This document shows positions 1-54,554 of a DNA stretch of 54,554 bases, piece after piece. Source of the DNA: a virus (lineage: Duplodnaviria > Caudoviricetes); IMG/VR virus record IMGVR_UViG_3300033998_000134, positions 1 through 54,554 of that record; one strand, written 5' to 3'. Made by a program: the position numbers and the translations under genes. The notes under the pieces are model-generated. The model made no database searches. It was not told where the DNA came from and saw only the letters and a program-made list of their open reading frames with translations. Numbering within the stretch: the first letter of the stretch is position 1; each line of letters starts with the position of its first letter.

Positions 1-127
1 TGCCTACAGGAACGGAAGCGTTTTTGATCTGTTCGATCTTGGCATTTGGCATCGTTTTAAGCGCATCGCTATTATAGAGTATTAAACCATCCACTCTCGT
101 CCATTCATCCCGCAGCATCTCTTGTGT
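1..127. repeat. Terminal direct repeat, copy 1 (circular contig overlap)
   Basis: 1-127 is identical to 54428-54554, and the portal reading frame is continuous across the junction. Confidence 0.97.
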
Positions 128-1372
128 GTAGTCATTGAGTAACTCTCTCGGCGCAACAAGAACGCCTTTGGCCGAGTTCCTGATGATAAAATCGTACAGC
201 ATCATATATCGGTTGATGAACCGCTGCTGGTCGATAAAATCACCCACGAACGGATATACCTTTCCGTTGTATTGCGGGTACAACTTAAACGAGAAAGGAT
301 GCGATTTGTGCCAGTATGGCGTTTCTCCTTCTTTCAAAACGTCTCCCATCGGAGATAAGAAGTAAAAATACCAGTAGTTGTCAACAAACCATCTTGTTTT
401 AATGAGCCTGTAGTCTTCTTCGGCTATTCCCTGCTGTTTGTATTTTGCAATTCGTCTCTGATTTTCCAGCCTTATGCGATCTACATCTTCGAGTTCGTAT
501 TTAAAATAGTCTCCACTCAGCGTATCCCAACATTCGATGCGCTCTTTGCTTTCTCTTCGCCACACTTCGATAACCCTGCACTGATTGTTTTCCGGAACAA
601 AGAAGTTAAGTTCGTTTCTCTTATCGGTATATCGTGAAGTAAATTCCTCGAAAACGCTCTTCATGCCGATGTGTCGGTAAATATCGAGTATCCTGTCTCT
701 TTCCTGCTCGTTTGTGGCAAATTTCCCCAACACATCATTGAGCCCCATGTCCCACAAAGCGCCGACAAGCCTGCAATCATAGCCTCGCGGATCCTTCATA
801 TTGTTATCCACGATAAACCTTTCCAAATCGATCGCATCTGTCCACACATCCCATCTGTCCTCTCTGCGACCCCATTCGCTTCGGAATGCCGATATTCCCG
901 AAATCAAAAGATTATACAGCGCCAAAGAATCAAGCCCCCACATCTTATTGTTCTGATATACGTATTGGATAGTGTTCGACATGACTTCGCCCATTTCCTG
1001 ATCGTCTCTTTCTCTGGCTATACATACCGGTTCGGTTTGGTTGTTTTGGAATTGGCCTACCACTGTTTTCAGGATATTTCTGATCCGGTTATTCTGAAGC
1101 GGGATGTTGCCCTGATTTAGAATGTTTGTCCTTTCCGTCATCGCAACGCCATCCTTCACGATCCTATCTCCCCACTGGTCTCCAAATACGTACCTCTCAT
1201 GCCGCCTCTCTTTCATTCGCAATTCTTCGAGAGAGTTCCATGCCGAAAAGGCATCTGCGAGTACGTCATGCCTTTCTTTGTATTCTTTTTTGGCATCACG
1301 CACCGTGTCTATTACTGCCTTTTTAGGGAAGTATTTTTTCGCCAATTTCTCGTTAACTATTCTTTGTGCCAT
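1..1372 (-). CDS. Portal protein, 5' part (continues at 54427->53838; about 653 aa in total)
   Basis: ATG at 1372 (MAQRIVNEKLAKKYF...YVFGDQWGD). It is in frame with the tracked 53838..54545 ORF because 1372-118 is divisible by 3; the frame was spot-checked, not fully translated. The sequence YDFIIRNSAKGVL...EEVSGVSGALQG and the Q-rich C-terminus resemble P22-like portals. Confidence 0.8.
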   Translation of the reverse strand, partial: MAQRIVNEKLAKKYFPKKAVIDTVRDAKKEYKERHDVLADAFSAWNSLEELRMKERRHERYVFGDQWGDRIVKDGVAMTERTNILNQGNIPLQNNRIRNILKTVVGQFQNNQTEPVCIARERDDQEMGEVMSNTIQYVYQNNKMWGLDSLALYNLLISGISAFRSEWGRREDRWDVWTDAIDLERFIVDNNMKDPRGYDCRLVGALWDMGLNDVLGKFATNEQERDRILDIYRHIGMKSVFEEFTSRYTDKRNELNFFVPENNQCRVIEVWRRESKERIECWDTLSGDYFKYELEDVDRIRLENQRRIAKYKQQGIAEEDYRLIKTRWFVDNYWYFYFLSPMGDVLKEGETPYWHKSHPFSFKLYPQYNGKVYPFVGDFIDQQRFINRYMMLYDFIIRNSAKGVLVAPRELLNDYTQEMLRDEWTRVDGLILYNSDALKTMPNAKIEQIKNASVPVG

Positions 1373-1379
1373 AACTATG

Positions 1380-1423
1380 CAAATGTGAGTATTATAATGT
1401 TCATCGACGTTTGTTAGAGTTAA
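1380..1423 (-). promoter_or_regulatory. Putative late promoter (motif TTAACTCTAACAAACG-N24-TTTG) upstream of portal
   Basis: 16-bp motif at 1408-1423 with TTTG at 1383-1380. The same spacing recurs at three other late genes. Confidence 0.65.
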
Positions 1424-4400
1424 TTACTGATTGCCGTTCAACTCTACAACTTCTTTTCTTAGATCAAAAATCATTTCTTCCGCCTGCTTCTGTTGCTGCG
1501 GATTCATCTCTTTCATTTCTCTTTCAATTCGTTTTATCTCTTTTATCCGATCATATATAGCGTTGATTTTAGGCATGTTTAGTTCACTCATCACGCGCGA
1601 GTATTCGTCAATACCCATCTCGCCTTGTTGGACCTTCTCCGTATATGCTTTTGCCCTCCTTCGCGATTCTATGACCTTATCGTATATATCGTAATACCTG
1701 CTTGAGATTCCGCTGGATTGTAACTGAAGATCGTTTTTATCTGCATAGAATGCGCGAAGCGGCGTCTCCCGGACTTTAATATCCAGCTCACCCGTTTTTG
1801 TAAAATTATATACCTCACTTGCTATGCCGACCCCTTGTTCGGCTATTGTATAGAGCCCTCCAAAATATCCCCTCAGCAGATGATTTGTTATATCCGGATT
1901 GAGACTTATCACTCCTTTTTTCACACCGTCTCCACCGGTGAGATGATCCAATATCATAAACCAGTCAACCATGAAATTGGGCGCATAATATTCGCCTTTC
2001 TTGTTGGTTCTTGCTTTCAGGTATCCGGGCATATTTTTGTTTGCCCATTCGTTATAGATGCGCGACCCCATAAAATTGGTGTTCCATTTAATCTGCGCAA
2101 GTGGACGAATAAAGTCTGGGGCTATTTCGGCAAAGCTTATTTCCGCTGCGCCAAGCGGGTTCATCGGAAGGAGGTCTGACACGGAAAACATCGTATCCAT
2201 CAACACCTGTAAGATGTCTTTCCTGCCGGTGTACGCCTGATAGATATTGTCTCCCATGCGGCTGAATATCCTTAGTTCTTGAGGAAGCGGTATTTTAAGG
2301 AAAGATCCGTTCGGGAGTAACACACACCAGTTATTTTGTCTTTCCCAATCAGATAGCTTCATATAACTATCTTCTCCATCATCGCCTCCAATCATCGCGG
2401 CCAACAGGGGTGATATAAACCCGATAAGCGCATACGATGAGAGGATGGCGGCCATCTTCACCGGATGTTTATTGGTTACTTTCACGATATTGCTAAGCGC
2501 CTGTATGGCTGCATTGGAAAACAAATAATATGGCCTTACATATCCGGCTAATGAGAATATAAATTTCTCGAAATTGTTTTTCCCTACGCTGGATCCTGCC
2601 CCCTTTTGGTTGAAGTTTACCGTGATGTTCTTCGCATCATTAATCGAATCGATGATGCTTTTGCCGTGTTCGCGAGAGGTAATATAAACAGATAACCTGG
2701 TCGTATTTTCTGCCACTTCGTTAAACATATCGATAACGTCTATGATCGCCCTTGCATGATCCGCAAAATTTTTCTTTCCGCCTTTTTGCGCTTCTCTCTC
2801 CAACGATTTTGCTACCCTGTCAAGCTCAAAGATATGGGAGAATCCTGTTTTACCTCCATTGATCATGTACTCGTAAAGATATTGATCGGATTTTTTATTC
2901 AGATCGACATTTCCTCTCTCATACCTTCTTAGTGCATTGGCGGCTGATGGCAGATTTCGCTGGAATTCAAGCATAAACTCCGGCGTTTCTTTCGCAAGCA
3001 ACATCGTAGTGGAATAAATGTAGTCTCGCGAGAAGTTTGTCATGACAAAAAGCGGGTTTCGGGTAGTGAAGTTGGCCGCCATGTTTCGGGTAGCATTAAG
3101 TATCCATGACATGTTTTTGGCTTTATCAACTCTGTTCGCTCCGTTGATTGCTTTTGCAATAGCCGGGTTTGCATTGATATAAACCGTATAACTTATGCCG
3201 TTCTGGTAAACTCGTATTTCATGCTGTTCTGCCTGTTTTGGTTTAATGAACAGATCGCCAATATCCAGCCTTGCTCTCCCCTGATAGGCCATACCCTCCT
3301 TTTTGAGCTGCTGCATCCTCTCCTCAAAAAGTTGCTGGTTTTGAAGATAGGTATCAAGGTCTTCGCTGTACGGTGCAGATTGTTGCTCCCATATCGGTTT
3401 TTCTTTTGTGCCTATGTTAACCTTCCACGTTTTGGTGGCAGACATCAACCCTCCGTTCTCCTTCTGTGCAAGCCTTAGGATAGACTGCTTAAGGGTGTTT
3501 TTATTGCCTTGCACTATGGCCGAGTGAGCCATCTGTTCAATAAAGGCAAACGGGCTTTCTGCTCTCGACCTTCGCCCTTTGGCTCTCACCAACGGAGCAG
3601 TAAAGAATGTTCCCATATCGGGTGTATAGTCCCATCTGTCCTCAGCCGTTTCCTTGTCGTGTCCCCGAAGTGGAACGTAATATCGGTATCGATTCATCAG
3701 ATCGTCATAAACCTCTTTGTTTATCATACCGGTCTGATACTGCTTGGTCAGCGTCCAGTGGGTTGCGTTATTGATCGCCGCCCACAATCTGTTGATATCC
3801 TCTTCTCCGGCCTTATTCTCAAAGCTGTCGATGAACATCTCTGCCGGTTGTCCCAACTCTTCTTCCAGTGCAGTGATACCCGCGTAATCATTCGGAAGCG
3901 ATTTGATGAATGCGGCTCTCTCGTCTTCCTCAGCCTCCGGATGATTGTTTTCCCATTCCTCTATGGCGGCATTGCGCATGTATTCATTGCGTTCGATACC
4001 GTGCTTTGCGAATACATAGTTTTCGATATCACGGTATTTAAACCCTTTATTTACGAGTGCGCTGACGGCAAGTGTGATCGGATGTTGGTAACTGTCTTTG
4101 AATATTTTCAGCTGCGAATCGTTTTTCCCCTGCAGGTGTGTTGCCTGCTTGTAGAAATCGTTGTATTCTGCTATCTCGACACCGTTTTTTCTTAAAAGAT
4201 CGAGAAAGTCTTTTACCGGCAAAAACGTGTCCTCCCACGCCTCGCGGAAACGGGTGAAAAACCGATCATATTTCACATCATACTCCTTGCGAAGATCTTC
4301 CGGCATTTTCGATCCTGTACGATCTGCGACATCCGACACGCTAAATAATGGTTGGTTAGGCAGCTCTCTCTGTTTGAAATACCAATCGCTTACTTCGCGT

Positions 4401-7400
4401 GAATAATCCTCCAGACTTTGCCCCTCTTTTTGCCGTGGCATCGGCGCATAAGCCGATTCCGCTATTCCTCCGACACCGGATACTCCTCCATAGCCTGGAA
4501 GAACAGTTCCGTCCTCCTGTTGTGGCTGATAGGAGACTTCTCCCGGCCGATTAATTCGTTCGCCCTTCGGTATGCCTCTCTGGTTATCTCGTAATGCATC
4601 CGCATCCGATTTTCTCCCGCTCCGTACTCGAGCACCACTTTGACTAAATTCTCCTTCTGTGACATAATCTAAATATTTTATGATTACCGGTAAAATGACA
4701 TCTGCTTCCTTTATTCTTGCAATATCTCTCCCCGTGAAAATTCTCCCTACGGCAAATGCAAGCAATTCGTTTACTTTTTCCTCTTTATCGAGCTTATGAT
4801 AGTACGCATGAAGATTTGCGTTCAGAAAATTATCGTCGAGGTTGTTTATCAAAGGTACTAATAATTCTTTTTTGTCCGATATCCACGCATGAAAATTCTC
4901 ATGCGCCCACACTTCTGCTACATTTTTCGCCTTATCGAGCGAAGACGAATTTAAGTATATTACACCATTAAAGAAAACTCCGTTAAGCTTGGCTTTGGTT
5001 TTCTCGGCCATGCTAAGCAATTCACTGTCGGCCCCCATCATCCGGAGGGATTCAAATACGTCTTTTTTTGTTGGGAGCACTACTGTGTCAACCGATTTCC
5101 TATACCTGCTCTCCAGCTCATCGACCATATCCGAAACGATTTTCGTCTTTTCCTGTGGCGTTTTTGCGGCGTTAAGAAGGGTGTCGATATCTTCACTCAT
5201 CTGCGCTATACTGAATAACGGCATCCCGTTTTCGGCATATCCGCGCATATCGTCCGTAACAGGAATAGACTGTTGCGCTCCTGTTTCCGGCAATTCGATG
5301 GTCTCTATATCTACGCCGAAAGGTTTGCTGATTTTTTTTACGACGCTCGGAACGATTTGGTCATAAAACGCCCTCATTCCTTCGCCGCCAACTTTCAAAT
5401 CATCGCCACGAAAATCGCCACCCCCTTCGTTGATCGCTTTTAAGGCAATTTCTTTCCCTACATAGTCGGAAAGGTTTTCTTTTGTCGCGGTTGCTATATT
5501 CTCAAGCTCTTGCCCCCCTTTTGGAACAGCCATAATGGAATACTGCCCGTTCTCTTCGTCTATAACGATTCGATCCACCTGCTTGCTCAGATTGTACCTA
5601 TCGGCCTGTTGCTCTCCCGTTGTCCATGCAATTCGGTCATAACCGTTCTCGGCTGCATATCGCATCATTCTGCGGAATGCAAGGGTTATCCATTGGTCGG
5701 TTTTTTTGAAAGGCATATCTGGCACCTTATATCTTTCGGAAATGATTGAAAGCTCTTTCATTTTCTCTAACACCTTGCTGTCCAATTCTACATCATCAAG
5801 CGCTTTCTGATAATCCGAATTTGCCTTGTCGTATTCCTTTTTTATTTCCTCCATTCTTTGCTGAATGGAATTATAATCCTTGTTATTTCTTACCTTTTCA
5901 AGCTCCCTGTTTAATTGAATATACTCTTTATTATTCCCCAATAACCATATTTCTGAACCAAACATCTTCTGTTCCGTAGATCCTGCCCCGACGGGTAGGC
6001 CTAATTCATGCCTTCTGTTAATAGCTTTTTCAAGATTTTTATTCGATTCTTCTAAGGCTTTTTCAGCCCTCAATACATCTTTATCCTTCCCTGTTTTAAA
6101 CCCGTGTCTCTTTCCTTGCTGCGCCCAGTCTGATTGTATCTCTTCCAGGAATAAAATTCTCTCACCGTTTGCTGTCCTTTCATCGAAACGGATGTGTGCA
6201 ACGATATTAGGTTCATCGAAATGGAGTGAACGGAATTTTTCATCGCTTATATCTACATCATCGTTTACCAAATCAGAAAATTCACGACGTTCTGATTCTG
6301 TCATTTTCTCTTTTGCTCTTAACTCTTCATATCTTCTCCTCTTTTCTGATATTTTATGCGGCATTGTCAACAACAATTCGTTGTATTTTTCGCCACCAGG
6401 AAGTACGTAATAGGAATATTTGGTGCTATCTTCTCTCGATCTATCTAACTCGCTAAGTTCTTCATAAACAAGATCCTCGTAGTATAAGTCCATCGCATCG
6501 AACATTTTCTTATAATCACTATATCCGTTTTTTGCAGCTATCTCGTTTAATATATCTTCATCAGCATCACCTTTATAATATTCATCCCATCGCTCGATCG
6601 GTTCGTCAATACCAAACTTTTCTCTCGTAGCTATATCGGCATTGATATAAATATCTTGTTCTCTTTGTATAATTTCCCCCTCAGTAAGTGGTTCATTTTT
6701 TTCTTTCCTTACTTCACTTATTTCGATCTTATTTTGGTTGATCCAGTCCTGTATCTCGGCTTTTGTTACCGATTTACCGGTGAAGGTTTCATCCCATCCC
6801 ATCCAGTCCAACTCGGCCTGTTTAGCCCCGTTTTTCAGCAGCATGGCTTTGAATTGTTCGGGTGTACCTTTCTCCTGTTTAATCTTCTCAAGCGCATCTT
6901 CAACGGTAGAATAATATCCGGCTTCATCAACTACATGGAACATTAATCCATTGTAAGTAGCACCCGGAACGTTTTCGGATTGACGCGGCTCATATCCGGC
7001 TTGTTCATCAGCAAGTAGCCCTAATTCATATAGACTTTCATAATTATTGATGATATCGTCATCTTGCTTTATCGTTATCACATCGAGGAGGTCGGCTCCG
7101 ACGATGTTTAATGCCTTTTTGATCCTCTTAAAGTCCAACTGAATGCCGTTCGTAGAAAGGATGACGTTCTCTCCGTGTCTCCCTACTTCTTCGAGTAGTA
7201 TTTTGTTTAGCTCATCTGTTGATACGTTGCCGTCGATAAGTACATACCTGTTGATATTATTCGCTCTGTCAATAATCAGGGCATGAATCTTATCTACCGT
7301 TCCGCGTTTTTGTTGGCTTAATAACCGGGCAACGTCAACCGAACTCTTTATTTTTTGTTTTTCCGAGAACGGGGTATATAGCATTTGCCTGTCAAATGAA

Positions 7401-10400
7401 TAAACATCAACCCGGACGGGTTCACCCTGAGCTGGACCTCTTGGCGTATCGATCGTTGTGCGCGACCATTCTGAAAATTTGGCATATTTCCCCGAATCAA
7501 GGTTGATAATAATTGACGGCATAACCGAGATGCCAAGTACCTCGCCAAGCTGTTCAAGGTTTCTATGCACTGAAATATCCTGAACTGATGGCTCAAGCTT
7601 TCCGGACGGATGGTTGTGTACCATCCACATCTTTGTTGCTCTGAAGTCTTTTGCGGCAGGAGCTATTAATTTAGTATCTACGATGCTCGATGTGGATGAT
7701 CCGGTAGTTAGATATAACACACGGTATTCGCCATTATCTTTCGCAAGGACAACAAACACATTTTCCGATTGAGCCCTTTCAAGATTTTTAAATAGAAAAG
7801 CAACGTCGTTGGCGTCTGTTATCTTAACGGGTCCCGTTAATGGATTTCCTACAAAATCCAGGTGGCCTCTGTTTATCAGAAGCCGCTCCATGTTGGTTAT
7901 TCTATTATCGATGGCCGGATCGTAACCCGCTTTCCGTTGTACGTCTCTTGTTTCGGGGTCAGCACCGAAGGCTTCATCTCTTTTTGCGGATACATCACCG
8001 TTTTCTTCGTCCCAGTTGATTTGGAGGTTGATTGCTTTTTGCTTTCTTTTTTCATTTGGTTTATTTTTTGCAAGAGTTGCACCTTTTTCGTTAACAACTA
8101 AATTATTATCACTTGGTCTTTCCCAATTTATTCCCTGCCTTTCGAGTAATCTTCTGGCGGCTTGTGTCGATTCATTGTCCGGATGTCCTTGTGCCGTTGC
8201 TATGAGTAATTCTGTTCTGGAGGGAGGACGTATCTCTCCCTTCGCTACTTTCTCGGCGTATTCCTTCCTTAATTTTTCTCTTCGCTCATTATTCTCTTTC
8301 ATGTCACCCATTACGCGGCCTATATTTTTTTTCTTGTTGGCATCGTCCTGAATGTTCATGTGTAGTGCCGGCTCTGATCCGGACATGAATGGCGCCCCAT
8401 TCATGGATAGGTATTCCTCTTCTGTTATTACCGGAATATTTCTCCTTTGTTGTTCCCCTCCAACAGTCTCTTGCGCTTTCTTGAGAATATCGATTGGCTC
8501 GTCCTTATTTTCTTTTTGTTCAACCGATTGTTTTTTAATGTTTTCTTTTTGATTAACCTTTAAAGGCTCTTCCTGTTCTTTTTGTTTCTGATTTACAGTC
8601 AGTTTATTCTCTTCATTTAATAAACCATGCTGTGATTTTTCACTTGAAGTTGTCTGTTTTGTATAACTTTCAGTATTAACCGTTTCATCAATGTTCGCCA
8701 TTTGCCCTTCCGTTTCATCTATCCATGCCACGCTATTAATCGGAACACGTGCAGAATACACATTTTTTCCGCCGGCATAATCTTCGGCCATCATTCTGGA
8801 TGGGGTAACAAACACTCCGTTTGCTATCGGGTAGGATGAATATACTGTAATCTGACCACTTTTTAAAGCCTCCGCCATATCGGCTGCCGTGAAGTCCGGT
8901 GAAGCTTCATCTCCGCTTTCAATTAATGGAGAGAACGCTTCCTCTGCCGTTAGGATTTCATCTGCCGATCTTATACCGGTATGGATATCGTCCTTCATCG
9001 GATTTGAGGCCTGAATGATGGCAAACTGTTTCTTCTTCAGCTCAGCATCAGTCTCTTTTATTCGTTGCTTAAGAGATTTTGCAGTACCCTCTTGCATGAT
9101 TCCAGCAACTCCCTCAGCGTTTTGGCCTCTTCCTCCCTGATCATTTTGCCCATATCCGATTGGGCTTGCAGATTCTTTTGGTGTCTCTGCTTCTCTCTCA
9201 TCAGCTCGATCAGTTCCTTCTGCGCCTTCGTTATCGACAGAGCTACCCGTATCTCGTCCTTCTCCATCGGCAGGGACGGATCCTTCTCCAGCATCCTGTT
9301 GATTATTTCCAACCTCTCCTGTCTCGTCATAATCATTATTATTTGCTACAAATTTATAAAAATATTCGTAAAACTCGTCTTGTGTTACCTGATTAACATA
9401 ATATTCCTCTATTTCATACGTTGATATCTCGTCGTCCTTTGCCTCTGATCTTAGTTCGAGAAGTATTTCGTTTTGCGATCTTTCGTTTGGATCGATATCC
9501 CATGCGCCGCTCATGGCTACTCCGGCCTGCATATCCAATTCGTTAAAAATCTGTTCAAGCCTGCTTTCGTTAATATCGGATATCATCTGACCTTTCGAGT
9601 AGTGAGTATAAAGCACATCCAGCACCTCATCCAAAACGCCCATAGTATCCACATTATGAAACCGGACACCTATTTCGTTTTCACCTCCTTTTGAGACAAC
9701 GTCCTCCCATACTTTGTGCGCAAAAGCTTCTGGCGTTAAAGCATTTGTTTTCGCTGAACCTAACAGCCCTATGTATTTTCTTCTTTCCTTCTCTTTTCCT
9801 TTCATCCCAAGATGACTTCCGAAACCTTTTGACGTAGGGGTATCGGACCATAGAATACGTTGCCCATTGATAAGCTCTCGCATGATATACTCGCGCAAGG
9901 ATTGCGGTTCTCCCCACCACTCCTCGCGCTGTTTTGGCGTCATTTTTTCAACCTCTTGCCGAATAGCTTCTTTTTGTTTTTCAATATCATTCAGAAAACG
10001 ATCAGCATCAGTCATGTTTTCGTCTATTGCGGCCTGTTCTTGTTGTTCTCCCTGTTGGATAACTTTGGCCTGGCGCTTTTCCTTCGGTTTTGTAGCTTGT
10101 TCGGGAACATCTGCTGGCGCTTTTGTTGTTACGGATTCTTTTACCGGTTCAATATTTGTGTTTTCGTCCGGTGCTGATTTTGCAACCTGCACATCTTCCC
10201 TTACCGGTGCTGCATTGCTTGTATAATCTTGATATATTTTTTGCTGCGCCAAAAGATTTTCTACAAGATCATTCTGTGCAATATTGAACGGATCGGCATC
10301 CAGCTTCGCCTGCTCCTTTTTAATCCTTTCTTTTAGGTTGTCAACCATCTTGGTGGCGGCACGTAATGCCTTGTCCGTACCGTATTGGTACTCAAAATAT

Positions 10401-13258
10401 TTGATATTCTGCTCCGGCGTCATCCGTGATTGATCTATTTGACCCTTATTTTCCCCCTCCAGAATGATCGGTAGTGATTGCATGAATGCCTGCTTTTCCG
10501 CCTCCACATCTTGTCCGGATGGTTGTTCCGTCTCCTCTGGTAATGCTATTTGTCCTTTTGTTTCTTCTTTTCCCGTTTCTGTGACATTTTGCTCTATCTG
10601 TTCGGCTGGCATACCCTCATTTTCGGGAGAAATTTCTGACATTCTGTCAACTTCTTCCTGTTTAGCTTGCTCTTCCCGATGTACTCCTATGACATTTACT
10701 GACGGTACTTCTTTCTCGTCGATAACGATAATACCGTTATTTCTCAGGCTCATATCATCCACCGTGCCGGTTACGATATTGCCTTTTTCATCGGTATAGT
10801 CCACTTGTACGCCGTTATCCACGCCCCGAAGATTATCCTCATCGATAATCATTCTCGGCTCAACGATAACAGGGGCGGGGATGCCATCAACCATAACTTG
10901 ATAATTACCAGCATCGTCAACCCCCTGTATCTGACCCATGAGCGAGATATTCCCATCTGAGGTGAATCTTATAATCTCTCCCTTATCATAAGGACGCACT
11001 TCATCGTTTGCCTGCCTGTTCACTACCTCAGCAGTTTTTGCTGCCGTAGCCTCTTCTATTGCCTGTTCAGCCGGAACATTTTCAATGATATCTACAAACT
11101 TCGGATCAATAACTTGCCTCTTTCCGTTGCTGTCAGTGTAATAAATTTCTCCCGATTTATGTGTGTCGATAGATCCGTCTTCATGCAAAACAATATTCCC
11201 TTGAACAAAAGTAGGCTCCTCTACGCCCGGTATCTTTGCGAGGATGATACTGTTTGTCTCCGGATTTATTGTCTGCTGTATTGTTTCTTGTGCTTCCTTT
11301 TGTACTTGTTGTATCTCTTCGCTTTTCCCTCTCTCGAGTCCGTTTTTTGCTAAATAGGCTAATGAATATTTTATTAAAGCGTCTGATTGTTTCTCGTCAA
11401 ATTCGTTCGATGTAGCGATTCCGCTTATTGCTTTGGATATCGTTTCGGTGTCCTGTCTGTTGTTATCTATGATTCCATTTACCAACGATATCACATCTTT
11501 GGCCTCATCTCCAAAAATTGATTGTATGTTTGTAAGATTATTTGTATAGGCCTGATTGATCGATCTCTTTTGCTTTTTGTCGTTGTGTTTCGCTGCGGCA
11601 TACCCTCCTGCATTTATTGCTGCATATGGAAGCTGAATAACACCGACCACCCCCGCCGTGATAAGCTGTTTGCGAGGATCAACAAGGTCTTTCCATTCAG
11701 CTTGTTCGTCTCCAAGCATTGCATGACCTGCAGTAGCAAATTGCTCTTCGAGAAATTCAACTCCAGCTCCCTGAATACCTGTTGCCTTCCGTATCTTCTG
11801 AATAGATGGAGGAAGATTCTTAAATTCCAAGCCCGGAATAAATTGTCCGACACGCTCTGATCCTACCTCGACAAGATTGGATGCAAAGGCGTTCGCATAG
11901 CTGTCGAGGAAACCGCCAGGATTCTCTGCGTTTTTTTCTATGGCAGTGGCCAGTGTGGATGGCATGATTGCTGTCTGCAGCAAGCTCTCAGATACCTCTT
12001 TTCCTGCGATCTTTAGCACTTTTTCAGTGCCTTTCGTTGCGGCCTGTTTGGCAGCCTGTCTTGCTCCTTCTCTTAACAATCCTTTGCCTATTGCACCCGC
12101 AGCACCCTTAGCAATTCCTCCTGCTCCTGCAAATTGCGCCATAAACTCAAGCGATCCCGTTGTCCCTTGTGCTATATCCTGCGCAATGGTTCTGTCATTC
12201 TGATGCAATGAGGCGTATTGCGATAAAATATCTTCTGATCTGCTTGCGATAGGGCCGCCTGTTTTTGGCGAAAGTCCTTCAATAACATCACCAATACCTA
12301 ATGTGCCGATATTGTACAATGATTCCGGAAGCCGTCTTCCGAATTCACGAAGAAATTGAGATACTGCATTTCTGTCCTTGTCTTTTACGGCCGCCTGCAA
12401 CATCTTTAATTCGTTCAGGTTTTTCATGGCAAGGTCAAGATCATCCTGCGTGGCTATCTTGTCGGCCTCTTCAACATCTTTCGCCTTAGCTGCGTCTATT
12501 TTTGCCCTCTCCTCACGCGGCAACCATGACGGATTAACGCCGTATCTTGTTCCCGGAACTCCACGCCCTATCAGCTTTTGTCTCGCTGATGATTTTTCCT
12601 TTATTTCCTTTTCCAGATTTGCTATCTCGGCATCGAGTTGTTTGTCGAGCTGCGCAAACGATTCTTTCCTTTTTTTGTCGTATTCCACAAAGCCGCGCCC
12701 GGATGGTGTGTTTGCAAGAAAGTCTTTCAGGCTCTCAAGCTCATCCGGCTTTTCCTGTTGCGGTTTTGCCGGCATACCTGCATATCCTACGGGGACGATT
12801 GGGGTCATTCCTTTTGGCCGGCTCTTTGCCTTTATCTGATCGTATTTTTTTTGCGCCAAATCGGTAAGCGGTACGTTTTCGGTATCCTCCCACCTGTCAC
12901 GGAACAACTCCGGATTATCCTTATATGCCCCGTATTTTGCCGAAAAACTGATCTCGGGATCATATCGATGCACATTTAGTACATCTTTGGCAACTTCGGG
13001 AATCGACGCATTTTCCGGGAGCGATACTGATCCGTGCAGGCCTGTTAAGTCCGGCTGACGCAGTTTGATTTCAGGTATTTTCGTCTTTCCTTCCTTTTCA
13101 CTACGCAGGGCTCTTTCTTCCTCTATTTGCCGTAGTGCTCGTTCATCCGCCTGTGTGGCATTCGGGAAGTATTGCTTAAAAATCTCAAGTTTGTCGTACG
13201 GAACTTGTCTTATTCGTCCGTTACCGTCATCGAAATATAATGTATCTGGCTGTGGCAT
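1424..13258 (-). CDS. Giant polyvalent internal virion/ejection protein (3944 aa): ART-like domain, tandem JAB/RadC-like domains, EEIQSD-motif domain, HExxH zincin, C-terminal LPD38-like domain
   Basis: Uninterrupted 11.8-kb ORF with motifs ITVYSS..GVFVTPS..AEDYAG..WIDETEG, MVHNHPSGKLEPSVQD, FLEEIQSDW, VWAHENFHAW and IPLPQELRIF. It lies after two small ejection-type genes. Confidence 0.8.
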   Translation of the reverse strand: MPQPDTLYFDDGNGRIRQVPYDKLEIFKQYFPNATQADERALRQIEEERALRSEKEGKTKIPEIKLRQPDLTGLHGSVSLPENASIPEVAKDVLNVHRYDPEISFSAKYGAYKDNPELFRDRWEDTENVPLTDLAQKKYDQIKAKSRPKGMTPIVPVGYAGMPAKPQQEKPDELESLKDFLANTPSGRGFVEYDKKRKESFAQLDKQLDAEIANLEKEIKEKSSARQKLIGRGVPGTRYGVNPSWLPREERAKIDAAKAKDVEEADKIATQDDLDLAMKNLNELKMLQAAVKDKDRNAVSQFLREFGRRLPESLYNIGTLGIGDVIEGLSPKTGGPIASRSEDILSQYASLHQNDRTIAQDIAQGTTGSLEFMAQFAGAGGIAKGAAGAIGKGLLREGARQAAKQAATKGTEKVLKIAGKEVSESLLQTAIMPSTLATAIEKNAENPGGFLDSYANAFASNLVEVGSERVGQFIPGLEFKNLPPSIQKIRKATGIQGAGVEFLEEQFATAGHAMLGDEQAEWKDLVDPRKQLITAGVVGVIQLPYAAINAGGYAAAKHNDKKQKRSINQAYTNNLTNIQSIFGDEAKDVISLVNGIIDNNRQDTETISKAISGIATSNEFDEKQSDALIKYSLAYLAKNGLERGKSEEIQQVQKEAQETIQQTINPETNSIILAKIPGVEEPTFVQGNIVLHEDGSIDTHKSGEIYYTDSNGKRQVIDPKFVDIIENVPAEQAIEEATAAKTAEVVNRQANDEVRPYDKGEIIRFTSDGNISLMGQIQGVDDAGNYQVMVDGIPAPVIVEPRMIIDEDNLRGVDNGVQVDYTDEKGNIVTGTVDDMSLRNNGIIVIDEKEVPSVNVIGVHREEQAKQEEVDRMSEISPENEGMPAEQIEQNVTETGKEETKGQIALPEETEQPSGQDVEAEKQAFMQSLPIILEGENKGQIDQSRMTPEQNIKYFEYQYGTDKALRAATKMVDNLKERIKKEQAKLDADPFNIAQNDLVENLLAQQKIYQDYTSNAAPVREDVQVAKSAPDENTNIEPVKESVTTKAPADVPEQATKPKEKRQAKVIQQGEQQEQAAIDENMTDADRFLNDIEKQKEAIRQEVEKMTPKQREEWWGEPQSLREYIMRELINGQRILWSDTPTSKGFGSHLGMKGKEKERRKYIGLLGSAKTNALTPEAFAHKVWEDVVSKGGENEIGVRFHNVDTMGVLDEVLDVLYTHYSKGQMISDINESRLEQIFNELDMQAGVAMSGAWDIDPNERSQNEILLELRSEAKDDEISTYEIEEYYVNQVTQDEFYEYFYKFVANNNDYDETGEVGNNQQDAGEGSVPADGEGRDTGSSVDNEGAEGTDRADEREAETPKESASPIGYGQNDQGGRGQNAEGVAGIMQEGTAKSLKQRIKETDAELKKKQFAIIQASNPMKDDIHTGIRSADEILTAEEAFSPLIESGDEASPDFTAADMAEALKSGQITVYSSYPIANGVFVTPSRMMAEDYAGGKNVYSARVPINSVAWIDETEGQMANIDETVNTESYTKQTTSSEKSQHGLLNEENKLTVNQKQKEQEEPLKVNQKENIKKQSVEQKENKDEPIDILKKAQETVGGEQQRRNIPVITEEEYLSMNGAPFMSGSEPALHMNIQDDANKKKNIGRVMGDMKENNERREKLRKEYAEKVAKGEIRPPSRTELLIATAQGHPDNESTQAARRLLERQGINWERPSDNNLVVNEKGATLAKNKPNEKRKQKAINLQINWDEENGDVSAKRDEAFGADPETRDVQRKAGYDPAIDNRITNMERLLINRGHLDFVGNPLTGPVKITDANDVAFLFKNLERAQSENVFVVLAKDNGEYRVLYLTTGSSTSSIVDTKLIAPAAKDFRATKMWMVHNHPSGKLEPSVQDISVHRNLEQLGEVLGISVMPSIIINLDSGKYAKFSEWSRTTIDTPRGPAQGEPVRVDVYSFDRQMLYTPFSEKQKIKSSVDVARLLSQQKRGTVDKIHALIIDRANNINRYVLIDGNVSTDELNKILLEEVGRHGENVILSTNGIQLDFKRIKKALNIVGADLLDVITIKQDDDIINNYESLYELGLLADEQAGYEPRQSENVPGATYNGLMFHVVDEAGYYSTVEDALEKIKQEKGTPEQFKAMLLKNGAKQAELDWMGWDETFTGKSVTKAEIQDWINQNKIEISEVRKEKNEPLTEGEIIQREQDIYINADIATREKFGIDEPIERWDEYYKGDADEDILNEIAAKNGYSDYKKMFDAMDLYYEDLVYEELSELDRSREDSTKYSYYVLPGGEKYNELLLTMPHKISEKRRRYEELRAKEKMTESERREFSDLVNDDVDISDEKFRSLHFDEPNIVAHIRFDERTANGERILFLEEIQSDWAQQGKRHGFKTGKDKDVLRAEKALEESNKNLEKAINRRHELGLPVGAGSTEQKMFGSEIWLLGNNKEYIQLNRELEKVRNNKDYNSIQQRMEEIKKEYDKANSDYQKALDDVELDSKVLEKMKELSIISERYKVPDMPFKKTDQWITLAFRRMMRYAAENGYDRIAWTTGEQQADRYNLSKQVDRIVIDEENGQYSIMAVPKGGQELENIATATKENLSDYVGKEIALKAINEGGGDFRGDDLKVGGEGMRAFYDQIVPSVVKKISKPFGVDIETIELPETGAQQSIPVTDDMRGYAENGMPLFSIAQMSEDIDTLLNAAKTPQEKTKIVSDMVDELESRYRKSVDTVVLPTKKDVFESLRMMGADSELLSMAEKTKAKLNGVFFNGVIYLNSSSLDKAKNVAEVWAHENFHAWISDKKELLVPLINNLDDNFLNANLHAYYHKLDKEEKVNELLAFAVGRIFTGRDIARIKEADVILPVIIKYLDYVTEGEFSQSGARVRSGRKSDADALRDNQRGIPKGERINRPGEVSYQPQQEDGTVLPGYGGVSGVGGIAESAYAPMPRQKEGQSLEDYSREVSDWYFKQRELPNQPLFSVSDVADRTGSKMPEDLRKEYDVKYDRFFTRFREAWEDTFLPVKDFLDLLRKNGVEIAEYNDFYKQATHLQGKNDSQLKIFKDSYQHPITLAVSALVNKGFKYRDIENYVFAKHGIERNEYMRNAAIEEWENNHPEAEEDERAAFIKSLPNDYAGITALEEELGQPAEMFIDSFENKAGEEDINRLWAAINNATHWTLTKQYQTGMINKEVYDDLMNRYRYYVPLRGHDKETAEDRWDYTPDMGTFFTAPLVRAKGRRSRAESPFAFIEQMAHSAIVQGNKNTLKQSILRLAQKENGGLMSATKTWKVNIGTKEKPIWEQQSAPYSEDLDTYLQNQQLFEERMQQLKKEGMAYQGRARLDIGDLFIKPKQAEQHEIRVYQNGISYTVYINANPAIAKAINGANRVDKAKNMSWILNATRNMAANFTTRNPLFVMTNFSRDYIYSTTMLLAKETPEFMLEFQRNLPSAANALRRYERGNVDLNKKSDQYLYEYMINGGKTGFSHIFELDRVAKSLEREAQKGGKKNFADHARAIIDVIDMFNEVAENTTRLSVYITSREHGKSIIDSINDAKNITVNFNQKGAGSSVGKNNFEKFIFSLAGYVRPYYLFSNAAIQALSNIVKVTNKHPVKMAAILSSYALIGFISPLLAAMIGGDDGEDSYMKLSDWERQNNWCVLLPNGSFLKIPLPQELRIFSRMGDNIYQAYTGRKDILQVLMDTMFSVSDLLPMNPLGAAEISFAEIAPDFIRPLAQIKWNTNFMGSRIYNEWANKNMPGYLKARTNKKGEYYAPNFMVDWFMILDHLTGGDGVKKGVISLNPDITNHLLRGYFGGLYTIAEQGVGIASEVYNFTKTGELDIKVRETPLRAFYADKNDLQLQSSGISSRYYDIYDKVIESRRRAKAYTEKVQQGEMGIDEYSRVMSELNMPKINAIYDRIKEIKRIEREMKEMNPQQQKQAEEMIFDLRKEVVELNGNQ

Positions 13259-13267
13259 AACTGATTA

Positions 13268-14629
13268 TTAATAGATGATTTGAAACATTTCGTCCAACTC
13301 TTCCTCATCGAGCTTTGGGCCGGTAGTGATCGGTTTTTCGGTGTTCTGCTTTGTCGAATTAACGGCAGGCACCTGTTTAGCATCCGGTGTCTGTCCGTAT
13401 AGCAACCCACCTGCTCTAACTGCCGGATTTATTGTTGGCTGCACGAATTGCTGGTTATACTTTTCCTGCAGATAGGCAGCCGCGATGTTTCTTTTCTCGT
13501 CGGCCGTGTACGATTGTCCTGAGGTTTTAAAAAATTCTGAATGGTTTCGCAAAAAATCTTCATCGCTGAGGGCCTGACGGGCATATAGATCTATTTCTCC
13601 AGAACTCACACCGAATCGTTTTATCCGATTTCCGAACTGATCGGTTTCTGCGGTCGGATCGTTTTCTGCTGCAGGGATCACAAGCTGATAATCCACTTTT
13701 TCACCGGCTGAATTTCTTTTGGATGATTTTAAATTCTCTATATATGCCTGTGTCCTGGCTGCTGATTGAGACGCTGTTTGCGCTGCTATATCTGTGCGTC
13801 GTTTACGGTCCCTTGCCTGCTCTTCCAAATTCTTTATATAGGCGTCCGTTCTCTTGCGTGTATCTTCGAGTCCTGCTTGCTTATAGGCGGCATCCTGCGC
13901 CTGTTTTGCAACCCCTATCCGATAATCGCGATAATCGCTCAAGGCTTTTGCTATATTTGCTTGCGTCTGCTTCCAATCCTGCATCCCTGCGAGATAGTCT
14001 TTCATCTGCGCATTGATGATGTTACTGCTATATCGATCCGCGTCTTTTATGTATCTGTCATACACTTCCTGCTGTTTTTTGCTAAGCTGCCCATAAGCTG
14101 ACTGGTCGAATGATCGTGGTTGGTTTATGGCGCCCTGCGATCCTGCTACAGCCTGCGATACAAGCCCCAGTACGTCACCTATTCCTGCAATGGCTCGCTG
14201 CCGTTTCATCGTCTTTTCATCAGGTGCTTTCGGCTGCGGGATATTATTCTTGATTAGCTGCGTGTAAATACCCTGTACAAGGTCATCCGGATTGGGTTGA
14301 GCAAGCGATTGCCGAATCTGATCGTCGGAATAGATTTGACGAATAGCTCTGTACTCGTCATCGCTCCATCCTGCCGGCTTGCGGCTGTAATCGATATTAT
14401 CTGATTGTTGCGCCGTCGCTTGCTGCTGTTGTGATTGTTGTATTTGCTGTTGCCTCTGCTGATTGAGGGAATTGATCTGGTTCGCCGTACGGCGTTCGAT
14501 AGCTCCCTGCGGAACTATTCCGCCACCATCTTGCGAAACGGCTTCTTCGGGCGTAGGAATGGGGGCTGTCTGCGCCTGTTTCTTTTTACGCTCAGCTTCT
14601 TGTAAAATGTAGTTAACCGATATTGACAT
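13268..14629 (-). CDS. Putative internal virion/ejection protein
   Basis: 453 aa, Q/A-rich and helical, with a glycine-rich hydrophobic patch (AIAGIGDVLGLVSQAVAG); directly upstream of the giant protein. Confidence 0.55.
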   Translation of the reverse strand: MSISVNYILQEAERKKKQAQTAPIPTPEEAVSQDGGGIVPQGAIERRTANQINSLNQQRQQQIQQSQQQQATAQQSDNIDYSRKPAGWSDDEYRAIRQIYSDDQIRQSLAQPNPDDLVQGIYTQLIKNNIPQPKAPDEKTMKRQRAIAGIGDVLGLVSQAVAGSQGAINQPRSFDQSAYGQLSKKQQEVYDRYIKDADRYSSNIINAQMKDYLAGMQDWKQTQANIAKALSDYRDYRIGVAKQAQDAAYKQAGLEDTRKRTDAYIKNLEEQARDRKRRTDIAAQTASQSAARTQAYIENLKSSKRNSAGEKVDYQLVIPAAENDPTAETDQFGNRIKRFGVSSGEIDLYARQALSDEDFLRNHSEFFKTSGQSYTADEKRNIAAAYLQEKYNQQFVQPTINPAVRAGGLLYGQTPDAKQVPAVNSTKQNTEKPITTGPKLDEEELDEMFQIIY

Positions 14630-14634
14630 GGCTG

Positions 14635-15270
14635 TTACTTCTTGGCGTTCCAGGGCGCGTTATACTTGTCGGATATGATTCCGCTTACATTTTTGATCGG
14701 AGATGTGTTTACCGCAGTGCCTACACCGGCTATGTTTCCGGGTGCAGCTCCCGGAATATTTGCACTTGCTGTCGGTATAAGACTGCTCAATGCACCTGCT
14801 GATGTATTCAGTCCTGTTTGCATCAATCCTTCCCAACCCCTTGCAGATTGATCCAACAAGTTCATTCTCTGCGTCGATAGTTGATTTTTGCGGTTGAGGT
14901 AACGATCGGTCACTCGATCTTTAAATTGTGCTCCTACGGCCCCTAAATTGGCCATCGTGTCGGCGAGTGCACGATTAGCTGAATCTTTCATGGCTGCGGT
15001 TTGCTCAATCGTCCCGCCGGTTATGGCTTGCGTATTTGCTGCCCGCTTTGTCTGACGGTCCAACTGATTACGCATTTGGCGAAGAATATTCTGTGCGTCG
15101 GCTCTTTGCGTGTAATCACCGAGCGCTTGGGCGTTATAAATTGCCTTATTCTCGGCCTCAAGCTCATCGAGCTCATTTCTCATCTTTTTGCGCTCTTTGC
15201 CTGCCTTATATCCGCCAAACAAGCTGCTTGCAAGTCCTGCAGCTCCTAACCCTATTGTAATTGGATCCAT
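14635..15270 (-). CDS. Putative ejection/pilot protein
   Basis: 211 aa; N-terminal Gly/Ala hydrophobic segment (ITIGLGAAGLASSLFGG) followed by coiled coil, as in podophage ejection proteins. Confidence 0.55.
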   Translation of the reverse strand: MDPITIGLGAAGLASSLFGGYKAGKERKKMRNELDELEAENKAIYNAQALGDYTQRADAQNILRQMRNQLDRQTKRAANTQAITGGTIEQTAAMKDSANRALADTMANLGAVGAQFKDRVTDRYLNRKNQLSTQRMNLLDQSARGWEGLMQTGLNTSAGALSSLIPTASANIPGAAPGNIAGVGTAVNTSPIKNVSGIISDKYNAPWNAKK

Positions 15271-15293
15271 ATCGTAATGTTTTTAGTGAGGAA

Positions 15294-15337
15294 CAAATTA
15301 AGACATTCGATTTTAATATTATGTTTGTTAGAATTAA
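15294..15337 (-). promoter_or_regulatory. Putative late promoter (TTAATTCTAACAAACA-N24-TTTG) for the ejection-protein operon
   Basis: Motif at 15322-15337 with TTTG at 15297-15294, the same 28-nt offset as the other copies. Confidence 0.6.
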
Positions 15338-15411
15338 ATTGTTGATTGTAAGTTTGTAAATCAATCAATATTGATTAATCTCTGTATATCAATCAATTAT
15401 GTATTAAGACT

Positions 15412-15765
15412 ATGGATACTAAAAAGAAAATAGAGAAAGTGGGAGATGAAGCGCCTGTAAAAAAGCGTCGTGGTGCTCCGGCCGGGAACTGTAACAATCC
15501 GAAAGGAAGGCCTAAAGGAGCAAAGAATAAAGTCTCCTATGATGTTCGTAAAATGATCTGGGAAAAGGTATCAGATCCGACGTATATAAAGGGTATGTTT
15601 GATGATATCGAAAGCGTGGAAGATAACGACAAGCGTGCAAAATTGAAAATAGAGCTTGTGAAATTATTTGTTCCTCGACCTATGAATGAAGACGAGCAGA
15701 AGGACAAGGATATTAAGTCGGCTATATGGGAGAAGCTGTCCGGTGAGCGTAAAGAAGAAGAATAA
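15412..15765 (+). CDS. Putative terminase small subunit-like protein (DUF5681-like)
   Basis: Motif GNCNNPKGRPKGAKNK; TAAGTTTG (TAnnTTTG) promoter element at 15349-15356. Confidence 0.55.
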   Translation: MDTKKKIEKVGDEAPVKKRRGAPAGNCNNPKGRPKGAKNKVSYDVRKMIWEKVSDPTYIKGMFDDIESVEDNDKRAKLKIELVKLFVPRPMNEDEQKDKDIKSAIWEKLSGERKEEE

Positions 15766-15793
15766 TATATTCATTTAATAATTAAACATTTAT

Positions 15794-15824
15794 AAGCGGT
15801 TGAGCATAAAGTTCAGCCGCTTTT
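15794..15824 (+). terminator. Intrinsic terminator
   Basis: AAGCGGTTGAGC-ATAAA-GTTCAGCCGCTT hairpin followed by T residues, after the terS-like gene. Confidence 0.6.
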
Positions 15825-15945
15825 CTGTTTATAACAATCATATATTTATTGATTGTTTCTATATGATTGAAAATAGTTTTCAAAATGCTTGCATATATCG
15901 GAAAAAGCTGCCACCTTTGTGTTATAACATTAAAACAAGGCAAAT

Positions 15946-16206
15946 ATGACAAAGTATGACGCCATAACAAGAAAGTATAGAGAGGTTGAAATATCCGGCT
16001 CACACTACACGGAAAACGTACAACTACTATACTGGGTTGAAACGAAAGGAAAATCGGGAAGGATACTCGCGACAATATACTACATCTCAGATGGAAAAGA
16101 GTTGCCTGTGTACGGGATGGGAGGCGCAACGGGTCACGGATGGGGTGGTAGAATTATTGGATATGTCACAAAGGATGAAGCAAAAGCTAACAACATAAAA
16201 ATATAA
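15946..16206 (+). CDS. Hypothetical protein (plus-strand accessory island)
   Basis: 86-aa ORF with AT-rich leader; first of four co-oriented ORFs. Confidence 0.6.
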   Translation: MTKYDAITRKYREVEISGSHYTENVQLLYWVETKGKSGRILATIYYISDGKELPVYGMGGATGHGWGGRIIGYVTKDEAKANNIKI

Positions 16207-16254
16207 ACTGAAAATAATTAGACCGGGGACAGGGGAAGCTGAACAAATAAAATT

Positions 16255-16638
16255 ATGACACATAACATTGAGATTAAAGTTGAGTGCAAAGGTAGTGCTG
16301 TTGGCACACTTGGCTGGTTTAATTCAATTCTCGAAAAGAGTGAATTTGTTATTAAGAATAACCAAACCGGCATACCTGCGCTGTTTCTGAGGATTAAGAA
16401 CGAAACAGGCGCAAGAGATCATTTCATTTGCAAAAACGAAGAGGGATATCATGAAAACTATCTTACTTCGCACGACGGGAAATACATTCATGTTGCTGCA
16501 ATTGAAAACGACTTTGTGTATGGGTTGTTTAATTTTTCATTAACACCCGCTTGTAGAAAGGCAGTGGAGGGGTTGATCGAAAAAGCAGTAGCTACCTTCG
16601 ATGAATGGTGGAAAAACGACGGCGTTATTACTGAATAG
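16255..16638 (+). CDS. Hypothetical protein
   Basis: 127-aa ORF with A-rich leader, followed by a strong hairpin at 16645-16682. Confidence 0.65.
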   Translation: MTHNIEIKVECKGSAVGTLGWFNSILEKSEFVIKNNQTGIPALFLRIKNETGARDHFICKNEEGYHENYLTSHDGKYIHVAAIENDFVYGLFNFSLTPACRKAVEGLIEKAVATFDEWWKNDGVITE

Positions 16639-16644
16639 AATTTT

Positions 16645-16682
16645 ATCGGATAGGGAGGGTTTTGTCTCTCCTATCCGATTTT
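16645..16682 (+). terminator. Intrinsic terminator-like hairpin
   Basis: ATCGGATAGG...CCTATCCGAT followed by TTT. Confidence 0.55.
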
Positions 16683-16719
16683 CAGTTTACAGAAAGAATA
16701 ATAATTTAAAAATAAAGCG

Positions 16720-16914
16720 ATGGAAAAAGAAGAAGAATTATCTATTTCGATAAACAGAAAGATAGCAAAGCTTGCGCTATCTTTTATGGGCGATAATAAA
16801 AAATTTAATGATGTTGTATTTAGTAGGAATCTTTCCGAGAACGCAGCACTGTACGGATTTACTGAAGATGAAACAGAATACATAAAAAGAATAGAGGCCG
16901 ATATTAATCTATAA
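16720..16914 (+). CDS. Hypothetical protein
   Basis: 64-aa ORF, closely spaced with the next gene. Confidence 0.55.
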   Translation: MEKEEELSISINRKIAKLALSFMGDNKKFNDVVFSRNLSENAALYGFTEDETEYIKRIEADINL

Positions 16915-16921
16915 AAATGAT

Positions 16922-17407
16922 ATGAAACCAAAGAACGACAAAGCAATTAACACCCGCATCCCAACGGCAACGTGGGAGTGGTTGACTTCTTTCGGCACTG
17001 CCGGAGGAACGGTGAGTGTAATAATAAGAGAGGCCGAGATGGCAGCAAAAACGGGGATCAAACCCTGGAGGATCGCTCAATCTATTGCCGAGCTGCAGAT
17101 GATCAGAAAGAGATCGATGAGCGAGCTGAAGGGAGTATTCACTCCCAATGAGTGGTCATACATGGCTGACGCATTGAACGGGACAATAATAACACCGGAA
17201 TTCAGGTGCATACCCGGCGCTTTGATTGCGAGTGTTGAAGATTCAGATCGGTACGACGGGATTGGAGAGAAATGGAATGTTGACGTAAAAAAATTGATAT
17301 ACAAAATCGAGGACCTCACGGCAGCCCAAGTAGATGCCGTTTTTACGCGAATAGAAGAGTTCTGGGATAACGAGGAGAAGGACCTCGATAAATGGGCTGA
17401 TTGGTAG
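16922..17407 (+). CDS. Hypothetical protein, possibly with a ribbon-helix-helix-like N-terminus
   Basis: 161 aa; N-terminal KAINTRIPTATWEWL pattern; ends before a terminator. Confidence 0.6.
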   Translation: MKPKNDKAINTRIPTATWEWLTSFGTAGGTVSVIIREAEMAAKTGIKPWRIAQSIAELQMIRKRSMSELKGVFTPNEWSYMADALNGTIITPEFRCIPGALIASVEDSDRYDGIGEKWNVDVKKLIYKIEDLTAAQVDAVFTRIEEFWDNEEKDLDKWADW

Positions 17408-17428
17408 CCTGCAAAAACAAACTTTAGA

Positions 17429-17454
17429 AGGCCCGGCGACACCGGGCTTTTTTT
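17429..17454 (+). terminator. Intrinsic terminator at the convergence of the island and the replication arm
   Basis: GCCCGG-CGACA-CCGGGC followed by TTTTTTT. Confidence 0.8.
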
Positions 17455-17650
17455 AGTCTTCAATAAATCCGATAACTTCTAAATTTTCAACACTGCATAA
17501 CGTAGGCCTAATCTCGTAAACATTCTTTTCGCCTGTTTCGAAATAAATAAGCACCCTGCCATTTATAGGCTTGTTTTTGTCGTAAGTGCGGCCTATTCTT
17601 CCGCTTCGTCGGTGCATTACTATTTTCCCGCTGTTGTGAAATTTGTCCAT
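17453..17650 (-). CDS. Hypothetical protein
   Basis: 65-aa ORF at the end of the minus-strand operon. Confidence 0.6.
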   Translation of the reverse strand: MDKFHNSGKIVMHRRSGRIGRTYDKNKPINGRVLIYFETGEKNVYEIRPTLCSVENLEVIGFIED

Positions 17651-17684
17651 AATTTTTATTTTAAGCTATTATTTTTCTTCTTAG

Positions 17685-18008
17685 TTATTCCTTATCCACT
17701 CGAACGGCGATCTCGATCGCAGGTGCGTCTGTTTCATCCGTGATCGCATCTATTCTGCTTGTCATTTCATCCCAAATTTGTTTTGCTCTCGAATCATTCA
17801 CATCCAACAAACCTTCAAAGTGCCTCACGCCGGATATCACGGTTGAATGACTACGCCCCGCATTCCGGCCTATTTCGGTCCATCCCATTTTTAAATTTCT
17901 ACGCATAAACAGGTAAACCGCTTCGCGCTTATCTACTGCCTCTCGTTTTCTCGATCGGTTAAATACGTTTTCGCAAAACACGAGCTCAAATAATTTTGGT
18001 AAGTCCAT
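17685..18008 (-). CDS. DnaA C-terminal-like HTH DNA-binding protein
   Basis: RSRKREAVDKREAVYLFMR..GWTEIGRNAGRSHSTVISGV matches the DnaA domain IV pattern. Confidence 0.75.
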   Translation of the reverse strand: MDLPKLFELVFCENVFNRSRKREAVDKREAVYLFMRRNLKMGWTEIGRNAGRSHSTVISGVRHFEGLLDVNDSRAKQIWDEMTSRIDAITDETDAPAIEIAVRVDKE

Positions 18009-18021
18009 CGCTTCAATTATT

Positions 18022-18417
18022 TTATTTTATAATTTCGTTAAACTTTGTGTTTTCAACTCTATATATGGCATTTTGTGTTTTCAATGCATTCTTTAGATTA
18101 TCTGCGGTATTTGTTTCAAACAAAACGATTTTTCCGGTTCTTACGGCAACATCGTATTCAATTCCGGCCCCAACAGAATCAACCCAGTCGCCGAGCATGT
18201 AAATTGCTTCACACGGCAACAGTAGTTCGATATCCCTGACAATATGTTGCTGCCATGTGTGAGATTGGCTCAATCCGTTTTTTAAAGGACTTACAACCTC
18301 AAACCCAAACCCTTCAAGGAAATTCTGGGCCGATTGAAATTTGTGTTCGACTTCCCGGAATGGGAGGCCTGTTATTTTTCCGCTAATGTATATCCTCATA
18401 ATTACTATCAATTTCAA
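18022..18417 (-). CDS. DUF4406-like (nucleoside deoxyribosyltransferase-fold) protein
   Basis: IYISGKITG...CEAIYMLGDWVDSVGAGIE signature. Confidence 0.8.
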   Translation of the reverse strand: MKLIVIMRIYISGKITGLPFREVEHKFQSAQNFLEGFGFEVVSPLKNGLSQSHTWQQHIVRDIELLLPCEAIYMLGDWVDSVGAGIEYDVAVRTGKIVLFETNTADNLKNALKTQNAIYRVENTKFNEIIK

Positions 18418-18449
18418 GTTATCAATATTTGTGTGTGCTGTTTTCTATG

Positions 18450-18671
18450 TCAATTTTTACAAAATATATCGTGCAAATTTTTCCTGCCGGAATCTCTTCG
18501 CAAGCAAAGCGTGCGTATATTTTCCATCAGCGATTCTTTTTCAGCCATCAATCGATTTATCCTTTTGTTTAATTTTTGGATTTCGATTTTTTGCCTTGTG
18601 TTTTGAACAACAAGCAATATCGTTGGCAAAAAGAATAGACTGATAAGCAAAACTGTTATAAAAGTTTCCAT
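18450..18671 (-). CDS. Small membrane protein
   Basis: N-terminal hydrophobic helix followed by coiled coil. Confidence 0.55.
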   Translation of the reverse strand: METFITVLLISLFFLPTILLVVQNTRQKIEIQKLNKRINRLMAEKESLMENIRTLCLRRDSGRKNLHDIFCKN

Positions 18672-18707
18672 AATTGTTTTTTTAAAAGTTTTTAATGCTG
18701 TCGTAAT

Positions 18708-19412
18708 CTAAATTTTACGCCTATCTGTCCCCCTTATTTCAAAGTAATTACACATTTCGTGTAGTCTGCTCGAAACCCTGTCCCCGTACCGGTCAATTAA
18801 TGTTTTATGATTCATTGGCAAATTGGACGTTATCAATGTGATCTGGTCGGTTCTATCGCCTCTATATTCGAGTATCTGCCTCATAACGTTAATCCGATTA
18901 CCCATATACATCGATTCCGGCGGCTCCGATCCCAAATCCTGAAACCCTACGATCGGAGCTTTTTTAAACCAATCAAATGTTCCCTTTTCCGTGTATTCGT
19001 CACAGATGACATCCGTTCTGAAATTCCTCCAATAAAGGCATCTTTGCGTGTCTCCAGTTACAATCTGTACGTTGTCTATGGTTGAATAGGCTGCCATTAT
19101 ATCCAATAACCAAGACTTTCCTGTTCCTGTATTCCCAGCGATATATATCCCTGCATGCAGCCGGCCTTGAATCGGTTTTCGGCTTTCCGGATCAATACAC
19201 TGAAACGTATTGTCTCCGTGAACCCATTTGATCATGTTTTCGTATGCAAACCTGTTTTGATCGTCGATCACAAACTTTCCTGATCTTTCCTTACCGATTG
19301 CCGTAACAATTTCCAGCGCAGCATTCATATCATACGGCACATAAGAAAACCGTTTTATCGTTTGAAAAAACCCGCGTTCCCTTATCTTTCCAATAATTGA
19401 GCTTATCTCCAT
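18708..19412 (-). CDS. DnaC/IstB-like AAA+ ATPase (helicase loader)
   Basis: Walker A GNTGTGKS, QDLGSE, ITSNL and RYGDRVSSRLHEMCN...GTDRR; follows the initiator gene. Confidence 0.85.
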   Translation of the reverse strand: MEISSIIGKIRERGFFQTIKRFSYVPYDMNAALEIVTAIGKERSGKFVIDDQNRFAYENMIKWVHGDNTFQCIDPESRKPIQGRLHAGIYIAGNTGTGKSWLLDIMAAYSTIDNVQIVTGDTQRCLYWRNFRTDVICDEYTEKGTFDWFKKAPIVGFQDLGSEPPESMYMGNRINVMRQILEYRGDRTDQITLITSNLPMNHKTLIDRYGDRVSSRLHEMCNYFEIRGTDRRKI

Positions 19413-20188
19413 ATGTCGTTTACATTATTGGTTGGTTGTGTCTGTTTTTTAAATTCTCTGTTTCGCTTCTCCCACGTCACGACCGCCGCCCTCCAATCCT
19501 TCATCTTGTTTTTTCCTACAAACCAGTTTTTGGATTGATAAAAAGCAACGAACGATTCCGGATCAACCGAATAGTTTTTTTCGGAAACAAATTTTTTTAC
19601 TTCATCAATAGAGGGAGGGAGAAAGCGCTTTGCGATTTCTTTTCTTTTTTCTTTTTCTTTATTATTTACTTTATTTTCTTTTACTTTCTTTTGTGTAGTT
19701 TCTGTATCCTTTTGTGTAGTTTCTTCCGCCTTAAACGTCGTTTTTGTGTAGTTTCTTCCGCCGGAAACATGGGTTTCTTCCGCCGGAAACTCTTTTTTAT
19801 CTTTTACATCAAGTAGCCAAAATTGTAACTCATCATAATTAATAACCCTTTTTCTCGTTGCCTCCATCCACCTTTTTTGTATTCCTAAACTTGTTAATAT
19901 CCCAAGCGAGCAAAACATTGTTTCGTCAAAGAAACCCCATCGTGCCAACCCTGATATAACATCTCCTACGAGTGCGTGAGACGTGTTTGTTTGTTTTGCA
20001 ATTTTGAATTTAAAACTTTCCGAACACTCTATGAAATAACCATTCCGGTATATCGCACAGAGTACCCGTATCAAAATTATCTCACCTTTTATTCCAAACT
20101 CACTCGATATAGGAATAACCTTTTCGTCGTCGAAAATATCGACATCAAGAGGAAAGTATTCTAAACCTATTTTGACTGGTCGTGCCAT
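19403..20188 (-). CDS. Phage replication initiator (DUF4373/Lin1244-like)
   Basis: MARPVKIGLEYFPLDVD N-terminus, LTSLGIQKRW, and C-terminal PPSIDEV...FYQSKNW..GKNKMKDWRAA. Confidence 0.8.
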   Translation of the reverse strand: MARPVKIGLEYFPLDVDIFDDEKVIPISSEFGIKGEIILIRVLCAIYRNGYFIECSESFKFKIAKQTNTSHALVGDVISGLARWGFFDETMFCSLGILTSLGIQKRWMEATRKRVINYDELQFWLLDVKDKKEFPAEETHVSGGRNYTKTTFKAEETTQKDTETTQKKVKENKVNNKEKEKRKEIAKRFLPPSIDEVKKFVSEKNYSVDPESFVAFYQSKNWFVGKNKMKDWRAAVVTWEKRNREFKKQTQPTNNVNDIWR

Positions 20189-20194
20189 TTTATT

Positions 20195-20365
20195 TTATTT
20201 GCTTGTAGGTTGTTTTACCTCGTCCCATTCACTTTCGGTGATCACGTATCCGCACTTTTTGCAGATGTGCATGTAGGTATAAAACGGAAAAGTCTTTCTA
20301 ACTCTCGCGTTTTGTGTGTTACGGCATTGTGGACATCTTATCCCCGCATATCTTCCTGTTTTCAT
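20195..20365 (-). CDS. Small Zn-ribbon protein
   Basis: CPQC...HICKKC; likely start MKTGRY at 20365. Confidence 0.6.
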   Translation of the reverse strand: MKTGRYAGIRCPQCRNTQNARVRKTFPFYTYMHICKKCGYVITESEWDEVKQPTSK

Positions 20366-20379
20366 TTTTTTATCTTTTA

Positions 20380-20625
20380 TTATTCGCTCCATAAACCTTG
20401 TATATGCCCGCAATTATCACACTTAAATCCGCCAACCCAACATTCACCGCTTTCAACTTTGGCCTTTTCTTTTACGTCATTGTTGTATGGCTCATCATCC
20501 GGATCATAACAAAAAATGCCCGTGATTAAAGCTGTTCTACAACCACACTTTTCGCATTTTTGAGAATCATAGCCTTTACTACCATCATACAAATAATCAT
20601 TGTCTTTATCTTTAATTGTTTTCAT
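20380..20625 (-). CDS. Small Zn-ribbon protein
   Basis: CEKC...CDNC motifs. Confidence 0.6.
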   Translation of the reverse strand: MKTIKDKDNDYLYDGSKGYDSQKCEKCGCRTALITGIFCYDPDDEPYNNDVKEKAKVESGECWVGGFKCDNCGHIQGLWSE

Positions 20626-20880
20626 ATTAGTAAGTTTTAAAAAATTATTTTTTATTTTATCAACGAAATCTTTCCGTTATTTTTAAGAATAAACCTCTTT
20701 TCTCCAGGCACATAACAATATCCTCGATATTTACAACATCCTTTTATCCCATTTCGCGGCTCATAATCTTCACATAACCTGCCACAAATCGTTTCTTCTT
20801 TCGTACCAACCTCTCCGGAAGCTTTACAAAAGAAGCAGTCCGCATCCAACTCTCTTATTGCTTCCGAAATATATATTTCG

Positions 20881-21495
20881 TTATCAGCAACCTTATGAAG
20901 CCGACAACTCAACACCTGTAAGGGCATAATAAAGATTTTGAAACTGATGAACAAATTGCAAGTTTGCATCATCATATAATAGATTTGTGCAATTCCCAAA
21001 AACAATAAGACCAAATGATATATAACCGTGATCAAAACAAATATAATAATTGCTATTACCTCTGTCTTTTGGTTCGTAATAAATTTGGTCGCCATAATCA
21101 TCGGTTTTAACAAAACCCAATTTTTCTAACCATTCTCCAGATAATTCTATCGGATTGGCATAATCTGAATACTCTGTCATTGCATGGACTTCTTGTCCTT
21201 CAACAAACATTTTTTGACCGAATTTTGTATCAAAGCCATTTTCAACGTATTCAATAAAATCGACACGTAAAATTTTACCACCCCTGTCTTTTAGGTAGTT
21301 GCCAATTCTAATTTCTTTTCCTTGTATCATTGTTTATAATTTAATAATTCGACTGAAAGAAAGGCTGCTGATAACATTGTATATAAAAAATGCGGGTTTT
21401 CGTGTTTGCATTTCGACTTGTTTTTTTAAACAAGTGCTTCTCCACTTCGGAAACCTCCGTTTCTTTACTCCCGCACTTCTTATATACAAGTACCG
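20881..21495 (+). mobile_element. Integron-cassette-like insertion carrying one ORF and an attC-like site
   Basis: GTT at both junctions (20880-20882 and 21495-21497). The left end GTTATCAGCAACCTT is 14/15 complementary to AAGGCTGCTGATAAC (21361-21375). Confidence 0.75.
20893..21330 (-). CDS. Cassette cargo: hypothetical protein of a Bacteroidetes-phage type
   Basis: 145 aa with EIRIGNY...PIELSGEWLEKLGF...VHQFQNLYYALTGVEL pattern; fills the cassette. Confidence 0.75.
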   Translation of the reverse strand: MIQGKEIRIGNYLKDRGGKILRVDFIEYVENGFDTKFGQKMFVEGQEVHAMTEYSDYANPIELSGEWLEKLGFVKTDDYGDQIYYEPKDRGNSNYYICFDHGYISFGLIVFGNCTNLLYDDANLQFVHQFQNLYYALTGVELSAS

Positions 21496-21497
21496 TT
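21361..21497 (+). repeat. attC-like imperfect inverted repeat
   Basis: GATAAC-ATT-GTATATAAAAAATGCGGG ... CCCGCACTTCTTATATAC-AAGTACC-GTT, with an inner CTTGTTT/AAACAAG hairpin. Confidence 0.7.
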
Positions 21498-21589
21498 CAA
21501 TCCTCGCTCTTTCATCTCGGAAATCAAATACGTTTTTGGATATGCCATCTCTGCATTTATTTCGTTACTGAAGTATAATTTTTCTTTTT

Positions 21590-21694
21590 TCATGACTTAA
21601 ATCTGTTTTTGCCGTGATTATTCCATCCGGCAACGATCATAAGAATAGACCATATAAACAAAAGAATTAAGACTACAATTTCAGCTGGTTTCAT
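21590..21694 (-). CDS. Small membrane peptide (34 aa)
   Basis: MKPAEIVVLILLFIWSILMIVAGWNNHGKNRFKS; ATGA overlaps with both neighbours. Confidence 0.55.
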   Translation of the reverse strand: MKPAEIVVLILLFIWSILMIVAGWNNHGKNRFKS

Positions 21695-22281
21695 CCTTGT
21701 ATTTTGTTTAGATAATTTTCTAAGTCATCGATTTTCTCCTTAAGCGCACGAATAACCCTCGCTGCTGCAAAATCGTTTATCCATTTAGGATCATCTAAAA
21801 ATGTTAAGATAGTCGCTTCGTCTCTGTTCATATCGTAAAGCATTTCATCTACTGAAGCCTCTATGAAGTCTGTTAATTTAACAGATATAAGTTCTCCGTA
21901 ACTATCAATTACAATGTTTCCTTTTTCATATTCTTTGATTACTTTTTCTTTAATGCTGTCCATCTTACTATGAATTTTCCCAATAGCATCCTCATATCCT
22001 TTTCGATAACCTTTTTCCAATAATTCTTCTATAGAGCTATCACCGAACCCACACTTTTCCCAATCGTATTCTGCAACTTCTGTTTTTATCCACTCTTCCT
22101 TTTCTTTAGTGTCTATATTTAGATATGTTTGAGCGGACTGTTGTGCTCGAATGTTTTTCAACTCACAAACAACCAAATCAATAGCCATACCTATGGAAGT
22201 AGGTGTCTGCATTTCTATATCGGCGCCCTTTCGCCATTTGTTGTGCTGTTCAAGCACATTTATTGCCTCATCTATCGTCAT
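21691..22281 (-). CDS. Hypothetical protein
   Basis: Likely start MTIDEAINVLEQHNKWRKG; acidic, possibly two fused modules. Confidence 0.6.
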   Translation of the reverse strand: MTIDEAINVLEQHNKWRKGADIEMQTPTSIGMAIDLVVCELKNIRAQQSAQTYLNIDTKEKEEWIKTEVAEYDWEKCGFGDSSIEELLEKGYRKGYEDAIGKIHSKMDSIKEKVIKEYEKGNIVIDSYGELISVKLTDFIEASVDEMLYDMNRDEATILTFLDDPKWINDFAAARVIRALKEKIDDLENYLNKIQG

Positions 22282-22286
22282 ATACT

Positions 22287-22436
22287 TTATTTTTTTAATT
22301 TCATTATTGTAATCGAAAAACATAGCCAAGAAAATTCTGTGCTTCTTTCAAACACATCGATTTCGATGGTTGGCACAACAAACCAACTGAAGTCGGGATG
22401 AAATTCTGCTATTACTTCAAACCTTGATATTTTCAT
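22287..22436 (-). CDS. Small hypothetical protein (49 aa)
   Basis: MKISRFEVIAEFHPDFSWFVVPTIEI...KLKK*; fills the gap directly after the MTase stop. Confidence 0.45.
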   Translation of the reverse strand: MKISRFEVIAEFHPDFSWFVVPTIEIDVFERSTEFSWLCFSITIMKLKK

Positions 22437-22437
22437 A

Positions 22438-24375
22438 CTAAAAAAATGTTTTTTGCAGTAAATATGGTTCGATGTTTTTATTTGCGATATTGCAATATTC
22501 CTTGCTCATCTCGCTTCCGATAAATTTCCTATTAGAACGAATTGCGCATATAGCCGTAGTACCAATCCCCATGAATGGGTCGTATATCACACCTCCCTCA
22601 GGGCATCCTGCCAAAATGGGTATTTTAATCAAGTCTTCATTATAAGCCGCATAATGATTTGCGCTGGTTCCTTTGGTGGGTATATCCCAGAAGTCTGACA
22701 CATCACCCGGATTCGGCCCTTTTGTTTTGCTTAATTCTTCATTAAGTCGGTCATATCCTTTGTATTCTCTTTCCTTGCTTAGGTTATTGATTGACGAAGT
22801 AGAATATTCACCAGTGCTATACTTGTTATTATTACTGCCTCTCAATTTTCTTTTCACGCTTCCAATATTCACATTATTCCGTATTATATCCAGATCGAAA
22901 TAATACTTTTCTTTTTTTACCATGAAGAAAAAATATTCATGCTTCTTGCTAAACCGATCAGTCACAGATTCAGGCATGGCGTTACAATTATGGGTTAATA
23001 TGCCACTTGCTAATGCAAATAAATGTGACTCATCTTCAATTTCAATATCCCAAAATTTACGCCCATTACTCTTATTAATGGCAATAATTTCATTGTTGAA
23101 TTTATTATTAAGGTGTTTTGTTTTTTCAAACCTTATTTCTCCTCTATATCCATTAAATGATTTATCTCCATTTTTAAATATGCTTCTCTTAATACGAATA
23201 GATGTGTTTAATCTTGCGCAAATTGTTCTCAAATCATCAACAAAATATTTATTATCTGTAAATCCTAAACGATATCTATTATTTTTTTCATCATAATTTG
23301 CATCACCATCTAAATAAGATTTTAATACAATTTCTATGAATTTATTATCTCTTTGCCAGAATGATGTGGAAAAATGTTTACCTTTTGCTGTGTTACCAAC
23401 AATAAATTCATCAATTATGGCATTTAATATCTTACCACTCATATTGATAGTCATAGTATTACCTTTTAGATAATAATTATTACATTTGCCATTAAATAGT
23501 TTTGCAATTTTATTACAATTATCCAATCTTTCTTTTTCCTTACAATGAGAAGCTATTTGTATTATATTTCCACTACGACTACCCTCTGCCATATATAATC
23601 CAATAAACCATGGCACCAAATAATTATCTAAAATATCTTCTTCTCTATTGTTATCTGGCAATATTGTTGATTTTAAAATATCGCCAACTTTTAATTCACC
23701 GGCTCTCTTAAACCCATTTTGTGTCGGGAATATATGTTCTTGAGTACATGGAATTTTTTCTCCGCTTCTTAATACTATTTCTAATGGATTTTTAAAGTTT
23801 TTATTTTCATAAAAACATTTTACTTTGCTCCATTTTTCACCAGTCCATAATTCAACGTTTTTTAATCTTGCAAGGTCTTTAATAGTTTGAGGGAAAGTGC
23901 CCTTACTTGTTTTGGCGTATAATTTAAGTCCACCACCCAAACACTTAGCCCAGATGATATCATTTCTTACAATCCATCCTCTATCTTCGCACCCTATTGC
24001 AAAGCGATGCGGGATGAGAAGAAGGCATTTACCCGGCATTGATTTGCCTTTTACGAGGTTTCCACTTGTAATTCTGTGTGTTCCTCGAGAGATACCGAGA
24101 TTTGATCCGCTTTGCGTTGAGTAGGTATCCCCCAGATTTACCCATACAGTGCCGCTATCTTTTAACTTAGGATATATGGCATCCATAAGCGACCAAAGAT
24201 GCTCCAAATACTCCTGAAATGTAGGCTCTAACCCCCATTGTCCTTCGTATCCATAATCTCTCAATTGCCAATAAGGAGGGCTTGTTATTACGCAATCGAC
24301 ATAGTTGTCCGGTATTCGTGACAGCGTATCCAAGCAGGGCTCATTGTAAATCCTATTTTCTTCTATTGTTTTCAT
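22438..24375 (-). CDS. N4/N6 DNA methyltransferase (beta class) interrupted by an intein
   Basis: VITSPPYW catalytic motif, DPFMGIGTT SAM-binding motif and WIVRNDIIWAK; start MKTIEEN overlaps the resolvase stop (ATGA). Confidence 0.9.
   Translation of the reverse strand: MKTIEENRIYNEPCLDTLSRIPDNYVDCVITSPPYWQLRDYGYEGQWGLEPTFQEYLEHLWSLMDAIYPKLKDSGTVWVNLGDTYSTQSGSNLGISRGTHRITSGNLVKGKSMPGKCLLLIPHRFAIGCEDRGWIVRNDIIWAKCLGGGLKLYAKTSKGTFPQTIKDLARLKNVELWTGEKWSKVKCFYENKNFKNPLEIVLRSGEKIPCTQEHIFPTQNGFKRAGELKVGDILKSTILPDNNREEDILDNYLVPWFIGLYMAEGSRSGNIIQIASHCKEKERLDNCNKIAKLFNGKCNNYYLKGNTMTINMSGKILNAIIDEFIVGNTAKGKHFSTSFWQRDNKFIEIVLKSYLDGDANYDEKNNRYRLGFTDNKYFVDDLRTICARLNTSIRIKRSIFKNGDKSFNGYRGEIRFEKTKHLNNKFNNEIIAINKSNGRKFWDIEIEDESHLFALASGILTHNCNAMPESVTDRFSKKHEYFFFMVKKEKYYFDLDIIRNNVNIGSVKRKLRGSNNNKYSTGEYSTSSINNLSKEREYKGYDRLNEELSKTKGPNPGDVSDFWDIPTKGTSANHYAAYNEDLIKIPILAGCPEGGVIYDPFMGIGTTAICAIRSNRKFIGSEMSKEYCNIANKNIEPYLLQKTFF
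22987..23943 (-). mobile_element. Intein (319 aa) with LAGLIDADG homing endonuclease
   Basis: Starts CLGGG, block B CTQEHIF, LAGLIDADG-like FIGLYMAEGS and LKSYLDGDAN, ends ILTHN followed by a +1 Cys; visibly more AT-rich than the flanks. Confidence 0.92.
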
Positions 24376-24863
24376 ACTTTTACCTTGATTTTTAATTTTG
24401 CGTGAATAGCCACCAGCAGGACTGCATCTCTCACATCCTGATTGCACCGCTTGATCGGCGCCAGTCCGTTGTATTGAAGTATATAGTTCAGCTCTTCGTG
24501 CGTGATCTTCCCGTCGCGTCCTTTCCACCCCTTATTGAAAGGTTTCTGCTCTATAACCTCAAGCCCGTAATGCTTTGCCATCTCAACGATATGCCGCCCT
24601 GTTTGGTGGTTGCTGCCTACATTCTTTGCGATCTTCTGCGCTCTTACTCCCTTTGGGTCGTGATAGTTGCTCTTCTCGTTCAGCCATCCCGCCTCTACTA
24701 CTACCAGAACGTCGCCCGGGAGTGTTGCAAGCAAATACAGTTTCTCGAGTAGTTGGGGAAACGGAAGTGCTTCTGCCGAAAGTTCATGGTCTCGGTATAT
24801 ACATATACCGCTCTTTCCCGTGTCCGGATCGATACCGACAATGATTTTATTTGGTTTATCCAT
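24372..24863 (-). CDS. RuvC-like Holliday junction resolvase
   Basis: IVGIDPDTGKSG, VVVEAGW and NQDVRDA acidic motifs. Confidence 0.75.
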   Translation of the reverse strand: MDKPNKIIVGIDPDTGKSGICIYRDHELSAEALPFPQLLEKLYLLATLPGDVLVVVEAGWLNEKSNYHDPKGVRAQKIAKNVGSNHQTGRHIVEMAKHYGLEVIEQKPFNKGWKGRDGKITHEELNYILQYNGLAPIKRCNQDVRDAVLLVAIHAKLKIKVKV

Positions 24864-24893
24864 CTGTAATTTTGTTTTTCCCGTTCGGGTAGA

Positions 24894-25103
24894 TTAATGC
24901 TGATTGATAAAAATGCTTACGCTGTTAATTGTTTGTTTGAAGGATATTTTCCCCTCATTTTTGAGCCTTTTAAGCTCGTCTCTCAATTCCTGTTCCGGCA
25001 TGTCGCATAAACCCACAACATCCTCAAGCATCGCACAATGCGGAATCCTGCGTTCTTTTTTCTTCTCTTCGATCAGGTATCTTATTGCCTCCTCAACTGT
25101 CAT
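24894..25103 (-). CDS. Small winged-helix-like protein
   Basis: 69 aa ending ELKRLKNEGKISFKQTIN. Confidence 0.55.
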   Translation of the reverse strand: MTVEEAIRYLIEEKKKERRIPHCAMLEDVVGLCDMPEQELRDELKRLKNEGKISFKQTINSVSIFINQH

Positions 25104-25130
25104 ATTTTATCTTTGTTAATTGTTTATCTA

Positions 25131-25523
25131 TCAATAGCCGGTATTATTCGATCTCAACTGCTCCTTCTCATAACTCAAAATAGACCTTAATACGTCTTGT
25201 TGATGACTGCACGTCGCATTCACTCGCTCAAGCCAGTCAACGAGATATGCCTCGTCCTGCGCCGCGCTTTCAACAAGCGCATTCTGCGCCTTTGCCGACA
25301 AGTAGTTTTCTTTTGCAATAGCTACAATTATTTCCGATATTTCGTTTGCGCGTTTCTGTCTGTACATCTTTTTAGCCTCTGCAAGCATATATCCAGATCT
25401 GGCCTGATACACGTTGATCCTTTTCAGCCGCTCCAAAACTTCTTCCGGATTATCGGAACACTCTATTTCGAGATAGCTCTGCATTTCGCTCACCTCTTTC
25501 TCTATTTTTTCGTACCTGGTCAT
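25131..25523 (-). CDS. Hypothetical coiled-coil protein of the recombination module
   Basis: 130 aa, helical, ending LRSILSYEKEQ. Confidence 0.65.
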   Translation of the reverse strand: MTRYEKIEKEVSEMQSYLEIECSDNPEEVLERLKRINVYQARSGYMLAEAKKMYRQKRANEISEIIVAIAKENYLSAKAQNALVESAAQDEAYLVDWLERVNATCSHQQDVLRSILSYEKEQLRSNNTGY

Positions 25524-25524
25524 G

Positions 25525-26253
25525 TTAATACGGGTTATTGGTTAGTTCAACTTTCATTCCCGGATCGGCTATCAATATGTTTTTGCCTGTTGCTTTTTCG
25601 AGTGTATCTATAAACTCTTTTCGGTCCGAATTGAACCTGCTCAAATGAAGCAGAATGATGTTATACATATTGATAAGATCGTGCGACAATATAAACTTTG
25701 AAGCTGTGCTCAATTCCATGTGCGTAGTCATAAGTCTGTTTCGCATCGACGGATGTGTATTGCCGTTAGCAATCGATTCTTCAAGTGCAGCATCGGAATA
25801 ATTACATTCTATCATCAAGTGATTTACCTCTTTAAACTTGTTTTCGGTCATGAAACTGTCGGTCAGAAAAAGCAAATAGCCCATGTCCGGATGGTGGATA
25901 TAGTAGCCCAACGTCGGCACGTCGTGAAAAGCATTAAATGGCAGGACCTTGAAATTACCTGCCCTGATTCCTTTTCCCGCAGTTGCCTCTATTGTCTGAC
26001 TTAGCTTCTTTGTTTCGATGACATGCCTGTTTGCATATACCGGGAACGTTCTCTCATATAACGATATGTACTTGCTATGATCGCCGTGTACATGAGTCAC
26101 AAAACACCCTTTCACCTTTTTCGTGTTGAACGAAAGCGCTTCTTTGACTTTCGACGGATGAACACCTGCTTCCAAGATGATGGCTTCATCCACGGACTGA
26201 AGTACATATCCGTTGCCTGATGATGAGGATCCTATAACAGTTAATTCGATCAT
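25525..26253 (-). CDS. MBL-fold metallo-hydrolase (putative exonuclease partner of RecT)
   Basis: GSSSSGNGY, THVHGDHS, HD, IECNY and LLHLS motifs. Confidence 0.88.
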   Translation of the reverse strand: MIELTVIGSSSSGNGYVLQSVDEAIILEAGVHPSKVKEALSFNTKKVKGCFVTHVHGDHSKYISLYERTFPVYANRHVIETKKLSQTIEATAGKGIRAGNFKVLPFNAFHDVPTLGYYIHHPDMGYLLFLTDSFMTENKFKEVNHLMIECNYSDAALEESIANGNTHPSMRNRLMTTHMELSTASKFILSHDLINMYNIILLHLSRFNSDRKEFIDTLEKATGKNILIADPGMKVELTNNPY

Positions 26254-26305
26254 AATTCTAAATTATAATGTCGGGTATTTTAAATCTGCAATCTCTCCTA
26301 AATTG

Positions 26306-26400
26306 CTGGGGGAATAGGAATCGAACCTATTACAAACTCTCCCTAAGTATTACTTATCGAGCAACACGTCTGCTGCTATTGCGTACAACCTGTACCCCCA
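26306..26400 (-). ncRNA. tRNA-like structured RNA lacking a canonical anticodon arm
   Basis: Acceptor-like TGGGGG/CCCCCA, perfect T arm ATAGG-TTCGATT-CCTAT and three short internal hairpins. Confidence 0.6.
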
Positions 26401-26428
26401 TATAACCTTTGTTTCAATAATAATCAGA

Positions 26429-27301
26429 TTAATACGGTGGTTCTTCTTCTTGTTTCTCTACTTCCTTATTATCCTCAACAAATGCTTCTTCCATGCTCAC
26501 CTCTTCGGCGACTACATCCTGGATCGCATTGTCTCTTTCTGCGCGGATATCAGTTTCAATATCTTGAACGATTGCGCTTTGCATCTCTATTGACAGATAC
26601 CCATATTTTGAGAGAAGCTCTCTTAACACTGTTTTTATCGCCATATCGTCAAACGAATTTGTCCACCCTATGCCTGTAGGCTCTTTCCCTGCAAGTTTCG
26701 CGAGGCTTTCTACCGTGATATCTTTGGAGAATTTGAGGGTAGGAGCATACATCTTAGCGTGTTTGGCGATCTCCTCAACTGTCGAATAGAGTGTTTTTCT
26801 GAACCCGTTCAGAAGCTCTATGTGCGCAAAATATCCGATAACCTTATCGGATTTCTTTTGCCCGGTAAAATCGATCGAACCGGTCAGCTTATCCTTCCCG
26901 GCTATTTCACCTTCGTACACAACATCAGCATTAATATACCGGTATTGTCCTGTTCTCATCGCGAGTTGGATCAATCCTTTGTAACCGATAATGAATGTGG
27001 GTGTCGGCACTCCCTTGTTTTTAAATGGCAAGATATAGGCATATCCCAAAGCTCTATTGATCGGCAGCTTCAATACAGCCGCCTTCAGTGCCTCCATCAC
27101 CACCTGGCTGGGGTTGCATGTTTGCAGGGATTTATCCGTGTTATACAGATCGATTATTGAAGCAACGAATGAGTTTGAGTTGCTTCCTAAAGCGTTCTGG
27201 AATTGGCTTTGAACCGATGGTGCATTTAGTACGCTTTTCAGCACGTCAACCGGCTTTCTTTTCTCTACTTGTTGTTGGTTGTTGTTGGTTGTTGTTGTCA
27301 T
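26429..27301 (-). CDS. recT: RecT-family single-strand annealing protein
   Basis: LPINRALGYAYILPF, IGYKGLIQLAMRTGQY and FDDMAIKTVLRELL. Confidence 0.9.
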   Translation of the reverse strand: MTTTTNNNQQQVEKRKPVDVLKSVLNAPSVQSQFQNALGSNSNSFVASIIDLYNTDKSLQTCNPSQVVMEALKAAVLKLPINRALGYAYILPFKNKGVPTPTFIIGYKGLIQLAMRTGQYRYINADVVYEGEIAGKDKLTGSIDFTGQKKSDKVIGYFAHIELLNGFRKTLYSTVEEIAKHAKMYAPTLKFSKDITVESLAKLAGKEPTGIGWTNSFDDMAIKTVLRELLSKYGYLSIEMQSAIVQDIETDIRAERDNAIQDVVAEEVSMEEAFVEDNKEVEKQEEEPPY

Positions 27302-29232
27302 TGTATTGTAAGTGTTTCGTACGTCGGATCAACGTACAGGTTTATAATTTGTGATCTCATTTCGGGGATGACGGTAGTCGATTCCCTATTGTCGATAAAA
27401 ATAGGTGCAATAATGCCGTAGTGGTCACTTATTCCGTTGATGATGTCAAGACCTGCATAGATCTTTTCGGCATTGGAAAGTGTCGAGTAGTTCGTGCCGT
27501 TCATCGTTGCTTCGCAATCCGGCACAACTTGTCCATCAACTTGCTCTTTAAATAATCTGAATTGCACTTTTTCAAAAAGCATGTTGATTCTGCTTTCATA
27601 CTCCGAATTTTTAGCGAACTCGAATTCCTTGATGGTAGACTCCTGTTGCTCGAGCGTGGCAAGCTCCTGATTGAGTTTAGATTTCCTTTCGTTAATCTCG
27701 GCGAGTGATTTTTTTAGGTTATCGATGATTTCGCGGTTGTACAACCGTTTCTTTAATTCGTCAATTTCGGACCGCAAAACCCGTTTTCTGTCTTTCATCG
27801 CTCCGATCGACTCTTGTTCTTCGGGTGCATGTATCTTTGCTCTCAACTCACGTATCTTTGCTTCGTTGGCCTTATACAGGATAGATTCCATATACTGCGG
27901 CTTCTTTTCTTTTAGAGCCTGTATTTCGGCTTTCAGCTTCTCTATCCGTGCATTCTTTTCTGAAGTATCGGGCGCATCAGGAATATCGATACGATTGATT
28001 TCGTCCGAAATATTATCTACCATCTGCTTGATCTTCTTCCCATCCGCAAGGTTTGCTGCCAGTCGGTCCGCTTTTGACTTGTTGAACGCCTCTTCCATGT
28101 GTGTGCGCCTCTCTTCAATATCATGCTCTGGTAGAGATTGTTTGCAGGTAGGGCAGATGAGTTCATTCTCATTGAACTCCAACCGTTCAGAATTGATTTC
28201 CTTCCATTGGTTGCGTAAGTCCTCAAGTTTGTCTTTGTAATATTTCAGGTCTTTCTCGAGACTATCCTTGCGTGCTTTCTTTGTCTTGTAATCCCTTTCA
28301 TCGTCGCCGATCGAAAGAAGCAGCCTGCGTACTTCATTCTCTTTTCGCTCGATATCTTCGGCTATTTGCTGCTTCTCAATCCGCTCCAGCTTCATGTTGT
28401 CGGCCATATATGTATTGATCTGCTCTTGTATGGCCATGATCCGTTTCTGCTCTTCCTCGCTCTTTACTGCGGCATCTGTAAGGGCCGTATCGATGTCGTC
28501 GATTTCCTTCTGCAGGATGGCGATTTTATTTTCAATTTCCTTCCAGTCTTCAATAACCGGCATATTCCTGTTCGTCGTCTCGATCTCTGTCGGAATCTTT
28601 TCGAGCTGCTCTTTTATTTTCTTTTTACGTGAAATAAGCTCACGTTTGAAATTGTCGAACGAAACACCCGTGATCAATTTCAGCAGCTCCGAAAATTCGG
28701 GCCTCTGCGAAGCTATCTGATCATTGGTGATCTCCGGAATGAGAGAGAATAAAATTTCACGCTGCTGCTCTCTTTTTAATGAGGTGAAATAGTGCGGATT
28801 TGTGATTGTTTTCAGCAGTGTCTCGTCGCAAATCTCTGCAACTGCCTGATCATACTCCGACTTCTTCACGCCTACACCATTGATTGAGTAGTCGGTTGTG
28901 TTACCTTTAAAAACCTCCTCACTTTCGCTTCTCGGTTTCACCCAATCCTCGCGATAAACCCTTTTTAGCCTGGTCGGATTTCCGTTTACCAGTATTTCTG
29001 CCTCAACCTCCACGTTCACGCGGCTTGTTCCTTTCGGTTTCAATTCGTGATCTGCGCGTCCTTCATGGTCCTTTCCGAAAAGAAGCCACAGCCAGGCATC
29101 ATAAATTGTTGTTTTGCCTGACCCGTTCCGGCCATAGATATTCAAAATATCCGGAATGTCGGTCAGGTCAAATTTTTGCACTCCTCTGAAGTTACGGAGT
29201 GAGATCGATTTAATTTTTACTTCCTTTTTCAT
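27298..29232 (-). CDS. SMC/Rad50-like ATPase with long coiled coil
   Basis: LRNFRG, Walker A GRNGSGKTT, CPTC hook-like motif, LSNAEK signature and PIFIDNRES Walker B. Confidence 0.85.
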   Translation of the reverse strand: MKKEVKIKSISLRNFRGVQKFDLTDIPDILNIYGRNGSGKTTIYDAWLWLLFGKDHEGRADHELKPKGTSRVNVEVEAEILVNGNPTRLKRVYREDWVKPRSESEEVFKGNTTDYSINGVGVKKSEYDQAVAEICDETLLKTITNPHYFTSLKREQQREILFSLIPEITNDQIASQRPEFSELLKLITGVSFDNFKRELISRKKKIKEQLEKIPTEIETTNRNMPVIEDWKEIENKIAILQKEIDDIDTALTDAAVKSEEEQKRIMAIQEQINTYMADNMKLERIEKQQIAEDIERKENEVRRLLLSIGDDERDYKTKKARKDSLEKDLKYYKDKLEDLRNQWKEINSERLEFNENELICPTCKQSLPEHDIEERRTHMEEAFNKSKADRLAANLADGKKIKQMVDNISDEINRIDIPDAPDTSEKNARIEKLKAEIQALKEKKPQYMESILYKANEAKIRELRAKIHAPEEQESIGAMKDRKRVLRSEIDELKKRLYNREIIDNLKKSLAEINERKSKLNQELATLEQQESTIKEFEFAKNSEYESRINMLFEKVQFRLFKEQVDGQVVPDCEATMNGTNYSTLSNAEKIYAGLDIINGISDHYGIIAPIFIDNRESTTVIPEMRSQIINLYVDPTYETLTIQ

Positions 29233-29266
29233 TGTTCTTGTATTTTTAAATCATTATGGTAGCAAC

Positions 29267-29749
29267 TTAAAACAACAGATATTCGGTCCAAAGCTTTTCG
29301 AATTGCTTTCCGAAGTATGTTGCAAGTTCCTCCGATTTACAGCATAGTCGAGAACCGATATCCGCATTCGCAAGCGAAGCCGTATGAATCGTATGCGAGC
29401 AACCGACGCCCGCAGCATCCCGGTTTACCCTGAACCAAGGAAACCATTTATATTCGCTACTATCTTTCCAATTAGGTTTCCAACCTTCATTCAAAGCACG
29501 TGCAATTATTGTAAGTTTATAAAAAGCGATTATTGAAGCCTGATCTTCAGGTTCGCAATTGTCTACTTCGGGCAAATCTTCAGGATCAAGACCAAGTTCA
29601 CGACAAGCATCTTCATAGGATTTAATTCGATCCTGAATGCTTTTGAAAAACTTCTTTCCGGAAGTATCTTCAAGCATGGCTTGAAATTCTGGGCTTGCAT
29701 TTTCATAAAGGCCTTTCGCCTTTTTTTCGTCAATCTGTAATGTTTTCAT
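29267..29749 (-). CDS. Hypothetical protein with a DGR VR-like C-terminus
   Basis: IKSYEDAC..YKLTIIARALNEGWKPNW..KWFPWF followed by GVGCSHTIHTASLANADIGSRL. Confidence 0.75.
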   Translation of the reverse strand: MKTLQIDEKKAKGLYENASPEFQAMLEDTSGKKFFKSIQDRIKSYEDACRELGLDPEDLPEVDNCEPEDQASIIAFYKLTIIARALNEGWKPNWKDSSEYKWFPWFRVNRDAAGVGCSHTIHTASLANADIGSRLCCKSEELATYFGKQFEKLWTEYLLF

Positions 29750-29788
29750 TTTTTAATTGTTTATAATTTTCTTAATTCAGTCTGGCTA

Positions 29789-29923
29789 TCAAGGGAAAAT
29801 GATATACCATTTGCTTATTATGCCTATCGCTATTCGCACCGAAAAGTATATTGTTGCCGCTGCAATCACAATCCAGCACGCAACATCGAGCGCCCGCTCT
29901 TTTTTCGTTTTCTCTTTTTCCAT
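29789..29923 (-). CDS. Small membrane protein (44 aa)
   Basis: MEKEKTKKERALDVACWIVIAAATIYFSVRIAIGIISKWYIIFP; co-oriented with the operon. Confidence 0.5.
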   Translation of the reverse strand: MEKEKTKKERALDVACWIVIAAATIYFSVRIAIGIISKWYIIFP

Positions 29924-29943
29924 TGTTGCTGATTTTTTATGGT

Positions 29944-30141
29944 TTACACCACCTTGTTTTTAAGGATTAATCTTTCAATGCTCGCAAGGTTATAGAAGTA
30001 CTTGCCTCCGATCCGGGAGAAGCTGATTGCCGCTTCGTCCCTTAATGTTTGCAGAAAATCGTCACTGCAGTCCAGATAGGCCTTAGCCTCTCTTGCCGAC
30101 AGCCATGTCTTGTGAACTGGTTCAACTTTTCCCTGCTTCAT
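29944..30141 (-). CDS. Excisionase-like HTH protein
   Basis: KTWLSAREAKAYLDCSDDFLQTLRD...FSRIGGKYFY, a MerR-like/Xis pattern. Confidence 0.7.
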   Translation of the reverse strand: MKQGKVEPVHKTWLSAREAKAYLDCSDDFLQTLRDEAAISFSRIGGKYFYNLASIERLILKNKVV

Positions 30142-30803
30142 GATGCTGATAATTCTGCCGGTTGATTTCTATCTATCCAAATACGCCTGAGGTAGCCTAT
30201 AAGGTCGGCGTATGTCTTTATAAAACCCTCTCTGATCAGTTCAGTGACCTTGATCTGCATTTTCACGAGGTCTCTCATGCTCTGCTCCTCTGCCTCTTTG
30301 TTTCGGATCTCCCGTTGATGCTTCCCGTAAACGATGATGTTGATCGCCCTTGCAACATTTGTGATGTTGTGGGTTACGTCCTGTTTCCTGGATATTTTTG
30401 CAATCTCTGCTGCCATTTCACGGTATGTGTCTCCCGCTTCAATTCTGAATTGGATCAGCTGGTCGTAAACGAATTTCAGGACATCGTATTTAAATGAAGG
30501 ATTGATCCACATCGCAAAGTCAATGAAAAGGAGAGGGTGCATCCAGGTACCTGCATTATTGCCTCTCGATGCTCTTGATTTTACATATGGGGAATTCCCC
30601 CTATGTAAATTTTCCCTTTTAATTATGGTATCTATAAATTCCTTAGTGGACTGGTTAACGAAATAATCCTTCATCTCTTTTTTCATTCCGTTCAGCTCAT
30701 TCCACTGCTTCAATAATGCGGTAGCATTGAACATGCCGTCACTTGTCCGCTGGTAAACGGAGAAGTCGCCCATCTGTCTTGTTAGTGTTTGATTTGTTTT
30801 CAT
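30138..30803 (-). CDS. KilA-N domain protein (antirepressor-like)
   Basis: QRTSDGMFNATALL and GTWMHPLLFIDFAMWINPSF. Confidence 0.88.
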   Translation of the reverse strand: MKTNQTLTRQMGDFSVYQRTSDGMFNATALLKQWNELNGMKKEMKDYFVNQSTKEFIDTIIKRENLHRGNSPYVKSRASRGNNAGTWMHPLLFIDFAMWINPSFKYDVLKFVYDQLIQFRIEAGDTYREMAAEIAKISRKQDVTHNITNVARAINIIVYGKHQREIRNKEAEEQSMRDLVKMQIKVTELIREGFIKTYADLIGYLRRIWIDRNQPAELSAS

Positions 30804-31012
30804 TTCAATCTGGTTATTTGCGTTTTCCCGCCGATCTCGTCCACCGACACAAAGAATCGGCCTTCTTTTTTTTGCTTGGCCCTTGTGGCCGCTGTTTTTA
30901 TTGATCCGGTAGATAGTACCCGGAACGGTATTACAATGGTTTCACCTACACTCATCCCCAATAATGTGTCTCTTGGAGAAACTTTTTTGATGATTCTTGC
31001 CTTGGTTATCAT
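30800..31012 (-). CDS. Putative Cro-like first lytic gene
   Basis: Basic 70-aa protein divergent from the repressor. Confidence 0.5.
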   Translation of the reverse strand: MITKARIIKKVSPRDTLLGMSVGETIVIPFRVLSTGSIKTAATRAKQKKEGRFFVSVDEIGGKTQITRLK

Positions 31013-31020
31013 ATTGTTAT

Positions 31021-31130
31021 TATATTTGCTGTCTTATTCGTATTAGTTACATTGAACATTTGCTTAGTAACGACTTTGCAAATATACGTCGCAGCATCGA
31101 CATAAAAAAATATTTGGACGCAATATCGAC
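31021..31130. promoter_or_regulatory. Genetic switch: TATATTTG -7 elements on both strands and operator repeats
   Basis: TATATTTG on + at 31021-31028 and on - at 31086-31079; GTCGCAGCATCGAC at 31088-31101 and GACGCAATATCGAC at 31117-31130. Confidence 0.6.
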
Positions 31131-31152
31131 ATATTTAATATTATTTAACTAT

Positions 31153-31854
31153 ATGGTAAATAAAACAAATTATTCGGATTGGGAGCAAACAACTATTAAT
31201 GAGCGCATTAAGTACATTGTTGATTATTTTTTTAAGGGCAATACAACGCAGATGGCGAAAGCTGTTTTTGTAAAACAATCTACTCTTAGGGATATTGTTG
31301 GCGAGCGAAATAGCACTCCGTCTTTCGACACAATAAAGCAAATTGTCGATTCTGCGTCCCTTAATATTAATCCGGAATGGCTCCTTACAGGGAAGGGTGA
31401 AATATTAAAAGCAGGCAATTCTGTAAAGATATTTGTCCCCGAAGATCTGCCCAAGCAAGTCGGAAGGTTATACCGTGCTCCGATTTATGAATCATATCCG
31501 GTAAGCGCAGGCCTTCACGGATTGGCTGCAATCAGAGACGATAAGCCTGACGGATACGCATATACTACCATGCCTGGAGTTACTTTCTTTCCGGTTATCG
31601 GATGCAGCTTCGAGCCGATTATCTATGCAGGCGAATATATAGGTGCGGTCAAGCTGAACTCGTGGGACAGGGTGGATACCGAGAAGATCTATTTCATCAT
31701 CACCAAAGAGGAGAGGATGCTCAAGAGATTAAGGGTTGACAAAGACAGGGAGGATATATTGTGGTGCGTGTCTCCGAATTTTAGCGAGTTCAGCATTTTT
31801 AAATCGGATATCATCGAAATTAATCATGTATTCTTTTATGGTAAAATGATATGA
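31153..31854 (+). CDS. CI-like repressor (HTH plus S24 peptidase)
   Basis: INERIKYI..MAKAVFVKQSTLRDI..INPEWLLTGKG; VSAG cleavage site, VIGCSFEP catalytic Ser and MLKRL Lys. Likely start MVNKTN. Confidence 0.88.
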   Translation: MVNKTNYSDWEQTTINERIKYIVDYFFKGNTTQMAKAVFVKQSTLRDIVGERNSTPSFDTIKQIVDSASLNINPEWLLTGKGEILKAGNSVKIFVPEDLPKQVGRLYRAPIYESYPVSAGLHGLAAIRDDKPDGYAYTTMPGVTFFPVIGCSFEPIIYAGEYIGAVKLNSWDRVDTEKIYFIITKEERMLKRLRVDKDREDILWCVSPNFSEFSIFKSDIIEINHVFFYGKMI

Positions 31855-32252
31855 CTATGGATAAAATAAACACAGACCTTTATAAAATCATTGAATTTGA
31901 ACAGATGTTTCTAAAGGATAATTTGAGATTTACTCCGGTCAAGATGTTTGTTGAAATTCAATATGACGAAGTAATGCTAAAGGATCTATATGAATATTTT
32001 GATGCTGCATTATCAGTATTAAATAAATACAAACATCCTTTAAACAACAAAGCCATTAAATTGGCGTCTTCCGAATTGGATATAAGCTTAAATAAAGAAT
32101 GGGAGCACCCTCCTTTACTTTTTATTCAATATAGAATATTAAATCAAAGACTAAAAGACGTATTAGGGTTAGATATAGAAAAAAATAAATATTTTATACT
32201 ATCCGTATTCATTGTCACATTAATAAGCAGAGTAAAAGAGAAAAGATTATAG
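31851..32252 (+). CDS. Hypothetical protein co-transcribed with cI
   Basis: 133 aa, ATGA overlap with cI, AT-rich, hydrophobic C-terminus. Confidence 0.6.
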   Translation: MTMDKINTDLYKIIEFEQMFLKDNLRFTPVKMFVEIQYDEVMLKDLYEYFDAALSVLNKYKHPLNNKAIKLASSELDISLNKEWEHPPLLFIQYRILNQRLKDVLGLDIEKNKYFILSVFIVTLISRVKEKRL

Positions 32253-32312
32253 GAAGGCACTAATACTGTTTCTGCCTTTGTAGATAATGAATAAGTTGAA
32301 TAAAAAATAATT

Positions 32313-32528
32313 ATGGAAGAGCGTAAATTTTATCTGAAGAGTATCGAAAGGTTACTGGCCTTTACTGTCGCCGCTATTATCCTTTATCTCATTGCCTTAA
32401 ATGGTAGATATGTGGTGGTTGAAAATAGATTGGTACTTGATAAATGGAAAATGGAGGTGTACGATGCCGGGAGCGAGGAAATACCTATTATTGTAAATGG
32501 GAGGGATATATACAATGCTGCTCGTTGA
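32313..32528 (+). CDS. Small membrane protein
   Basis: One TM segment (LLAFTVAAIILYLIAL) followed by NGRY..LDKW. Confidence 0.6.
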   Translation: MEERKFYLKSIERLLAFTVAAIILYLIALNGRYVVVENRLVLDKWKMEVYDAGSEEIPIIVNGRDIYNAAR

Positions 32529-32727
32529 ATCAATAAAACAGTATGCCGGCAGGCTTAAAACCGACAAAGCATTGCTAAGCTATCTTGACACTGAAGATTT
32601 GGTTGCCAGGTATGATCCGTGCGTGACGGTGGATGGTGTTACGGATGAATGGCTTTCCGGGTTTAAAAGGTATGCGGGAGAAAAGCATGCAAGGAACGTG
32701 AGGAAGGTGTTGAATCAGCGAATGTAA
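32515..32727 (+). CDS. Miniature integrase core-binding-domain-like protein
   Basis: Three blocks resemble, in order, blocks in the neighbouring integrase (see findings). Confidence 0.5.
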   Translation: MLLVESIKQYAGRLKTDKALLSYLDTEDLVARYDPCVTVDGVTDEWLSGFKRYAGEKHARNVRKVLNQRM

Positions 32728-33836
32728 TCCAGAACCTTCCTGTTCGCCTGATCAACTTTTTTCAGGTTGAAGTTCACGTACACCGATGTCACTCTCGATC
32801 CATACTCATGGCCCAGCGCTTCGGAGATAATATCCCTCGTGATGTCTATACCTGCGGCTATCGATGCCCATGTGTGTCGTGCATGGTAAGTTGTCAGGTC
32901 CTGGCAGATAATCCCTGCGTCGTCCTCTATCAGCTTCAACGCATAGTTTATACCCCTTTTAAAACCGTCGTAGTTTTTATACATCCTTAGGAAGGATACA
33001 AGCAATTCGTCATCCTGATATCTGTCGATGATTGCTTGTGCTTCCGGTTCAATCTTGACAGAATAATGCTTGCTTGTTTTCATCCTGGTATATTCCAACC
33101 GTCCGTTCTTGATGTTTGCTTTTTTTGCGTGTAGGAGATCCGTCAGATTAATGCCGATAAGGTAAAAGGATAACATGAAACAATCGCTGAACGGTTTCCA
33201 TTTGCCCTGATAGTCTCTCACGCGTCTCAAGTCCGCAACGGATAGATCCCGGTGCTTGGTTTTTTCTTTGAGTATTTTGAATTTCCTGAAAGGGTAGTTC
33301 CGGGTATATTCTCTGTCGATTGCGAAGTTGATCACTGCCCGGATGTTTCTCATGTGAATTGCTTTTGTATTTACGGCCAGATCCATTGAATCGTAAAATC
33401 GCTGCAACCATGTTACCGTGATATCGTCCAGGAGTGGATCATCCGTAATTTTTCTCATGGTCTCATCGTACAATCGCTTCGTATTCCCGCGTTTTGTATC
33501 GATAAATTCCCGGAATACGCTTCGTAAGGTGTGCGAAGGTAATACGTCATTGCTCAGATATGAACGGAGCTGGGCATCTGTTAGTGATGGTAGGACACCC
33601 TCCAGTTCGAGAGACAACAGAATCTTGTCTATTTGCGTCTTTTTGTTATTGATTGCCGCATTCTTCGCCCTGCTGTTTGCCCCCTTCGTGATTTGCCTTC
33701 CTTTCCATTCGGACGCAAGGCAGGAGATTCCGGTATTAATCATGAATCTTGATCGGTGGGTTATCATTATTTTAATTGGATATTCACCGTTATCTTTACG
33801 TCTTCTTTTGTCTAAATACAATATTGAATTTGCCAT
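32715..33836 (-). CDS. int: Tyrosine integrase (Bacteroidetes type, with arm-binding and SAM-like domains)
   Basis: YLDKRRRKDNGEYPIKI arm domain, GINLTDL, YTRMKT, TTYHARHTWASIA and ISEALGHEYG..TSVY. Confidence 0.93.
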   Translation of the reverse strand: MANSILYLDKRRRKDNGEYPIKIMITHRSRFMINTGISCLASEWKGRQITKGANSRAKNAAINNKKTQIDKILLSLELEGVLPSLTDAQLRSYLSNDVLPSHTLRSVFREFIDTKRGNTKRLYDETMRKITDDPLLDDITVTWLQRFYDSMDLAVNTKAIHMRNIRAVINFAIDREYTRNYPFRKFKILKEKTKHRDLSVADLRRVRDYQGKWKPFSDCFMLSFYLIGINLTDLLHAKKANIKNGRLEYTRMKTSKHYSVKIEPEAQAIIDRYQDDELLVSFLRMYKNYDGFKRGINYALKLIEDDAGIICQDLTTYHARHTWASIAAGIDITRDIISEALGHEYGSRVTSVYVNFNLKKVDQANRKVLDYIR

Positions 33837-33848
33837 ATAGTTATTTAA

Positions 33849-34100
33849 TTTGACACAATATTCGACACACAAATTTGCATATAAAACGGCAAATAACGGT
33901 AAAAACCCGATATGTTATTCAACATACGGAACATAAAAAAAGCCCATGCATTGCTGCAAGAGCCTTATTTTCAATTGTCGGGATGACTGGATTCGAACCA
34001 GCGACCACACGCCCCCCAGACGCGTATTAATGTGGTTTAAAGAGTTGTTATACAATATATTTCGGTGTCCTCATTTTTCATTTGCACGATAAACGACACA
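33849..34100. other. attP region with candidate arm-binding repeats
   Basis: TTTGACACAATATTCGACACA (33849-33869) and TTTGCACGATAAACGACACA (34081-34100) flank the core. Confidence 0.55.
33976..34026 (-). other. attP core = 3' half of tRNA-Pro(GGG)
   Basis: Minus strand reads TACGCGTCTGGGGGGCGTGTGGTCGCTGGTTCGAATCCAGTCATCCCGACA: anticodon arm with GGG, T arm and 3' acceptor strand, but no 5' half; adjacent to int. Confidence 0.88.
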
Positions 34101-34194
34101 TTTCGTCTTATCGCTCCGGCCTGATTATTTTAATATAAAACAACACAGATAATAATTTGTTGTCGTAATATTGTAGATAAAATGAGTACAAATA

Positions 34195-36738
34195 ATGGCA
34201 CGGATTAAAATTCCATTTAGAGGCATCACATCTCAATCAAACTATCAGGACGGTGAATGCAAAAATATTGTCAATCTTCGGCCAAAGAAAGGTGTGTACA
34301 AGCCGGTTACTCCTCGTAAGGTATTGCAGACTTTAAGCGATGATTACGATATTGTGTTTGTGCATCGTGGAAACGATTATGAGAATTGGATAGGAGTGAA
34401 GAAATTTACCGGTGTAACCCCGCATTCGGATGTATATTATAATATTAAAAGCCAAGCACCTATACTCTTAGGGGATATAGCCGGTATAGTTAATGGGGTT
34501 CAACAGATCGGAAACACATTATCATTCGTCTCATCCGATAACATTTACTATGCTATATTTATCGATGACTCTTACAAGTATCTGGGGTCGATGCCGGAGA
34601 TTCCGCCGATAAAGATGGGTGTAAACATCACAGACTGTTACGATAAACTTTATTACAAGGACGTGCTTGGATCGTTGTGGATGTATGCTGATCTGCCGAA
34701 AAAAGAAATACATTCAGCAGTTGTAAATAAAGCGCGGGAAAGAATCATAAATGGGCAATCTACATCGGGTGTATCATCGGGAATAAAATTATTTGATGCC
34801 CATCTTATTCGATATGCATTTAGGCTATATGATGGAAGTGTCACAAGGCATTCACCCCCAATTTTATTGATGCCTGGGTTGGACATTCTCTCAATGAACA
34901 GATATCTTGTAAGCTATCTTGTGGAAAATGGATCGAATGTAAAATATGACAACTCATATGTCCTTGCGCACGGATATGATTTTACCATTGAATATGACTT
35001 CACGGGCATTTCCGCGTGGAGCGACATCATTAAATCAGTTGATATTTTTATTTCTCCAGCCCTTGGACTCACCAGCTCAGAATATTTCAGGGATAATTTC
35101 CATACCGGTACTATTGAAATTAATTTGATAGATACATTGGCGCAAAAGCAGATAGATAACGTACTCAGCAACTCGTTGTTTTATCACTCGCACACAATTG
35201 ACTTAACACAGGGATCGCAATCATTTTGTGGTACAATCAATAAATCAATAACAAACGCAGATAATATCATCTATCAGGAATTAATGATTGATGATAGTTT
35301 TTCCCATCACCAATATGGAGCGAATGGATCATCATCGCTGAACAACAGGTTGAGGTTATCCGCGATAACAACAAAACTCTTTTCAGGATACAGTCTTAGA
35401 TTTTTTGAGTGGTGGTCAGATTATAACGGGCAATCCAGGTTGAGTATATCTGAAGCAACTTGGATTGTCCAAATCTACATTAAAACATCTGAAGGGACAT
35501 CTATTTTAGAAACTACGACCGATTCATCGTTTTTCTACAATTCATACATGGCCTACCCGGATCCTCGTGCATATAAAATAAATATTTATAGGAGGACAGG
35601 GATAGGTCCATACATGTTAGTATTCACGGCTAATCTAAAAAGTCACCCATCTATGAATATAAGTTATGTTGTCTCTGACAACTTAAAACCTTTCATAAGA
35701 TTTACCAGTTCAATAGATTCCGGGTATTCATTTAATTATGGAAAATTGTATTTCACAGAGTACAACAAAATCAAAGTATCTGAAGTAAACAATCCTTTCG
35801 TTTTCCCTAATGAAAATACATATCTTGTCGGCTCCGGTAAAATCCTCGCCGAATCATCGATTGTCATGAACGTGTCCGACCGAAATTACGGAATGTACCC
35901 TGTGTTCGTTTTTACCACCGATGGTGTATTCACAATGGCCGAGCAGGATGCCGATACGGTCCATGCTTCAATACAGTCCCCCACCTATCTGGAACCACCG
36001 ATCTCAAAGGTGATATGTGCCACTCCATACGGTGTTGTCTTCATAACCAATAGAGGGTTGATGCAGATCAGCAATTATAAAACTGATAGCTTGTCCGAAA
36101 TACTGAGAGAGGACGATGATGTGCTTAATATTGATCTCGCAGGGATTACTGATCCTGCGGCCGGTTATCCATCCGTATCGTTCCGCGAGTTTCTAAAAAC
36201 AGCCACATCGATCGTCTATAACCCGTATCATGATGAACTGATCATATCTGCTTCCGGATACCCGTATAACTACGTGTATGATTACGAGACAAAATCATTC
36301 TACCTGTCAACTAACCTAATAGGCCTTATGGTGCAAAATACATTCCCGGATGTGTACTACATCACCGATAGGAATATAATGGATATATCGCAGTCCGGAA
36401 GCGACGTGGCAAAGGTAGCGATTCTTACGCGTCCGCTGCGATTCCAATCGGAGGATATCAAAAAGCTGGAGAGAATATTTATGCGTATGGTCTTATACGG
36501 TGCGCAGGAGGTTAAAATTGTTGCGTATCATTCAATGGACGGAGTTAATTTTAGTCCGATCAAAGGATTCATCTTTGGGTCTGGTGGAAATTATAAGGAC
36601 TTCGATCTTGGCTTGTTGGCCAGGGAGACGTTCAGGCAGTATCTGCTTTTAATTACCGGAGAAGTTGACGAAAGGAGTGAGATCGATTACATTGACTGCG
36701 AGGTAAGACTTAACTATAACGATGAAAAGATGCGTTGA
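34195..36738 (+). CDS. Putative tail nozzle/stabilisation protein (P22 gp10 / T7 gp12-like)
   Basis: 847 aa, beta-rich; GECKNIVNL N-terminus, NKIKVSEVNNPFVFP, YPVFVFTTDGVF and VVFITNRGLM. Confidence 0.65.
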   Translation: MARIKIPFRGITSQSNYQDGECKNIVNLRPKKGVYKPVTPRKVLQTLSDDYDIVFVHRGNDYENWIGVKKFTGVTPHSDVYYNIKSQAPILLGDIAGIVNGVQQIGNTLSFVSSDNIYYAIFIDDSYKYLGSMPEIPPIKMGVNITDCYDKLYYKDVLGSLWMYADLPKKEIHSAVVNKARERIINGQSTSGVSSGIKLFDAHLIRYAFRLYDGSVTRHSPPILLMPGLDILSMNRYLVSYLVENGSNVKYDNSYVLAHGYDFTIEYDFTGISAWSDIIKSVDIFISPALGLTSSEYFRDNFHTGTIEINLIDTLAQKQIDNVLSNSLFYHSHTIDLTQGSQSFCGTINKSITNADNIIYQELMIDDSFSHHQYGANGSSSLNNRLRLSAITTKLFSGYSLRFFEWWSDYNGQSRLSISEATWIVQIYIKTSEGTSILETTTDSSFFYNSYMAYPDPRAYKINIYRRTGIGPYMLVFTANLKSHPSMNISYVVSDNLKPFIRFTSSIDSGYSFNYGKLYFTEYNKIKVSEVNNPFVFPNENTYLVGSGKILAESSIVMNVSDRNYGMYPVFVFTTDGVFTMAEQDADTVHASIQSPTYLEPPISKVICATPYGVVFITNRGLMQISNYKTDSLSEILREDDDVLNIDLAGITDPAAGYPSVSFREFLKTATSIVYNPYHDELIISASGYPYNYVYDYETKSFYLSTNLIGLMVQNTFPDVYYITDRNIMDISQSGSDVAKVAILTRPLRFQSEDIKKLERIFMRMVLYGAQEVKIVAYHSMDGVNFSPIKGFIFGSGGNYKDFDLGLLARETFRQYLLLITGEVDERSEIDYIDCEVRLNYNDEKMR

Positions 36739-36739
36739 G

Positions 36740-37150
36740 CTATTTATTCTCCTTTGCAAAAGGACGTTTCACCCGTTGTACCCTTCTCATCATCTTCGAG
36801 TAGTTGGCGTATTGGCGTATGGCTTTTTTCTTTTCGTCTTTGGCTACTTTATTGTTTTTATTCAAAGGTGTGGCATAAAAACACTTTTGCTCGAGTTCAA
36901 GCGTGGTCATTCGTTTTGGCATCCACCCTCTTCGTTTGTAGCTGTCAAACATGTACTTGTCAAAGATTTTCAGTCTTTCCCCTCCCGGTTTTTCGATAAC
37001 GGAAACGAAAAACCTGCGGTTATGCACCTTTTGCAGCATGTTGCTCATAAAGATGAGCAATCTGATCTTGATGCTCGATACAATAACCGTGTAGGTATCT
37101 CCCAGATACTCATGAATTTCTTTTATGTCCTTAATTAATTGGTTAGCCAT
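36740..37150 (-). CDS. Basic hypothetical protein downstream of terL
   Basis: 136-aa ORF with its own copy of the late-promoter motif. Confidence 0.6.
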   Translation of the reverse strand: MANQLIKDIKEIHEYLGDTYTVIVSSIKIRLLIFMSNMLQKVHNRRFFVSVIEKPGGERLKIFDKYMFDSYKRRGWMPKRMTTLELEQKCFYATPLNKNNKVAKDEKKKAIRQYANYSKMMRRVQRVKRPFAKENK

Positions 37151-37165
37151 AATAAACTTTTTTTA

Positions 37166-37209
37166 CAAAAATAAACTCAAGATGGTAGTCATTCGTGTGT
37201 TAGAGTTAA
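37166..37209 (-). promoter_or_regulatory. Putative late promoter (TTAACTCTAACACACG-N24-TTTG)
   Basis: Motif at 37194-37209 with TTTG at 37169-37166. Confidence 0.6.
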
Positions 37210-39311
37210 ATATCGCTCATCCCGGCTGCAACTTTCCTGTTTACCATAGGTTCGGCATTCTCCTCCACAATTACAGGCATTGGCATCGCGTAGGCAACGT
37301 ACATCCCGATCATTCTTGTCATGAGAATATCGTCGTGATGTCCTTCTTTCGCTCCATAGCTTCCATTTTCTTTTTGCTCATACATCCGTGCTTCGTTCAG
37401 CGCCTCTTCGTCACGTTCAACGTAACCACCTTCACGAATCACCGAGATGAAGTTTGAGATGATCATCGGCTTTGTAGATCGGTTGGTATTGAATCCCCAC
37501 TTTATCGGATATCCTTCTCTTACCTTATCGGCCGACGTGCGTGTATAAAGGTTGGCATAATGCGCTTTTATGGTCTCGAAGATTAACTCTGCGTCATCAT
37601 CTTTTACGTCACTGTCGTATGTATTGCTCTCAACCACAAGTAGTGCGTCGTTATAAAACTTTGCTACCTGAGCCGCAATCCATATCGATATATCCTTGTC
37701 GATATGTCCCCGAAATTGAGCAACGATCTCCGGCTTTTCTCCGTCTATCAAAGGGAGGCGGTCAATTACGGTTATAACGCCCCAGTCCGCTTTATCACTG
37801 ATTCCTTTTTGCGGATCGAATATAACCACATAACGGTGTCTGACGTTCAATGATGAGGGGTGCCTCCAAACCATGAGCTTGTTCTGGGTTTTTCTGAGCC
37901 TAAGTTTCACGTCACTGCTCCCGTATGCCTCCATCGCTTCCGGATCATTGACGAAGTGAATGTTGCTCATAATTCCCTTGCGTTTGCTCGGCTCAATGTT
38001 TGCGATCTGCGGCATCTCGTCTGCTACCAGCGTCCCGATGGCCATCGGCGGACGACAATCACTTCTTAGAGCCTCTATGTCCTCCGAGCGGAACACGGGC
38101 TTGCCGGAATCCTGGAACGCTTCTATATCGTCCGATGGGAACTCTTGCCTCATCTCGCTTATGGATGACATTTCGCCCGCCTTGGCCCGATACCAGTTTA
38201 TTTTTTCGAGTGTTACCTCTTCGTTGTTCTCGAACAATGACAACTCGTACTCGCTGAGAGAAGAAACGAATTTACGGATATCCCCCTTTTTCTTCTTTCC
38301 GTTGAATCCGTAATAATCGGTAGTGATAGGTTCGCTGTAATTCGGGTTGTAAAACCAGGGAAGAAAAATAGGGGTATAGGCACTTTCACCTCTCTTTGCC
38401 CTACTGTATTCGGTCTCGAAGTAATCGCCAAGCCCGTTGGCTGTGCTCTCGTAAAATACTGCAGTCCACGGCACCAGCTTCATAGTGCCAATGATGGATG
38501 AGAGCAGGGCGCTCGTTTTCTTCATATCCGTGTCAGGATAAAAGGCCACCTCCGAGAAGTGGGCCAGTTTTGGGTTTTGCGATCGTACACTATCCGGCTT
38601 TTCTGCCGATCCTACCGTAATACGGCAGCCCCTCTCTTTGATCTCCTTTATATTTAAAGTTTGATCAAAATTGCTTATTTCGTAGCGTACACCACCTATG
38701 GGCATCATCGTCTCCATACTTCTTGTGTACATGCTTCTGATATTCTTTGCTGCATCGTTCACGTGAGCGCAAACAACACTGTTCCATCTTTTCTTTTTCA
38801 CTTTCTGTATCCAGGAGAACAGCATCTGTATGTACGTCGATATGCCGTGTTGGCGGGCTTTCAATGTGATGATGCGGACAGGCTTTTCGTTCTCGATGTC
38901 GGCCATCACTATTGCGTGAAATTTCCTTTGGGCGCGGTTCATGACGAACGGGATCAGCTCTCCGGTCAGGGCATCTTCTATTGTTTCGTACATGCGGAAG
39001 TAATACTCCGGATCATACGATATCCTGATCTCGCAAATATCGATCCAGCACTTCTGCAGCTCCTCTCGGTCAAATGGCACTTTGTTGGCCCTGTATAGTT
39101 TTTCGATCGATTTATGTTTTGCGACCTGCCTGATTATGGGGTTGTTTAGCATCTGGCGCGGGATGTATATCAAAGGATAAGGTGCGTCTGTTATTGTCAG
39201 AGGCACCCTATCTCCATAACATCCTACGCCAATAATAGGATCATAAGGTTCGTTTATTTTGATTGTTCTATTGGCATTTTCAGTTAATATATGCTCAACA
39301 TCCTTATCCAC
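37206..39311 (-). CDS. terL: Terminase large subunit
   Basis: ITLKARQHGIST Walker A, AHFSEVAF Walker B, ESTANG motif III, and nuclease VVIFDP...HHDDILM. Confidence 0.92.
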   Translation of the reverse strand: MDKDVEHILTENANRTIKINEPYDPIIGVGCYGDRVPLTITDAPYPLIYIPRQMLNNPIIRQVAKHKSIEKLYRANKVPFDREELQKCWIDICEIRISYDPEYYFRMYETIEDALTGELIPFVMNRAQRKFHAIVMADIENEKPVRIITLKARQHGISTYIQMLFSWIQKVKKKRWNSVVCAHVNDAAKNIRSMYTRSMETMMPIGGVRYEISNFDQTLNIKEIKERGCRITVGSAEKPDSVRSQNPKLAHFSEVAFYPDTDMKKTSALLSSIIGTMKLVPWTAVFYESTANGLGDYFETEYSRAKRGESAYTPIFLPWFYNPNYSEPITTDYYGFNGKKKKGDIRKFVSSLSEYELSLFENNEEVTLEKINWYRAKAGEMSSISEMRQEFPSDDIEAFQDSGKPVFRSEDIEALRSDCRPPMAIGTLVADEMPQIANIEPSKRKGIMSNIHFVNDPEAMEAYGSSDVKLRLRKTQNKLMVWRHPSSLNVRHRYVVIFDPQKGISDKADWGVITVIDRLPLIDGEKPEIVAQFRGHIDKDISIWIAAQVAKFYNDALLVVESNTYDSDVKDDDAELIFETIKAHYANLYTRTSADKVREGYPIKWGFNTNRSTKPMIISNFISVIREGGYVERDEEALNEARMYEQKENGSYGAKEGHHDDILMTRMIGMYVAYAMPMPVIVEENAEPMVNRKVAAGMSDI

Positions 39312-39350
39312 GTTCTTTTCCGCTTTTTGTTTACATTATTTTCGCTCTTT

Positions 39351-39899
39351 TTAAATCATTCTGATGTAAATAATTAGCGCGATTCCGACAAGCACTCCAA
39401 AAAAGAACAGCCGGAAATTAAATCCTGTCGTCGGCGTTATTTCCTTTTTGATGTTTTTGTTTTCTTCTCTGAGTGATTCAATAGTCGTCTTTAGATTTTT
39501 GTTTTCCAGCTCGAGAGTATTCACCTCGCTGATATATTCCTTTTTTATTGCCTCCATCTCTTTGATGGTTTTATCAAGTAGGGTTTTGCTTTGAGTGATC
39601 GTCTCACTCTGCTTTGGATATTGCCCGTCAGAATTCAATGGAGCGGTTGTGTCGTAGTTTATCGTATGCGTCGATGACTCGCTCTCTAATCGGCTTACCT
39701 CCTCTTTCGTGCGCGCTAAATCGGTTTTCAGCGCTTCAATTTCAATGGTTTTTCTCTTAAGCTCCTCGTTTAATGCGAGAACTTCAGTACTGTCAAACTT
39801 GGTAATAACCCTCTCTTGGATGATCTGCTTCGGCTTACATCCAGAAAAGACGGTTAATCCAACGATTAAAGCGATCAAGTATTTCGTATTTTTTATCAT
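39351..39899 (-). CDS. Putative unimolecular spanin (lipoprotein with C-terminal TM)
   Basis: Lipobox VFSG-C, coiled coil and C-terminal TM LFFFGVLVGIALIIYI; follows the endolysin. Confidence 0.65.
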   Translation of the reverse strand: MIKNTKYLIALIVGLTVFSGCKPKQIIQERVITKFDSTEVLALNEELKRKTIEIEALKTDLARTKEEVSRLESESSTHTINYDTTAPLNSDGQYPKQSETITQSKTLLDKTIKEMEAIKKEYISEVNTLELENKNLKTTIESLREENKNIKKEITPTTGFNFRLFFFGVLVGIALIIYIRMI

Positions 39900-39940
39900 A
39901 GTAGTTAATCCTGTATTTCAACCAATTCATTTTGCTGCAT

Positions 39941-40513
39941 TTAAATTCCATCTCTCATATACTTATCGTAAGCCTTTTGCATAGAAATGTTGTAGGGTTC
40001 TCTGCCCCACTTTTTAGCCATTTCTTTATACTTCGCTCCGTTATATCTGACTGCTACTGTATGCCAGTCTTTGCGCTTTAGAGCATCATACAATATCCGG
40101 TCCGTGTTGATAAACTCTGCCATCTGGAAGATCTGCCTGTCTTCTCCTTTCTTTGCATCGTTCCACATCTCTCCGACATTTGAGTATCCGAGTCTTTTGT
40201 AGTGATAACCCATTACTTGTCCCAAGCCTATACTCGTGCTTTTCATTGCAGATTCCGGGTTAATGGCAAATGCATCATTAAATGCAAGCCATTCCTTCGA
40301 CTGCACGTCAACTTTGTTGACGCTCCATTTGCCGGAAGGTGCATAAGGCTCGTGTTTACGAAACCAGCTCGGTTCAAATTGTATAATAAGCTTGCCGTCA
40401 TCATTAAAACCTTTTCCTCCAGACTCTACGTCTATGAATGCCGCAAGAGCTTCGGGTTCAACGTCTATTCTGCATGCTTCATATTTTATCGATATTTGTT
40501 TGATCTTGTCCAT
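39941..40513 (-). CDS. Endolysin, N-acetylmuramidase (DUF3380-like)
   Basis: AFIDVESGGKGF..IQFEPSWF, STSIGLGQVMGYHY and YNG; likely start MDKIKQ. Confidence 0.88.
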   Translation of the reverse strand: MDKIKQISIKYEACRIDVEPEALAAFIDVESGGKGFNDDGKLIIQFEPSWFRKHEPYAPSGKWSVNKVDVQSKEWLAFNDAFAINPESAMKSTSIGLGQVMGYHYKRLGYSNVGEMWNDAKKGEDRQIFQMAEFINTDRILYDALKRKDWHTVAVRYNGAKYKEMAKKWGREPYNISMQKAYDKYMRDGI

Positions 40514-41021
40514 TGTTTTCTTCCTCTTCTTTCTTCTTGTCCGATTCTTTGAGTATCTGCTCGATGTCAATATTCTTGCCAACTTTTGACTGAATCTCTC
40601 CAATCAGTTGTTTTCTGAATAACTTTAGAAACGGAGTGTTTGGTCGAACAATCAGCATTGAAGCGCTCATACTCCAAAGCTCACATACTGCCGCAAACAT
40701 GCCTATTGTTTTTACAAGCACGAACGGCGCATTTTCATGTACTACCATTTCGATCGACATTACTCCCAGCAATGTAAAAGAATAGATTGCGATTTTTTTA
40801 ATAGTCTCCCGTAATGCGTTTGATAATATAAACTTCTTTAGCTTTATTGCAGCCAAAATTCCCCATATAAAGTCAGCCATTACCGCCATTCCAACTACTA
40901 TAAATGTCCACATCTCCGGTTGTATAAATGTTATTGATGCCGTTAATAATGCAATAAACCATCCATAGGCCGTGCTAAGCGCATTGCCTATATGTGTCAT
41001 AAATCTCTCAAACCAATTCAT
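40479..41021 (-). CDS. Holin (phage holin 4-like)
   Basis: Several TM segments, ADFIWGILAA and CELWSMSAS, charged C-terminus; upstream of the endolysin. Confidence 0.8.
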   Translation of the reverse strand: MNWFERFMTHIGNALSTAYGWFIALLTASITFIQPEMWTFIVVGMAVMADFIWGILAAIKLKKFILSNALRETIKKIAIYSFTLLGVMSIEMVVHENAPFVLVKTIGMFAAVCELWSMSASMLIVRPNTPFLKLFRKQLIGEIQSKVGKNIDIEQILKESDKKKEEEENNGQDQTNIDKI

Positions 41022-41102
41022 TGCCTGTATTTTATTTTGTTTTTAATTAATAGTTACTTTTCCCGGAAACGGGATGAACTTATTTCTGATGATTTTCAAT
41101 AA

Positions 41103-42101
41103 TTATTGATCGTATGGTCTGCATTTATATCTCCTAATAATATCCCAACTATGAAAAACGCCGCCATAGCAGATACACACCATTTCTATAGCATCACCTT
41201 TATTTAATTGAATTTCATTTAGTAATATACCATTCTCATAAAATCCGTTATACTCTTCAGGCCGCATAGTAATGCCTTTTTGAAGTGCATGTATTCTAAA
41301 TACCTGCCCATTCAATAGAGTATTACATGGTATAATTCTAATAGGAAGAGAAAGGAAAATGCTATTCTCGAAAAAATTATTTGCCCAACTTGTTATCTCA
41401 TCCTCCCAAAATTGCGTTATAGTTGCATTCGAAACATCTACAAACGGCGATTTAAATCCTCCAAGAAATTCAATATTACCATTACTGTTCCATTGTATAT
41501 TTCCATCAGCGATAAATCCACTTCCGTCAAATTTGAATTTTACTTTTCCGCCTGCGGCAGTAATTTCTCCTGTCTTTCCGTCAATGATAATATTCGGAAC
41601 GAAGTTTGCCTGCCCAGAATAATCCACAGCAACACCATCCACCGTTCCTCTTAACGAAATCAGTTTATCGTCCTTGAAAATCAGGTTAGCAAGGTTGGCC
41701 TCTTCCCCAATCAGAACCTTTGCGGCCAATTCTTTTAGCCATGGTATTTCATCATAATAAGTCGATAAGGTCGATTCGGACGGGTATGTTTCATCGCTTG
41801 GTACTTCACGAACGACGTAATCGTTTTTCAGTTTATACCACTTCCTGTTATCGGGGAGAGGAGCACGAACATAGATGTAATCAACGATGTTGGTATCGTT
41901 TCTGTGCGTATCGCCGGCTTTCCATTCTTTTTGTACCGGTATTTGGCCCGGCATGCCGGGAACACCTTTTGCGCTAACCCCTGTATCAACGTAATCGTTC
42001 ACGGCGTCATTCCACTGCCACCAGTTCCCATTCTCCCCAATGTAGGGAGAATGACCGTCCGAGGCCATCCAGCGCACAACTCCTGCTCCACGTATTTGCA
42101 T
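41103..42101 (-). CDS. Tail fibre-related protein
   Basis: DGHSPYIGENGNWWQW..DTGVSAKG motif and a beta-rich, AT-rich C-terminus; likely start MQIRG. Confidence 0.6.
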   Translation of the reverse strand: MQIRGAGVVRWMASDGHSPYIGENGNWWQWNDAVNDYVDTGVSAKGVPGMPGQIPVQKEWKAGDTHRNDTNIVDYIYVRAPLPDNRKWYKLKNDYVVREVPSDETYPSESTLSTYYDEIPWLKELAAKVLIGEEANLANLIFKDDKLISLRGTVDGVAVDYSGQANFVPNIIIDGKTGEITAAGGKVKFKFDGSGFIADGNIQWNSNGNIEFLGGFKSPFVDVSNATITQFWEDEITSWANNFFENSIFLSLPIRIIPCNTLLNGQVFRIHALQKGITMRPEEYNGFYENGILLNEIQLNKGDAIEMVCICYGGVFHSWDIIRRYKCRPYDQ

Positions 42102-42112
42102 AACGGCAATGT

Positions 42113-42499
42113 TTACTTTTTCATATCGATCAGTTGATGTGCTGCATCTGCAGCTATCTCTCTCCATTCTTCAAACTCCATGAAGGCAGTTATATCTTCT
42201 TCGATGGACGGATCCGTAATGCCTGCTCTCTCCTTCAGTAAGGCGGCAACGGCATTGTTTAGGATGGCAAATTCTTCTTTGGGAGGGTAAACATACTCTA
42301 TGATCTGACTTTTTATGTGTCCATAGTCGATATGACCGGTGAGAGGTATATTGTAACCCATATACACAACCTTGTCCTCACCGTCCTCATCCTGCTTGAT
42401 GCGTTCTGTGAACCCAAAGCGAATAACCTTTCCTACTGTATCGTACAGCGAGGGTATTTGATCATACTCGCTTGTCTTGAATTGTTCATACTTTTTCAT
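42113..42499 (-). CDS. Hypothetical tail-associated protein downstream of RT
   Basis: 128 aa with DYGHIKSQII..Y..EEFAI.NN..EWRE pattern; ATGA-coupled to RT. Confidence 0.6.
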   Translation of the reverse strand: MKKYEQFKTSEYDQIPSLYDTVGKVIRFGFTERIKQDEDGEDKVVYMGYNIPLTGHIDYGHIKSQIIEYVYPPKEEFAILNNAVAALLKERAGITDPSIEEDITAFMEFEEWREIAADAAHQLIDMKK

Positions 42500-43905
42500 A
42501 ATTGTTGTTCTTTATCTTTGTGAATTATTTCTCCATCTTTCTCGTAAACGTCGCTACCGGATATGCTCAATATTGATGTTCGGTCATAGTCAAAATCATA
42601 ATGCTTGTTGCCTGACCTGTCTGTCATTACGGTCCTGAAAGATGTTACGTTATGCTCTTCCAGCGTCTCGATAAAGTTTTTAATTCTTATCGAGTTTATG
42701 ATCAATCGGTATTCCTTTTCATGGAACCTGATCAATAAGACCCATCTCCCGGATCCTTGCGATGTACGAATGTCTTTCTCCCATTCCAGTATGTCGATAA
42801 CATCATTTATCACCACTGACGCACCTATCCTCGGAACATCGAAAAATTTCTTGCCGTCCCTTCCTGTTACACTGTTGTTCGCTTTTATTCCTAATCGCTT
42901 TATATCTACTCCTGTCATCTTATAATATAATCTTTTGCAGTGCTTATTCCCATGTTTTAACATGCCCCAAGCTGCTGCGTCAATCTCTTTTAATCGCTTC
43001 TTATTGGTTGCGCGGCTTCTTCTTTTTAGCCAGGCCGATTTGTTTCTCTTCCTCCAGTATAAATCTCCACCCGGGTAAATCATGAATCCGAGATAACTTA
43101 ATCCAAACGACACTCTGTGGATTTTCGGAACATGGGTTTTAAACCCCATTTCGGCCAGCCTTTCATTTGCCTTCTTCATGAATCTTTTAACCTCTCCCTT
43201 TGTCTTTCCTAAAACTACATAATCATCCATATATCGGATATAGAACTTCATTCCCATTTCCTCTTTCGCCCAATGATCAAAAGACGAAAGGATCAGATTT
43301 CCTATTATCTGGCTTGGCCTTATACCCAATGGGATTCCTATATCCCCAAATCTGTTTATCGGCTCCATCATCGCATCGATATAGCTCTGATCCTTGTAGA
43401 TCGATTCTAATGTGCGTCTTAACAGGTCGTGCGGGATACTTTGATAAAACTTACGGATATCTCCCTGTCCATACCATACCGTTTCCTCAGGGTATTCTCT
43501 CAACCATCGTTGCACTCTTAATGCTCCAGCTATCTGTCCTTTTCCTTTCCGGCTGGCATAGGTATCATAGATGAGATTTTTCTCTACCCTCTTTTCGCCG
43601 GCGGTGACCAACGATTGATGGTAAATGTGGTTCGGATGAAAGTTAAGTTTTGATATTTTACGCACCTTTCCTTGTACGCTTGTCATATCCTTATGCTTGT
43701 ATTCATCCGTACGTATTGTTTTATCAATAAGTCCGCTCTGTATCTCACACAGATTCCTAATCCTGTTATGCAGATGCGATTTTACATAATGTCGTTTTAG
43801 CTTGCCTTTGGTAGCCGACTCTTCGGCTTTCGTCAAATTATCCCAATTATACGTCTTTCTGTACGTGTATCCTTCTCTTTTCATTATTTTCGTTGCTTGC
43901 TTCAT
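42496..43905 (-). CDS. DGR reverse transcriptase with an approximately 140-aa C-terminal extension
   Basis: TYASRKGKG, GDIRKFYQSI, GIPLGIRPSQ (DGR-type SQ motif), YIRYMDD and YLGF; adjacent to TR. Confidence 0.93.
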   Translation of the reverse strand: MKQATKIMKREGYTYRKTYNWDNLTKAEESATKGKLKRHYVKSHLHNRIRNLCEIQSGLIDKTIRTDEYKHKDMTSVQGKVRKISKLNFHPNHIYHQSLVTAGEKRVEKNLIYDTYASRKGKGQIAGALRVQRWLREYPEETVWYGQGDIRKFYQSIPHDLLRRTLESIYKDQSYIDAMMEPINRFGDIGIPLGIRPSQIIGNLILSSFDHWAKEEMGMKFYIRYMDDYVVLGKTKGEVKRFMKKANERLAEMGFKTHVPKIHRVSFGLSYLGFMIYPGGDLYWRKRNKSAWLKRRSRATNKKRLKEIDAAAWGMLKHGNKHCKRLYYKMTGVDIKRLGIKANNSVTGRDGKKFFDVPRIGASVVINDVIDILEWEKDIRTSQGSGRWVLLIRFHEKEYRLIINSIRIKNFIETLEEHNVTSFRTVMTDRSGNKHYDFDYDRTSILSISGSDVYEKDGEIIHKDKEQQL

Positions 43906-44084
43906 TCTCTACGGAGCGTTCAACATCTAAGTTACTAACACCGTAATGGTGATGCCCTGAGGCTATTCACGCAAGGTTATTTTGTTTCTTCTGCATGTAG
44001 CATACGGCTACACCGATGAGGCTTTGACTGGTCGGATGCTTTCGTATGACGCACTAATCACATCCTGATAATTATTTGAAGTAT

Positions 44085-44188
44085 GGCGGGCTCCGATGTT
44101 CGACCACGAGTTCGTCCAGGCGTTGTTCGAGTTCGAGCAGGCGAGACCGCAATTCGCACCGTTCTCAGCGTTGCCGCCCCAGAGCCAC
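44085..44188 (-). repeat. DGR template repeat (TR)
   Basis: 104-bp match to 44330-44433 with 10 mismatches, 9 of them at TR adenines; 7 AAC and 1 AAT codons in frame. Confidence 0.95.
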
Positions 44189-44244
44189 TTTCCAATCATA
44201 TGCCTGCCACCCGGATCAGGTGGACTTTTATCTGTATCAATCCA

Positions 44245-44266
44245 GCAGGGGGACGCTTCCCCCTGC
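44245..44266 (-). other. DGR target-recognition hairpin downstream of VR
   Basis: GCAGGGGGA-4nt-TCCCCCTGC, a perfect 9-bp stem about 10 nt after the target stop codon. Confidence 0.8.
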
Positions 44267-44276
44267 ACCCCCTAAT

Positions 44277-45623
44277 TTACGCGAGCATATCGCCTCCGCT
44301 GATTTCATTCACATCCCCAAAATAAGCAAGGCGGGCTCCGATGTTCGACCACGAGTACGTCCAGGCGTTGAACGAGAGCGAGCAGGCGAGACCGCACTTC
44401 GCACCGTACGCAGCGGCGCCGCCCCAGAGCCACACCTGACCTGCAATATTGTAATAGAAGTAGTCGTTATATGATACGCCGGCTTGCACTGCATATGGAA
44501 ACATAAACGCAGCCTGCTCTCCCATCGCTATTAAATTCATTTTATGTGCAGTGGTTGCTGTATTTGAAATGGCTGCACTATGGCGATGTGCGACGAAAGT
44601 TTTGATCTTTTCAAAATCTGCCATAGTGGGGGCCGATGTGGCCGGCATAAAATTGTCTCTCCATACCACTACATCGTTATTGATCGAACACATGTGTCCG
44701 TCAAATTCCCAAAACTGTCCCCACGGGTTTTCAAAGGAGAGAACCTTTACGGAGTTGCAGGTAGCCCCTGCCGAATCGAGCACCGATGATTTCCCGTCCG
44801 CTGTACCGAGACTGAGTGTTTGACCGGTAACGATAGTATATTGGTTTGTTGCTACCGCACTTCCCGTACCGTCAAGACCTGGACCCCATACCTTCGTAGC
44901 ATCAGCTAGCTCACACTCCTGGCTACCTCTTTGTCCATAAGCGGCCATCATATACCATAACAGCATGTTTCTGAAATGCACTCCTGCCAGCCCGTAGCTT
45001 TTACCGTATAATTGTGCGCTATCCCAAAATTGTTTTACTGTTTTCGATCGGGTTGGTACGACATTGGGAACCGATCGTAGCCGTCCGCTTCCATCAACCC
45101 ATCCCTTGAACATGCCAACATACTGAGCGGGCTCTGTCCACCCCGGTAGATCCAAAAGTGACAACCATAACCGTTGTATCGTTTTGCCGGCTATCTCAAC
45201 CGTCTGAATATAGCATCCGGTTCTGGGAATCTTACCCATGAAGTTGGCGTTGGCCAAAGCTGCTACCGCACTTCCGGTCACAGGGTCAACGGCCGGTGAT
45301 CCATCAGCGAAATACCGGTTATCCTCTCTTGACAGCTCGGCGAAGTTTCCCGTTTGATCCATTACTCCTGCTTTCCACTCTCTTACCCATAGATTGAACA
45401 TCTCCCTGTTGCCACCTACGTTCACTTTTAGCGGAGTTGATGCCGGTTCGTTTACGTCAATGTAAAAAGCTACCTGGTTCAGATAAAGGTCATTATTTTT
45501 GATAATGCCTTCTTTTAGGTCTTTCATGGTTGTGCGGCCGACTGTATTTCCGAAAACACCTAAGATCTGATCCTGATCCGTAAAGTCGGTGACCAACTGC
45601 GCTTGTCTTAATTCTTTATTCAT
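44277..45623 (-). CDS. DGR target protein (putative receptor-binding protein, CLec-like C-terminus)
   Basis: FENPWGQFWEF and a C-terminal VR encoding WGGAAAYGAKCGLACSLSFNAWTYSWSNIGARL. Confidence 0.9.
   Translation of the reverse strand: MNKELRQAQLVTDFTDQDQILGVFGNTVGRTTMKDLKEGIIKNNDLYLNQVAFYIDVNEPASTPLKVNVGGNREMFNLWVREWKAGVMDQTGNFAELSREDNRYFADGSPAVDPVTGSAVAALANANFMGKIPRTGCYIQTVEIAGKTIQRLWLSLLDLPGWTEPAQYVGMFKGWVDGSGRLRSVPNVVPTRSKTVKQFWDSAQLYGKSYGLAGVHFRNMLLWYMMAAYGQRGSQECELADATKVWGPGLDGTGSAVATNQYTIVTGQTLSLGTADGKSSVLDSAGATCNSVKVLSFENPWGQFWEFDGHMCSINNDVVVWRDNFMPATSAPTMADFEKIKTFVAHRHSAAISNTATTAHKMNLIAMGEQAAFMFPYAVQAGVSYNDYFYYNIAGQVWLWGGAAAYGAKCGLACSLSFNAWTYSWSNIGARLAYFGDVNEISGGDMLA
44330..44433 (-). 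repeat. DGR variable repeat (VR)
   Basis: Changes relative to TR: AAC->GCC, GAG->GCG, AAC->TAC, AAT->AAG, AAC->CTC, AAC->TTC, AAC->TAC. Confidence 0.95.
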
Positions 45624-45676
45624 ACTTATATACTTTTTGTCTAAAACTACCGGCTTTGGCCGAGTAGTGGTTTATG

Positions 45677-46723
45677 TTATATAATTGTTACTGTTCCTAC
45701 ATAGTTGGCATCCGAATAATATTCGGGGCCTCCACCGATAGGGGTGTTCTTACAATCAGCGGCAGTGACGGTTACGGATTTCCCTGTGCCGCTTTTGGTT
45801 ACAACGCCTAATGCATTGTAAATATCCCATGTCCAATCTGTATCGAGTGTAGGAAGGGTGACATTATTCTTCATAAGATAAAATTCAAATTGGCCGTTTG
45901 TTGTCTGGCTAACAAAATCGACTATCCTGTGCACCCTCACCTGGTATTCATCGGCAATATCACTGATATGTTGACCATCCTGCGCAACGGGCACCCCATT
46001 AAGAAGTAATATGGCTACATACATGCTCGCGCCCGATACATCATCCCTGGTTACCGTAATCGACGCCGTTGTATCCGGCATTTTCACCTTGTCTTTATAC
46101 CACTCAACAGTATAGCCATCTTCTCCGATCGTTATGTTTTTCACGCCATAATTTGCCTGCAAGGAGAGTACAGTAGATGGGTTTAATGCATCCAGAACGA
46201 TTCTTGGTGTAGTGATAACTACATAATGAGAGTCGCTTCCTGCCTGCTGGATAACAATATCCATGCTGCCAACGTAAGAGTTGATCATTCCGTTGGAAAT
46301 GTAAGTAAGGCTGTATCCTATCTGCTTATTGGCTACCTGTGTCGGTGATGCGATATTGTTGATGATCTTGAAAAATACTTTTCCGTCAAACTGCATCATC
46401 TTAAACTTGTTATCCGTTGAGGTTCTCCATCCTGTTTCGTCTGCAGAAGAAAATACTATCTGAGAACCATCGTAGGTGAATACGGCCTCAATAATACTCA
46501 CTGGATATCCAACCGCGCTTTTCGCGCTAAACTCACATATCGGCTGCTGGTTCGGATCTGTCCAGTCAACAGACAATGCCCCCGAAACAATATCGACGGC
46601 CTGAAACAATGCCGCTCCTTTTCTAACGCCATTGTCTATCCTGTATATCTCTCTTGTGATATACACATCATCTCCTATTTTTAAGAAGCGTACGGTGAAC
46701 GCTCCTTTTACTTGTTCTGCCAT
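45677..46723 (-). CDS. Tail structural protein (Ig-like, beta-rich)
   Basis: YTVEWYKD..SITVTRDDV and WTWDIY..GKSVTVTAADC patterns; in the tail operon. Confidence 0.6.
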   Translation of the reverse strand: MAEQVKGAFTVRFLKIGDDVYITREIYRIDNGVRKGAALFQAVDIVSGALSVDWTDPNQQPICEFSAKSAVGYPVSIIEAVFTYDGSQIVFSSADETGWRTSTDNKFKMMQFDGKVFFKIINNIASPTQVANKQIGYSLTYISNGMINSYVGSMDIVIQQAGSDSHYVVITTPRIVLDALNPSTVLSLQANYGVKNITIGEDGYTVEWYKDKVKMPDTTASITVTRDDVSGASMYVAILLLNGVPVAQDGQHISDIADEYQVRVHRIVDFVSQTTNGQFEFYLMKNNVTLPTLDTDWTWDIYNALGVVTKSGTGKSVTVTAADCKNTPIGGGPEYYSDANYVGTVTII

Positions 46724-46926
46724 ACTTCGCTATTGATTAAATTGTTTAGTTCTGCTCTGCTTACAAGCTTCCCGCCGAGATTTACCGCCCATACATCCGG
46801 ATCGCCAAGATGTCTTAACTCATTCTCATTCACTATCATCTTTGTCTTTGAAGGGTTAAGACGATGTAAATGAATCCTGATCCCGTAGGACTCTGCTCTT
46901 TTCTTATTTACTATTGCGTATTTCAT
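46708..46926 (-). CDS. Small tail-module protein
   Basis: 72 aa, overlapping both neighbours. Confidence 0.6.
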   Translation of the reverse strand: MKYAIVNKKRAESYGIRIHLHRLNPSKTKMIVNENELRHLGDPDVWAVNLGGKLVSRAELNNLINSEVWQNK

Positions 46927-48167
46927 ATCATATAATAATTTCCAGATTCGTCTGTATATACGTCTCCCGCCTCATCCGTTGCCAGAGAACTTGCTCCATG
47001 TGGATCAACATCAAAGCCAACAGAGAAGTAGTTGTCGTTCTTGGTCACCCCTACGCCTGTGTCCGATAGGGGAATCTCGAGAGAGGCGCCAATATTGTGT
47101 TTTACTTCTCCCGCACTGATCCAGCTACCAAGCACATTGTCATAAGTTCGTGCCTCTGTGAACCACGTGATTTTGTAGTATAATTCCGGATATGCTATCG
47201 TTCCGTTTTTTAAGTTTACAATTGCCTTGTTGTAATACATTTTCTGATGTGGCGAGACATCCGATCCGAATGCAGGAAAACACTCGTACACTTTTTCTTC
47301 TTCTCTCCTTATAGAGAATGCTGCTTTGGCGAGCTGCTTTGTATTGCGGTATATCCTTACTTCATATTCCTTTTTGCTTATCAGCCTCAGGTCGAAGTTT
47401 ATCAACGGAAACTCGATAGATATTACTTCCGGATTTTTGTCGCTACCGGGTATAATAGCCGTTGGTGATCCTATCTCATAAAGCTGAAGTGTTATTCCGG
47501 CAGGTAATGAGGTTATATTATGGCTTCCGCTGTTAAGGACAAGGGAAACGGACTTCTCAAAACTTCGCTCATCCTTGTAGGCGTTACGATCTCCTGCCGG
47601 TATAAGATTATTGGCAAGCATGTAATCATACAGCAATAGGTTGTCTAAAACAGGATTGTAAACAATATGAGGAATATCAACACTAATTCGGTACAGATCT
47701 TCCCCCAGATCGGTGGTGGACATTGACAGTTCGTTGCTATGCACTGTCTCTATTTTGGGTCTTCTCCAGTCCTCGAACTGTGCCTCAAATGATATGATCC
47801 ATGTTTCTGTTACTGGCGTATTCCTGAATATCTTTAATGAGCCTTTTAATTCATTGTCTGCGGTAATAATCTCATACTTTCCGGTAAATTCAGGAATATC
47901 TTTTATATCAACTCCATTAAAGAGCCATTTGATTGTTTGAGACGATAGTCTCGCATTTGCATTTCCATCGGGAAATATACCGTCCTTATCTTTCACCATC
48001 ACATAAGGACGTATAATGCATGGCGATACTGATCGGTCAGGCTCGTATTCATCCAGCAATGCATTAGATACTTGCACCAATGGCGAAAATGGAGTCGTAC
48101 ACTCGATAGAGCAGCTTATGTTTAACGGCTCAAAATCAAGTCTTGTATTTTTTACTGTACTTCTCAT
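46923..48167 (-). CDS. Tail structural protein
   Basis: 414 aa with EYEPDRSVSP motif; ends DEAGDVYTDESGNYYMI. Confidence 0.6.
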   Translation of the reverse strand: MRSTVKNTRLDFEPLNISCSIECTTPFSPLVQVSNALLDEYEPDRSVSPCIIRPYVMVKDKDGIFPDGNANARLSSQTIKWLFNGVDIKDIPEFTGKYEIITADNELKGSLKIFRNTPVTETWIISFEAQFEDWRRPKIETVHSNELSMSTTDLGEDLYRISVDIPHIVYNPVLDNLLLYDYMLANNLIPAGDRNAYKDERSFEKSVSLVLNSGSHNITSLPAGITLQLYEIGSPTAIIPGSDKNPEVISIEFPLINFDLRLISKKEYEVRIYRNTKQLAKAAFSIRREEEKVYECFPAFGSDVSPHQKMYYNKAIVNLKNGTIAYPELYYKITWFTEARTYDNVLGSWISAGEVKHNIGASLEIPLSDTGVGVTKNDNYFSVGFDVDPHGASSLATDEAGDVYTDESGNYYMI

Positions 48168-48709
48168 CTTATTTTGATATATGACATGATACTGCTTGCG
48201 TCACGGGTTGCTATTAGCGTGAACATCGTACCGGTTGATCCTTCCCTGAAATTGAGATCGTCAAAGGTGATCGTAAACTCAAACCCCTTGTTCATCCCAT
48301 GAACCTGATCCCATAACTGATCGCTGTAATAGTCTCCGCTATCTCTTTTTACATCAAGTTGTCCGTATTGCGATGTGATGGCTCTGTTATATCCATCATA
48401 TATAGTGCATTTTATAGTCTGTATATCGGCAGGCCCCATAGCGTATAACTCCTGATCAATCTGCATGTAACGTATCAGATTCACATTTTCACTGCCAAGA
48501 TTCAGCAGTGCCCATTCCTGCGTATCTGGATCCCAATAAACGAAACTCTTTAAGGAATAAACAAAAGCAAACCAACCATATTCACCGCCTGATGGATATC
48601 TCGCATAAAGCTCTTCCTTATAGATGGCTGGCTCTTTCAGATACTTCAGTATAGGAATCCGATCCAATCCGGGTATCTCGATCGTCTGTGATGGGATGTA
48701 TATTGCCAT
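48164..48709 (-). CDS. Virion/tail protein
   Basis: 181 aa with ELYARYPSGGEYGWFAFV motif; ATGA overlap with the next gene. Confidence 0.55.
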   Translation of the reverse strand: MAIYIPSQTIEIPGLDRIPILKYLKEPAIYKEELYARYPSGGEYGWFAFVYSLKSFVYWDPDTQEWALLNLGSENVNLIRYMQIDQELYAMGPADIQTIKCTIYDGYNRAITSQYGQLDVKRDSGDYYSDQLWDQVHGMNKGFEFTITFDDLNFREGSTGTMFTLIATRDASSIMSYIKIR

Positions 48710-48716
48710 TCATCTA

Positions 48717-49418
48717 TTACTGTTTTACCGTTGTTACTCCATTTTTTACGCTCTGTAAGCCGGGAAACATTTCTACGGCTCTTGCATCAAGCGCCTGCGC
48801 TATATTGTTCTTCTCGTGCATTGTAAATACTGTGCTGGCGGTGATATAGGCAAGCGGCTCTATTACCTGATCGCTCAACCCCAGCTCTGCGGTCGTTTCA
48901 ATATCTCCTAACGGCGTTACTACCGGTACATAAATAGCCTGCTCTATAACGTGAGATGTAAGATTCTTGCTAAGGGAGTAATATCTCAAAACATGCTTTA
49001 CTGTTCCGGATACCTCTTCTAAATCAATAACGCAAACAGGTCTTATCTCTGATCCCCTTGTATAATCGTTAGACTGTATGGATGATACAAGCTCATTTGC
49101 CATAGATGCCTCCTTCACCGCTTTCTGCCACCCCTGCATTTTGAATGAACTTAATAGGTAAAAGTCGCTGGGTAGCTCTACGTATCCTGTTCCTTGTGCA
49201 AGGTTAGGGAAAAGTCCTGCGCTCTTAAACGAATTATTCTTGAACCATGAGCGAGGCATCACCTTTACACACCTACGCCAGGCATCCACGTATGAACCCT
49301 CTATCTGCCTATCCAGCTGAGCGGTATCCGCACCGATGAACATCGTGCCTGCCGGATCTGCCATCGAGGCTTCATTCATGATTAGCAGCACCCTGTTTAT
49401 AAACTCTTGTTTTGTCAT
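48717..49418 (-). CDS. Putative head-tail adaptor
   Basis: MTKQEFINRV..., VELPSDFYLL and EPLAYITAS; located after the capsid gene. Confidence 0.55.
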   Translation of the reverse strand: MTKQEFINRVLLIMNEASMADPAGTMFIGADTAQLDRQIEGSYVDAWRRCVKVMPRSWFKNNSFKSAGLFPNLAQGTGYVELPSDFYLLSSFKMQGWQKAVKEASMANELVSSIQSNDYTRGSEIRPVCVIDLEEVSGTVKHVLRYYSLSKNLTSHVIEQAIYVPVVTPLGDIETTAELGLSDQVIEPLAYITASTVFTMHEKNNIAQALDARAVEMFPGLQSVKNGVTTVKQ

Positions 49419-49496
49419 CTCGATCTTTTATGAATAAAGGCTGTCAGCAGCATCACTGACTACTAACAGCCTCATTAATTTAAAAGTGTATGAACG

Positions 49497-49880
49497 TTAC
49501 TTATAATTCGGAAAGATAACGCCAAGTTCTTCGGCCTTGGCCAACACTTGCGCCTTCCTTCCGATATCAGATTCGTTTACGCCATACTTGGTTGTAAGCA
49601 CTTCGATAGCGTCAATCATATTCTTTACCTCAGGAAACTCATCTCCTATTCTTTCTGCGGCTTTATTTTCATCTATAGAATCTCCCACTACGCTTACAAG
49701 GACAATCTTTCTTTTCTTAAATAAATCGCTTTCCTCAATCGCTTCCGCCAGCTTCGGATCTTCAACGAACGCGACTGCTCCTGGCCCGCTGAATGATACG
49801 AACTCTTCTTTGCCGTCAACACCGACGTAGAAGTTATACTCTACGCCGGTAGTTGATTTATATATCCTGTATGATGTCAT
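49497..49880 (-). CDS. Hypothetical protein downstream of the major capsid gene
   Basis: 127 aa ending AKAEELGVIFPN. Confidence 0.6.
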   Translation of the reverse strand: MTSYRIYKSTTGVEYNFYVGVDGKEEFVSFSGPGAVAFVEDPKLAEAIEESDLFKKRKIVLVSVVGDSIDENKAAERIGDEFPEVKNMIDAIEVLTTKYGVNESDIGRKAQVLAKAEELGVIFPNYK

Positions 49881-49892
49881 ACCCTTGTTTGT

Positions 49893-51278
49893 TTATGCCT
49901 TAGTAACTCTAACGTGTGCTTTCGGATTCTTCAGAACAAGTCCGCAAATCTCCATCAAACCGCGCGCATCACTGTCGGCCTGCGCCGATTTTCTCAAGTC
50001 AAAGTTGGTCACTCTCCATCCCATTGTCCATTTTCTCAGGAAGTCGGGGTCAAGAATAAATCCGCTGTTAGACATACCCAAGTCATCAAGTGACTGATCA
50101 TGCGTAACCATCAGTACGCCAAACTTGCTGATATACTCAGTGAATTCAATGCCGTAAACCTGTTTGCGCGTGCCTACCGATACGTTGGCTACATATCCGT
50201 TGGTCGAGCCCTGCAGATACAGATTCTCCATGTCTTTCAGTAAGCCGCTTCCAACGATCAATAGTTTACGTTTTCCGGAGTTTGTTCCGGTAAAGGCTGT
50301 CATCATGAGGTCGGTCATCTTTGCAGCGGTTACAGCGCCTCCAAAAGAAAAGTCTTTTCCTGCCTGAGTCCAGATTCCTTCAGTCCAGAACACGTCTTCG
50401 GCCTTCGTGGTATGTGCATTTTTCACTTTCTTACGCCCTTTAACCCCTTTCCATAACGAGAAATTTTGGGTACGCTTCATATCGAAAATGGCTTCCTCTT
50501 CTGCATCGCTAAAGTTCCATTCCACTTCCTTATCTGCTTTGTTGAAGATGTCGGTGATTTCAACTTGGGCGATAAACTTTTGTAAATGTTGCTCAAAGTC
50601 GGTTGGTACACCGCTGTAAGCATCGGTAGATATCTGACTTTCTGCGGCAGCACGTCCAAAACGCGTTAGCACCGTGTTAATGGGAATAGCCGGGATGACG
50701 TCTCTGCCTGGTCCGGTTCCGTTATAAGTAACAACCAGCGGATTGCCTGCGGCAGATTTTCCTACAACATATAACTGCAAATTGTGTTCTGTATCAACGG
50801 TAGATCCGTCAGCTAAATAGCCTGGCACGCCGTTTACGTTTATCGTCTGTTCCGATGCGAATATGTCCTTGTTAGATGTAACGAGCTCTACCTGTGTGCT
50901 GCCTGCTGTAACGGCAGTGGTAACGGTAGCCGTAGTGTCGATGGTATCGATGGCATAATGCCTTACTACCTGTCCGGTACTCGTCTTTACGTCTTTAATA
51001 TTCCTCGCAATCGTGTCAAGCACCACATCGTAGGGTCTGATCTTGGTAACCTTTTTATCAATCTGATCCAGAATCAGATTAACCGATTCCTCATCACTCA
51101 TGGTGCGGGATACAGAACTATTCTCATCAACTAACACAGCCCCACCTCCGGCAGGATTAACCACATCGGATGTTACAACACCTGCGTCTGCAATACCAAA
51201 TACGGCAAGTAACGCTACAAGCAGGAACATCAATATCCCGCTTTCTTCCATTTTGGATAAAATCTTATTCATTTTCAT
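49893..51278 (-). CDS. Major capsid protein with an N-terminal hydrophobic segment
   Basis: Follows the scaffold-like gene; DQIDKKVTKIRP, HLQKFIAQVE, TEGIWTQAG and CGLVLKNPKAH. Likely start MKMNK; hydrophobic run ILMFLLVALLAVFGI. Confidence 0.75.
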   Translation of the reverse strand: MKMNKILSKMEESGILMFLLVALLAVFGIADAGVVTSDVVNPAGGGAVLVDENSSVSRTMSDEESVNLILDQIDKKVTKIRPYDVVLDTIARNIKDVKTSTGQVVRHYAIDTIDTTATVTTAVTAGSTQVELVTSNKDIFASEQTINVNGVPGYLADGSTVDTEHNLQLYVVGKSAAGNPLVVTYNGTGPGRDVIPAIPINTVLTRFGRAAAESQISTDAYSGVPTDFEQHLQKFIAQVEITDIFNKADKEVEWNFSDAEEEAIFDMKRTQNFSLWKGVKGRKKVKNAHTTKAEDVFWTEGIWTQAGKDFSFGGAVTAAKMTDLMMTAFTGTNSGKRKLLIVGSGLLKDMENLYLQGSTNGYVANVSVGTRKQVYGIEFTEYISKFGVLMVTHDQSLDDLGMSNSGFILDPDFLRKWTMGWRVTNFDLRKSAQADSDARGLMEICGLVLKNPKAHVRVTKA

Positions 51279-51297
51279 GTTCAAAAAAATTATGTTA

Positions 51298-52086
51298 TTA
51301 TTCAACTGTTTCCATTTCGTCAAAGAACGACTTCTTTGCGATTTGTTTTGTTTTTGGTTTTACGGGGTTCCGCGTAACGGTCCCCATTGCCGGCATATCG
51401 CCTTCGATTTTGCCAAATTTCATTTCCACTTTTTCGTTTTTGCCTTCTACGTAGCCGGTGTTGGCAGCTTCCTGAACATCGGCATCATAAGTAATTCCTT
51501 TCGCCACCGTCTCGATGATTTGATCCGAGAAATTACCCATCAACATATCCTCTGCCGCCTGTACCAATTGATACCGCAATCTCTCGGTATTCTCTTCGGA
51601 TAGACCGTTTGCCTTAGCATACTCATCCACCCTTTTCATTGATTTCAGGAAATTTTCTTGCGCCAGCTTACCTTCTGCCTCCGTTTTCTTTGTCTGTTCC
51701 AGGTATTCGGCGTAGCCTTTTTCCATATCGTTTAGTGCATCCTCATCCTGTAGAAAATCTTTTCCGTACAATTTTGCAATCACGTATGCCGGATTCCTCC
51801 GATTACCGTTTTCATCAGTCCCCATGATTCCGGCAATGAGCGCCCCTAAACGCGGATCTTCCGCAATACGCTTTGCGAGTGCAGAATTTACTTCGTTTTG
51901 CTTGTCATATCTACTTTTGTAGCTATCGGCCTCAGATAAGACGTAATCATACAGGTCATCATCCGCAGGCTCTCCCTCGTAATCAGGATTTGATTCTCGC
52001 CAGCGGTTCATGACTGCATTCCTTCCTCTTGGCGGCTGCTCCTGTACCGGTTTTTCCTGCAGAATTGTTTGTAAATCTTTCTCCAT
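51298..52086 (-). CDS. Putative capsid scaffolding protein
   Basis: Acidic, helical 262-aa protein immediately upstream of the MCP. Confidence 0.6.
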   Translation of the reverse strand: MEKDLQTILQEKPVQEQPPRGRNAVMNRWRESNPDYEGEPADDDLYDYVLSEADSYKSRYDKQNEVNSALAKRIAEDPRLGALIAGIMGTDENGNRRNPAYVIAKLYGKDFLQDEDALNDMEKGYAEYLEQTKKTEAEGKLAQENFLKSMKRVDEYAKANGLSEENTERLRYQLVQAAEDMLMGNFSDQIIETVAKGITYDADVQEAANTGYVEGKNEKVEMKFGKIEGDMPAMGTVTRNPVKPKTKQIAKKSFFDEMETVE

Positions 52087-52125
52087 TTTTTATACAGATT
52101 AATTGTTATCTGACAATATCAGACA

Positions 52126-52169
52126 CAAATATGCAGTTTTGAAGTTTGCCGAGTGTGTGTTAAAGTAAA
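52126..52169 (-). promoter_or_regulatory. Putative late promoter (TTTACTTTAACACACA-N24-TTTG) for the scaffold/capsid/tail operon
   Basis: Motif at 52154-52169 with CATATTTG ending at 52126; same 28-nt offset. Confidence 0.6.
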
Positions 52170-52268
52170 TTTAAAATCAGATTGTTGATACATTTATTGC
52201 CTTTTTATTTTATATTTTGGTAATGTTTTGTTTCTTTGGCGTATATCACTATTAAATAGATAACCGCT

Positions 52269-52664
52269 ATGGCGAAACTTTACATGAAGCTGGAAAAGAA
52301 CAGGGAGTTCTATCGAGCATGTGAGAAGATAAGGCGAGAAGAGAAAGAATATCTCTCAACAAAGGACATAGCCGAGAGGGCCGAGAACACTAAATGCTCT
52401 TCATTTTTTATGAGCGAGTACTATATTAAGCGCCTCCTGTGGGAGATCAACACGGACCGACACAAGTTGTCAAAATTTCAGCACATCCGCGACAAACACG
52501 AAGAAATCTATGCCAGATACAAAGCTCTTCTATCTGCCAAAGACGGCAAGCCGCTTTCATGGTATGCAAGACAGATAAGCATGCAGCCAGCGCCTCGATT
52601 CTATATCGATAAAGATTATGCAACAATTTTGTATTACAAATTAATTCACAGTAATAAATATTAA
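52269..52664 (+). CDS. Hypothetical basic protein with an internal duplication (candidate regulator)
   Basis: Two similar halves (CSSFFMSEYYIKRLL and APRFYIDKDYATILY); divergent from the scaffold gene. Confidence 0.65.
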   Translation: MAKLYMKLEKNREFYRACEKIRREEKEYLSTKDIAERAENTKCSSFFMSEYYIKRLLWEINTDRHKLSKFQHIRDKHEEIYARYKALLSAKDGKPLSWYARQISMQPAPRFYIDKDYATILYYKLIHSNKY

Positions 52665-52670
52665 AAAACT

Positions 52671-52814
52671 ATGAGTAAACTGTTTCGTAAGATTGCAGAA
52701 AGACTGCTTGGCAGAAAAAGTGAAAAAGAAAATAACGATACGGAGAGGATTGTCAAGGAATCCATCCCGCTTTCAGAGGCACTAAAACAATGGAGAAAAG
52801 AAAATGGTTCTTAA
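52671..52814 (+). CDS. Small protein (47 aa) with an amphipathic N-terminus
   Basis: MSKLFRKIAERLLGRK...KENGS*; lies between the 131-aa gene and the rhomboid. Confidence 0.5.
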   Translation: MSKLFRKIAERLLGRKSEKENNDTERIVKESIPLSEALKQWRKENGS

Positions 52815-53319
52815 ATATATCGTCGCAGCTCTTTTCGTGGCGGTGTACTTCATCTATGGGCGTGAGCTGGGATTTACTTCCGTATCTCCATTCTATACTC
52901 ACCTTACGTTCTCCTTTCAGCACGGAAGTATCATCCACCTTGCATTGAATACCCTTGTTTTTATTTCCACGTTCCGGGTGATGGAGCGATTCGTCAAGCC
53001 GTTCGTTCTGTTTCTTGCGATATATATCATTGCAGTGATGGCTTCTTTTTCTTCCGTTACGGATATCCCAACCGTTGGATCGTCCGGCATGATCTATGCA
53101 ATGTTCGGCATGGAGACGGTGATCGTTATATACAATAAAGCGACCGGAAAACAGAAGAGGTTATTCTTCTTCGGTATCATCGTGATGCTTGCGGCGTCCT
53201 TTTTCAATGCCGGCAGTTCGTTTATGGTGCATATAACCTCCTGCACATTCGGGGCAATGTTCTATATGGTAAAAAGATGGAGACATCTTCGCAGACATCT
53301 CCATCCATCAAAAAACTAA
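52804..53319 (+). CDS. Rhomboid-family intramembrane serine protease
   Basis: FQHGSIIHLALN (HxxxxHxxxN), VGSSG catalytic Ser, TM6 His (FMVH) and six hydrophobic segments. Confidence 0.88.
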   Translation: MVLKYIVAALFVAVYFIYGRELGFTSVSPFYTHLTFSFQHGSIIHLALNTLVFISTFRVMERFVKPFVLFLAIYIIAVMASFSSVTDIPTVGSSGMIYAMFGMETVIVIYNKATGKQKRLFFFGIIVMLAASFFNAGSSFMVHITSCTFGAMFYMVKRWRHLRRHLHPSKN

Positions 53320-53334
53320 CTAACCATCATTTCA

Positions 53335-53841
53335 TCAAAAAAAGTTGCCGCCCGTTCTCGACCGTGCTATTCGTTTTTCCAGATATGCACGGCCGTCCAT
53401 AAGTGCATTGTCAGCCCTTGCTTTGTAAAGTGCTGCATCTTGTGCATCCTTCGTCTCCAGCCATCGGTACATAATGTAAGACACAAGGAATTCTCTTGTT
53501 TTTATACTCACCTGTTTGTTGTAAAACTGATTATAATCATCGGGCATCAAAAGCGAGAAACTAAAATCCCGATCAATCGAGAAGTTGGACTCCTCAAAGA
53601 AATACTGCTCGTCCGTCTCAGGTGCATACTGCATGTATGCTCCGTATCTGTCCATCACCTTTGCCTGTGCATCAAAAAACAACTCCCTGAACTTGCGAAA
53701 ATATTCTTCGTCAAATACAAACTGCTCGAAGAGACTCTGTCCGTCACCTGCAATCTTCCTTTCGGCATACAGTGACGATTCCTGTTTAACTGCTTCGAGA
53801 ATATGATCGTGCGAAAATATGTAAGGTACTATTATACTCAT
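53335..53841 (-). CDS. Putative head completion/adaptor protein
   Basis: 168 aa coupled to the portal stop; EFLVSYIMYRWL motif. Confidence 0.55.
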   Translation of the reverse strand: MSIIVPYIFSHDHILEAVKQESSLYAERKIAGDGQSLFEQFVFDEEYFRKFRELFFDAQAKVMDRYGAYMQYAPETDEQYFFEESNFSIDRDFSFSLLMPDDYNQFYNKQVSIKTREFLVSYIMYRWLETKDAQDAALYKARADNALMDGRAYLEKRIARSRTGGNFF

Positions 53842-54427
53842 TGCCGTAACCCTTTATTGATTATTTCCATTGCCTGCGGGTTTGCCTGTGAATAGATCTG
53901 CTCTGCCACTTCTGGATTGATACCTTGCTGCATTGCCTGATTTTGCGCTTCCGTTTGATCTGCTTCTATCGATTGCAGCAGCTTGTCGGCAAACGGGAAT
54001 GCACCGTTCTCGAGCATCTGCTTCAAATTAATTGCTCCTGCCTGCCAGAACTGCAATAGCATATCGTTGATAATTTGACGGTACGATGCCGTCGACGTGC
54101 TCTCCGTAATGCTCAAATCAAACGATACGTCTCTCACAAGCTCAGGGTTGTACGTTATGGACTTGATTCGATTGCTGCTTCCGTTTATGTTTATGATACG
54201 TTTTTCGGTGTAGTACTGCTGTACGAGTTTCAGGTTCTTTAAATCCCTCGACTCCCTTAATTCGCGGAATGATTCAAATATCTCCATAAGTGAAGAGGAT
54301 GAGTTCTGCGTCTGTTGTAAATAAAGCGATGACGGCGTCCCCGATTTAGGTGCCTGTCCCTGCAGTGCTCCGGATACGCCGGACACTTCTTCCATCATTT
54401 TGATTTGAAGTGCAATCATATCCGTAA
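53838..54427 (-). CDS. Portal protein, 3' part
   Basis: In-frame continuation of the ORF starting at 1372 across the circular junction. Confidence 0.8.
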
Positions 54428-54554
54428 TGCCTACAGGAACGGAAGCGTTTTTGATCTGTTCGATCTTGGCATTTGGCATCGTTTTAAGCGCATCGCTATT
54501 ATAGAGTATTAAACCATCCACTCTCGTCCATTCATCCCGCAGCATCTCTTGTGT
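54428..54554. repeat. Terminal direct repeat, copy 2
   Basis: Identical to 1-127. Confidence 0.97.

Follow-up and report, generated by a model that had tools for sequence, protein, structure and literature searches.

A 16-bp box at fixed spacing from a TTTG element precedes four late genes or operons of a temperate Bacteroidales podophage and probably marks phage-controlled late promoters

The window, a stretch of 54,554 nt, is the complete circular genome of a temperate podophage-like virus with a 127-nt terminal repeat. It belongs to a widespread group of uncultured Bacteroidales phages and probably infects a Proteiniphilum-type host; a megablast comparison of positions 36000-54554 with named phages gave no match. 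A scan of its 58 ORFs with PHROGs (E up to 0.001) and Pfam (E up to 0.01) identified a P22-like portal gene, an ejection-protein operon for a T7 gp14-like protein, a 453-aa protein and a 3944-aa polyvalent protein (matches to T7_gp14, which is weak, LPD38 and RadC), and an SU10-type major capsid protein with a gene directly 5' of it in the scaffold position. These units, and a gene for a 136-aa protein just 3' of terL, are each preceded by a 16-bp box with a TTTG 24 nt downstream of it. All four sites read on the coding strand directly 5' of late genes, and they were found where the preliminary description had placed them:

1423..1408, minus strand, late box 1 (TTAACTCTAACAAACG), between the portal gene and the stop codon of the 3944-aa gene, which it follows immediately
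1380..1383, minus strand, TTTG of site 1 (G at 1380) within the -7-like CACATTTG
15337..15322, minus strand, late box 2 (TTAATTCTAACAAACA), before the ejection-protein operon (14635-15270, 13268-14629, 1424-13258)
15294..15297, minus strand, TTTG of site 2 (G at 15294) within TTAATTTG
37209..37194, minus strand, late box 3 (TTAACTCTAACACACG), overlapping the terL stop codon and before the 136-aa gene (36740-37150)
37166..37173, minus strand, TATTTTTG of site 3 (G at 37166), a perfect host-type TAnnTTTG -7 element
52169..52154, minus strand, late box 4 (TTTACTTTAACACACA), 5' of the gene in the scaffold position (51298-52086) and of the genes running from capsid to terL
52126..52129, minus strand, TTTG of site 4 (G at 52126) within CATATTTG

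Since the sites at 15322 and 52154 lie in divergent intergenic regions, a promoter is required at both places. Sites 1 and 3 lie directly behind upstream late genes without a terminator in between, so that the genes following them could also be expressed by read-through. Four sludge metatranscriptome runs, available as assembled contigs in which 5' ends are not visible, matched positions 36000-54554 with short contigs of relatives on both strands and left 41.6-49.0 kb uncovered.

The minimal composite AACAMACR-N24-TTTG occurs four times in the window against 0.05 expected, a count reached in 0 of 100 shuffles, and the full composite is found four times on the minus strand, never on the plus strand and never in the reversed control. 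With up to two mismatches, the degenerate 16-mer gives six matches (1.32 expected; six reached in 0 of 100 shuffles). The two additional, imperfect ones (31945 and 40817) are intragenic and have no TTTG at +24. The 8-nt core by itself occurs 19 times against 8.1 expected. An all-against-all comparison of 16-mers at fixed gaps before TTTG, too noisy below 12/16 identities, clustered the four sites at gap 24, as expected.

Conservation in relatives, which had been suggested as a check, was confirmed: box, 24-nt spacing and TTTG are kept at orthologous places, while the spacers have diverged. Four boxes at the four orthologous places, all with 24-nt spacing, are present in G002 (capsid 87% identical), three of the variant TTAATnCwAwCAACCr in G004 (capsid 69%), two in a Proteiniphilum MAG contig (L111) and one in each of four metagenome contigs. 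A loose regex retrieved no additional sites from these sources, so that the family comprises 17 sites, 13 beyond the window's four. Orthologues were assigned to box 1 in G001, G002, G004 and L111, to box 2 in G002 and G004, to box 3 in G002, and to box 4 in G001, G002, G004, L111, L189, L190, L191 and L193; box 3 is absent from G004, where the 136-aa gene is inverted and lies behind an 847-aa gene. Box identity was 0.73 in orthologous and 0.76-0.82 in within-genome pairs, values that are inflated because the regex fixes 9 of the 16 box positions, and spacer identity was 0.38 and 0.33-0.40, respectively. Box matches with one mismatch in G004 and G005 were no better than the reversed control and were dropped.

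In more distant lineages, these genes are likewise preceded by a box in this place, but one of different sequence. ACAAAAC-like cores stand 21-22 nt before TTTG in G006 and G008, a palindromic TACCATTAGCCTAATrG stands 22 nt before T(T)TG in G010, and G134-G138 share ATTTACAACRTA-N24-TTCG, for which all seven matches had a spacing of exactly 24 nt when 18-28 nt were allowed. The TTCG of the latter lineage fits poorly with plain primary-sigma recognition there. It is most improbable that the sites are something other than promoters, namely chance repeats, packaging or replication signals or RNA-level elements: their number exceeds expectation by far, they are conserved at orthologous gene starts in spite of diverging spacers, their orientation is constant with that of the genes, and neither an Rfam family nor a shared stable RNA fold was detected at them (z-scores +1.41, +0.27, +0.68 and -0.77).

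A search of 121 host-family genomes returned four matches to the composite and none to the reversed control. The prophage contig of G011 accounts for two of them, a third is intracoding and the fourth is intergenic without phage similarity nearby. In G136, a 4.2-Mb Parabacteroides genome, that lineage's own composite matched twice, once on the portal-bearing contig of L115 (C46) and once (C30) with a 40-nt matched string identical to that of virus record G138. In principle, an alternative sigma or a regulator of the host could read a box that the phage borrowed as a host regulon signal, and the recurrence of AAC-containing cores in distant phage lineages could reflect something common to the hosts. 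With the composite practically absent from the 121 host-family genomes outside a prophage, that of the Parabacteroides phages missing from the host genome save its phage contigs, and boxes sharply different between phage lineages, we regard such a host signal as very unlikely. The preliminary description had spoken of a phage-specific late regulon; the phage specificity is borne out by the conservation in relatives and the near-absence from host genomes, and transcription from the sites is a prediction from sequence comparison.

In Bacteroidota promoters a -33 TTTG precedes the -7 element by about 19-21 nt. The -7 element of the primary sigma (sigma-ABfr) is TAnnTTTG with T-12, A-11, T-8, T-7, T-6 and G-5, the G of TTTG, nearly invariant, whereas the -33 element is generally weak and weakly conserved, according to PMC6847099. 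The four window sites resemble these promoters in having TTTG throughout and TAnnTTTG at site 3, and in a TTTG-to-start-codon distance similar to that of the host. They differ in that T-12 (2/4) and A-11 (3/4) coincide at one site only and in that AACAMACR occupies the place of the -33 TTTG in all four. Across the 17 family sites T-12 is present in 14, A-11 in five and both in three; the late -7 consensus is TTtATTTG, compared to TAnnTTTG of the host. By contrast to the assertion that the TA is degenerate at all four sites, site 3 is perfect and the A is kept in sites 1 (CAcaTTTG) and 4 (CAtaTTTG). The related claim of weak promoters agrees with the scarcity of A-11, nearly invariant in the host, but not with site 3; and a missing -33 element is no proof of weakness, since by the same account host promoters conserve it weakly anyway. 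Site 3 and the family sites with a perfect host -7 element (3 of 17 overall) might work unaided. A perfect TATATTTG is carried by the early promoters at 31021 and 31086, which are divergent.

The perfect -7 element of site 3 would also suit a box that serves as operator of a phage repressor, which would hold otherwise constitutive late promoters shut during lysogeny or early infection. A protein bound at about -48 to -33 could block sigma region 4 or the alpha subunits, and lineage-specific boxes are equally expected under repression. However, most sites lack the near-invariant A-11 and therefore do not look constitutive, and the box is asymmetric, strictly oriented and at constant distance, features typical of activation from a defined face. 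Furthermore, different operators (CGCArYATCGACATA, two copies at 31090-31133) belong to the CI-like repressor region, and on balance we consider the repressor operator quite unlikely.

We propose, as the probable reading, that the four sites are bipartite late promoters at which a phage-encoded factor reads the box. The downstream part would be the -7-like element ending in TTTG, readable by host RNA polymerase with its primary sigma. With the G of TTTG at -5, the upstream box would span about -48 to -33, where host promoters have their -33 element. The predicted transcription starts, about 5 nt past each G, fall near 1375, 15289, 37161 and 52121, the first being only 3 nt short of the portal ATG at 1372. 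A phage DNA-binding factor made before the late phase would recognise the box and, from its fixed position, recruit or activate RNA polymerase, so that the portal, ejection-protein, 136-aa and scaffold/capsid-to-terL units would be switched on together. A conserved site at a fixed position next to or over the -35 region is present at all four window sites and at the 13 in relatives. Activators of the Mor/C, Ogr/Delta, MotA or RinA-like families were not found among the 58 ORFs (PHROGs E up to 0.001, Pfam E up to 0.01).

Alternatively, box and downstream element could be read jointly by a sigma-like specificity subunit of the phage, diverged beyond detection, which would make the sites promoters of an alternative holoenzyme. 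The strictly invariant 24-nt spacing in two lineages, the change of the downstream element together with the box in G134-G138 (TTTG to TTCG) and the dissimilarity between the late -7 consensus and that of the host would all agree with such a subunit. We nevertheless judge it improbable, because no match to Sigma70 region 2 or 4 was obtained for the 58 ORFs at the same thresholds, G000, G002 and G004 share no protein of sigma size beyond structural genes, and the downstream element in the lineage of the window is the ordinary host TTTG.

For the bipartite promoters with a separate box-reading factor, the following genes come into consideration or accompany a candidate:

52269..52664, plus strand, p131, a basic 131-aa protein divergent from box 4, with two similar helix-helix-strand-helix units
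52804..53319, plus strand, gene of the rhomboid family; in relatives it always lies 3' of p131
17685..18008, minus strand, DnaA-C-like HTH protein (107 aa), second candidate, near the end of the early/replication operon
29944..30141, minus strand, HTH_17 (excisionase/AlpA-like) protein of 65 aa, further candidate

Circumstantial evidence makes p131, which the preliminary description had named, the best candidate, or else a small terminase, and we name it as the factor only tentatively. It is basic and internally duplicated, belongs to an orphan family and was found in 9 of 9 related records searched, including G005 (profile, E 1.6e-21). Foldseek searches of PDB and BFVD gave no match at E up to 0.001, and the best E-value of a PDB sequence profile was 0.062. 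The best VIA-align score (Z 6.0, to the HTH of TnpE over 57 residues) and those of many HTH and winged-helix chains that follow (Z 4-5.4; an AraC-type chain at Z 4.1-4.3) are below the trust level of the tool. No Pfam family was detected among 16 members, the Atlas returned hypothetical proteins only, and no source searched held a name for the protein. The family is large, with 895 representative clusters at E up to 0.001, whose length is with few exceptions 120-170 aa; it has no Pfam or PDB relative and no informative fusions among the matches listed.

The HTH_17 protein is a candidate because it is common to the three phages with this box type, although we think it unlikely to be the factor. 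Less likely still is the DnaA-C-like protein, which the preliminary description had also put forward. It carries the Bac_DnaA_C fold (PF08299, 32.4 bits against a cut-off of 31.5) and belongs to the replication module; its identity among phages having this box in common is just 38-40%, and searches of G008 and G010 did not detect it. By eye, the 3' halves of boxes 3 and 4 (TTTAACACA, TCTAACACA) have the CACA end and T-rich start of the DnaA box, for which we take the 9-bp TTATCCACA as consensus, and boxes 1 and 2 have CAAA. The 136-aa protein we place on a par with the DnaA-C-like protein; its AlphaFold model (pLDDT 77) was uninformative, with a best VIA-align Z of 5.5 to membrane helices and Atlas scores of at most 0.82. 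A factor other than these four has a somewhat better chance than any one of them, though below even.

The putative late promoters show similarities to known systems. In T4 middle promoters, where MotA and AsiA act by sigma appropriation, a host-type downstream element is kept and the upstream element is replaced by a MotA box at fixed distance. A phage-specific box likewise stands here in place of the host upstream element; however, the 58 ORFs include no MotA or AsiA homologue, the box is farther upstream than the about -30 of T4, and the genes are late ones of a temperate phage, while T4 is virulent and its system is middle. Activators of the MarA/SoxS/Rob type are monomers of about 130 aa with two HTH units that bind an asymmetric site of about 20 bp beside or over -35. 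By analogy, they could serve as a model for the action of p131 on an asymmetric 16-bp box in one orientation, although p131 has no AraC-family match and its structural matches to HTH proteins are weak. In phage Mu, four late promoters with a non-consensus core (Plys, PI, PP and Pmom) are switched on together by activator C, which binds a conserved site next to or over the -35 region, as described in PMC4461284. The number and location of the window sites are similar, but a C or Mor homologue is missing from the 58 ORFs, host polymerase uses -33/-7 elements, and the box is asymmetric, whereas C binds as a dimer (figure legend in PMC4461284).

A literature search retrieved no description of how temperate Bacteroidota phages switch on their late genes. 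The architecture of box, exact spacing and -7-like element lets annotators delimit late operons in uncultured Bacteroidales phages, and experimenters gain precise DNA sites to work on along with a few candidate regulators. Orthogonal, phage-inducible promoter-factor pairs for Bacteroidales genetics may become possible, and a box that varies by lineage at a constant place represents a small natural experiment in the co-evolution of regulator and site. It is conceivable, though rather unlikely in our estimation, that p131 proteins in general are monomeric late specificity factors of Bacteroidales podophages, each reading its own lineage's 16-bp box at -48 to -33. If so, promoters without a host -33 element, and in some lineages even without the host -7 consensus, would be given to host polymerase, a Bacteroidota counterpart of sigma appropriation, by a family that co-diversifies with its boxes and stays, along with a gene for a rhomboid protease, in a fixed divergent place by the capsid promoter.

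The 182-aa gene 5' of terL was dropped as a small terminase, because its product combines a lipobox with a membrane helix at the C terminus; it more likely encodes a unimolecular spanin.

A 16-nt box followed at exactly 24 nt by TTTG stands in front of four late genes or operons on the minus strand of the window, and the four 16-mers of the preliminary description were recovered exactly as listed:

1408-1423, minus strand: late box 1, before the portal gene
15322-15337, minus strand: late box 2, before the ejection-protein operon
37194-37209, minus strand: late box 3, before the 136-aa gene (36740-37150, minus strand) that follows terL
52154-52169, minus strand: late box 4, before the scaffold-position gene, which opens the capsid-to-tail-to-lysis-to-terL run

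The window has an exact 127-nt direct terminal repeat (1-127 and 54428-54554) and the genome is therefore circular or circularly permuted, with a true length of 54,427 nt and a portal gene of 653 aa that spans the record ends. The scan of 58 ORFs with PHROGs and Pfam indicates a temperate, podophage-like genome: a P22-type portal, SU10-type capsid protein, terL, muramidase and holin were found, together with integrase, CI-like repressor, RecT, SbcC-like protein, replisome organiser and DnaC-like loader. The ejection-protein operon runs from a T7 gp14-like gene (weak match) through a 453-aa gene to the gene for a 3944-aa polyvalent protein (1424-13258, minus strand), in which a RadC/JAB domain, LPD38 and a weak LPD14 were seen. 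The closest genome match of the portal lies on a Proteiniphilum MAG contig (L111, 81%), and a megablast of 36000-54554 against named phages gave no match.

The four-site observation is highly non-random. The degenerate 16-mer with up to two mismatches has four perfect and two imperfect matches in the 54,554-nt window, where 1.32 would be expected; of 100 shuffles, not one attained six. The two imperfect matches are intragenic and lack the TTTG. For the full composite we found four matches on the minus strand, none on the plus strand and none with the reversed control, and the minimal form AACAMACR-N24-TTTG returned the same four only (0.05 expected), the 8-nt core by itself occurring 19 times. 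Since sites 2 and 4 are located in divergent intergenic regions, some promoter must exist at both.

Related capsid proteins are encoded by six viral contigs, and relatives keep box, 24-nt spacing and TTTG at orthologous places. The 55.7-kb record G002 (capsid 87% identity) carries a box at each of the four orthologous places, all 24 nt before TTTG, with spacers unlike those of the window. In G004 (capsid 69%) three boxes are present with the consensus shifted to TTAATnCwAwCAACCr, and the 136-aa gene is inverted, behind an 847-aa gene and without a box; these two genes share a strand there and come after the early operon (L023, ~37645-40648), and are convergent in the window and G002. Two boxes were found on the Proteiniphilum contig and one each, before the scaffold gene, on four metagenome contigs retrieved with p131, a 131-aa protein (52269-52664, plus strand). 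A loose regular expression gave 17 sites in all and no others in those sources. Box identity is 0.73 for orthologous pairs and 0.76-0.82 between promoters within one genome, values inflated by the nine box positions that the expression fixes, although the free positions still hold 0.5-1.7 bits; for the first 20 spacer nucleotides identity is 0.38 and 0.33-0.40, respectively. In the window, G002 and L111 the portal and ejection promoters have AACAAAC, whereas the scaffold and 136-aa promoters have AACACAC. The reading of these sites as a late regulon is, on this comparison among phages, well supported.

The signal had also been called phage-specific, and this agrees with its scarcity in the host family. 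TTWAYNYYAACAMACR-N24-TTTG matched four times in 121 host-family genomes (~400 Mb; reversed control 0): two matches are on the prophage contig of G011, one is within a coding region and the last is intergenic, in surroundings without similarity to proteins of the window. Because the composite is so scarce, the box does not act as a regulon signal of the host in the genomes searched.

With the G of TTTG placed at -5 (passages of PMC6847099), the box extends from -48 to -33, of which AACAMACR, the best-conserved half, takes up -40 to -33. Start sites are then predicted near 1375, 15289, 37161 and 52121, and the portal leader would measure 3 nt in the window, against 0 nt in both G004 and L111, so that the late portal mRNA would be leaderless if transcription starts 5 nt after that G. 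In G004 and L111 just 4 nt separate TTTG from the portal ATG (window counterpart 1370-1383, minus strand). The preliminary description considered all four sites weak promoters with a degenerate TA. The degenerate TA is wrong for site 3, where TATTTTTG is a perfect TAnnTTTG, the -7 element of Bacteroidota primary-sigma promoters. For weakness speak the scarcity of A-11 (5 of 17 late sites) and of T-12 together with A-11 (3 of 17), as well as the perfect TATATTTG that the divergent early promoters have (31021 and 31086). These features agree with, rather than prove, weak late promoters that require help. The early control region itself (31021-31133) has perfect TATATTTGC -7 boxes at 31021 on the plus and 31086 on the minus strand; CGCArYATCGACATA occurs twice (31090-31104 and 31119-31133) in the stretch that separates the CI-like gene from the early operon. 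The stretch from late box 2 to the divergent 117-aa gene (15320-15403) contains two TGTAwATCAATCAAT copies with adjoining palindromes (ATCAATCAAT/ATTGATTAAT), and the 3' end of box 2, read as reverse complement, is TATGTTTG, a perfect -7 element on the opposite strand.

In T4 middle promoters the MotA box takes the place of the -35 element; these promoters and the MarA-type monomeric activators are analogues of the box system. The closest working analogue of the four-site late set is phage Mu, for which passages of PMC4461284 describe a set of four late promoters whose core elements are poor and whose activator site lies at or over the -35 region, turned on by protein C. No homologue of Mu C, T4 MotA or MarA-type proteins was detectable with PHROGs and Pfam in the 58 ORFs, and therefore the system would work like these but outside their families. 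Literature searches on TAnnTTTG in phages, Bacteroides phage late promoters and Proteiniphilum prophages turned up no description of the motif; within these searches, late promoters of phages that carry a specificity box are new for the phylum.

More distant lineages share the design with other boxes. The related record G003 has TTTCATTTCTATTACA ahead of two late genes, and in G006 and G008 (portal ~32%) cores resembling ACAAAAC precede TTTG by 21-22 nt at the portal, scaffold and gp14-like genes. At two late genes of G010 the palindromic TACCATTAGCCTAATrG precedes T(T)TG by 22 nt, and G009 has copies of GTTTTCGACAT. In G134-G138 the form is ATTTACAACRTA-N24-TTCG, with seven of seven matches at exactly 24 nt when 18-28 were allowed (reversed control 0). 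A 4.2-Mb Parabacteroides genome has only two matches to it, one on C46, the portal-bearing contig of L115, and one on contig C30, where the 40-nt matched string is identical to that of G138. Parabacteroides sp. AM08-6 (L115) carries prophages of the G134-G138 type, and Odoribacter laneus YIT 12061 (L112) also has a related prophage. Such lineage-specific boxes are expected if each phage lineage has its own recognition factor, and the TTCG variant warns that a plain host -7 box is not what the downstream element is everywhere.

Dependence on an activator, and the identity of this factor, are inferred; the candidates are p131, the HTH_17 and DnaA-C-like proteins and the 136-aa protein. The early regions are mosaic among the window, G002 and G004, and the only non-structural genes common to all three are p131, rhomboid, 117-aa (15412), DnaA-C-like (17685-18008, minus strand), HTH_17 (29944-30141, minus strand), 76-aa and integrase. 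The DnaA-C-like protein shows 40% and 38% identity among them, HTH_17 84% and 60%. p131 is basic (pI 9.5) and internally duplicated, each of its two units consisting of a long helix, a helix, a strand and a helix (AlphaFold pLDDT 89.7, pTM 0.80); it has no relative in Pfam, PDB or among named proteins, and its family comprises 895 representative clusters when E ≤0.001 is allowed and 169 with E ≤1e-10. All nine related records searched contain it at E ≤0.01 (7 of 9 at E ≤1e-10), and it is divergent from the scaffold promoter in all eight relatives with a tblastn match. Helix 50-61 reads IKWLILQ in the G004 type, whose box differs too (TAtCAACC), and IKRLxWE in the others (TAACAmAC), a single evolutionary event that speaks weakly for p131. 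Against a box-binding role counts that in G006 and G008 p131 lies just upstream of terL, where a small terminase is usually encoded (in G006 with the rhomboid gene between). The DnaA-C-like protein scores 32.4 bits (Pfam cut-off 31.5), and its gene belongs to the replication module; its signature residues differ between the window and G002 despite the same boxes, and it was not detected in G008 and G010.

The rhomboid gene stands behind p131 in every relative in which it was detected. The p131 and rhomboid-family intramembrane protease genes (52269-53319, plus strand) form a conserved pair, divergent from the scaffold/capsid genes and present in all lineages examined, even where capsid identity falls to 22%. 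The 117-aa protein (15412-15765, plus strand) carries the motif GAPxGNxNNPKGRPKGAKN and matches DUF5681 weakly; it may act as a small terminase or bind DNA in the minor groove, and its gene is always divergent from the gp14-like gene. The product of the 182-aa gene between muramidase and terL (39351-39899, minus strand), with its N-terminal lipobox, coiled coil and C-terminal membrane helix, looks like a unimolecular spanin rather than a small terminase. ARAGORN found no complete tRNA in the window; ~33976-34030 (minus strand), adjoining the integrase gene, resembles a tRNA gene's 3' portion (GGTTCGAATCC arm) and probably forms the core of the attachment site. An intein appears to interrupt the N6/N4 DNA methylase gene (22438-24528, minus strand; low GC, 0.33-0.34; Intein_splicing E 9.5e-8, below the Pfam cut-off). 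A diversity-generating retroelement (42496-45623, minus strand) has its reverse transcriptase at 42496-43905 and a pair of 110-nt repeats (44079-44188 and 44324-44433, 89% identical), the second of which is located at the 3' end of a tail-protein gene (44277-45623).

Follow-up and report, generated by a model that had tools for sequence, protein, structure and literature searches.

Integrons are the textbook bacterial system for gene capture and are defined by their IntI integrase. Their attC sites are 57-141 nt long, with an unpaired central spacer and extrahelical bases. As far as we are aware, integrons are considered rare both in Bacteroidota and in phages. In T4-type phages, small accessory genes flanked by repeated stem-loop modules (PeSL) are reportedly shuffled between phages, as Arbiol et al. 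are said to have described in 2010. This shuffling is thought to rely on homology between the modules.

IntI1 needs only GNT/GTTRRRY and uses secondary sites (PMC10127599), and cassette insertion at attG sites is known (PMC12901181, citing Loot 2024). Through these two papers the secondary-site work can be followed back to Recchia & Hall 1995 and Francia 1993. Integrons are present in Bacteroidota (PMC8618304). A survey of 10,705 phages used classical attC models to identify 17 CALINs and tested recombination by IntI1 (Qi et al. 2023, PMC9892861).

The window analysed here, meaning the whole stretch of 54,554 nt, is a complete 54.5-kb phage genome with terminal repeats. We consider it probable that this genome carries an integron-like cassette, inserted at a secondary AAC/GTT site with a recombinase acting in trans; no recombination has been observed.

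A cassette within a phage gene

The genes around the insert are read on the minus strand, hereafter gene sense. An earlier note on this DNA had described a 615-bp unit with GTT at both junctions, a left end complementary at 14 of 15 positions to an inner box, and a long imperfect hairpin, and all three descriptions are borne out. The unit lies at 20881-21495, with GTT at 20880-20882 and 21495-21497, and its cut point is ambiguous over three nucleotides, the GTT/AAC triplet at either end. Its left end, GTTATCAGCAACCTT (20880-20894), faces AAGGCTGCTGATAAC (21361-21375) with one mismatch, and that mismatch becomes a G:U or G:T pair on the gene-sense strand. The two 20-nt arms of the hairpin are 90% complementary. 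Folded as minus-strand RNA the hairpin reaches -42.3 kcal/mol (z = -3.9), a stability that none of 200 shuffled sequences equalled, and the computed fold brings both junctions side by side.

Along the gene-sense strand the unit is made up, in order, of a 5-nt spacer, the hairpin, one unpaired base, the box GTTATCAGCAGCCTT, a 30-nt leader, a gene of 145 codons and the box AAGGTTGCTGATAAC (Table 1). The completed site would span about 150 nt and has asymmetric spacers, 5 nt on one side and 1 nt on the other. Scored with a covariance model of 11 members, its own copy among them, the site in the window reaches 133 bits (E = 3e-31). With the filters off, this model found no second site in the 54.5-kb phage. 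The earlier statement that there is no array thus holds for this phage, which has one site only, and fails for the family, which forms arrays elsewhere. The share of sequence words from 20300-22000 was 32-100% in several DNA runs and 10-14% in six RNA runs, figures that are uninformative about excision, expression or habitat.

Table 1. Parts of the cassette and of the gene that surrounds it, with positions in the window
Feature	Position	Strand	Basis or remark
3' part of split gene, EIYISEAIRE...ISLIK + stop, 75 codons	20652..20879	-	ORF list; matches L002 6100-6327 at 90.8%
Terminal box R'', AAGGTTGCTGATAAC (gene sense), overlaps cargo stop codon and ends in downstream junction AAC	20880..20894	-	Sequence
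Cargo gene, 145 aa, phage family phrog_10066, function unknown	20893..21330	-	PHROG E = 8e-22
Conserved leader, from R' to cargo start codon	21331..21360	-	Alignment
Inner box R', GTTATCAGCAGCCTT (gene sense), complementary to the cassette's own 3' end	21361..21375	-	Kept in 13/13 loci found with the 21-mer
Long imperfect hairpin, L-type stem 21470-21489 / 21377-21396, variable interior with two small hairpins	21377..21489	-	Fold and covariation
Unpaired 5-nt spacer GGTAC (gene sense), from crossover triplet to long stem	21490..21494	-	Alignment and consensus fold
Upstream junction triplet AAC (GTT on +)	21495..21497	-	Crossover within or beside it; triplet repeated at 20880-20882
5' part of split gene, MKKEK...ERGL, residues 1-33 with shared AAC codon	21498..21593	-	ORF list; matches P0002/P0003 residues 1-33, and L002 6001-6097 at 94.8%

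The insert interrupts a phage gene. As first noticed from the letters alone, the 5' half stops four codons past the junction (the frame at 21480-21593, minus strand, ends GLN-GTCI-stop), and removal of the insert rejoins an open reading frame of 108 aa. A protein search with the 75-residue 3' part returned two proteins of 108 residues that carry no interruption. One (P0003) reads ...ERGLNEIYISE... across the junction, exactly as predicted; the other (P0002) reads ...ERGLREIYISE... and is 87% identical over the 3' part. Failure of such homologues to align across the junction and absence of an allele without the insert had been named in advance among the joint grounds for rejecting the proposal. 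The homologues do align, and a related phage contig (L002) carries the intact gene at 6001-6327 with nothing between the halves and 91-95% identity on either side. Its triplet at the insertion point is AGA, not AAC, and it differs from our record by whole genes on both sides, as is seen in mosaic phage early regions. A blastn search with 20300-22000 against the phage collection gave no match. These observations confirm, far beyond chance, that the 108-aa gene is genuinely interrupted by the cassette; the direction of the event is inferred. Translational bypass was considered and rejected, given 615 nt with in-frame stops.

The cargo had been thought to look like a phage gene, and its PHROG assignment agrees (Table 1). 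Homologues without hairpins stand free in Cellulophaga phages, and there were no close relatives among the viral contigs scanned. The structure model (pLDDT 84) has no counterpart in the PDB at E <= 1e-3, only a weak resemblance to eIF5A/HEX-1, and the sole Pfam match is a weak one to SymE, below cut-off. Three homologues are annotated too long upstream, where gene callers translated the 15-nt box and the leader, and this translated segment gave us the 21-mer used as a query for the family.

A family of sites in phages and Bacteroidota

The 21-mer, which adjoins the hairpin, occurs at ten metagenome and three viral loci with differing cargos. The order of parts is the same in all 13: the flank closes with (A/T)AC, a G comes next, and the spacer, the long hairpin, the box, the leader and the gene follow. 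The unit ends in ...GCTGATAAC in the 12 loci with a terminal box, which was not found in the remaining locus (L100). The hairpin therefore flanks many other genes, in these loci as well as among the matches to the covariance model, an outcome on which the earlier proposal depended. The spacing of the parts is regular: in each of the seven other cassettes measured, 43-54 nt separate the start of R' from the start codon, and the distance from the stop codon to the cassette end is exactly 13 nt in each of six complete ones. Among six other cargos, five have matches in phage protein families, YopX twice and DUF7352 among them. An exact-match search with a 19-mer from the boundary of R' and stem reached four viral loci, all of them chance coding matches without the shared hairpin.

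The same cassette can be followed between contexts. An activated-sludge contig (L099) carries it at 98.7% identity over 615/615 nt and has no similarity to the window in 300 nt on either side. A different cassette, of 472 nt, occurs in three unrelated contexts at 96.4-97.7% identity. In such shared cassettes identity begins and ends at AAC triplets; AAC opens 48 of 49 family sites, G follows in all 49, and GTTA after the stem is kept in 11/11 aligned sites. By comparison of copies, these cases show that the cassette moves between unrelated flanks and that its boundaries fall exactly at the AAC triplet. The cut of each unit is at AAC|G, 5' of the hairpin, as on the bottom strand of an attC.

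Could homologous or illegitimate recombination, of the kind that moves morons or PeSL genes, produce the same picture, with the hairpin no more than a terminator or RNA processing site? The conserved leader and 3' end of phage cassettes could supply homology, and phage early regions are mosaic, as the contig with the intact gene illustrates. The target, however, has only AAC in common with the cassette, and neither that contig nor P0003 has a site or homology there. Boundaries are identical to the nucleotide in independent contexts, and the structure covaries, its strand being fixed with respect to the crossover and not with respect to transcription. We regard such a shuffle as very unlikely.

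The consensus fold was derived from an alignment of 11 copies, and the covariance model was built on the same alignment. Compensatory changes affect 11 of the 19 pairs of the consensus stem, and two pairs are invariant G.U. Since these can form only on the gene-sense strand of the phage, they mark the folding strand. Computed with DNA parameters, the greater stability falls to the model strand at 24/29 phage and 13/20 bacterial sites, a bias that is modest in bacteria. That a folded single strand is the recombination substrate is our inference.

Applied to the window and to 97 loci fetched for other reasons, the covariance model gave 79 matches at E <= 1, among them tandem arrays in phage contigs, each with its sites on one strand. 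Five phage records, including two complete genomes, were searched whole and gave 10, 8, 5, 8 and 6 sites. Because two of the arrays (L080 and L081) nearly duplicate each other, the phage counts lack full independence and are somewhat inflated. Within the arrays, each cassette has complementary boxes behind its hairpin and at its end (7/7 by eye in L080, and likewise in a bacterial array). This complementarity, read from the DNA, follows the logic of integron cassettes, in which a released circle would possess a single, complete palindromic site.

A degenerate form of the 21-mer occurred at 24 loci in genomes. Five of these gave full-length model matches, all labelled Bacteroidota: Flavobacterium, Kaistella, Sphingobacteriaceae, Crocinitomicaceae and Bacteroidota bacterium SSA2, the last a complete chromosome. 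The other 19 are short chance matches without a full-length model match and were set aside. In SSA2, 149 of 150 scored candidates match, on one strand and within about 500 kb. Iterated nhmmer over 558 kb extended this to at least 341 sites between 3,475,217 and 3,982,500 (507 kb), with a median spacing of 847 bp. We know of no larger array in print. A duplicated cassette in it is delimited by AAC|G at both ends, and the array terminates in an R''-type box followed by sequence without hairpins. Among 151 sampled Bacteroidota genomes, in each of which just 21 candidates were scored, 66 have at least one site at E <= 1e-5.

The earlier note had described the cargo as inverted relative to an attC. 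Counting the strands of open reading frames shows that this inversion is real and general among phage cassettes. Of 31 phage intervals, 29 have their longest frame on the folding strand, where the cargo gene of the window also lies, whereas 15 of 18 SSA2 intervals have it on the other strand. The side of the crossover is identical in phage and bacterial sites. The same crossover side combined with the opposite gene strand indicates that the cassettes of phages constitute a separate pool, with the hairpin ahead of the gene.

In phages the mRNA is of the same strand as the fold, with its G.U pairs, and this raises the possibility of an intron-like element that is removed from RNA, the hairpin and the helix closing over the reading frame bringing the splice sites together and the 108-aa gene remaining functional. 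Adjacent junctions in the fold and an in-frame removal would suit it. No Rfam family, however, matches anywhere in the window at gathering thresholds, no intron is detected at E <= 10 on 20500-21800, and six related loci have no match at E <= 1. Only about 165 nt of non-coding sequence are available, too little for a group I or II core. Removal of the cassette in silico restores a long frame in the window alone (34 + 75 codons) and in none of nine other contexts. The gene-splitting insertion is thus the exception, and the element is unlike an intron; a DNA element usually located between genes fits the result. Bacterial array genes on the opposite strand, and tandem sites beside a recombinase, also count against RNA-level removal, which we find hardly tenable.

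The recombinase question

A tyrosine recombinase of 371 aa (P0047) is encoded 3.3 kb beyond the last site of the SSA2 array (G006). In four of five further genomes, relatives of it and an array are separated by 3.6-11.6 kb, with the relative orientation unchanged; two of these array-linked relatives are interrupted by stop codons. The fifth genome (G085) has a full-length relative 160 kb from the nearest listed site. On the phage side, one contig (L175) encodes a 394-aa relative beside five sites. Arrays and a linked tyrosine recombinase, for which the earlier note had suggested looking, thus both exist in Bacteroidota genomes and in at least one phage. The connection of recombinase to site rests on adjacency alone, and among 13 viral loci with relatives of P0047 only one has sites nearby, the other 12 giving no model match within 6 kb.

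P0047 scores 210.8 bits on the archaeal XerA model NF040815 (cut-off 220) and 178.1 on TIGR02249 (cut-off 265). Aligned with VchIntIA, it has no counterpart to IntI residues 206-246, which we take to be the region of the IntI-specific additional domain. Enzymes without this domain are not counted as IntI by the criterion of the field (PMC4889954, PMC9668308), and the insertion is not fully conserved in an 'integron-like' subgroup (PMC8138268). Judged by model scores and alignment, the array-linked recombinase is Xer-like and not a classical IntI.

These features bear on whether the window holds a classical integron cassette, with an ordinary attC, a canonical host IntI and an insertion of attG type. 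The AAC...GTT boxes, the one-sided crossover, the arrays and the tyrosine recombinase at the array end would all be expected of one. So would the small demands of IntI1 and its use of secondary sites (PMC10127599), the known attG insertions (PMC12901181) and the recombination of phage CALINs, including one of a Polaribacter phage, with IntI1 (PMC9892861). Against this, the complete SSA2 chromosome, which carries the 507-kb array, has nine TIGR02249 matches, none of which reaches the cut-off. The array-linked enzyme scores best as XerA-type and has nothing opposite the IntI residues, and phage cassette genes are on the folding strand. We consider the classical system unlikely to be at work here.

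An alternative without any tyrosine recombinase would be a single-strand transposon of IS200/IS605 (HUH) or PATE type, or another hairpin-guided element. Insertion 3' of the short fixed word AAC without target duplication recalls such elements, as do the subterminal hairpin, the strand asymmetry and the prospect that precise loss would restore the target. The cargo, however, has no Y1 transposase signature, its SymE match being below threshold, and each unit has one hairpin, not two. Tandem arrays with chained box complementarity, and the tyrosine recombinase at array ends in SSA2 and in four of the five other genomes, speak further against a transposon of this type, to which we give very little credence.

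The insertion in the window remains best explained by an integron-like cassette, and the question is which enzyme served it. The sole tyrosine recombinase of the phage is a 385-aa integrase (32715-33872, minus strand). It has no NCBIfam match, and its comparison with P0047 (19.6 bits, E = 0.14) marks it as unrelated; no P0047-like protein was found in this phage. PF00589 is absent from five array-bearing phage records, and two complete array-bearing phages have no tyrosine recombinase at all. Because the phage lacks an enzyme of the P0047 family, the recombinase was most likely supplied in trans, and supply from a host array or from another phage is the simplest reading. This is inference, as neither the enzyme nor the phage host has been identified. 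The earlier proposal, in which an attC-like site recreated on circularisation lets single genes move among Bacteroidetes phages by means of a recombinase in trans, is supported by the aligned homologues, the empty-site relative, the family, the arrays and the linked recombinase; reversible excision and the acting enzyme have not been demonstrated.

Proposed mechanism and comparison with known systems

The order of events we envisage begins with a free circle, whose ends would join into one palindrome of R'' box, 5-nt spacer, hairpin, single nucleotide and R' box. The gene-sense strand of this completed site would fold, and a tyrosine recombinase would exchange one strand at AAC|G (G|TT on the opposite strand), between the R'' box and the hairpin. 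The partner would have been a bare AAC inside the 108-aa phage gene, without a second such site, and this secondary-site insertion would have split the gene. The enzyme may have come from a host chromosome with an array and an Xer-like recombinase, or from a co-infecting phage.

A bolder interpretation is that these sites represent a second, independently evolved kind of integron, with an Xer-type recombinase that lacks the IntI domain, widespread in Bacteroidota, and with a phage branch whose gene-sense genes behind a standard leader serve to trade ready-to-express accessory genes. In this phage the R'/R'' helix, stacked on the hairpin, would rebuild the full site and place the junctions next to each other on single-stranded DNA, so that the solo cassette could excise precisely and act as a reversible switch of the 108-aa gene. 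We offer this as speculation and consider it unlikely, with excision itself conjectural.

Whatever its origin, the integron logic of folded single-strand sites, AAC/GTT crossover and arrays occurs here with a different lineage of recombinase, and phage genomes carry sites of the family together with typical phage accessory genes. The insertion in the window forms a natural before-and-after pair, from which the cassette boundaries and the crossover triplet of the entire family are fixed, and it shows that ordinary coding sequence is within reach of the system. Should bench work confirm it, the system would be a route of gene flow between Bacteroidota and their viruses, and would provide a new set of structure-specific recombination sites.

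Neither this family of sites nor its Xer-like recombinase turned up in the full texts consulted, supplementary files excluded, and the same holds for gene-sense phage cassettes and for an array as large as that of SSA2. Measured against integron cassettes and attC sites, the family has the outer boxes ending in AAC and beginning with GTT that pair in an imperfect palindrome, and its crossover falls at G|TT, equivalent to AA|C on the folded bottom strand, to a single side of the hairpin, with the exact bond ambiguous over 3 nt. The bottom-strand bias is present too, modestly so in bacterial sites. The rule that a gene lies upstream of its own attC and antisense to the folding strand is, in contrast, not met by phage cassettes. 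Nor does the window, with its single site, hold a whole integron platform of array beside recombinase and attI, and P0047 does not pass the test for IntI, a score above the TIGR02249 cut-off together with the additional domain.

PeSL cassettes differ in that homology is replaced here by a 3-nt match and a fixed cut point. Phage CALINs (PMC9892861) likewise comprise attC-like sites and cassettes without an integrase, including those of the Polaribacter phage, which infects Bacteroidota. The available part of that paper, which excludes the supplementary tables, describes no such site family, no arrays of 5-10 sites, no Xer-like enzyme and no solo cassette that splits a gene. Sedentary chromosomal integrons such as the Vibrio superintegron share with SSA2 a big, co-oriented, homogeneous array that is bordered on one side by a recombinase, has an attI-like end and carries genes running antisense to the folding strand, and in some of them the integrase is co-directional with the cassettes (PMC4889954, PMC8352920). 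They differ from it in that the SSA2 recombinase lacks the IntI domain, the SSA2 array reaches 507 kb with at least 341 sites, and its site family is shared with phages.

The closest likeness is to integron cassettes at secondary or attG sites. There too, a lone cassette with a folded palindrome joins a bare GTT/AAC precisely and without target duplication. What distinguishes the present case is the site of about 150 nt, the gene on the folding strand, the phage gene as target and a likely enzyme that lacks the IntI domain. The element in the window thus works like a secondary-site integron cassette, yet fails both the test of IntI membership and the rule of gene orientation.

Cassette architecture and the interrupted gene

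Cassettes carried by phages share a fixed plan, observed in the window and at six other loci (L093, L094, L095, L102, L103 and L105). The start codon lies 43-54 nt past R', the complementary box that follows the hairpin, and the stop codon falls exactly 13 nt short of the cassette end, where it overlaps R'', the partner box there. Many cargos that are unrelated to one another end in a C-terminal ...ELSAS or similar sequence.

At the junction between the cargo gene and the 3' half of the split phage gene, a 153-aa frame starts within the 3' part of the cargo gene and crosses into that half; a 91-aa version of it is the called protein P0001. Because the frame runs through the junction, a chimeric product of cargo and 3' half is possible, with no evidence of its production. 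Six metatranscriptome runs, which derive from biogas, sludge and aquatic samples, each contain 10-14% of the words sampled from window positions 20300-22000, a share that does not show which part of the stretch is represented.

Surrounding early region

The early region is mosaic on either side of the 108-aa gene, independent of the cassette. Compared with the window, the empty-site relative (phage contig L002) has three extra genes upstream of this gene and a different gene content downstream.

Separately, we noted a DNA methyltransferase-like ORF in the window. Read by eye, its methylase motifs are broken by a block ending ...THNC, and on this judgement alone it appears to contain an intein-like insertion.

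Bacterial array and phage-borne recombinase

In the chromosome of Bacteroidota bacterium SSA2 (G006), at least 341 hairpin sites, all co-oriented, form one array that spans 507 kb and takes up roughly 12% of its length. An Xer-like recombinase lies at one end, separated from the attI-like array end by three opposite-strand ORFs. A 394-aa relative of this recombinase is encoded on a 74.7-kb phage contig (L175), with five sites just upstream on the same strand, making this contig a candidate for a complete phage-borne system.

Locations of the features described
Feature	Location	Strand	Loci or basis
Junction-crossing 153-aa frame	window 20652-21113	-	
DNA methyltransferase-like ORF, 696 aa	window 22438-24528	-	translation
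Three extra upstream genes	L002 4880-6000		
Downstream segment of differing content	L002 6330-7245		
SSA2 array	G006 3,475,217-3,982,500		L135-L162
Five sites and recombinase relative	L175 1-6870

Follow-up and report, generated by a model that had tools for sequence, protein, structure and literature searches.

Rhomboid Protease and Leader-Bearing Capsid Protein in Tailed Phages of Gut Bacteroidales: Coupled Evolution and a Possible Membrane-Linked Step in Capsid Maturation

Why would a tailed phage place an intramembrane protease gene among its head and packaging genes, close to a major capsid protein with a hydrophobic N-terminus? This question is raised by the window analyzed here, a stretch of 54,554 nucleotides that represents the complete 54.5-kb genome of a temperate phage of gut Bacteroidales, with a 127-bp terminal repeat in the record. 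A first-pass annotation had located the rhomboid gene in a plus-strand cassette between the portal side and the scaffold/capsid genes, a layout with which the ORF coordinates agree, and had proposed that capsids assemble tethered to the inner membrane. The features relevant to the argument are listed below; the portal gene is split in two coordinates because it spans the ends of the circularly closed record.

53838–54554, minus strand: portal, C-terminal part (Pfam P22_portal, E = 2.4e-20; PHROG 156)
2–1372, minus strand: portal, N-terminal part (PHROG 156)
53335–53841, minus strand: 168-aa gene in the gap between portal and cassette, a putative adaptor in the first-pass annotation (PHROG 19255, E = 1.4e-5)
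52804–53319, plus strand: rhomboid, 171 aa, a minimal six-helix intramembrane serine protease (Pfam PF01694)
52671–52814, plus strand: putative 47-aa ORF, overlapping the rhomboid start by 11 nt
52269–52664, plus strand: 131-aa protein, first gene of the plus-strand cassette (PHROG 27246, E = 2.2e-6)
51298–52086, minus strand: 262-aa scaffold-like protein, encoded immediately 5’ of the capsid gene (PHROG 22323, E = 2.4e-20)
49893–51278, minus strand: major capsid protein, 461 aa, HK97 fold, SU10 type (Pfam PF17236; PHROG 26635)
51192–51278, minus strand: capsid leader, residues 1–29, a Lys-rich tail followed by a hydrophobic run (from sequence)
51075–51191, minus strand: capsid residues 30–68, with candidate cut-site motifs and a disordered acidic, Gly-rich linker before the HK97 N-arm
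39351–39899, minus strand: unimolecular-spanin-like protein (lipoprotein-type N-terminus, coiled coil, C-terminal membrane helix)

The rhomboid and the capsid leader

The plus-strand trio (52269–52664, 52671–52814 and the rhomboid, in this order) is flanked by minus-strand genes, with the portal and the 168-aa gene on one side and the scaffold-like and capsid genes on the other. The scaffold-like label derives from gene position and from an arrangement shared by all relatives, and the single family match of the 47-aa ORF, to Pfam, is sub-threshold. From position and one motif, the 131-aa cassette protein is judged to be related to a 140- to 148-aa gene beside the TerL-like gene in relatives. 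The gene order in phage BF1-TP2 is gp58 (148 aa), rhomboid gp59, TerL-like gp60 and portal gp61, the rhomboid sharing one operon with the TerL-like and portal genes; at the rhomboid-less loci L039 and L040, the 148/140-aa gene occupies the same position and directly abuts the TerL-like gene, the rhomboid slot being empty.

The window rhomboid matches PF01694 at E = 6e-10 (39.9 bits, cut-off 22.6), and matches above cut-off were also obtained in 5 of 5 related records. The catalytic Ser lies in a GxSx motif in helix 4, the His in helix 6 and HxxxN in helix 2, the key residues being H40, H45-x3-N49, G92-S-S94-G and H143, a full catalytic set that bears out the earlier description of the enzyme as intact. 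H45, G92, S94 and H143 do not vary among 44 distinct phage rhomboids, 43 of which also have N49; lengths range from 143 to 199 aa across the phage set. G92-S-S94-G and H143 align to ‘GLSG’ and ‘AHIAG’ of E. coli GlpG, which is also matched by a profile built from 26 phage rhomboids (E = 8.8e-13). The AlphaFold2 model (pLDDT 94.6) comprises six long helices plus the L1 helix, and its 31 Foldseek matches at E ≤ 0.001 were all GlpG structures (TM 0.60–0.71). Judged by sequence and model, the protein is a member of PF01694/MEROPS S54 with a GlpG-like fold and looks active, activity being a prediction.

The best NCBIfam match was to rhombosortase TIGR03902 (E = 2.6e-5), the similarly minimal rhomboid of GlyGly-CTERM sorting; at about 24 bits, far under the equivalog cut-off of 84, membership was rejected, and no GlyGly-CTERM protein was seen in the genome. 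Rhombosortases cut substrates with C-terminal anchors.

Rhomboid genes have already been annotated, by name only, in Bacteroides phages BF1-TP2 (gp59) and BS-TP4 (GenBank PQ571263, PQ571277), and the BKO1-TP3 record labels the rhomboid product ‘glycoside hydrolase’. BF1-TP2 and BS-TP4 have the same module as the window, with the rhomboid divergent from the scaffold and capsid genes and a hydrophobic capsid leader, whereas their capsid proteins are just 30–35% identical to that of the window; tblastn with the window rhomboid did not detect their rhomboids.

The capsid protein matches SU10_MCP (PF17236) at E = 3.2e-28 (99.5 bits, cut-off 24.1) and PHROG 26635 at E = 1.2e-47. With its AlphaFold2 model, Foldseek retrieved the capsid of Vibrio phage VP1 (9in6, E = 9e-23), followed by those of phicrAss001 and SU10, and also HK97; family match and predicted fold thus identify it as an HK97-fold protein of the SU10 type. 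The first ATG past the scaffold stop codon, at 51278, gives a protein that begins MKMNKILSKMEESGILMFLLVALLAVFGIADAGVV, while starting at a TTG further upstream, at 51323, would make the frame overlap with the scaffold gene. The leader is made up of the Lys-rich tail MKMNKILSKMEES and the hydrophobic run ILMFLLVALLAVFGI (residues 15–29), which confirms the 15-residue hydrophobic start noted at first pass and has the highest 15-residue Kyte–Doolittle mean (3.14) among the genome’s 64 non-nested ORFs.

A comparable run was found in 113 of 115 capsid homologues of at least 400 aa. Of 15 related viral loci, 13 have an open frame of just 0–14 codons 5’ of the capsid ATG, the exceptions being L031 (24 codons) and L030 (41); the frame measures 4–6 codons at the provirus locus and at both isolate loci. 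Within the 36 leader codons, synonymous exceeded nonsynonymous changes for each of three relatives (9 versus 3, 13 versus 9, 3 versus 2). Conservation among homologues, short upstream frames and the synonymous excess together show, at the level of sequence, that the leader is translated and conserved rather than a chance ORF extension. The window leader and the leaders of all 29 rhomboid-linked clusters described below have a Sec-type n-h-c layout with small residues at −1/−3 (medians: basic n-region of 9 aa with net charge +3, uncharged stretch of 18 aa). In genomes scanned whole, the capsid protein was the sole head-module protein with a membrane-like segment.

Coupling of rhomboid and leader across related phages

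All 18 first-round loci (15 viral contigs, one provirus and two cultured Bacteroides phages) carry the rhomboid on the strand opposite to the capsid gene and 1.3–2.9 kb upstream of it, and this synteny persists down to 30% capsid identity; BS-TP4 carries the rhomboid just as BF1-TP2 does. Metagenome contigs had the leader in 19 of 19 loci covering the capsid N-terminus and the rhomboid in 9 of 9 loci with at least 2 kb of upstream sequence, a tenth showing a partial copy at the contig end. A wider sample gave 106 capsid clusters when grouped at 90% identity; the 29 with a rhomboid all had the leader, always in the same divergent gene arrangement (two of them slightly below the hydropathy cut-off, yet visibly signal-like). 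A large sister clade without phage rhomboid comprises 29 clusters with leader and 32 without, with about 8 leader changes. The 29 leader-bearing clusters of this kind have at least 3.5 kb of upstream flank, and the absence of the rhomboid holds for the DNA fetched; four larger rhomboid-less records (38.9–44.8 kb, 59–93% complete) contained no PF01694 match anywhere.

On the capsid tree (FastTree), the leader state changes 9 times, with no change on rhomboid-bearing branches, which account for 13.5 of about 37 tree-length units. At the sister-clade rate, zero changes would be expected with a Poisson P(0) of 0.0096 (binomial 0.026), values that profit from a leader-loss rate inflated by seeding of the rhomboid-less sample with leaderless proteins (alignment A2). 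Lineage L058/L059 has neither leader nor rhomboid, and PF01694 finds no match in the whole of its 46.5-kb record. It branches within a 100%-supported set that includes 13 rhomboid-bearing rows; nested among rhomboid phages, it has lost both features. A tree constrained to unite all rhomboid-less rows in one clade is worse by 47.8 lnL (p-AU 0.034), for a group named after the tree had been viewed. Since the rhomboid-bearing rows need just two changes on the tree, the association rests on few independent events. Within these bounds, genome comparison shows that rhomboid and leader are coupled in evolution, in one direction. The pairing of the two traits suggested at first pass therefore stands in that every rhomboid lineage has the leader (29 of 29 clusters), but not in reverse, as 29 clusters keep the leader without a phage rhomboid. 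In the latter, a host enzyme can evidently suffice.

Polarity, cut site and other proteins to consider

Three Lys residues precede the hydrophobic run, and residues 30–68 contain 7 D+E versus 1 K+R; the leader is therefore predicted to insert N-in. The rhomboid has 14 K+R on its predicted cytoplasmic side versus 1 on the periplasmic side, a bias predicting a periplasmic active site. The caveat attached to the original proposal, a periplasm-facing active site, is thus upheld. According to Strisovsky et al. (2009), the canonical rhomboid substrate is a single helix with its N-terminus outside and its C-terminus in the cytoplasm, cut at the helix top. By charge-bias prediction, the capsid leader lacks this orientation, and a cut after an N-in helix would have the polarity of signal peptidase I and be non-canonical for a rhomboid. 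The same study points out that a distal motif of a type II protein might reach the rhomboid active site by looping back, and the Gly-rich stretch past the hydrophobic run would allow such looping. A further difficulty for processing by the rhomboid is that an N-in leader would put the capsid body across the membrane, on the wrong side, unless translocation were aborted.

Capsid residues 30–68 are predicted with pLDDT <50, the disordered acidic linker after the run measuring roughly 38 residues, and contain two candidate cut-site motifs, ADA↓GV and VVTS↓DV. The rhomboid motif as given by Strisovsky et al. (2009) calls for a small P1, a large hydrophobic P4 and a hydrophobic P2’ near the outer helix end. 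I-A-D-A↓G-V and V-V-T-S↓D-V after the run fit it loosely, but so does M-E-E-S↓G-I before the run, and motif fitting therefore carries little weight. The I-A-D-A↓G-V site proposed at first pass has lost ground, as it has Asp at P2, a residue that Strisovsky et al. (2009) describe as detrimental at the majority of positions between P5 and P2’, and as a family-conserved small-residue motif sits a few residues further on (VVTS↓DVV in the window; ...MTA↓D, ...ACA↓A and ...AMA↓A in relatives). A cut, if made, would most likely fall in this conserved x-A-x-A/S zone, 5–10 residues past the hydrophobic run. Leaderless homologues start in the region equivalent to residues 30–68, a few residues before a ‘[VI][VI]AG..GG.H[VI]V.GPLTT’ block and right after the position of the ‘x-[LM]-A-x-[AS]’ motif of leader-bearing members; given these starts just past the conserved “x-A-x-A”, the leader looks like a removable propeptide.

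No prohead-protease family match was found in the 37 of 64 ORFs scanned (Pfam and/or PHROGs), and for these the earlier remark that a conventional prohead protease is missing holds. The scaffold-like protein gave a sub-threshold match to a PHROG ‘metallo-endopeptidase’ (E = 0.0053), and a 3944-aa polyvalent protein has a RadC-like JAB domain. The spanin-like protein, whose lipoprotein-type N-terminus ends in …FSGC, is encoded next to a muramidase (39941–40513; Pfam PF11860, E = 6.6e-38) and a holin-like gene; with its predicted canonical N-out orientation it is a candidate for an alternative rhomboid substrate, and such proteins occur equally in phages with and without rhomboid.

Possible roles of the phage rhomboid

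Membrane insertion, cleavage, cut site and the enzyme–substrate relation are what we infer from these patterns. Our preferred reading is that the phage rhomboid processes the capsid leader, which appears to us only a little less probable than not. The capsid protein would be made as a precursor with a signal-peptide-like leader, a flexible acidic linker and the HK97 core; the leader would bring the new protein to the inner membrane, where the rhomboid, encoded in the head/packaging block, may help to remove or clear it. The leader-free protein would then assemble with scaffold and portal in the cytoplasm, the rhomboid taking the role held by the prohead protease in other phages. Membrane-tethered assembly as originally proposed is unlikely, being geometrically hard for a closed shell; cleavage, if it occurs, would more plausibly free subunits or capsomers ahead of assembly.

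Known systems offer partial parallels. In HK97 (delta domain/gp4) and T4 (gp23/gp21), a capsid propeptide is paired with a phage prohead protease that is soluble, co-assembled inside the prohead and cuts after assembly. The present phages would likewise have an N-terminal capsid extension dispensable in the mature shell and a phage protease in the head module. Here, however, an integral membrane enzyme is the sole phage protease found, and the extension resembles a membrane segment, which would place any cut at the membrane, probably before assembly. The phage rhomboid shares family, fold and catalytic Ser/His/HxxxN with E. coli GlpG and Providencia stuartii AarA, but is virus-encoded, reduced to the bare six-helix core and located in a head/packaging operon. 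AarA activates TatA by trimming a short N-terminal extension, according to PMC3712462 and PMC2941825. This resembles the proposed pair in that a membrane-anchored precursor is processed N-terminally, yet TatA is small and N-out, whereas the proposed substrate is a 461-aa soluble-fold capsid protein with a leader predicted N-in.

An alternative, unlikely in our estimate though the most serious one, is that a host enzyme (signal peptidase I, a host rhomboid or another protease) removes the leader, while the phage rhomboid cuts another membrane substrate. The unimolecular spanin, a holin and a protein of the host envelope are candidates, and their cleavage would influence lysis timing or the surface of the host. 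Sec signal peptides are cut by signal peptidase I, as in M13 procoat, and the capsid leader has their textbook n-h-c layout, with small −1/−3 residues and N-in charge bias. A precedent for host removal of a short capsid leader is Staphylococcus phage 80alpha, whose capsid and scaffold proteins are trimmed by the host protease Prp; the leader-bearing sister clade without rhomboid, including the empty slots in L039 and L040, would need something similar, although Prp, a cysteine protease, is soluble and the leader in 80alpha, unlike the one described here, is not hydrophobic. All cell-genome controls carry rhomboids, Bacteroides thetaiotaomicron included. The C-terminal helix of the spanin-like protein, N-out/C-in, has the orientation that rhomboids normally cut, and the far sub-threshold resemblance to rhombosortase, a cutter of C-terminal anchors, points the same way. 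However, a spanin that is equally present with and without rhomboid explains neither the distribution of the rhomboid nor its fixed place in the head/packaging block; the lack of leader loss where the rhomboid is present and the joint absence in L058/L059 are left unexplained as well. Cleavage by signal peptidase I would moreover imply export of the capsid protein, which, in contrast to Sec cargo, must end up in the cytoplasm with portal, scaffold and terminase.

It is improbable, to our mind, that the rhomboid is instead a clean-up enzyme that keeps the membrane or the Sec translocon from being blocked by capsid precursors or free leader peptides when capsid protein is produced in massive amounts late in infection. 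Such a function would produce the same one-way dependence, the rhomboid being useful only with the leader and the leader possible without the rhomboid, and PMC7232013 ties bacterial rhomboids to quality control of orphan membrane proteins. Free signal peptides are N-in/C-out, again of non-canonical polarity, and the analyses presented here do not separate clean-up from processing of the leader by the rhomboid. Similarly improbable is a hydrophobic N-terminus that never enters the membrane: it would be a scaffold-contact helix or internal propeptide that the virion retains or an unrecognised protease trims off, with shared ancestry as the only link to the rhomboid. In favor of this reading, clade history does explain much of the association given the two tree changes, a 15-residue run is short for a membrane span, and HK97-fold proteins generally have their N-termini on the inside of the procapsid. 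Against it, lineages as distant as about 30% capsid identity retain the n-h-c layout, basic ahead of the run and acidic behind it, a hydropathy of 2.6–3.2 is hard to keep soluble, and free loss of the leader is confined to phages lacking the rhomboid.

Returning to processing of the leader by the phage rhomboid, we found no publication on a phage rhomboid together with a leader-bearing capsid protein. The joint inheritance and loss of the two suggests an unreported membrane-linked step in capsid protein maturation. The fuller proposal, that a widespread lineage of tailed phages of gut Bacteroidales makes a membrane-anchored HK97-fold capsid precursor and uses a viral rhomboid as its capsid maturation protease, is tentative, and we regard it as possible rather than probable. 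If true, virion morphogenesis would gain its first intramembrane protease and viral rhomboids their first identified substrate, and related phages that lost the rhomboid gene would either rely on an enzyme of the host or dispense with the leader.

The head gene block and its rhomboid

The record is complete at 54,554 bp and carries a 127-bp direct terminal repeat (1-127 and 54428-54554); this repeat and a portal gene split over the record ends indicate a circularly closed assembly whose breakpoint fell inside the portal gene. An integrase gene marks the phage as temperate. On the minus strand, the head block runs in the order 3944-aa polyvalent protein, portal, 168-aa gene, inverted three-gene cassette, scaffold-like gene and capsid gene. 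The features needed here are:

32715-33836, integrase gene
2-1372 and 53838-54554, minus strand, portal gene, spanning the record ends
49893-51278, minus strand, capsid gene
51298-52086, minus strand, scaffold-like gene
52269-52664, plus strand, first cassette gene (131 aa, PHROG 27246)
52671-52814, plus strand, putative second cassette gene (47 aa)
52804-53319, plus strand, third cassette gene, the rhomboid (PF01694)

The rhomboid matches Pfam PF01694 above threshold, and a profile built from 26 phage rhomboids matches E. coli GlpG (E=8.8e-13); a phmmer search of the PDB with the single sequence gave no match. Its AlphaFold2 model (pLDDT 94.6) has six long helices, with GlpG structures as the best Foldseek matches. 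H45, G92, S94 and H143 are invariant in 44 distinct phage rhomboids and N49 is present in 43 of them, and these copies, at 143-199 aa, amount to the bare core. There are 14 basic residues on the predicted cytoplasmic side versus 1 on the other, which predicts the usual rhomboid topology with a periplasm-facing active site; an inverted topology was rejected on the same count. Among NCBIfam models the best match is rhombosortase, far below threshold, and PADLOC found no match in the cassette and its neighbours, hence no sign of a defence system there. The GenBank records of the cultured Bacteroides phages BF1-TP2 and BS-TP4 already name the rhomboid gene. In a third, BKO1-TP3 (PQ571269), gp50 (5939-6457 of locus L016) is entered as 'glycoside hydrolase' and is actually a rhomboid that has the HxxxN and GLSG motifs as well as the helix-6 His; the GenBank note for this gene itself cites a rhomboid structure match.

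Several other genes of the window deserve mention in their own right. The polyvalent protein (1424-13258, minus strand), directly upstream of the portal, contains a RadC-like JAB domain (residues 1815-1920) and an LPD38 domain (3630-3811), and a giant 'DarB-like antirestriction' gene occupies this position in BKO1-TP3. A reverse transcriptase (Pfam RVT_1, E=8.6e-18; PHROG 1423, E=5e-65) adjoins a tail-protein gene (PHROG 5302) at 42496-43905 and 44277-45623 (both minus strand), a layout that suggests a diversity-generating retroelement directed at the tail protein. A DNA methylase (22438-24375, minus strand; N6_N4_Mtase, E=1.6e-42) may be interrupted by an intein, with a sub-threshold intein-splicing-domain match over residues 183-463. 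Finally, phages with and without rhomboid share a small protein that has one helix and a conserved 'ALNGRY...DKW' motif (32313-32528, plus strand, in the window; 53950-54174 and 26895-27062 in the phage genomes G001 and G012).

The capsid leader and its association with the rhomboid

The capsid protein is of the SU10 type with an HK97 fold. Translation from the first ATG past the scaffold stop codon yields four parts: a tail with three Lys, the hydrophobic run ILMFLLVALLAVFGI, the segment ADAGVVTSDVV and a linker of ~38 residues, which is disordered in the model (pLDDT below 50) and holds 7 acidic versus 1 basic residues; the confidently folded core of the model begins near residue 70. The leader is genuine: it is kept in 113 of 115 capsid homologues of at least 400 aa (the two exceptions look like a start called too far downstream and a different fusion at the N-terminus), the open frame upstream of the capsid ATG is short in most related loci, and synonymous changes outnumber nonsynonymous ones in its codons. 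Nor is it peculiar to this phage. When the capsid profile was searched against 1.84 billion representative proteins, 799 representative clusters matched at E<=1e-3. Among the best 133 representatives with a length of 400 aa or more, a leader is present in 114, borderline in 5 and absent in 14; it is thus a common trait of a large capsid family that has gone unremarked. One close relative's capsid protein (P0007; G001 39583-41220) is 545 aa long and is fused to a decoration domain, a C-terminal Ig-like extension of the Big_2 type (PF02368).

The observation in the first-pass annotation that the rhomboid lies beside a leader-bearing capsid protein is confirmed and holds generally across relatives. 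Pfam detected a rhomboid in 5/5 related viral records. In all 18 first-round loci (15 viral contigs, one provirus, BF1-TP2 and BKO1-TP3), sampled from the capsid side and not from the rhomboid, a custom HMM found a rhomboid encoded on the strand opposite to the capsid gene, 1.3-2.9 kb upstream of it, and the leader is present in each of the 18 capsid proteins. A search for exceptions with an alignment of leaderless representatives returned 80 viral and 80 genome loci. A rhomboid was present in 65 of the viral loci and absent in 15, in agreement with a Pfam scan of the whole records of these 15 plus one positive control, in which the control was the single match; none of the 80 genome loci, mostly from assemblies of Muribaculaceae or other Bacteroidales, had one within 10 kb. 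A metagenome scan yielded 19 loci that include the capsid N-terminus, every one with a leader. Nine of them extend 2 kb or more upstream and all nine have a rhomboid; a tenth carries a partial copy where its contig ends, and the nine loci lacking a rhomboid match extend upstream by 1.6 kb at most.

At 90% identity, the capsid cores fall into 106 clusters, in which the leader was scored via an alignment-based N-arm anchor and a hydropathy cut-off.

Capsid core clusters by rhomboid and leader state
With rhomboid: leader 29, no leader 0
Without rhomboid, upstream flank at least 3.5 kb: leader 29, no leader 32
Without rhomboid, flank too short to judge: leader 9, no leader 7

Of the 29 leaders linked to a rhomboid, two score just below the cut-off (1.83 and 1.91), yet are plainly signal-like, and one of the 32 'no leader' clusters is borderline. 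Co-occurrence therefore runs in one direction: every rhomboid cluster has a leader, whereas 29 clusters keep a leader without rhomboid, so that the rhomboid always comes with a leader and the leader needs no phage rhomboid. In the rhomboid-less loci L039 and L040, a 148- or 140-aa gene, in the same position as the window's 131-aa gene, directly adjoins a TerL-like gene, where BF1-TP2 has the rhomboid.

In a FastTree of the 106 capsid cores, with the leader columns left out, the rhomboid-less clusters group together in a single 76-row clade (support 98), with the exception of L058, a long branch within the window's own rhomboid-bearing group. L058 and its relative L059 have neither rhomboid nor leader, and PF01694 had no match in the L059 record (46.5 kb, with terminal repeats). 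IQ-TREE on 54 rows placed L058 inside a 100%-supported set of 13 rhomboid-bearing rows; forcing all rhomboid-less rows together, a group named after the tree had been seen, cost 47.8 log-likelihood units (p-AU 0.034). By parsimony on the fast tree, we counted nine changes of leader state: eight in the rhomboid-less clade, one at L058 and none on rhomboid-bearing branches, the tree length being 13.5 units for the latter versus 23.3 for the clade. Rhomboid-bearing branches would be expected to show 4.6 changes at the clade rate (Poisson P(0)=0.0096). That rate is inflated by the use of leaderless proteins to seed the rhomboid-less sample, and independent contrasts are few since the rhomboid state changes only twice. 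The pattern is what one would expect of a co-adapted pair whose leader became dispensable after rhomboid loss, and it falls short of proving an enzyme-substrate relation.

Candidate cut site, topology and other possible substrates

Rhomboid-linked leaders have a basic tail (median 9 residues, net +3) and an uncharged stretch (median 18) followed by small residues, while the tails of rhomboid-less leaders are longer (median 22). Nearly all leaders carry a small-residue motif past the run, its last residue Ala or Ser:

Small-residue motif by lineage
Window: VVTS|D
Close relatives: VVTA|D, AMTA|D
Distant rhomboid-linked lineages: YACA|A, YAMA|A, VMMA|A or VMMA|D, CMA|V
Rhomboid-less lineages: TMASA|, LAMA|, MAFA|

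Leaderless capsid proteins begin a few residues ahead of the block that succeeds this motif. To judge from this natural series of leader-bearing and leaderless proteins, the leader is an optional N-terminal extension, and the series also suggests a mature N-terminus just past the motif. This position is a few residues downstream of the cut at ADA|G initially proposed, which has an Asp at P2 that is unfavourable according to Strisovsky et al. 2009.

Strisovsky et al. 2009 describe rhomboid substrates as proteins that cross the membrane once, have an external N-terminus and are cleaved in or close to the top of the helix, with a small P1, a large hydrophobic P4 and a hydrophobic P2'. Because of its charges, the leader is predicted to have the opposite orientation, a polarity that argues against the simplest version of rhomboid action on the leader. 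A periplasmic-face cut after an N-in helix would be the geometry of signal peptidase I, and it would leave the capsid body across the membrane from where it is needed. Strisovsky et al. 2009 also note that a type II protein could loop back and present a distal motif; here, a Gly-rich stretch past the run would permit such a loop-back of the distal motif into the rhomboid. Such a reading would also need a way for the capsid body to remain in the cytoplasm or to get back there. A helical-hairpin leader (N-in, C-in) would solve the topology and was rejected for the window's clade, as the segment after the run has Asp, Asn and Pro and is not hydrophobic. Leaders of the rhomboid-less sister clade (Bacteroidales genome contigs L113-L192 and loci L038-L040) are of a different kind, with a ~22-residue cytoplasmic tail and a ~20-residue Trp/Ile-rich run, followed by a 'GDGD'-type turn and a second semi-hydrophobic stretch; such leaders may be helical hairpins rather than signal peptides, which is plausible for some lineages such as L040 with its two clear hydrophobic segments. 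A complex prediction for the rhomboid with capsid residues 1-80, run without controls, scored close to zero and speaks neither for nor against binding.

The module of rhomboid and leader-bearing capsid protein is real, conserved and evolutionarily coupled; the enzyme-substrate relation, the cut site, membrane insertion and 'tethered assembly' we infer. That the rhomboid acts on the capsid leader is our tentative reading, to which we give somewhat less than an even chance. Less likely, though still a serious rival, is that a host enzyme removes the leader while the phage rhomboid has a different substrate. The window genome encodes few other membrane proteins, of which the spanin-like protein at 39351-39899 is the best candidate, with an N-terminus of the lipoprotein type and a C-terminal helix whose N-out orientation is the canonical one; spanin-like proteins occur in phages with and without rhomboid and thus do not explain the rhomboid distribution. 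The lysis block in which it lies (39351-41021, minus strand) comprises this unimolecular-spanin-like protein (lipobox and C-terminal helix), an N-acetylmuramidase (PF11860) and a multi-helix holin-like protein. A clean-up role of the rhomboid, or a non-membrane leader, jointly take up the remaining probability.

Implications for capsid maturation

Maturation of tailed-phage capsids is thought to use soluble proteases inside the prohead, or no protease, and capsid proteins are regarded as purely cytoplasmic; T4 provides a precedent for a membrane-attached prohead. To our knowledge, the natural substrates of bacterial-type rhomboids are mostly unknown. PMC3012670, sought for the T4 prohead, contains neither 'membrane' nor 'gp40', and the main text of a 2025 review of the rhomboid superfamily (PMC12615303) has no occurrence of 'phage' or 'virus'. 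Full-text searches, which covered few subscription journals and are hence not proof of absence, turned up no publication that connects a phage rhomboid with a capsid protein, deals with BF1-TP2 or describes a membrane segment in an HK97-type capsid protein. The presence of the rhomboid gene is not new, as it is annotated in GenBank phage records; what appears to be new is the association with a capsid protein that bears a leader.

What emerges is a very large capsid family with signal-peptide-like leaders, part of which retains its own rhomboid in the head block over deep divergence. The cultured phages BF1-TP2, BKO1-TP3 and BS-TP4 allow a direct test. If the two proteins are enzyme and substrate, HK97-type assembly would gain a membrane step, bacterial-type rhomboids would obtain an abundant and easily assayed natural substrate, and the conserved, unnamed or mislabelled 'rhomboid' genes of gut phage records would be explained; if they are not, the capsid leader would still need an explanation.
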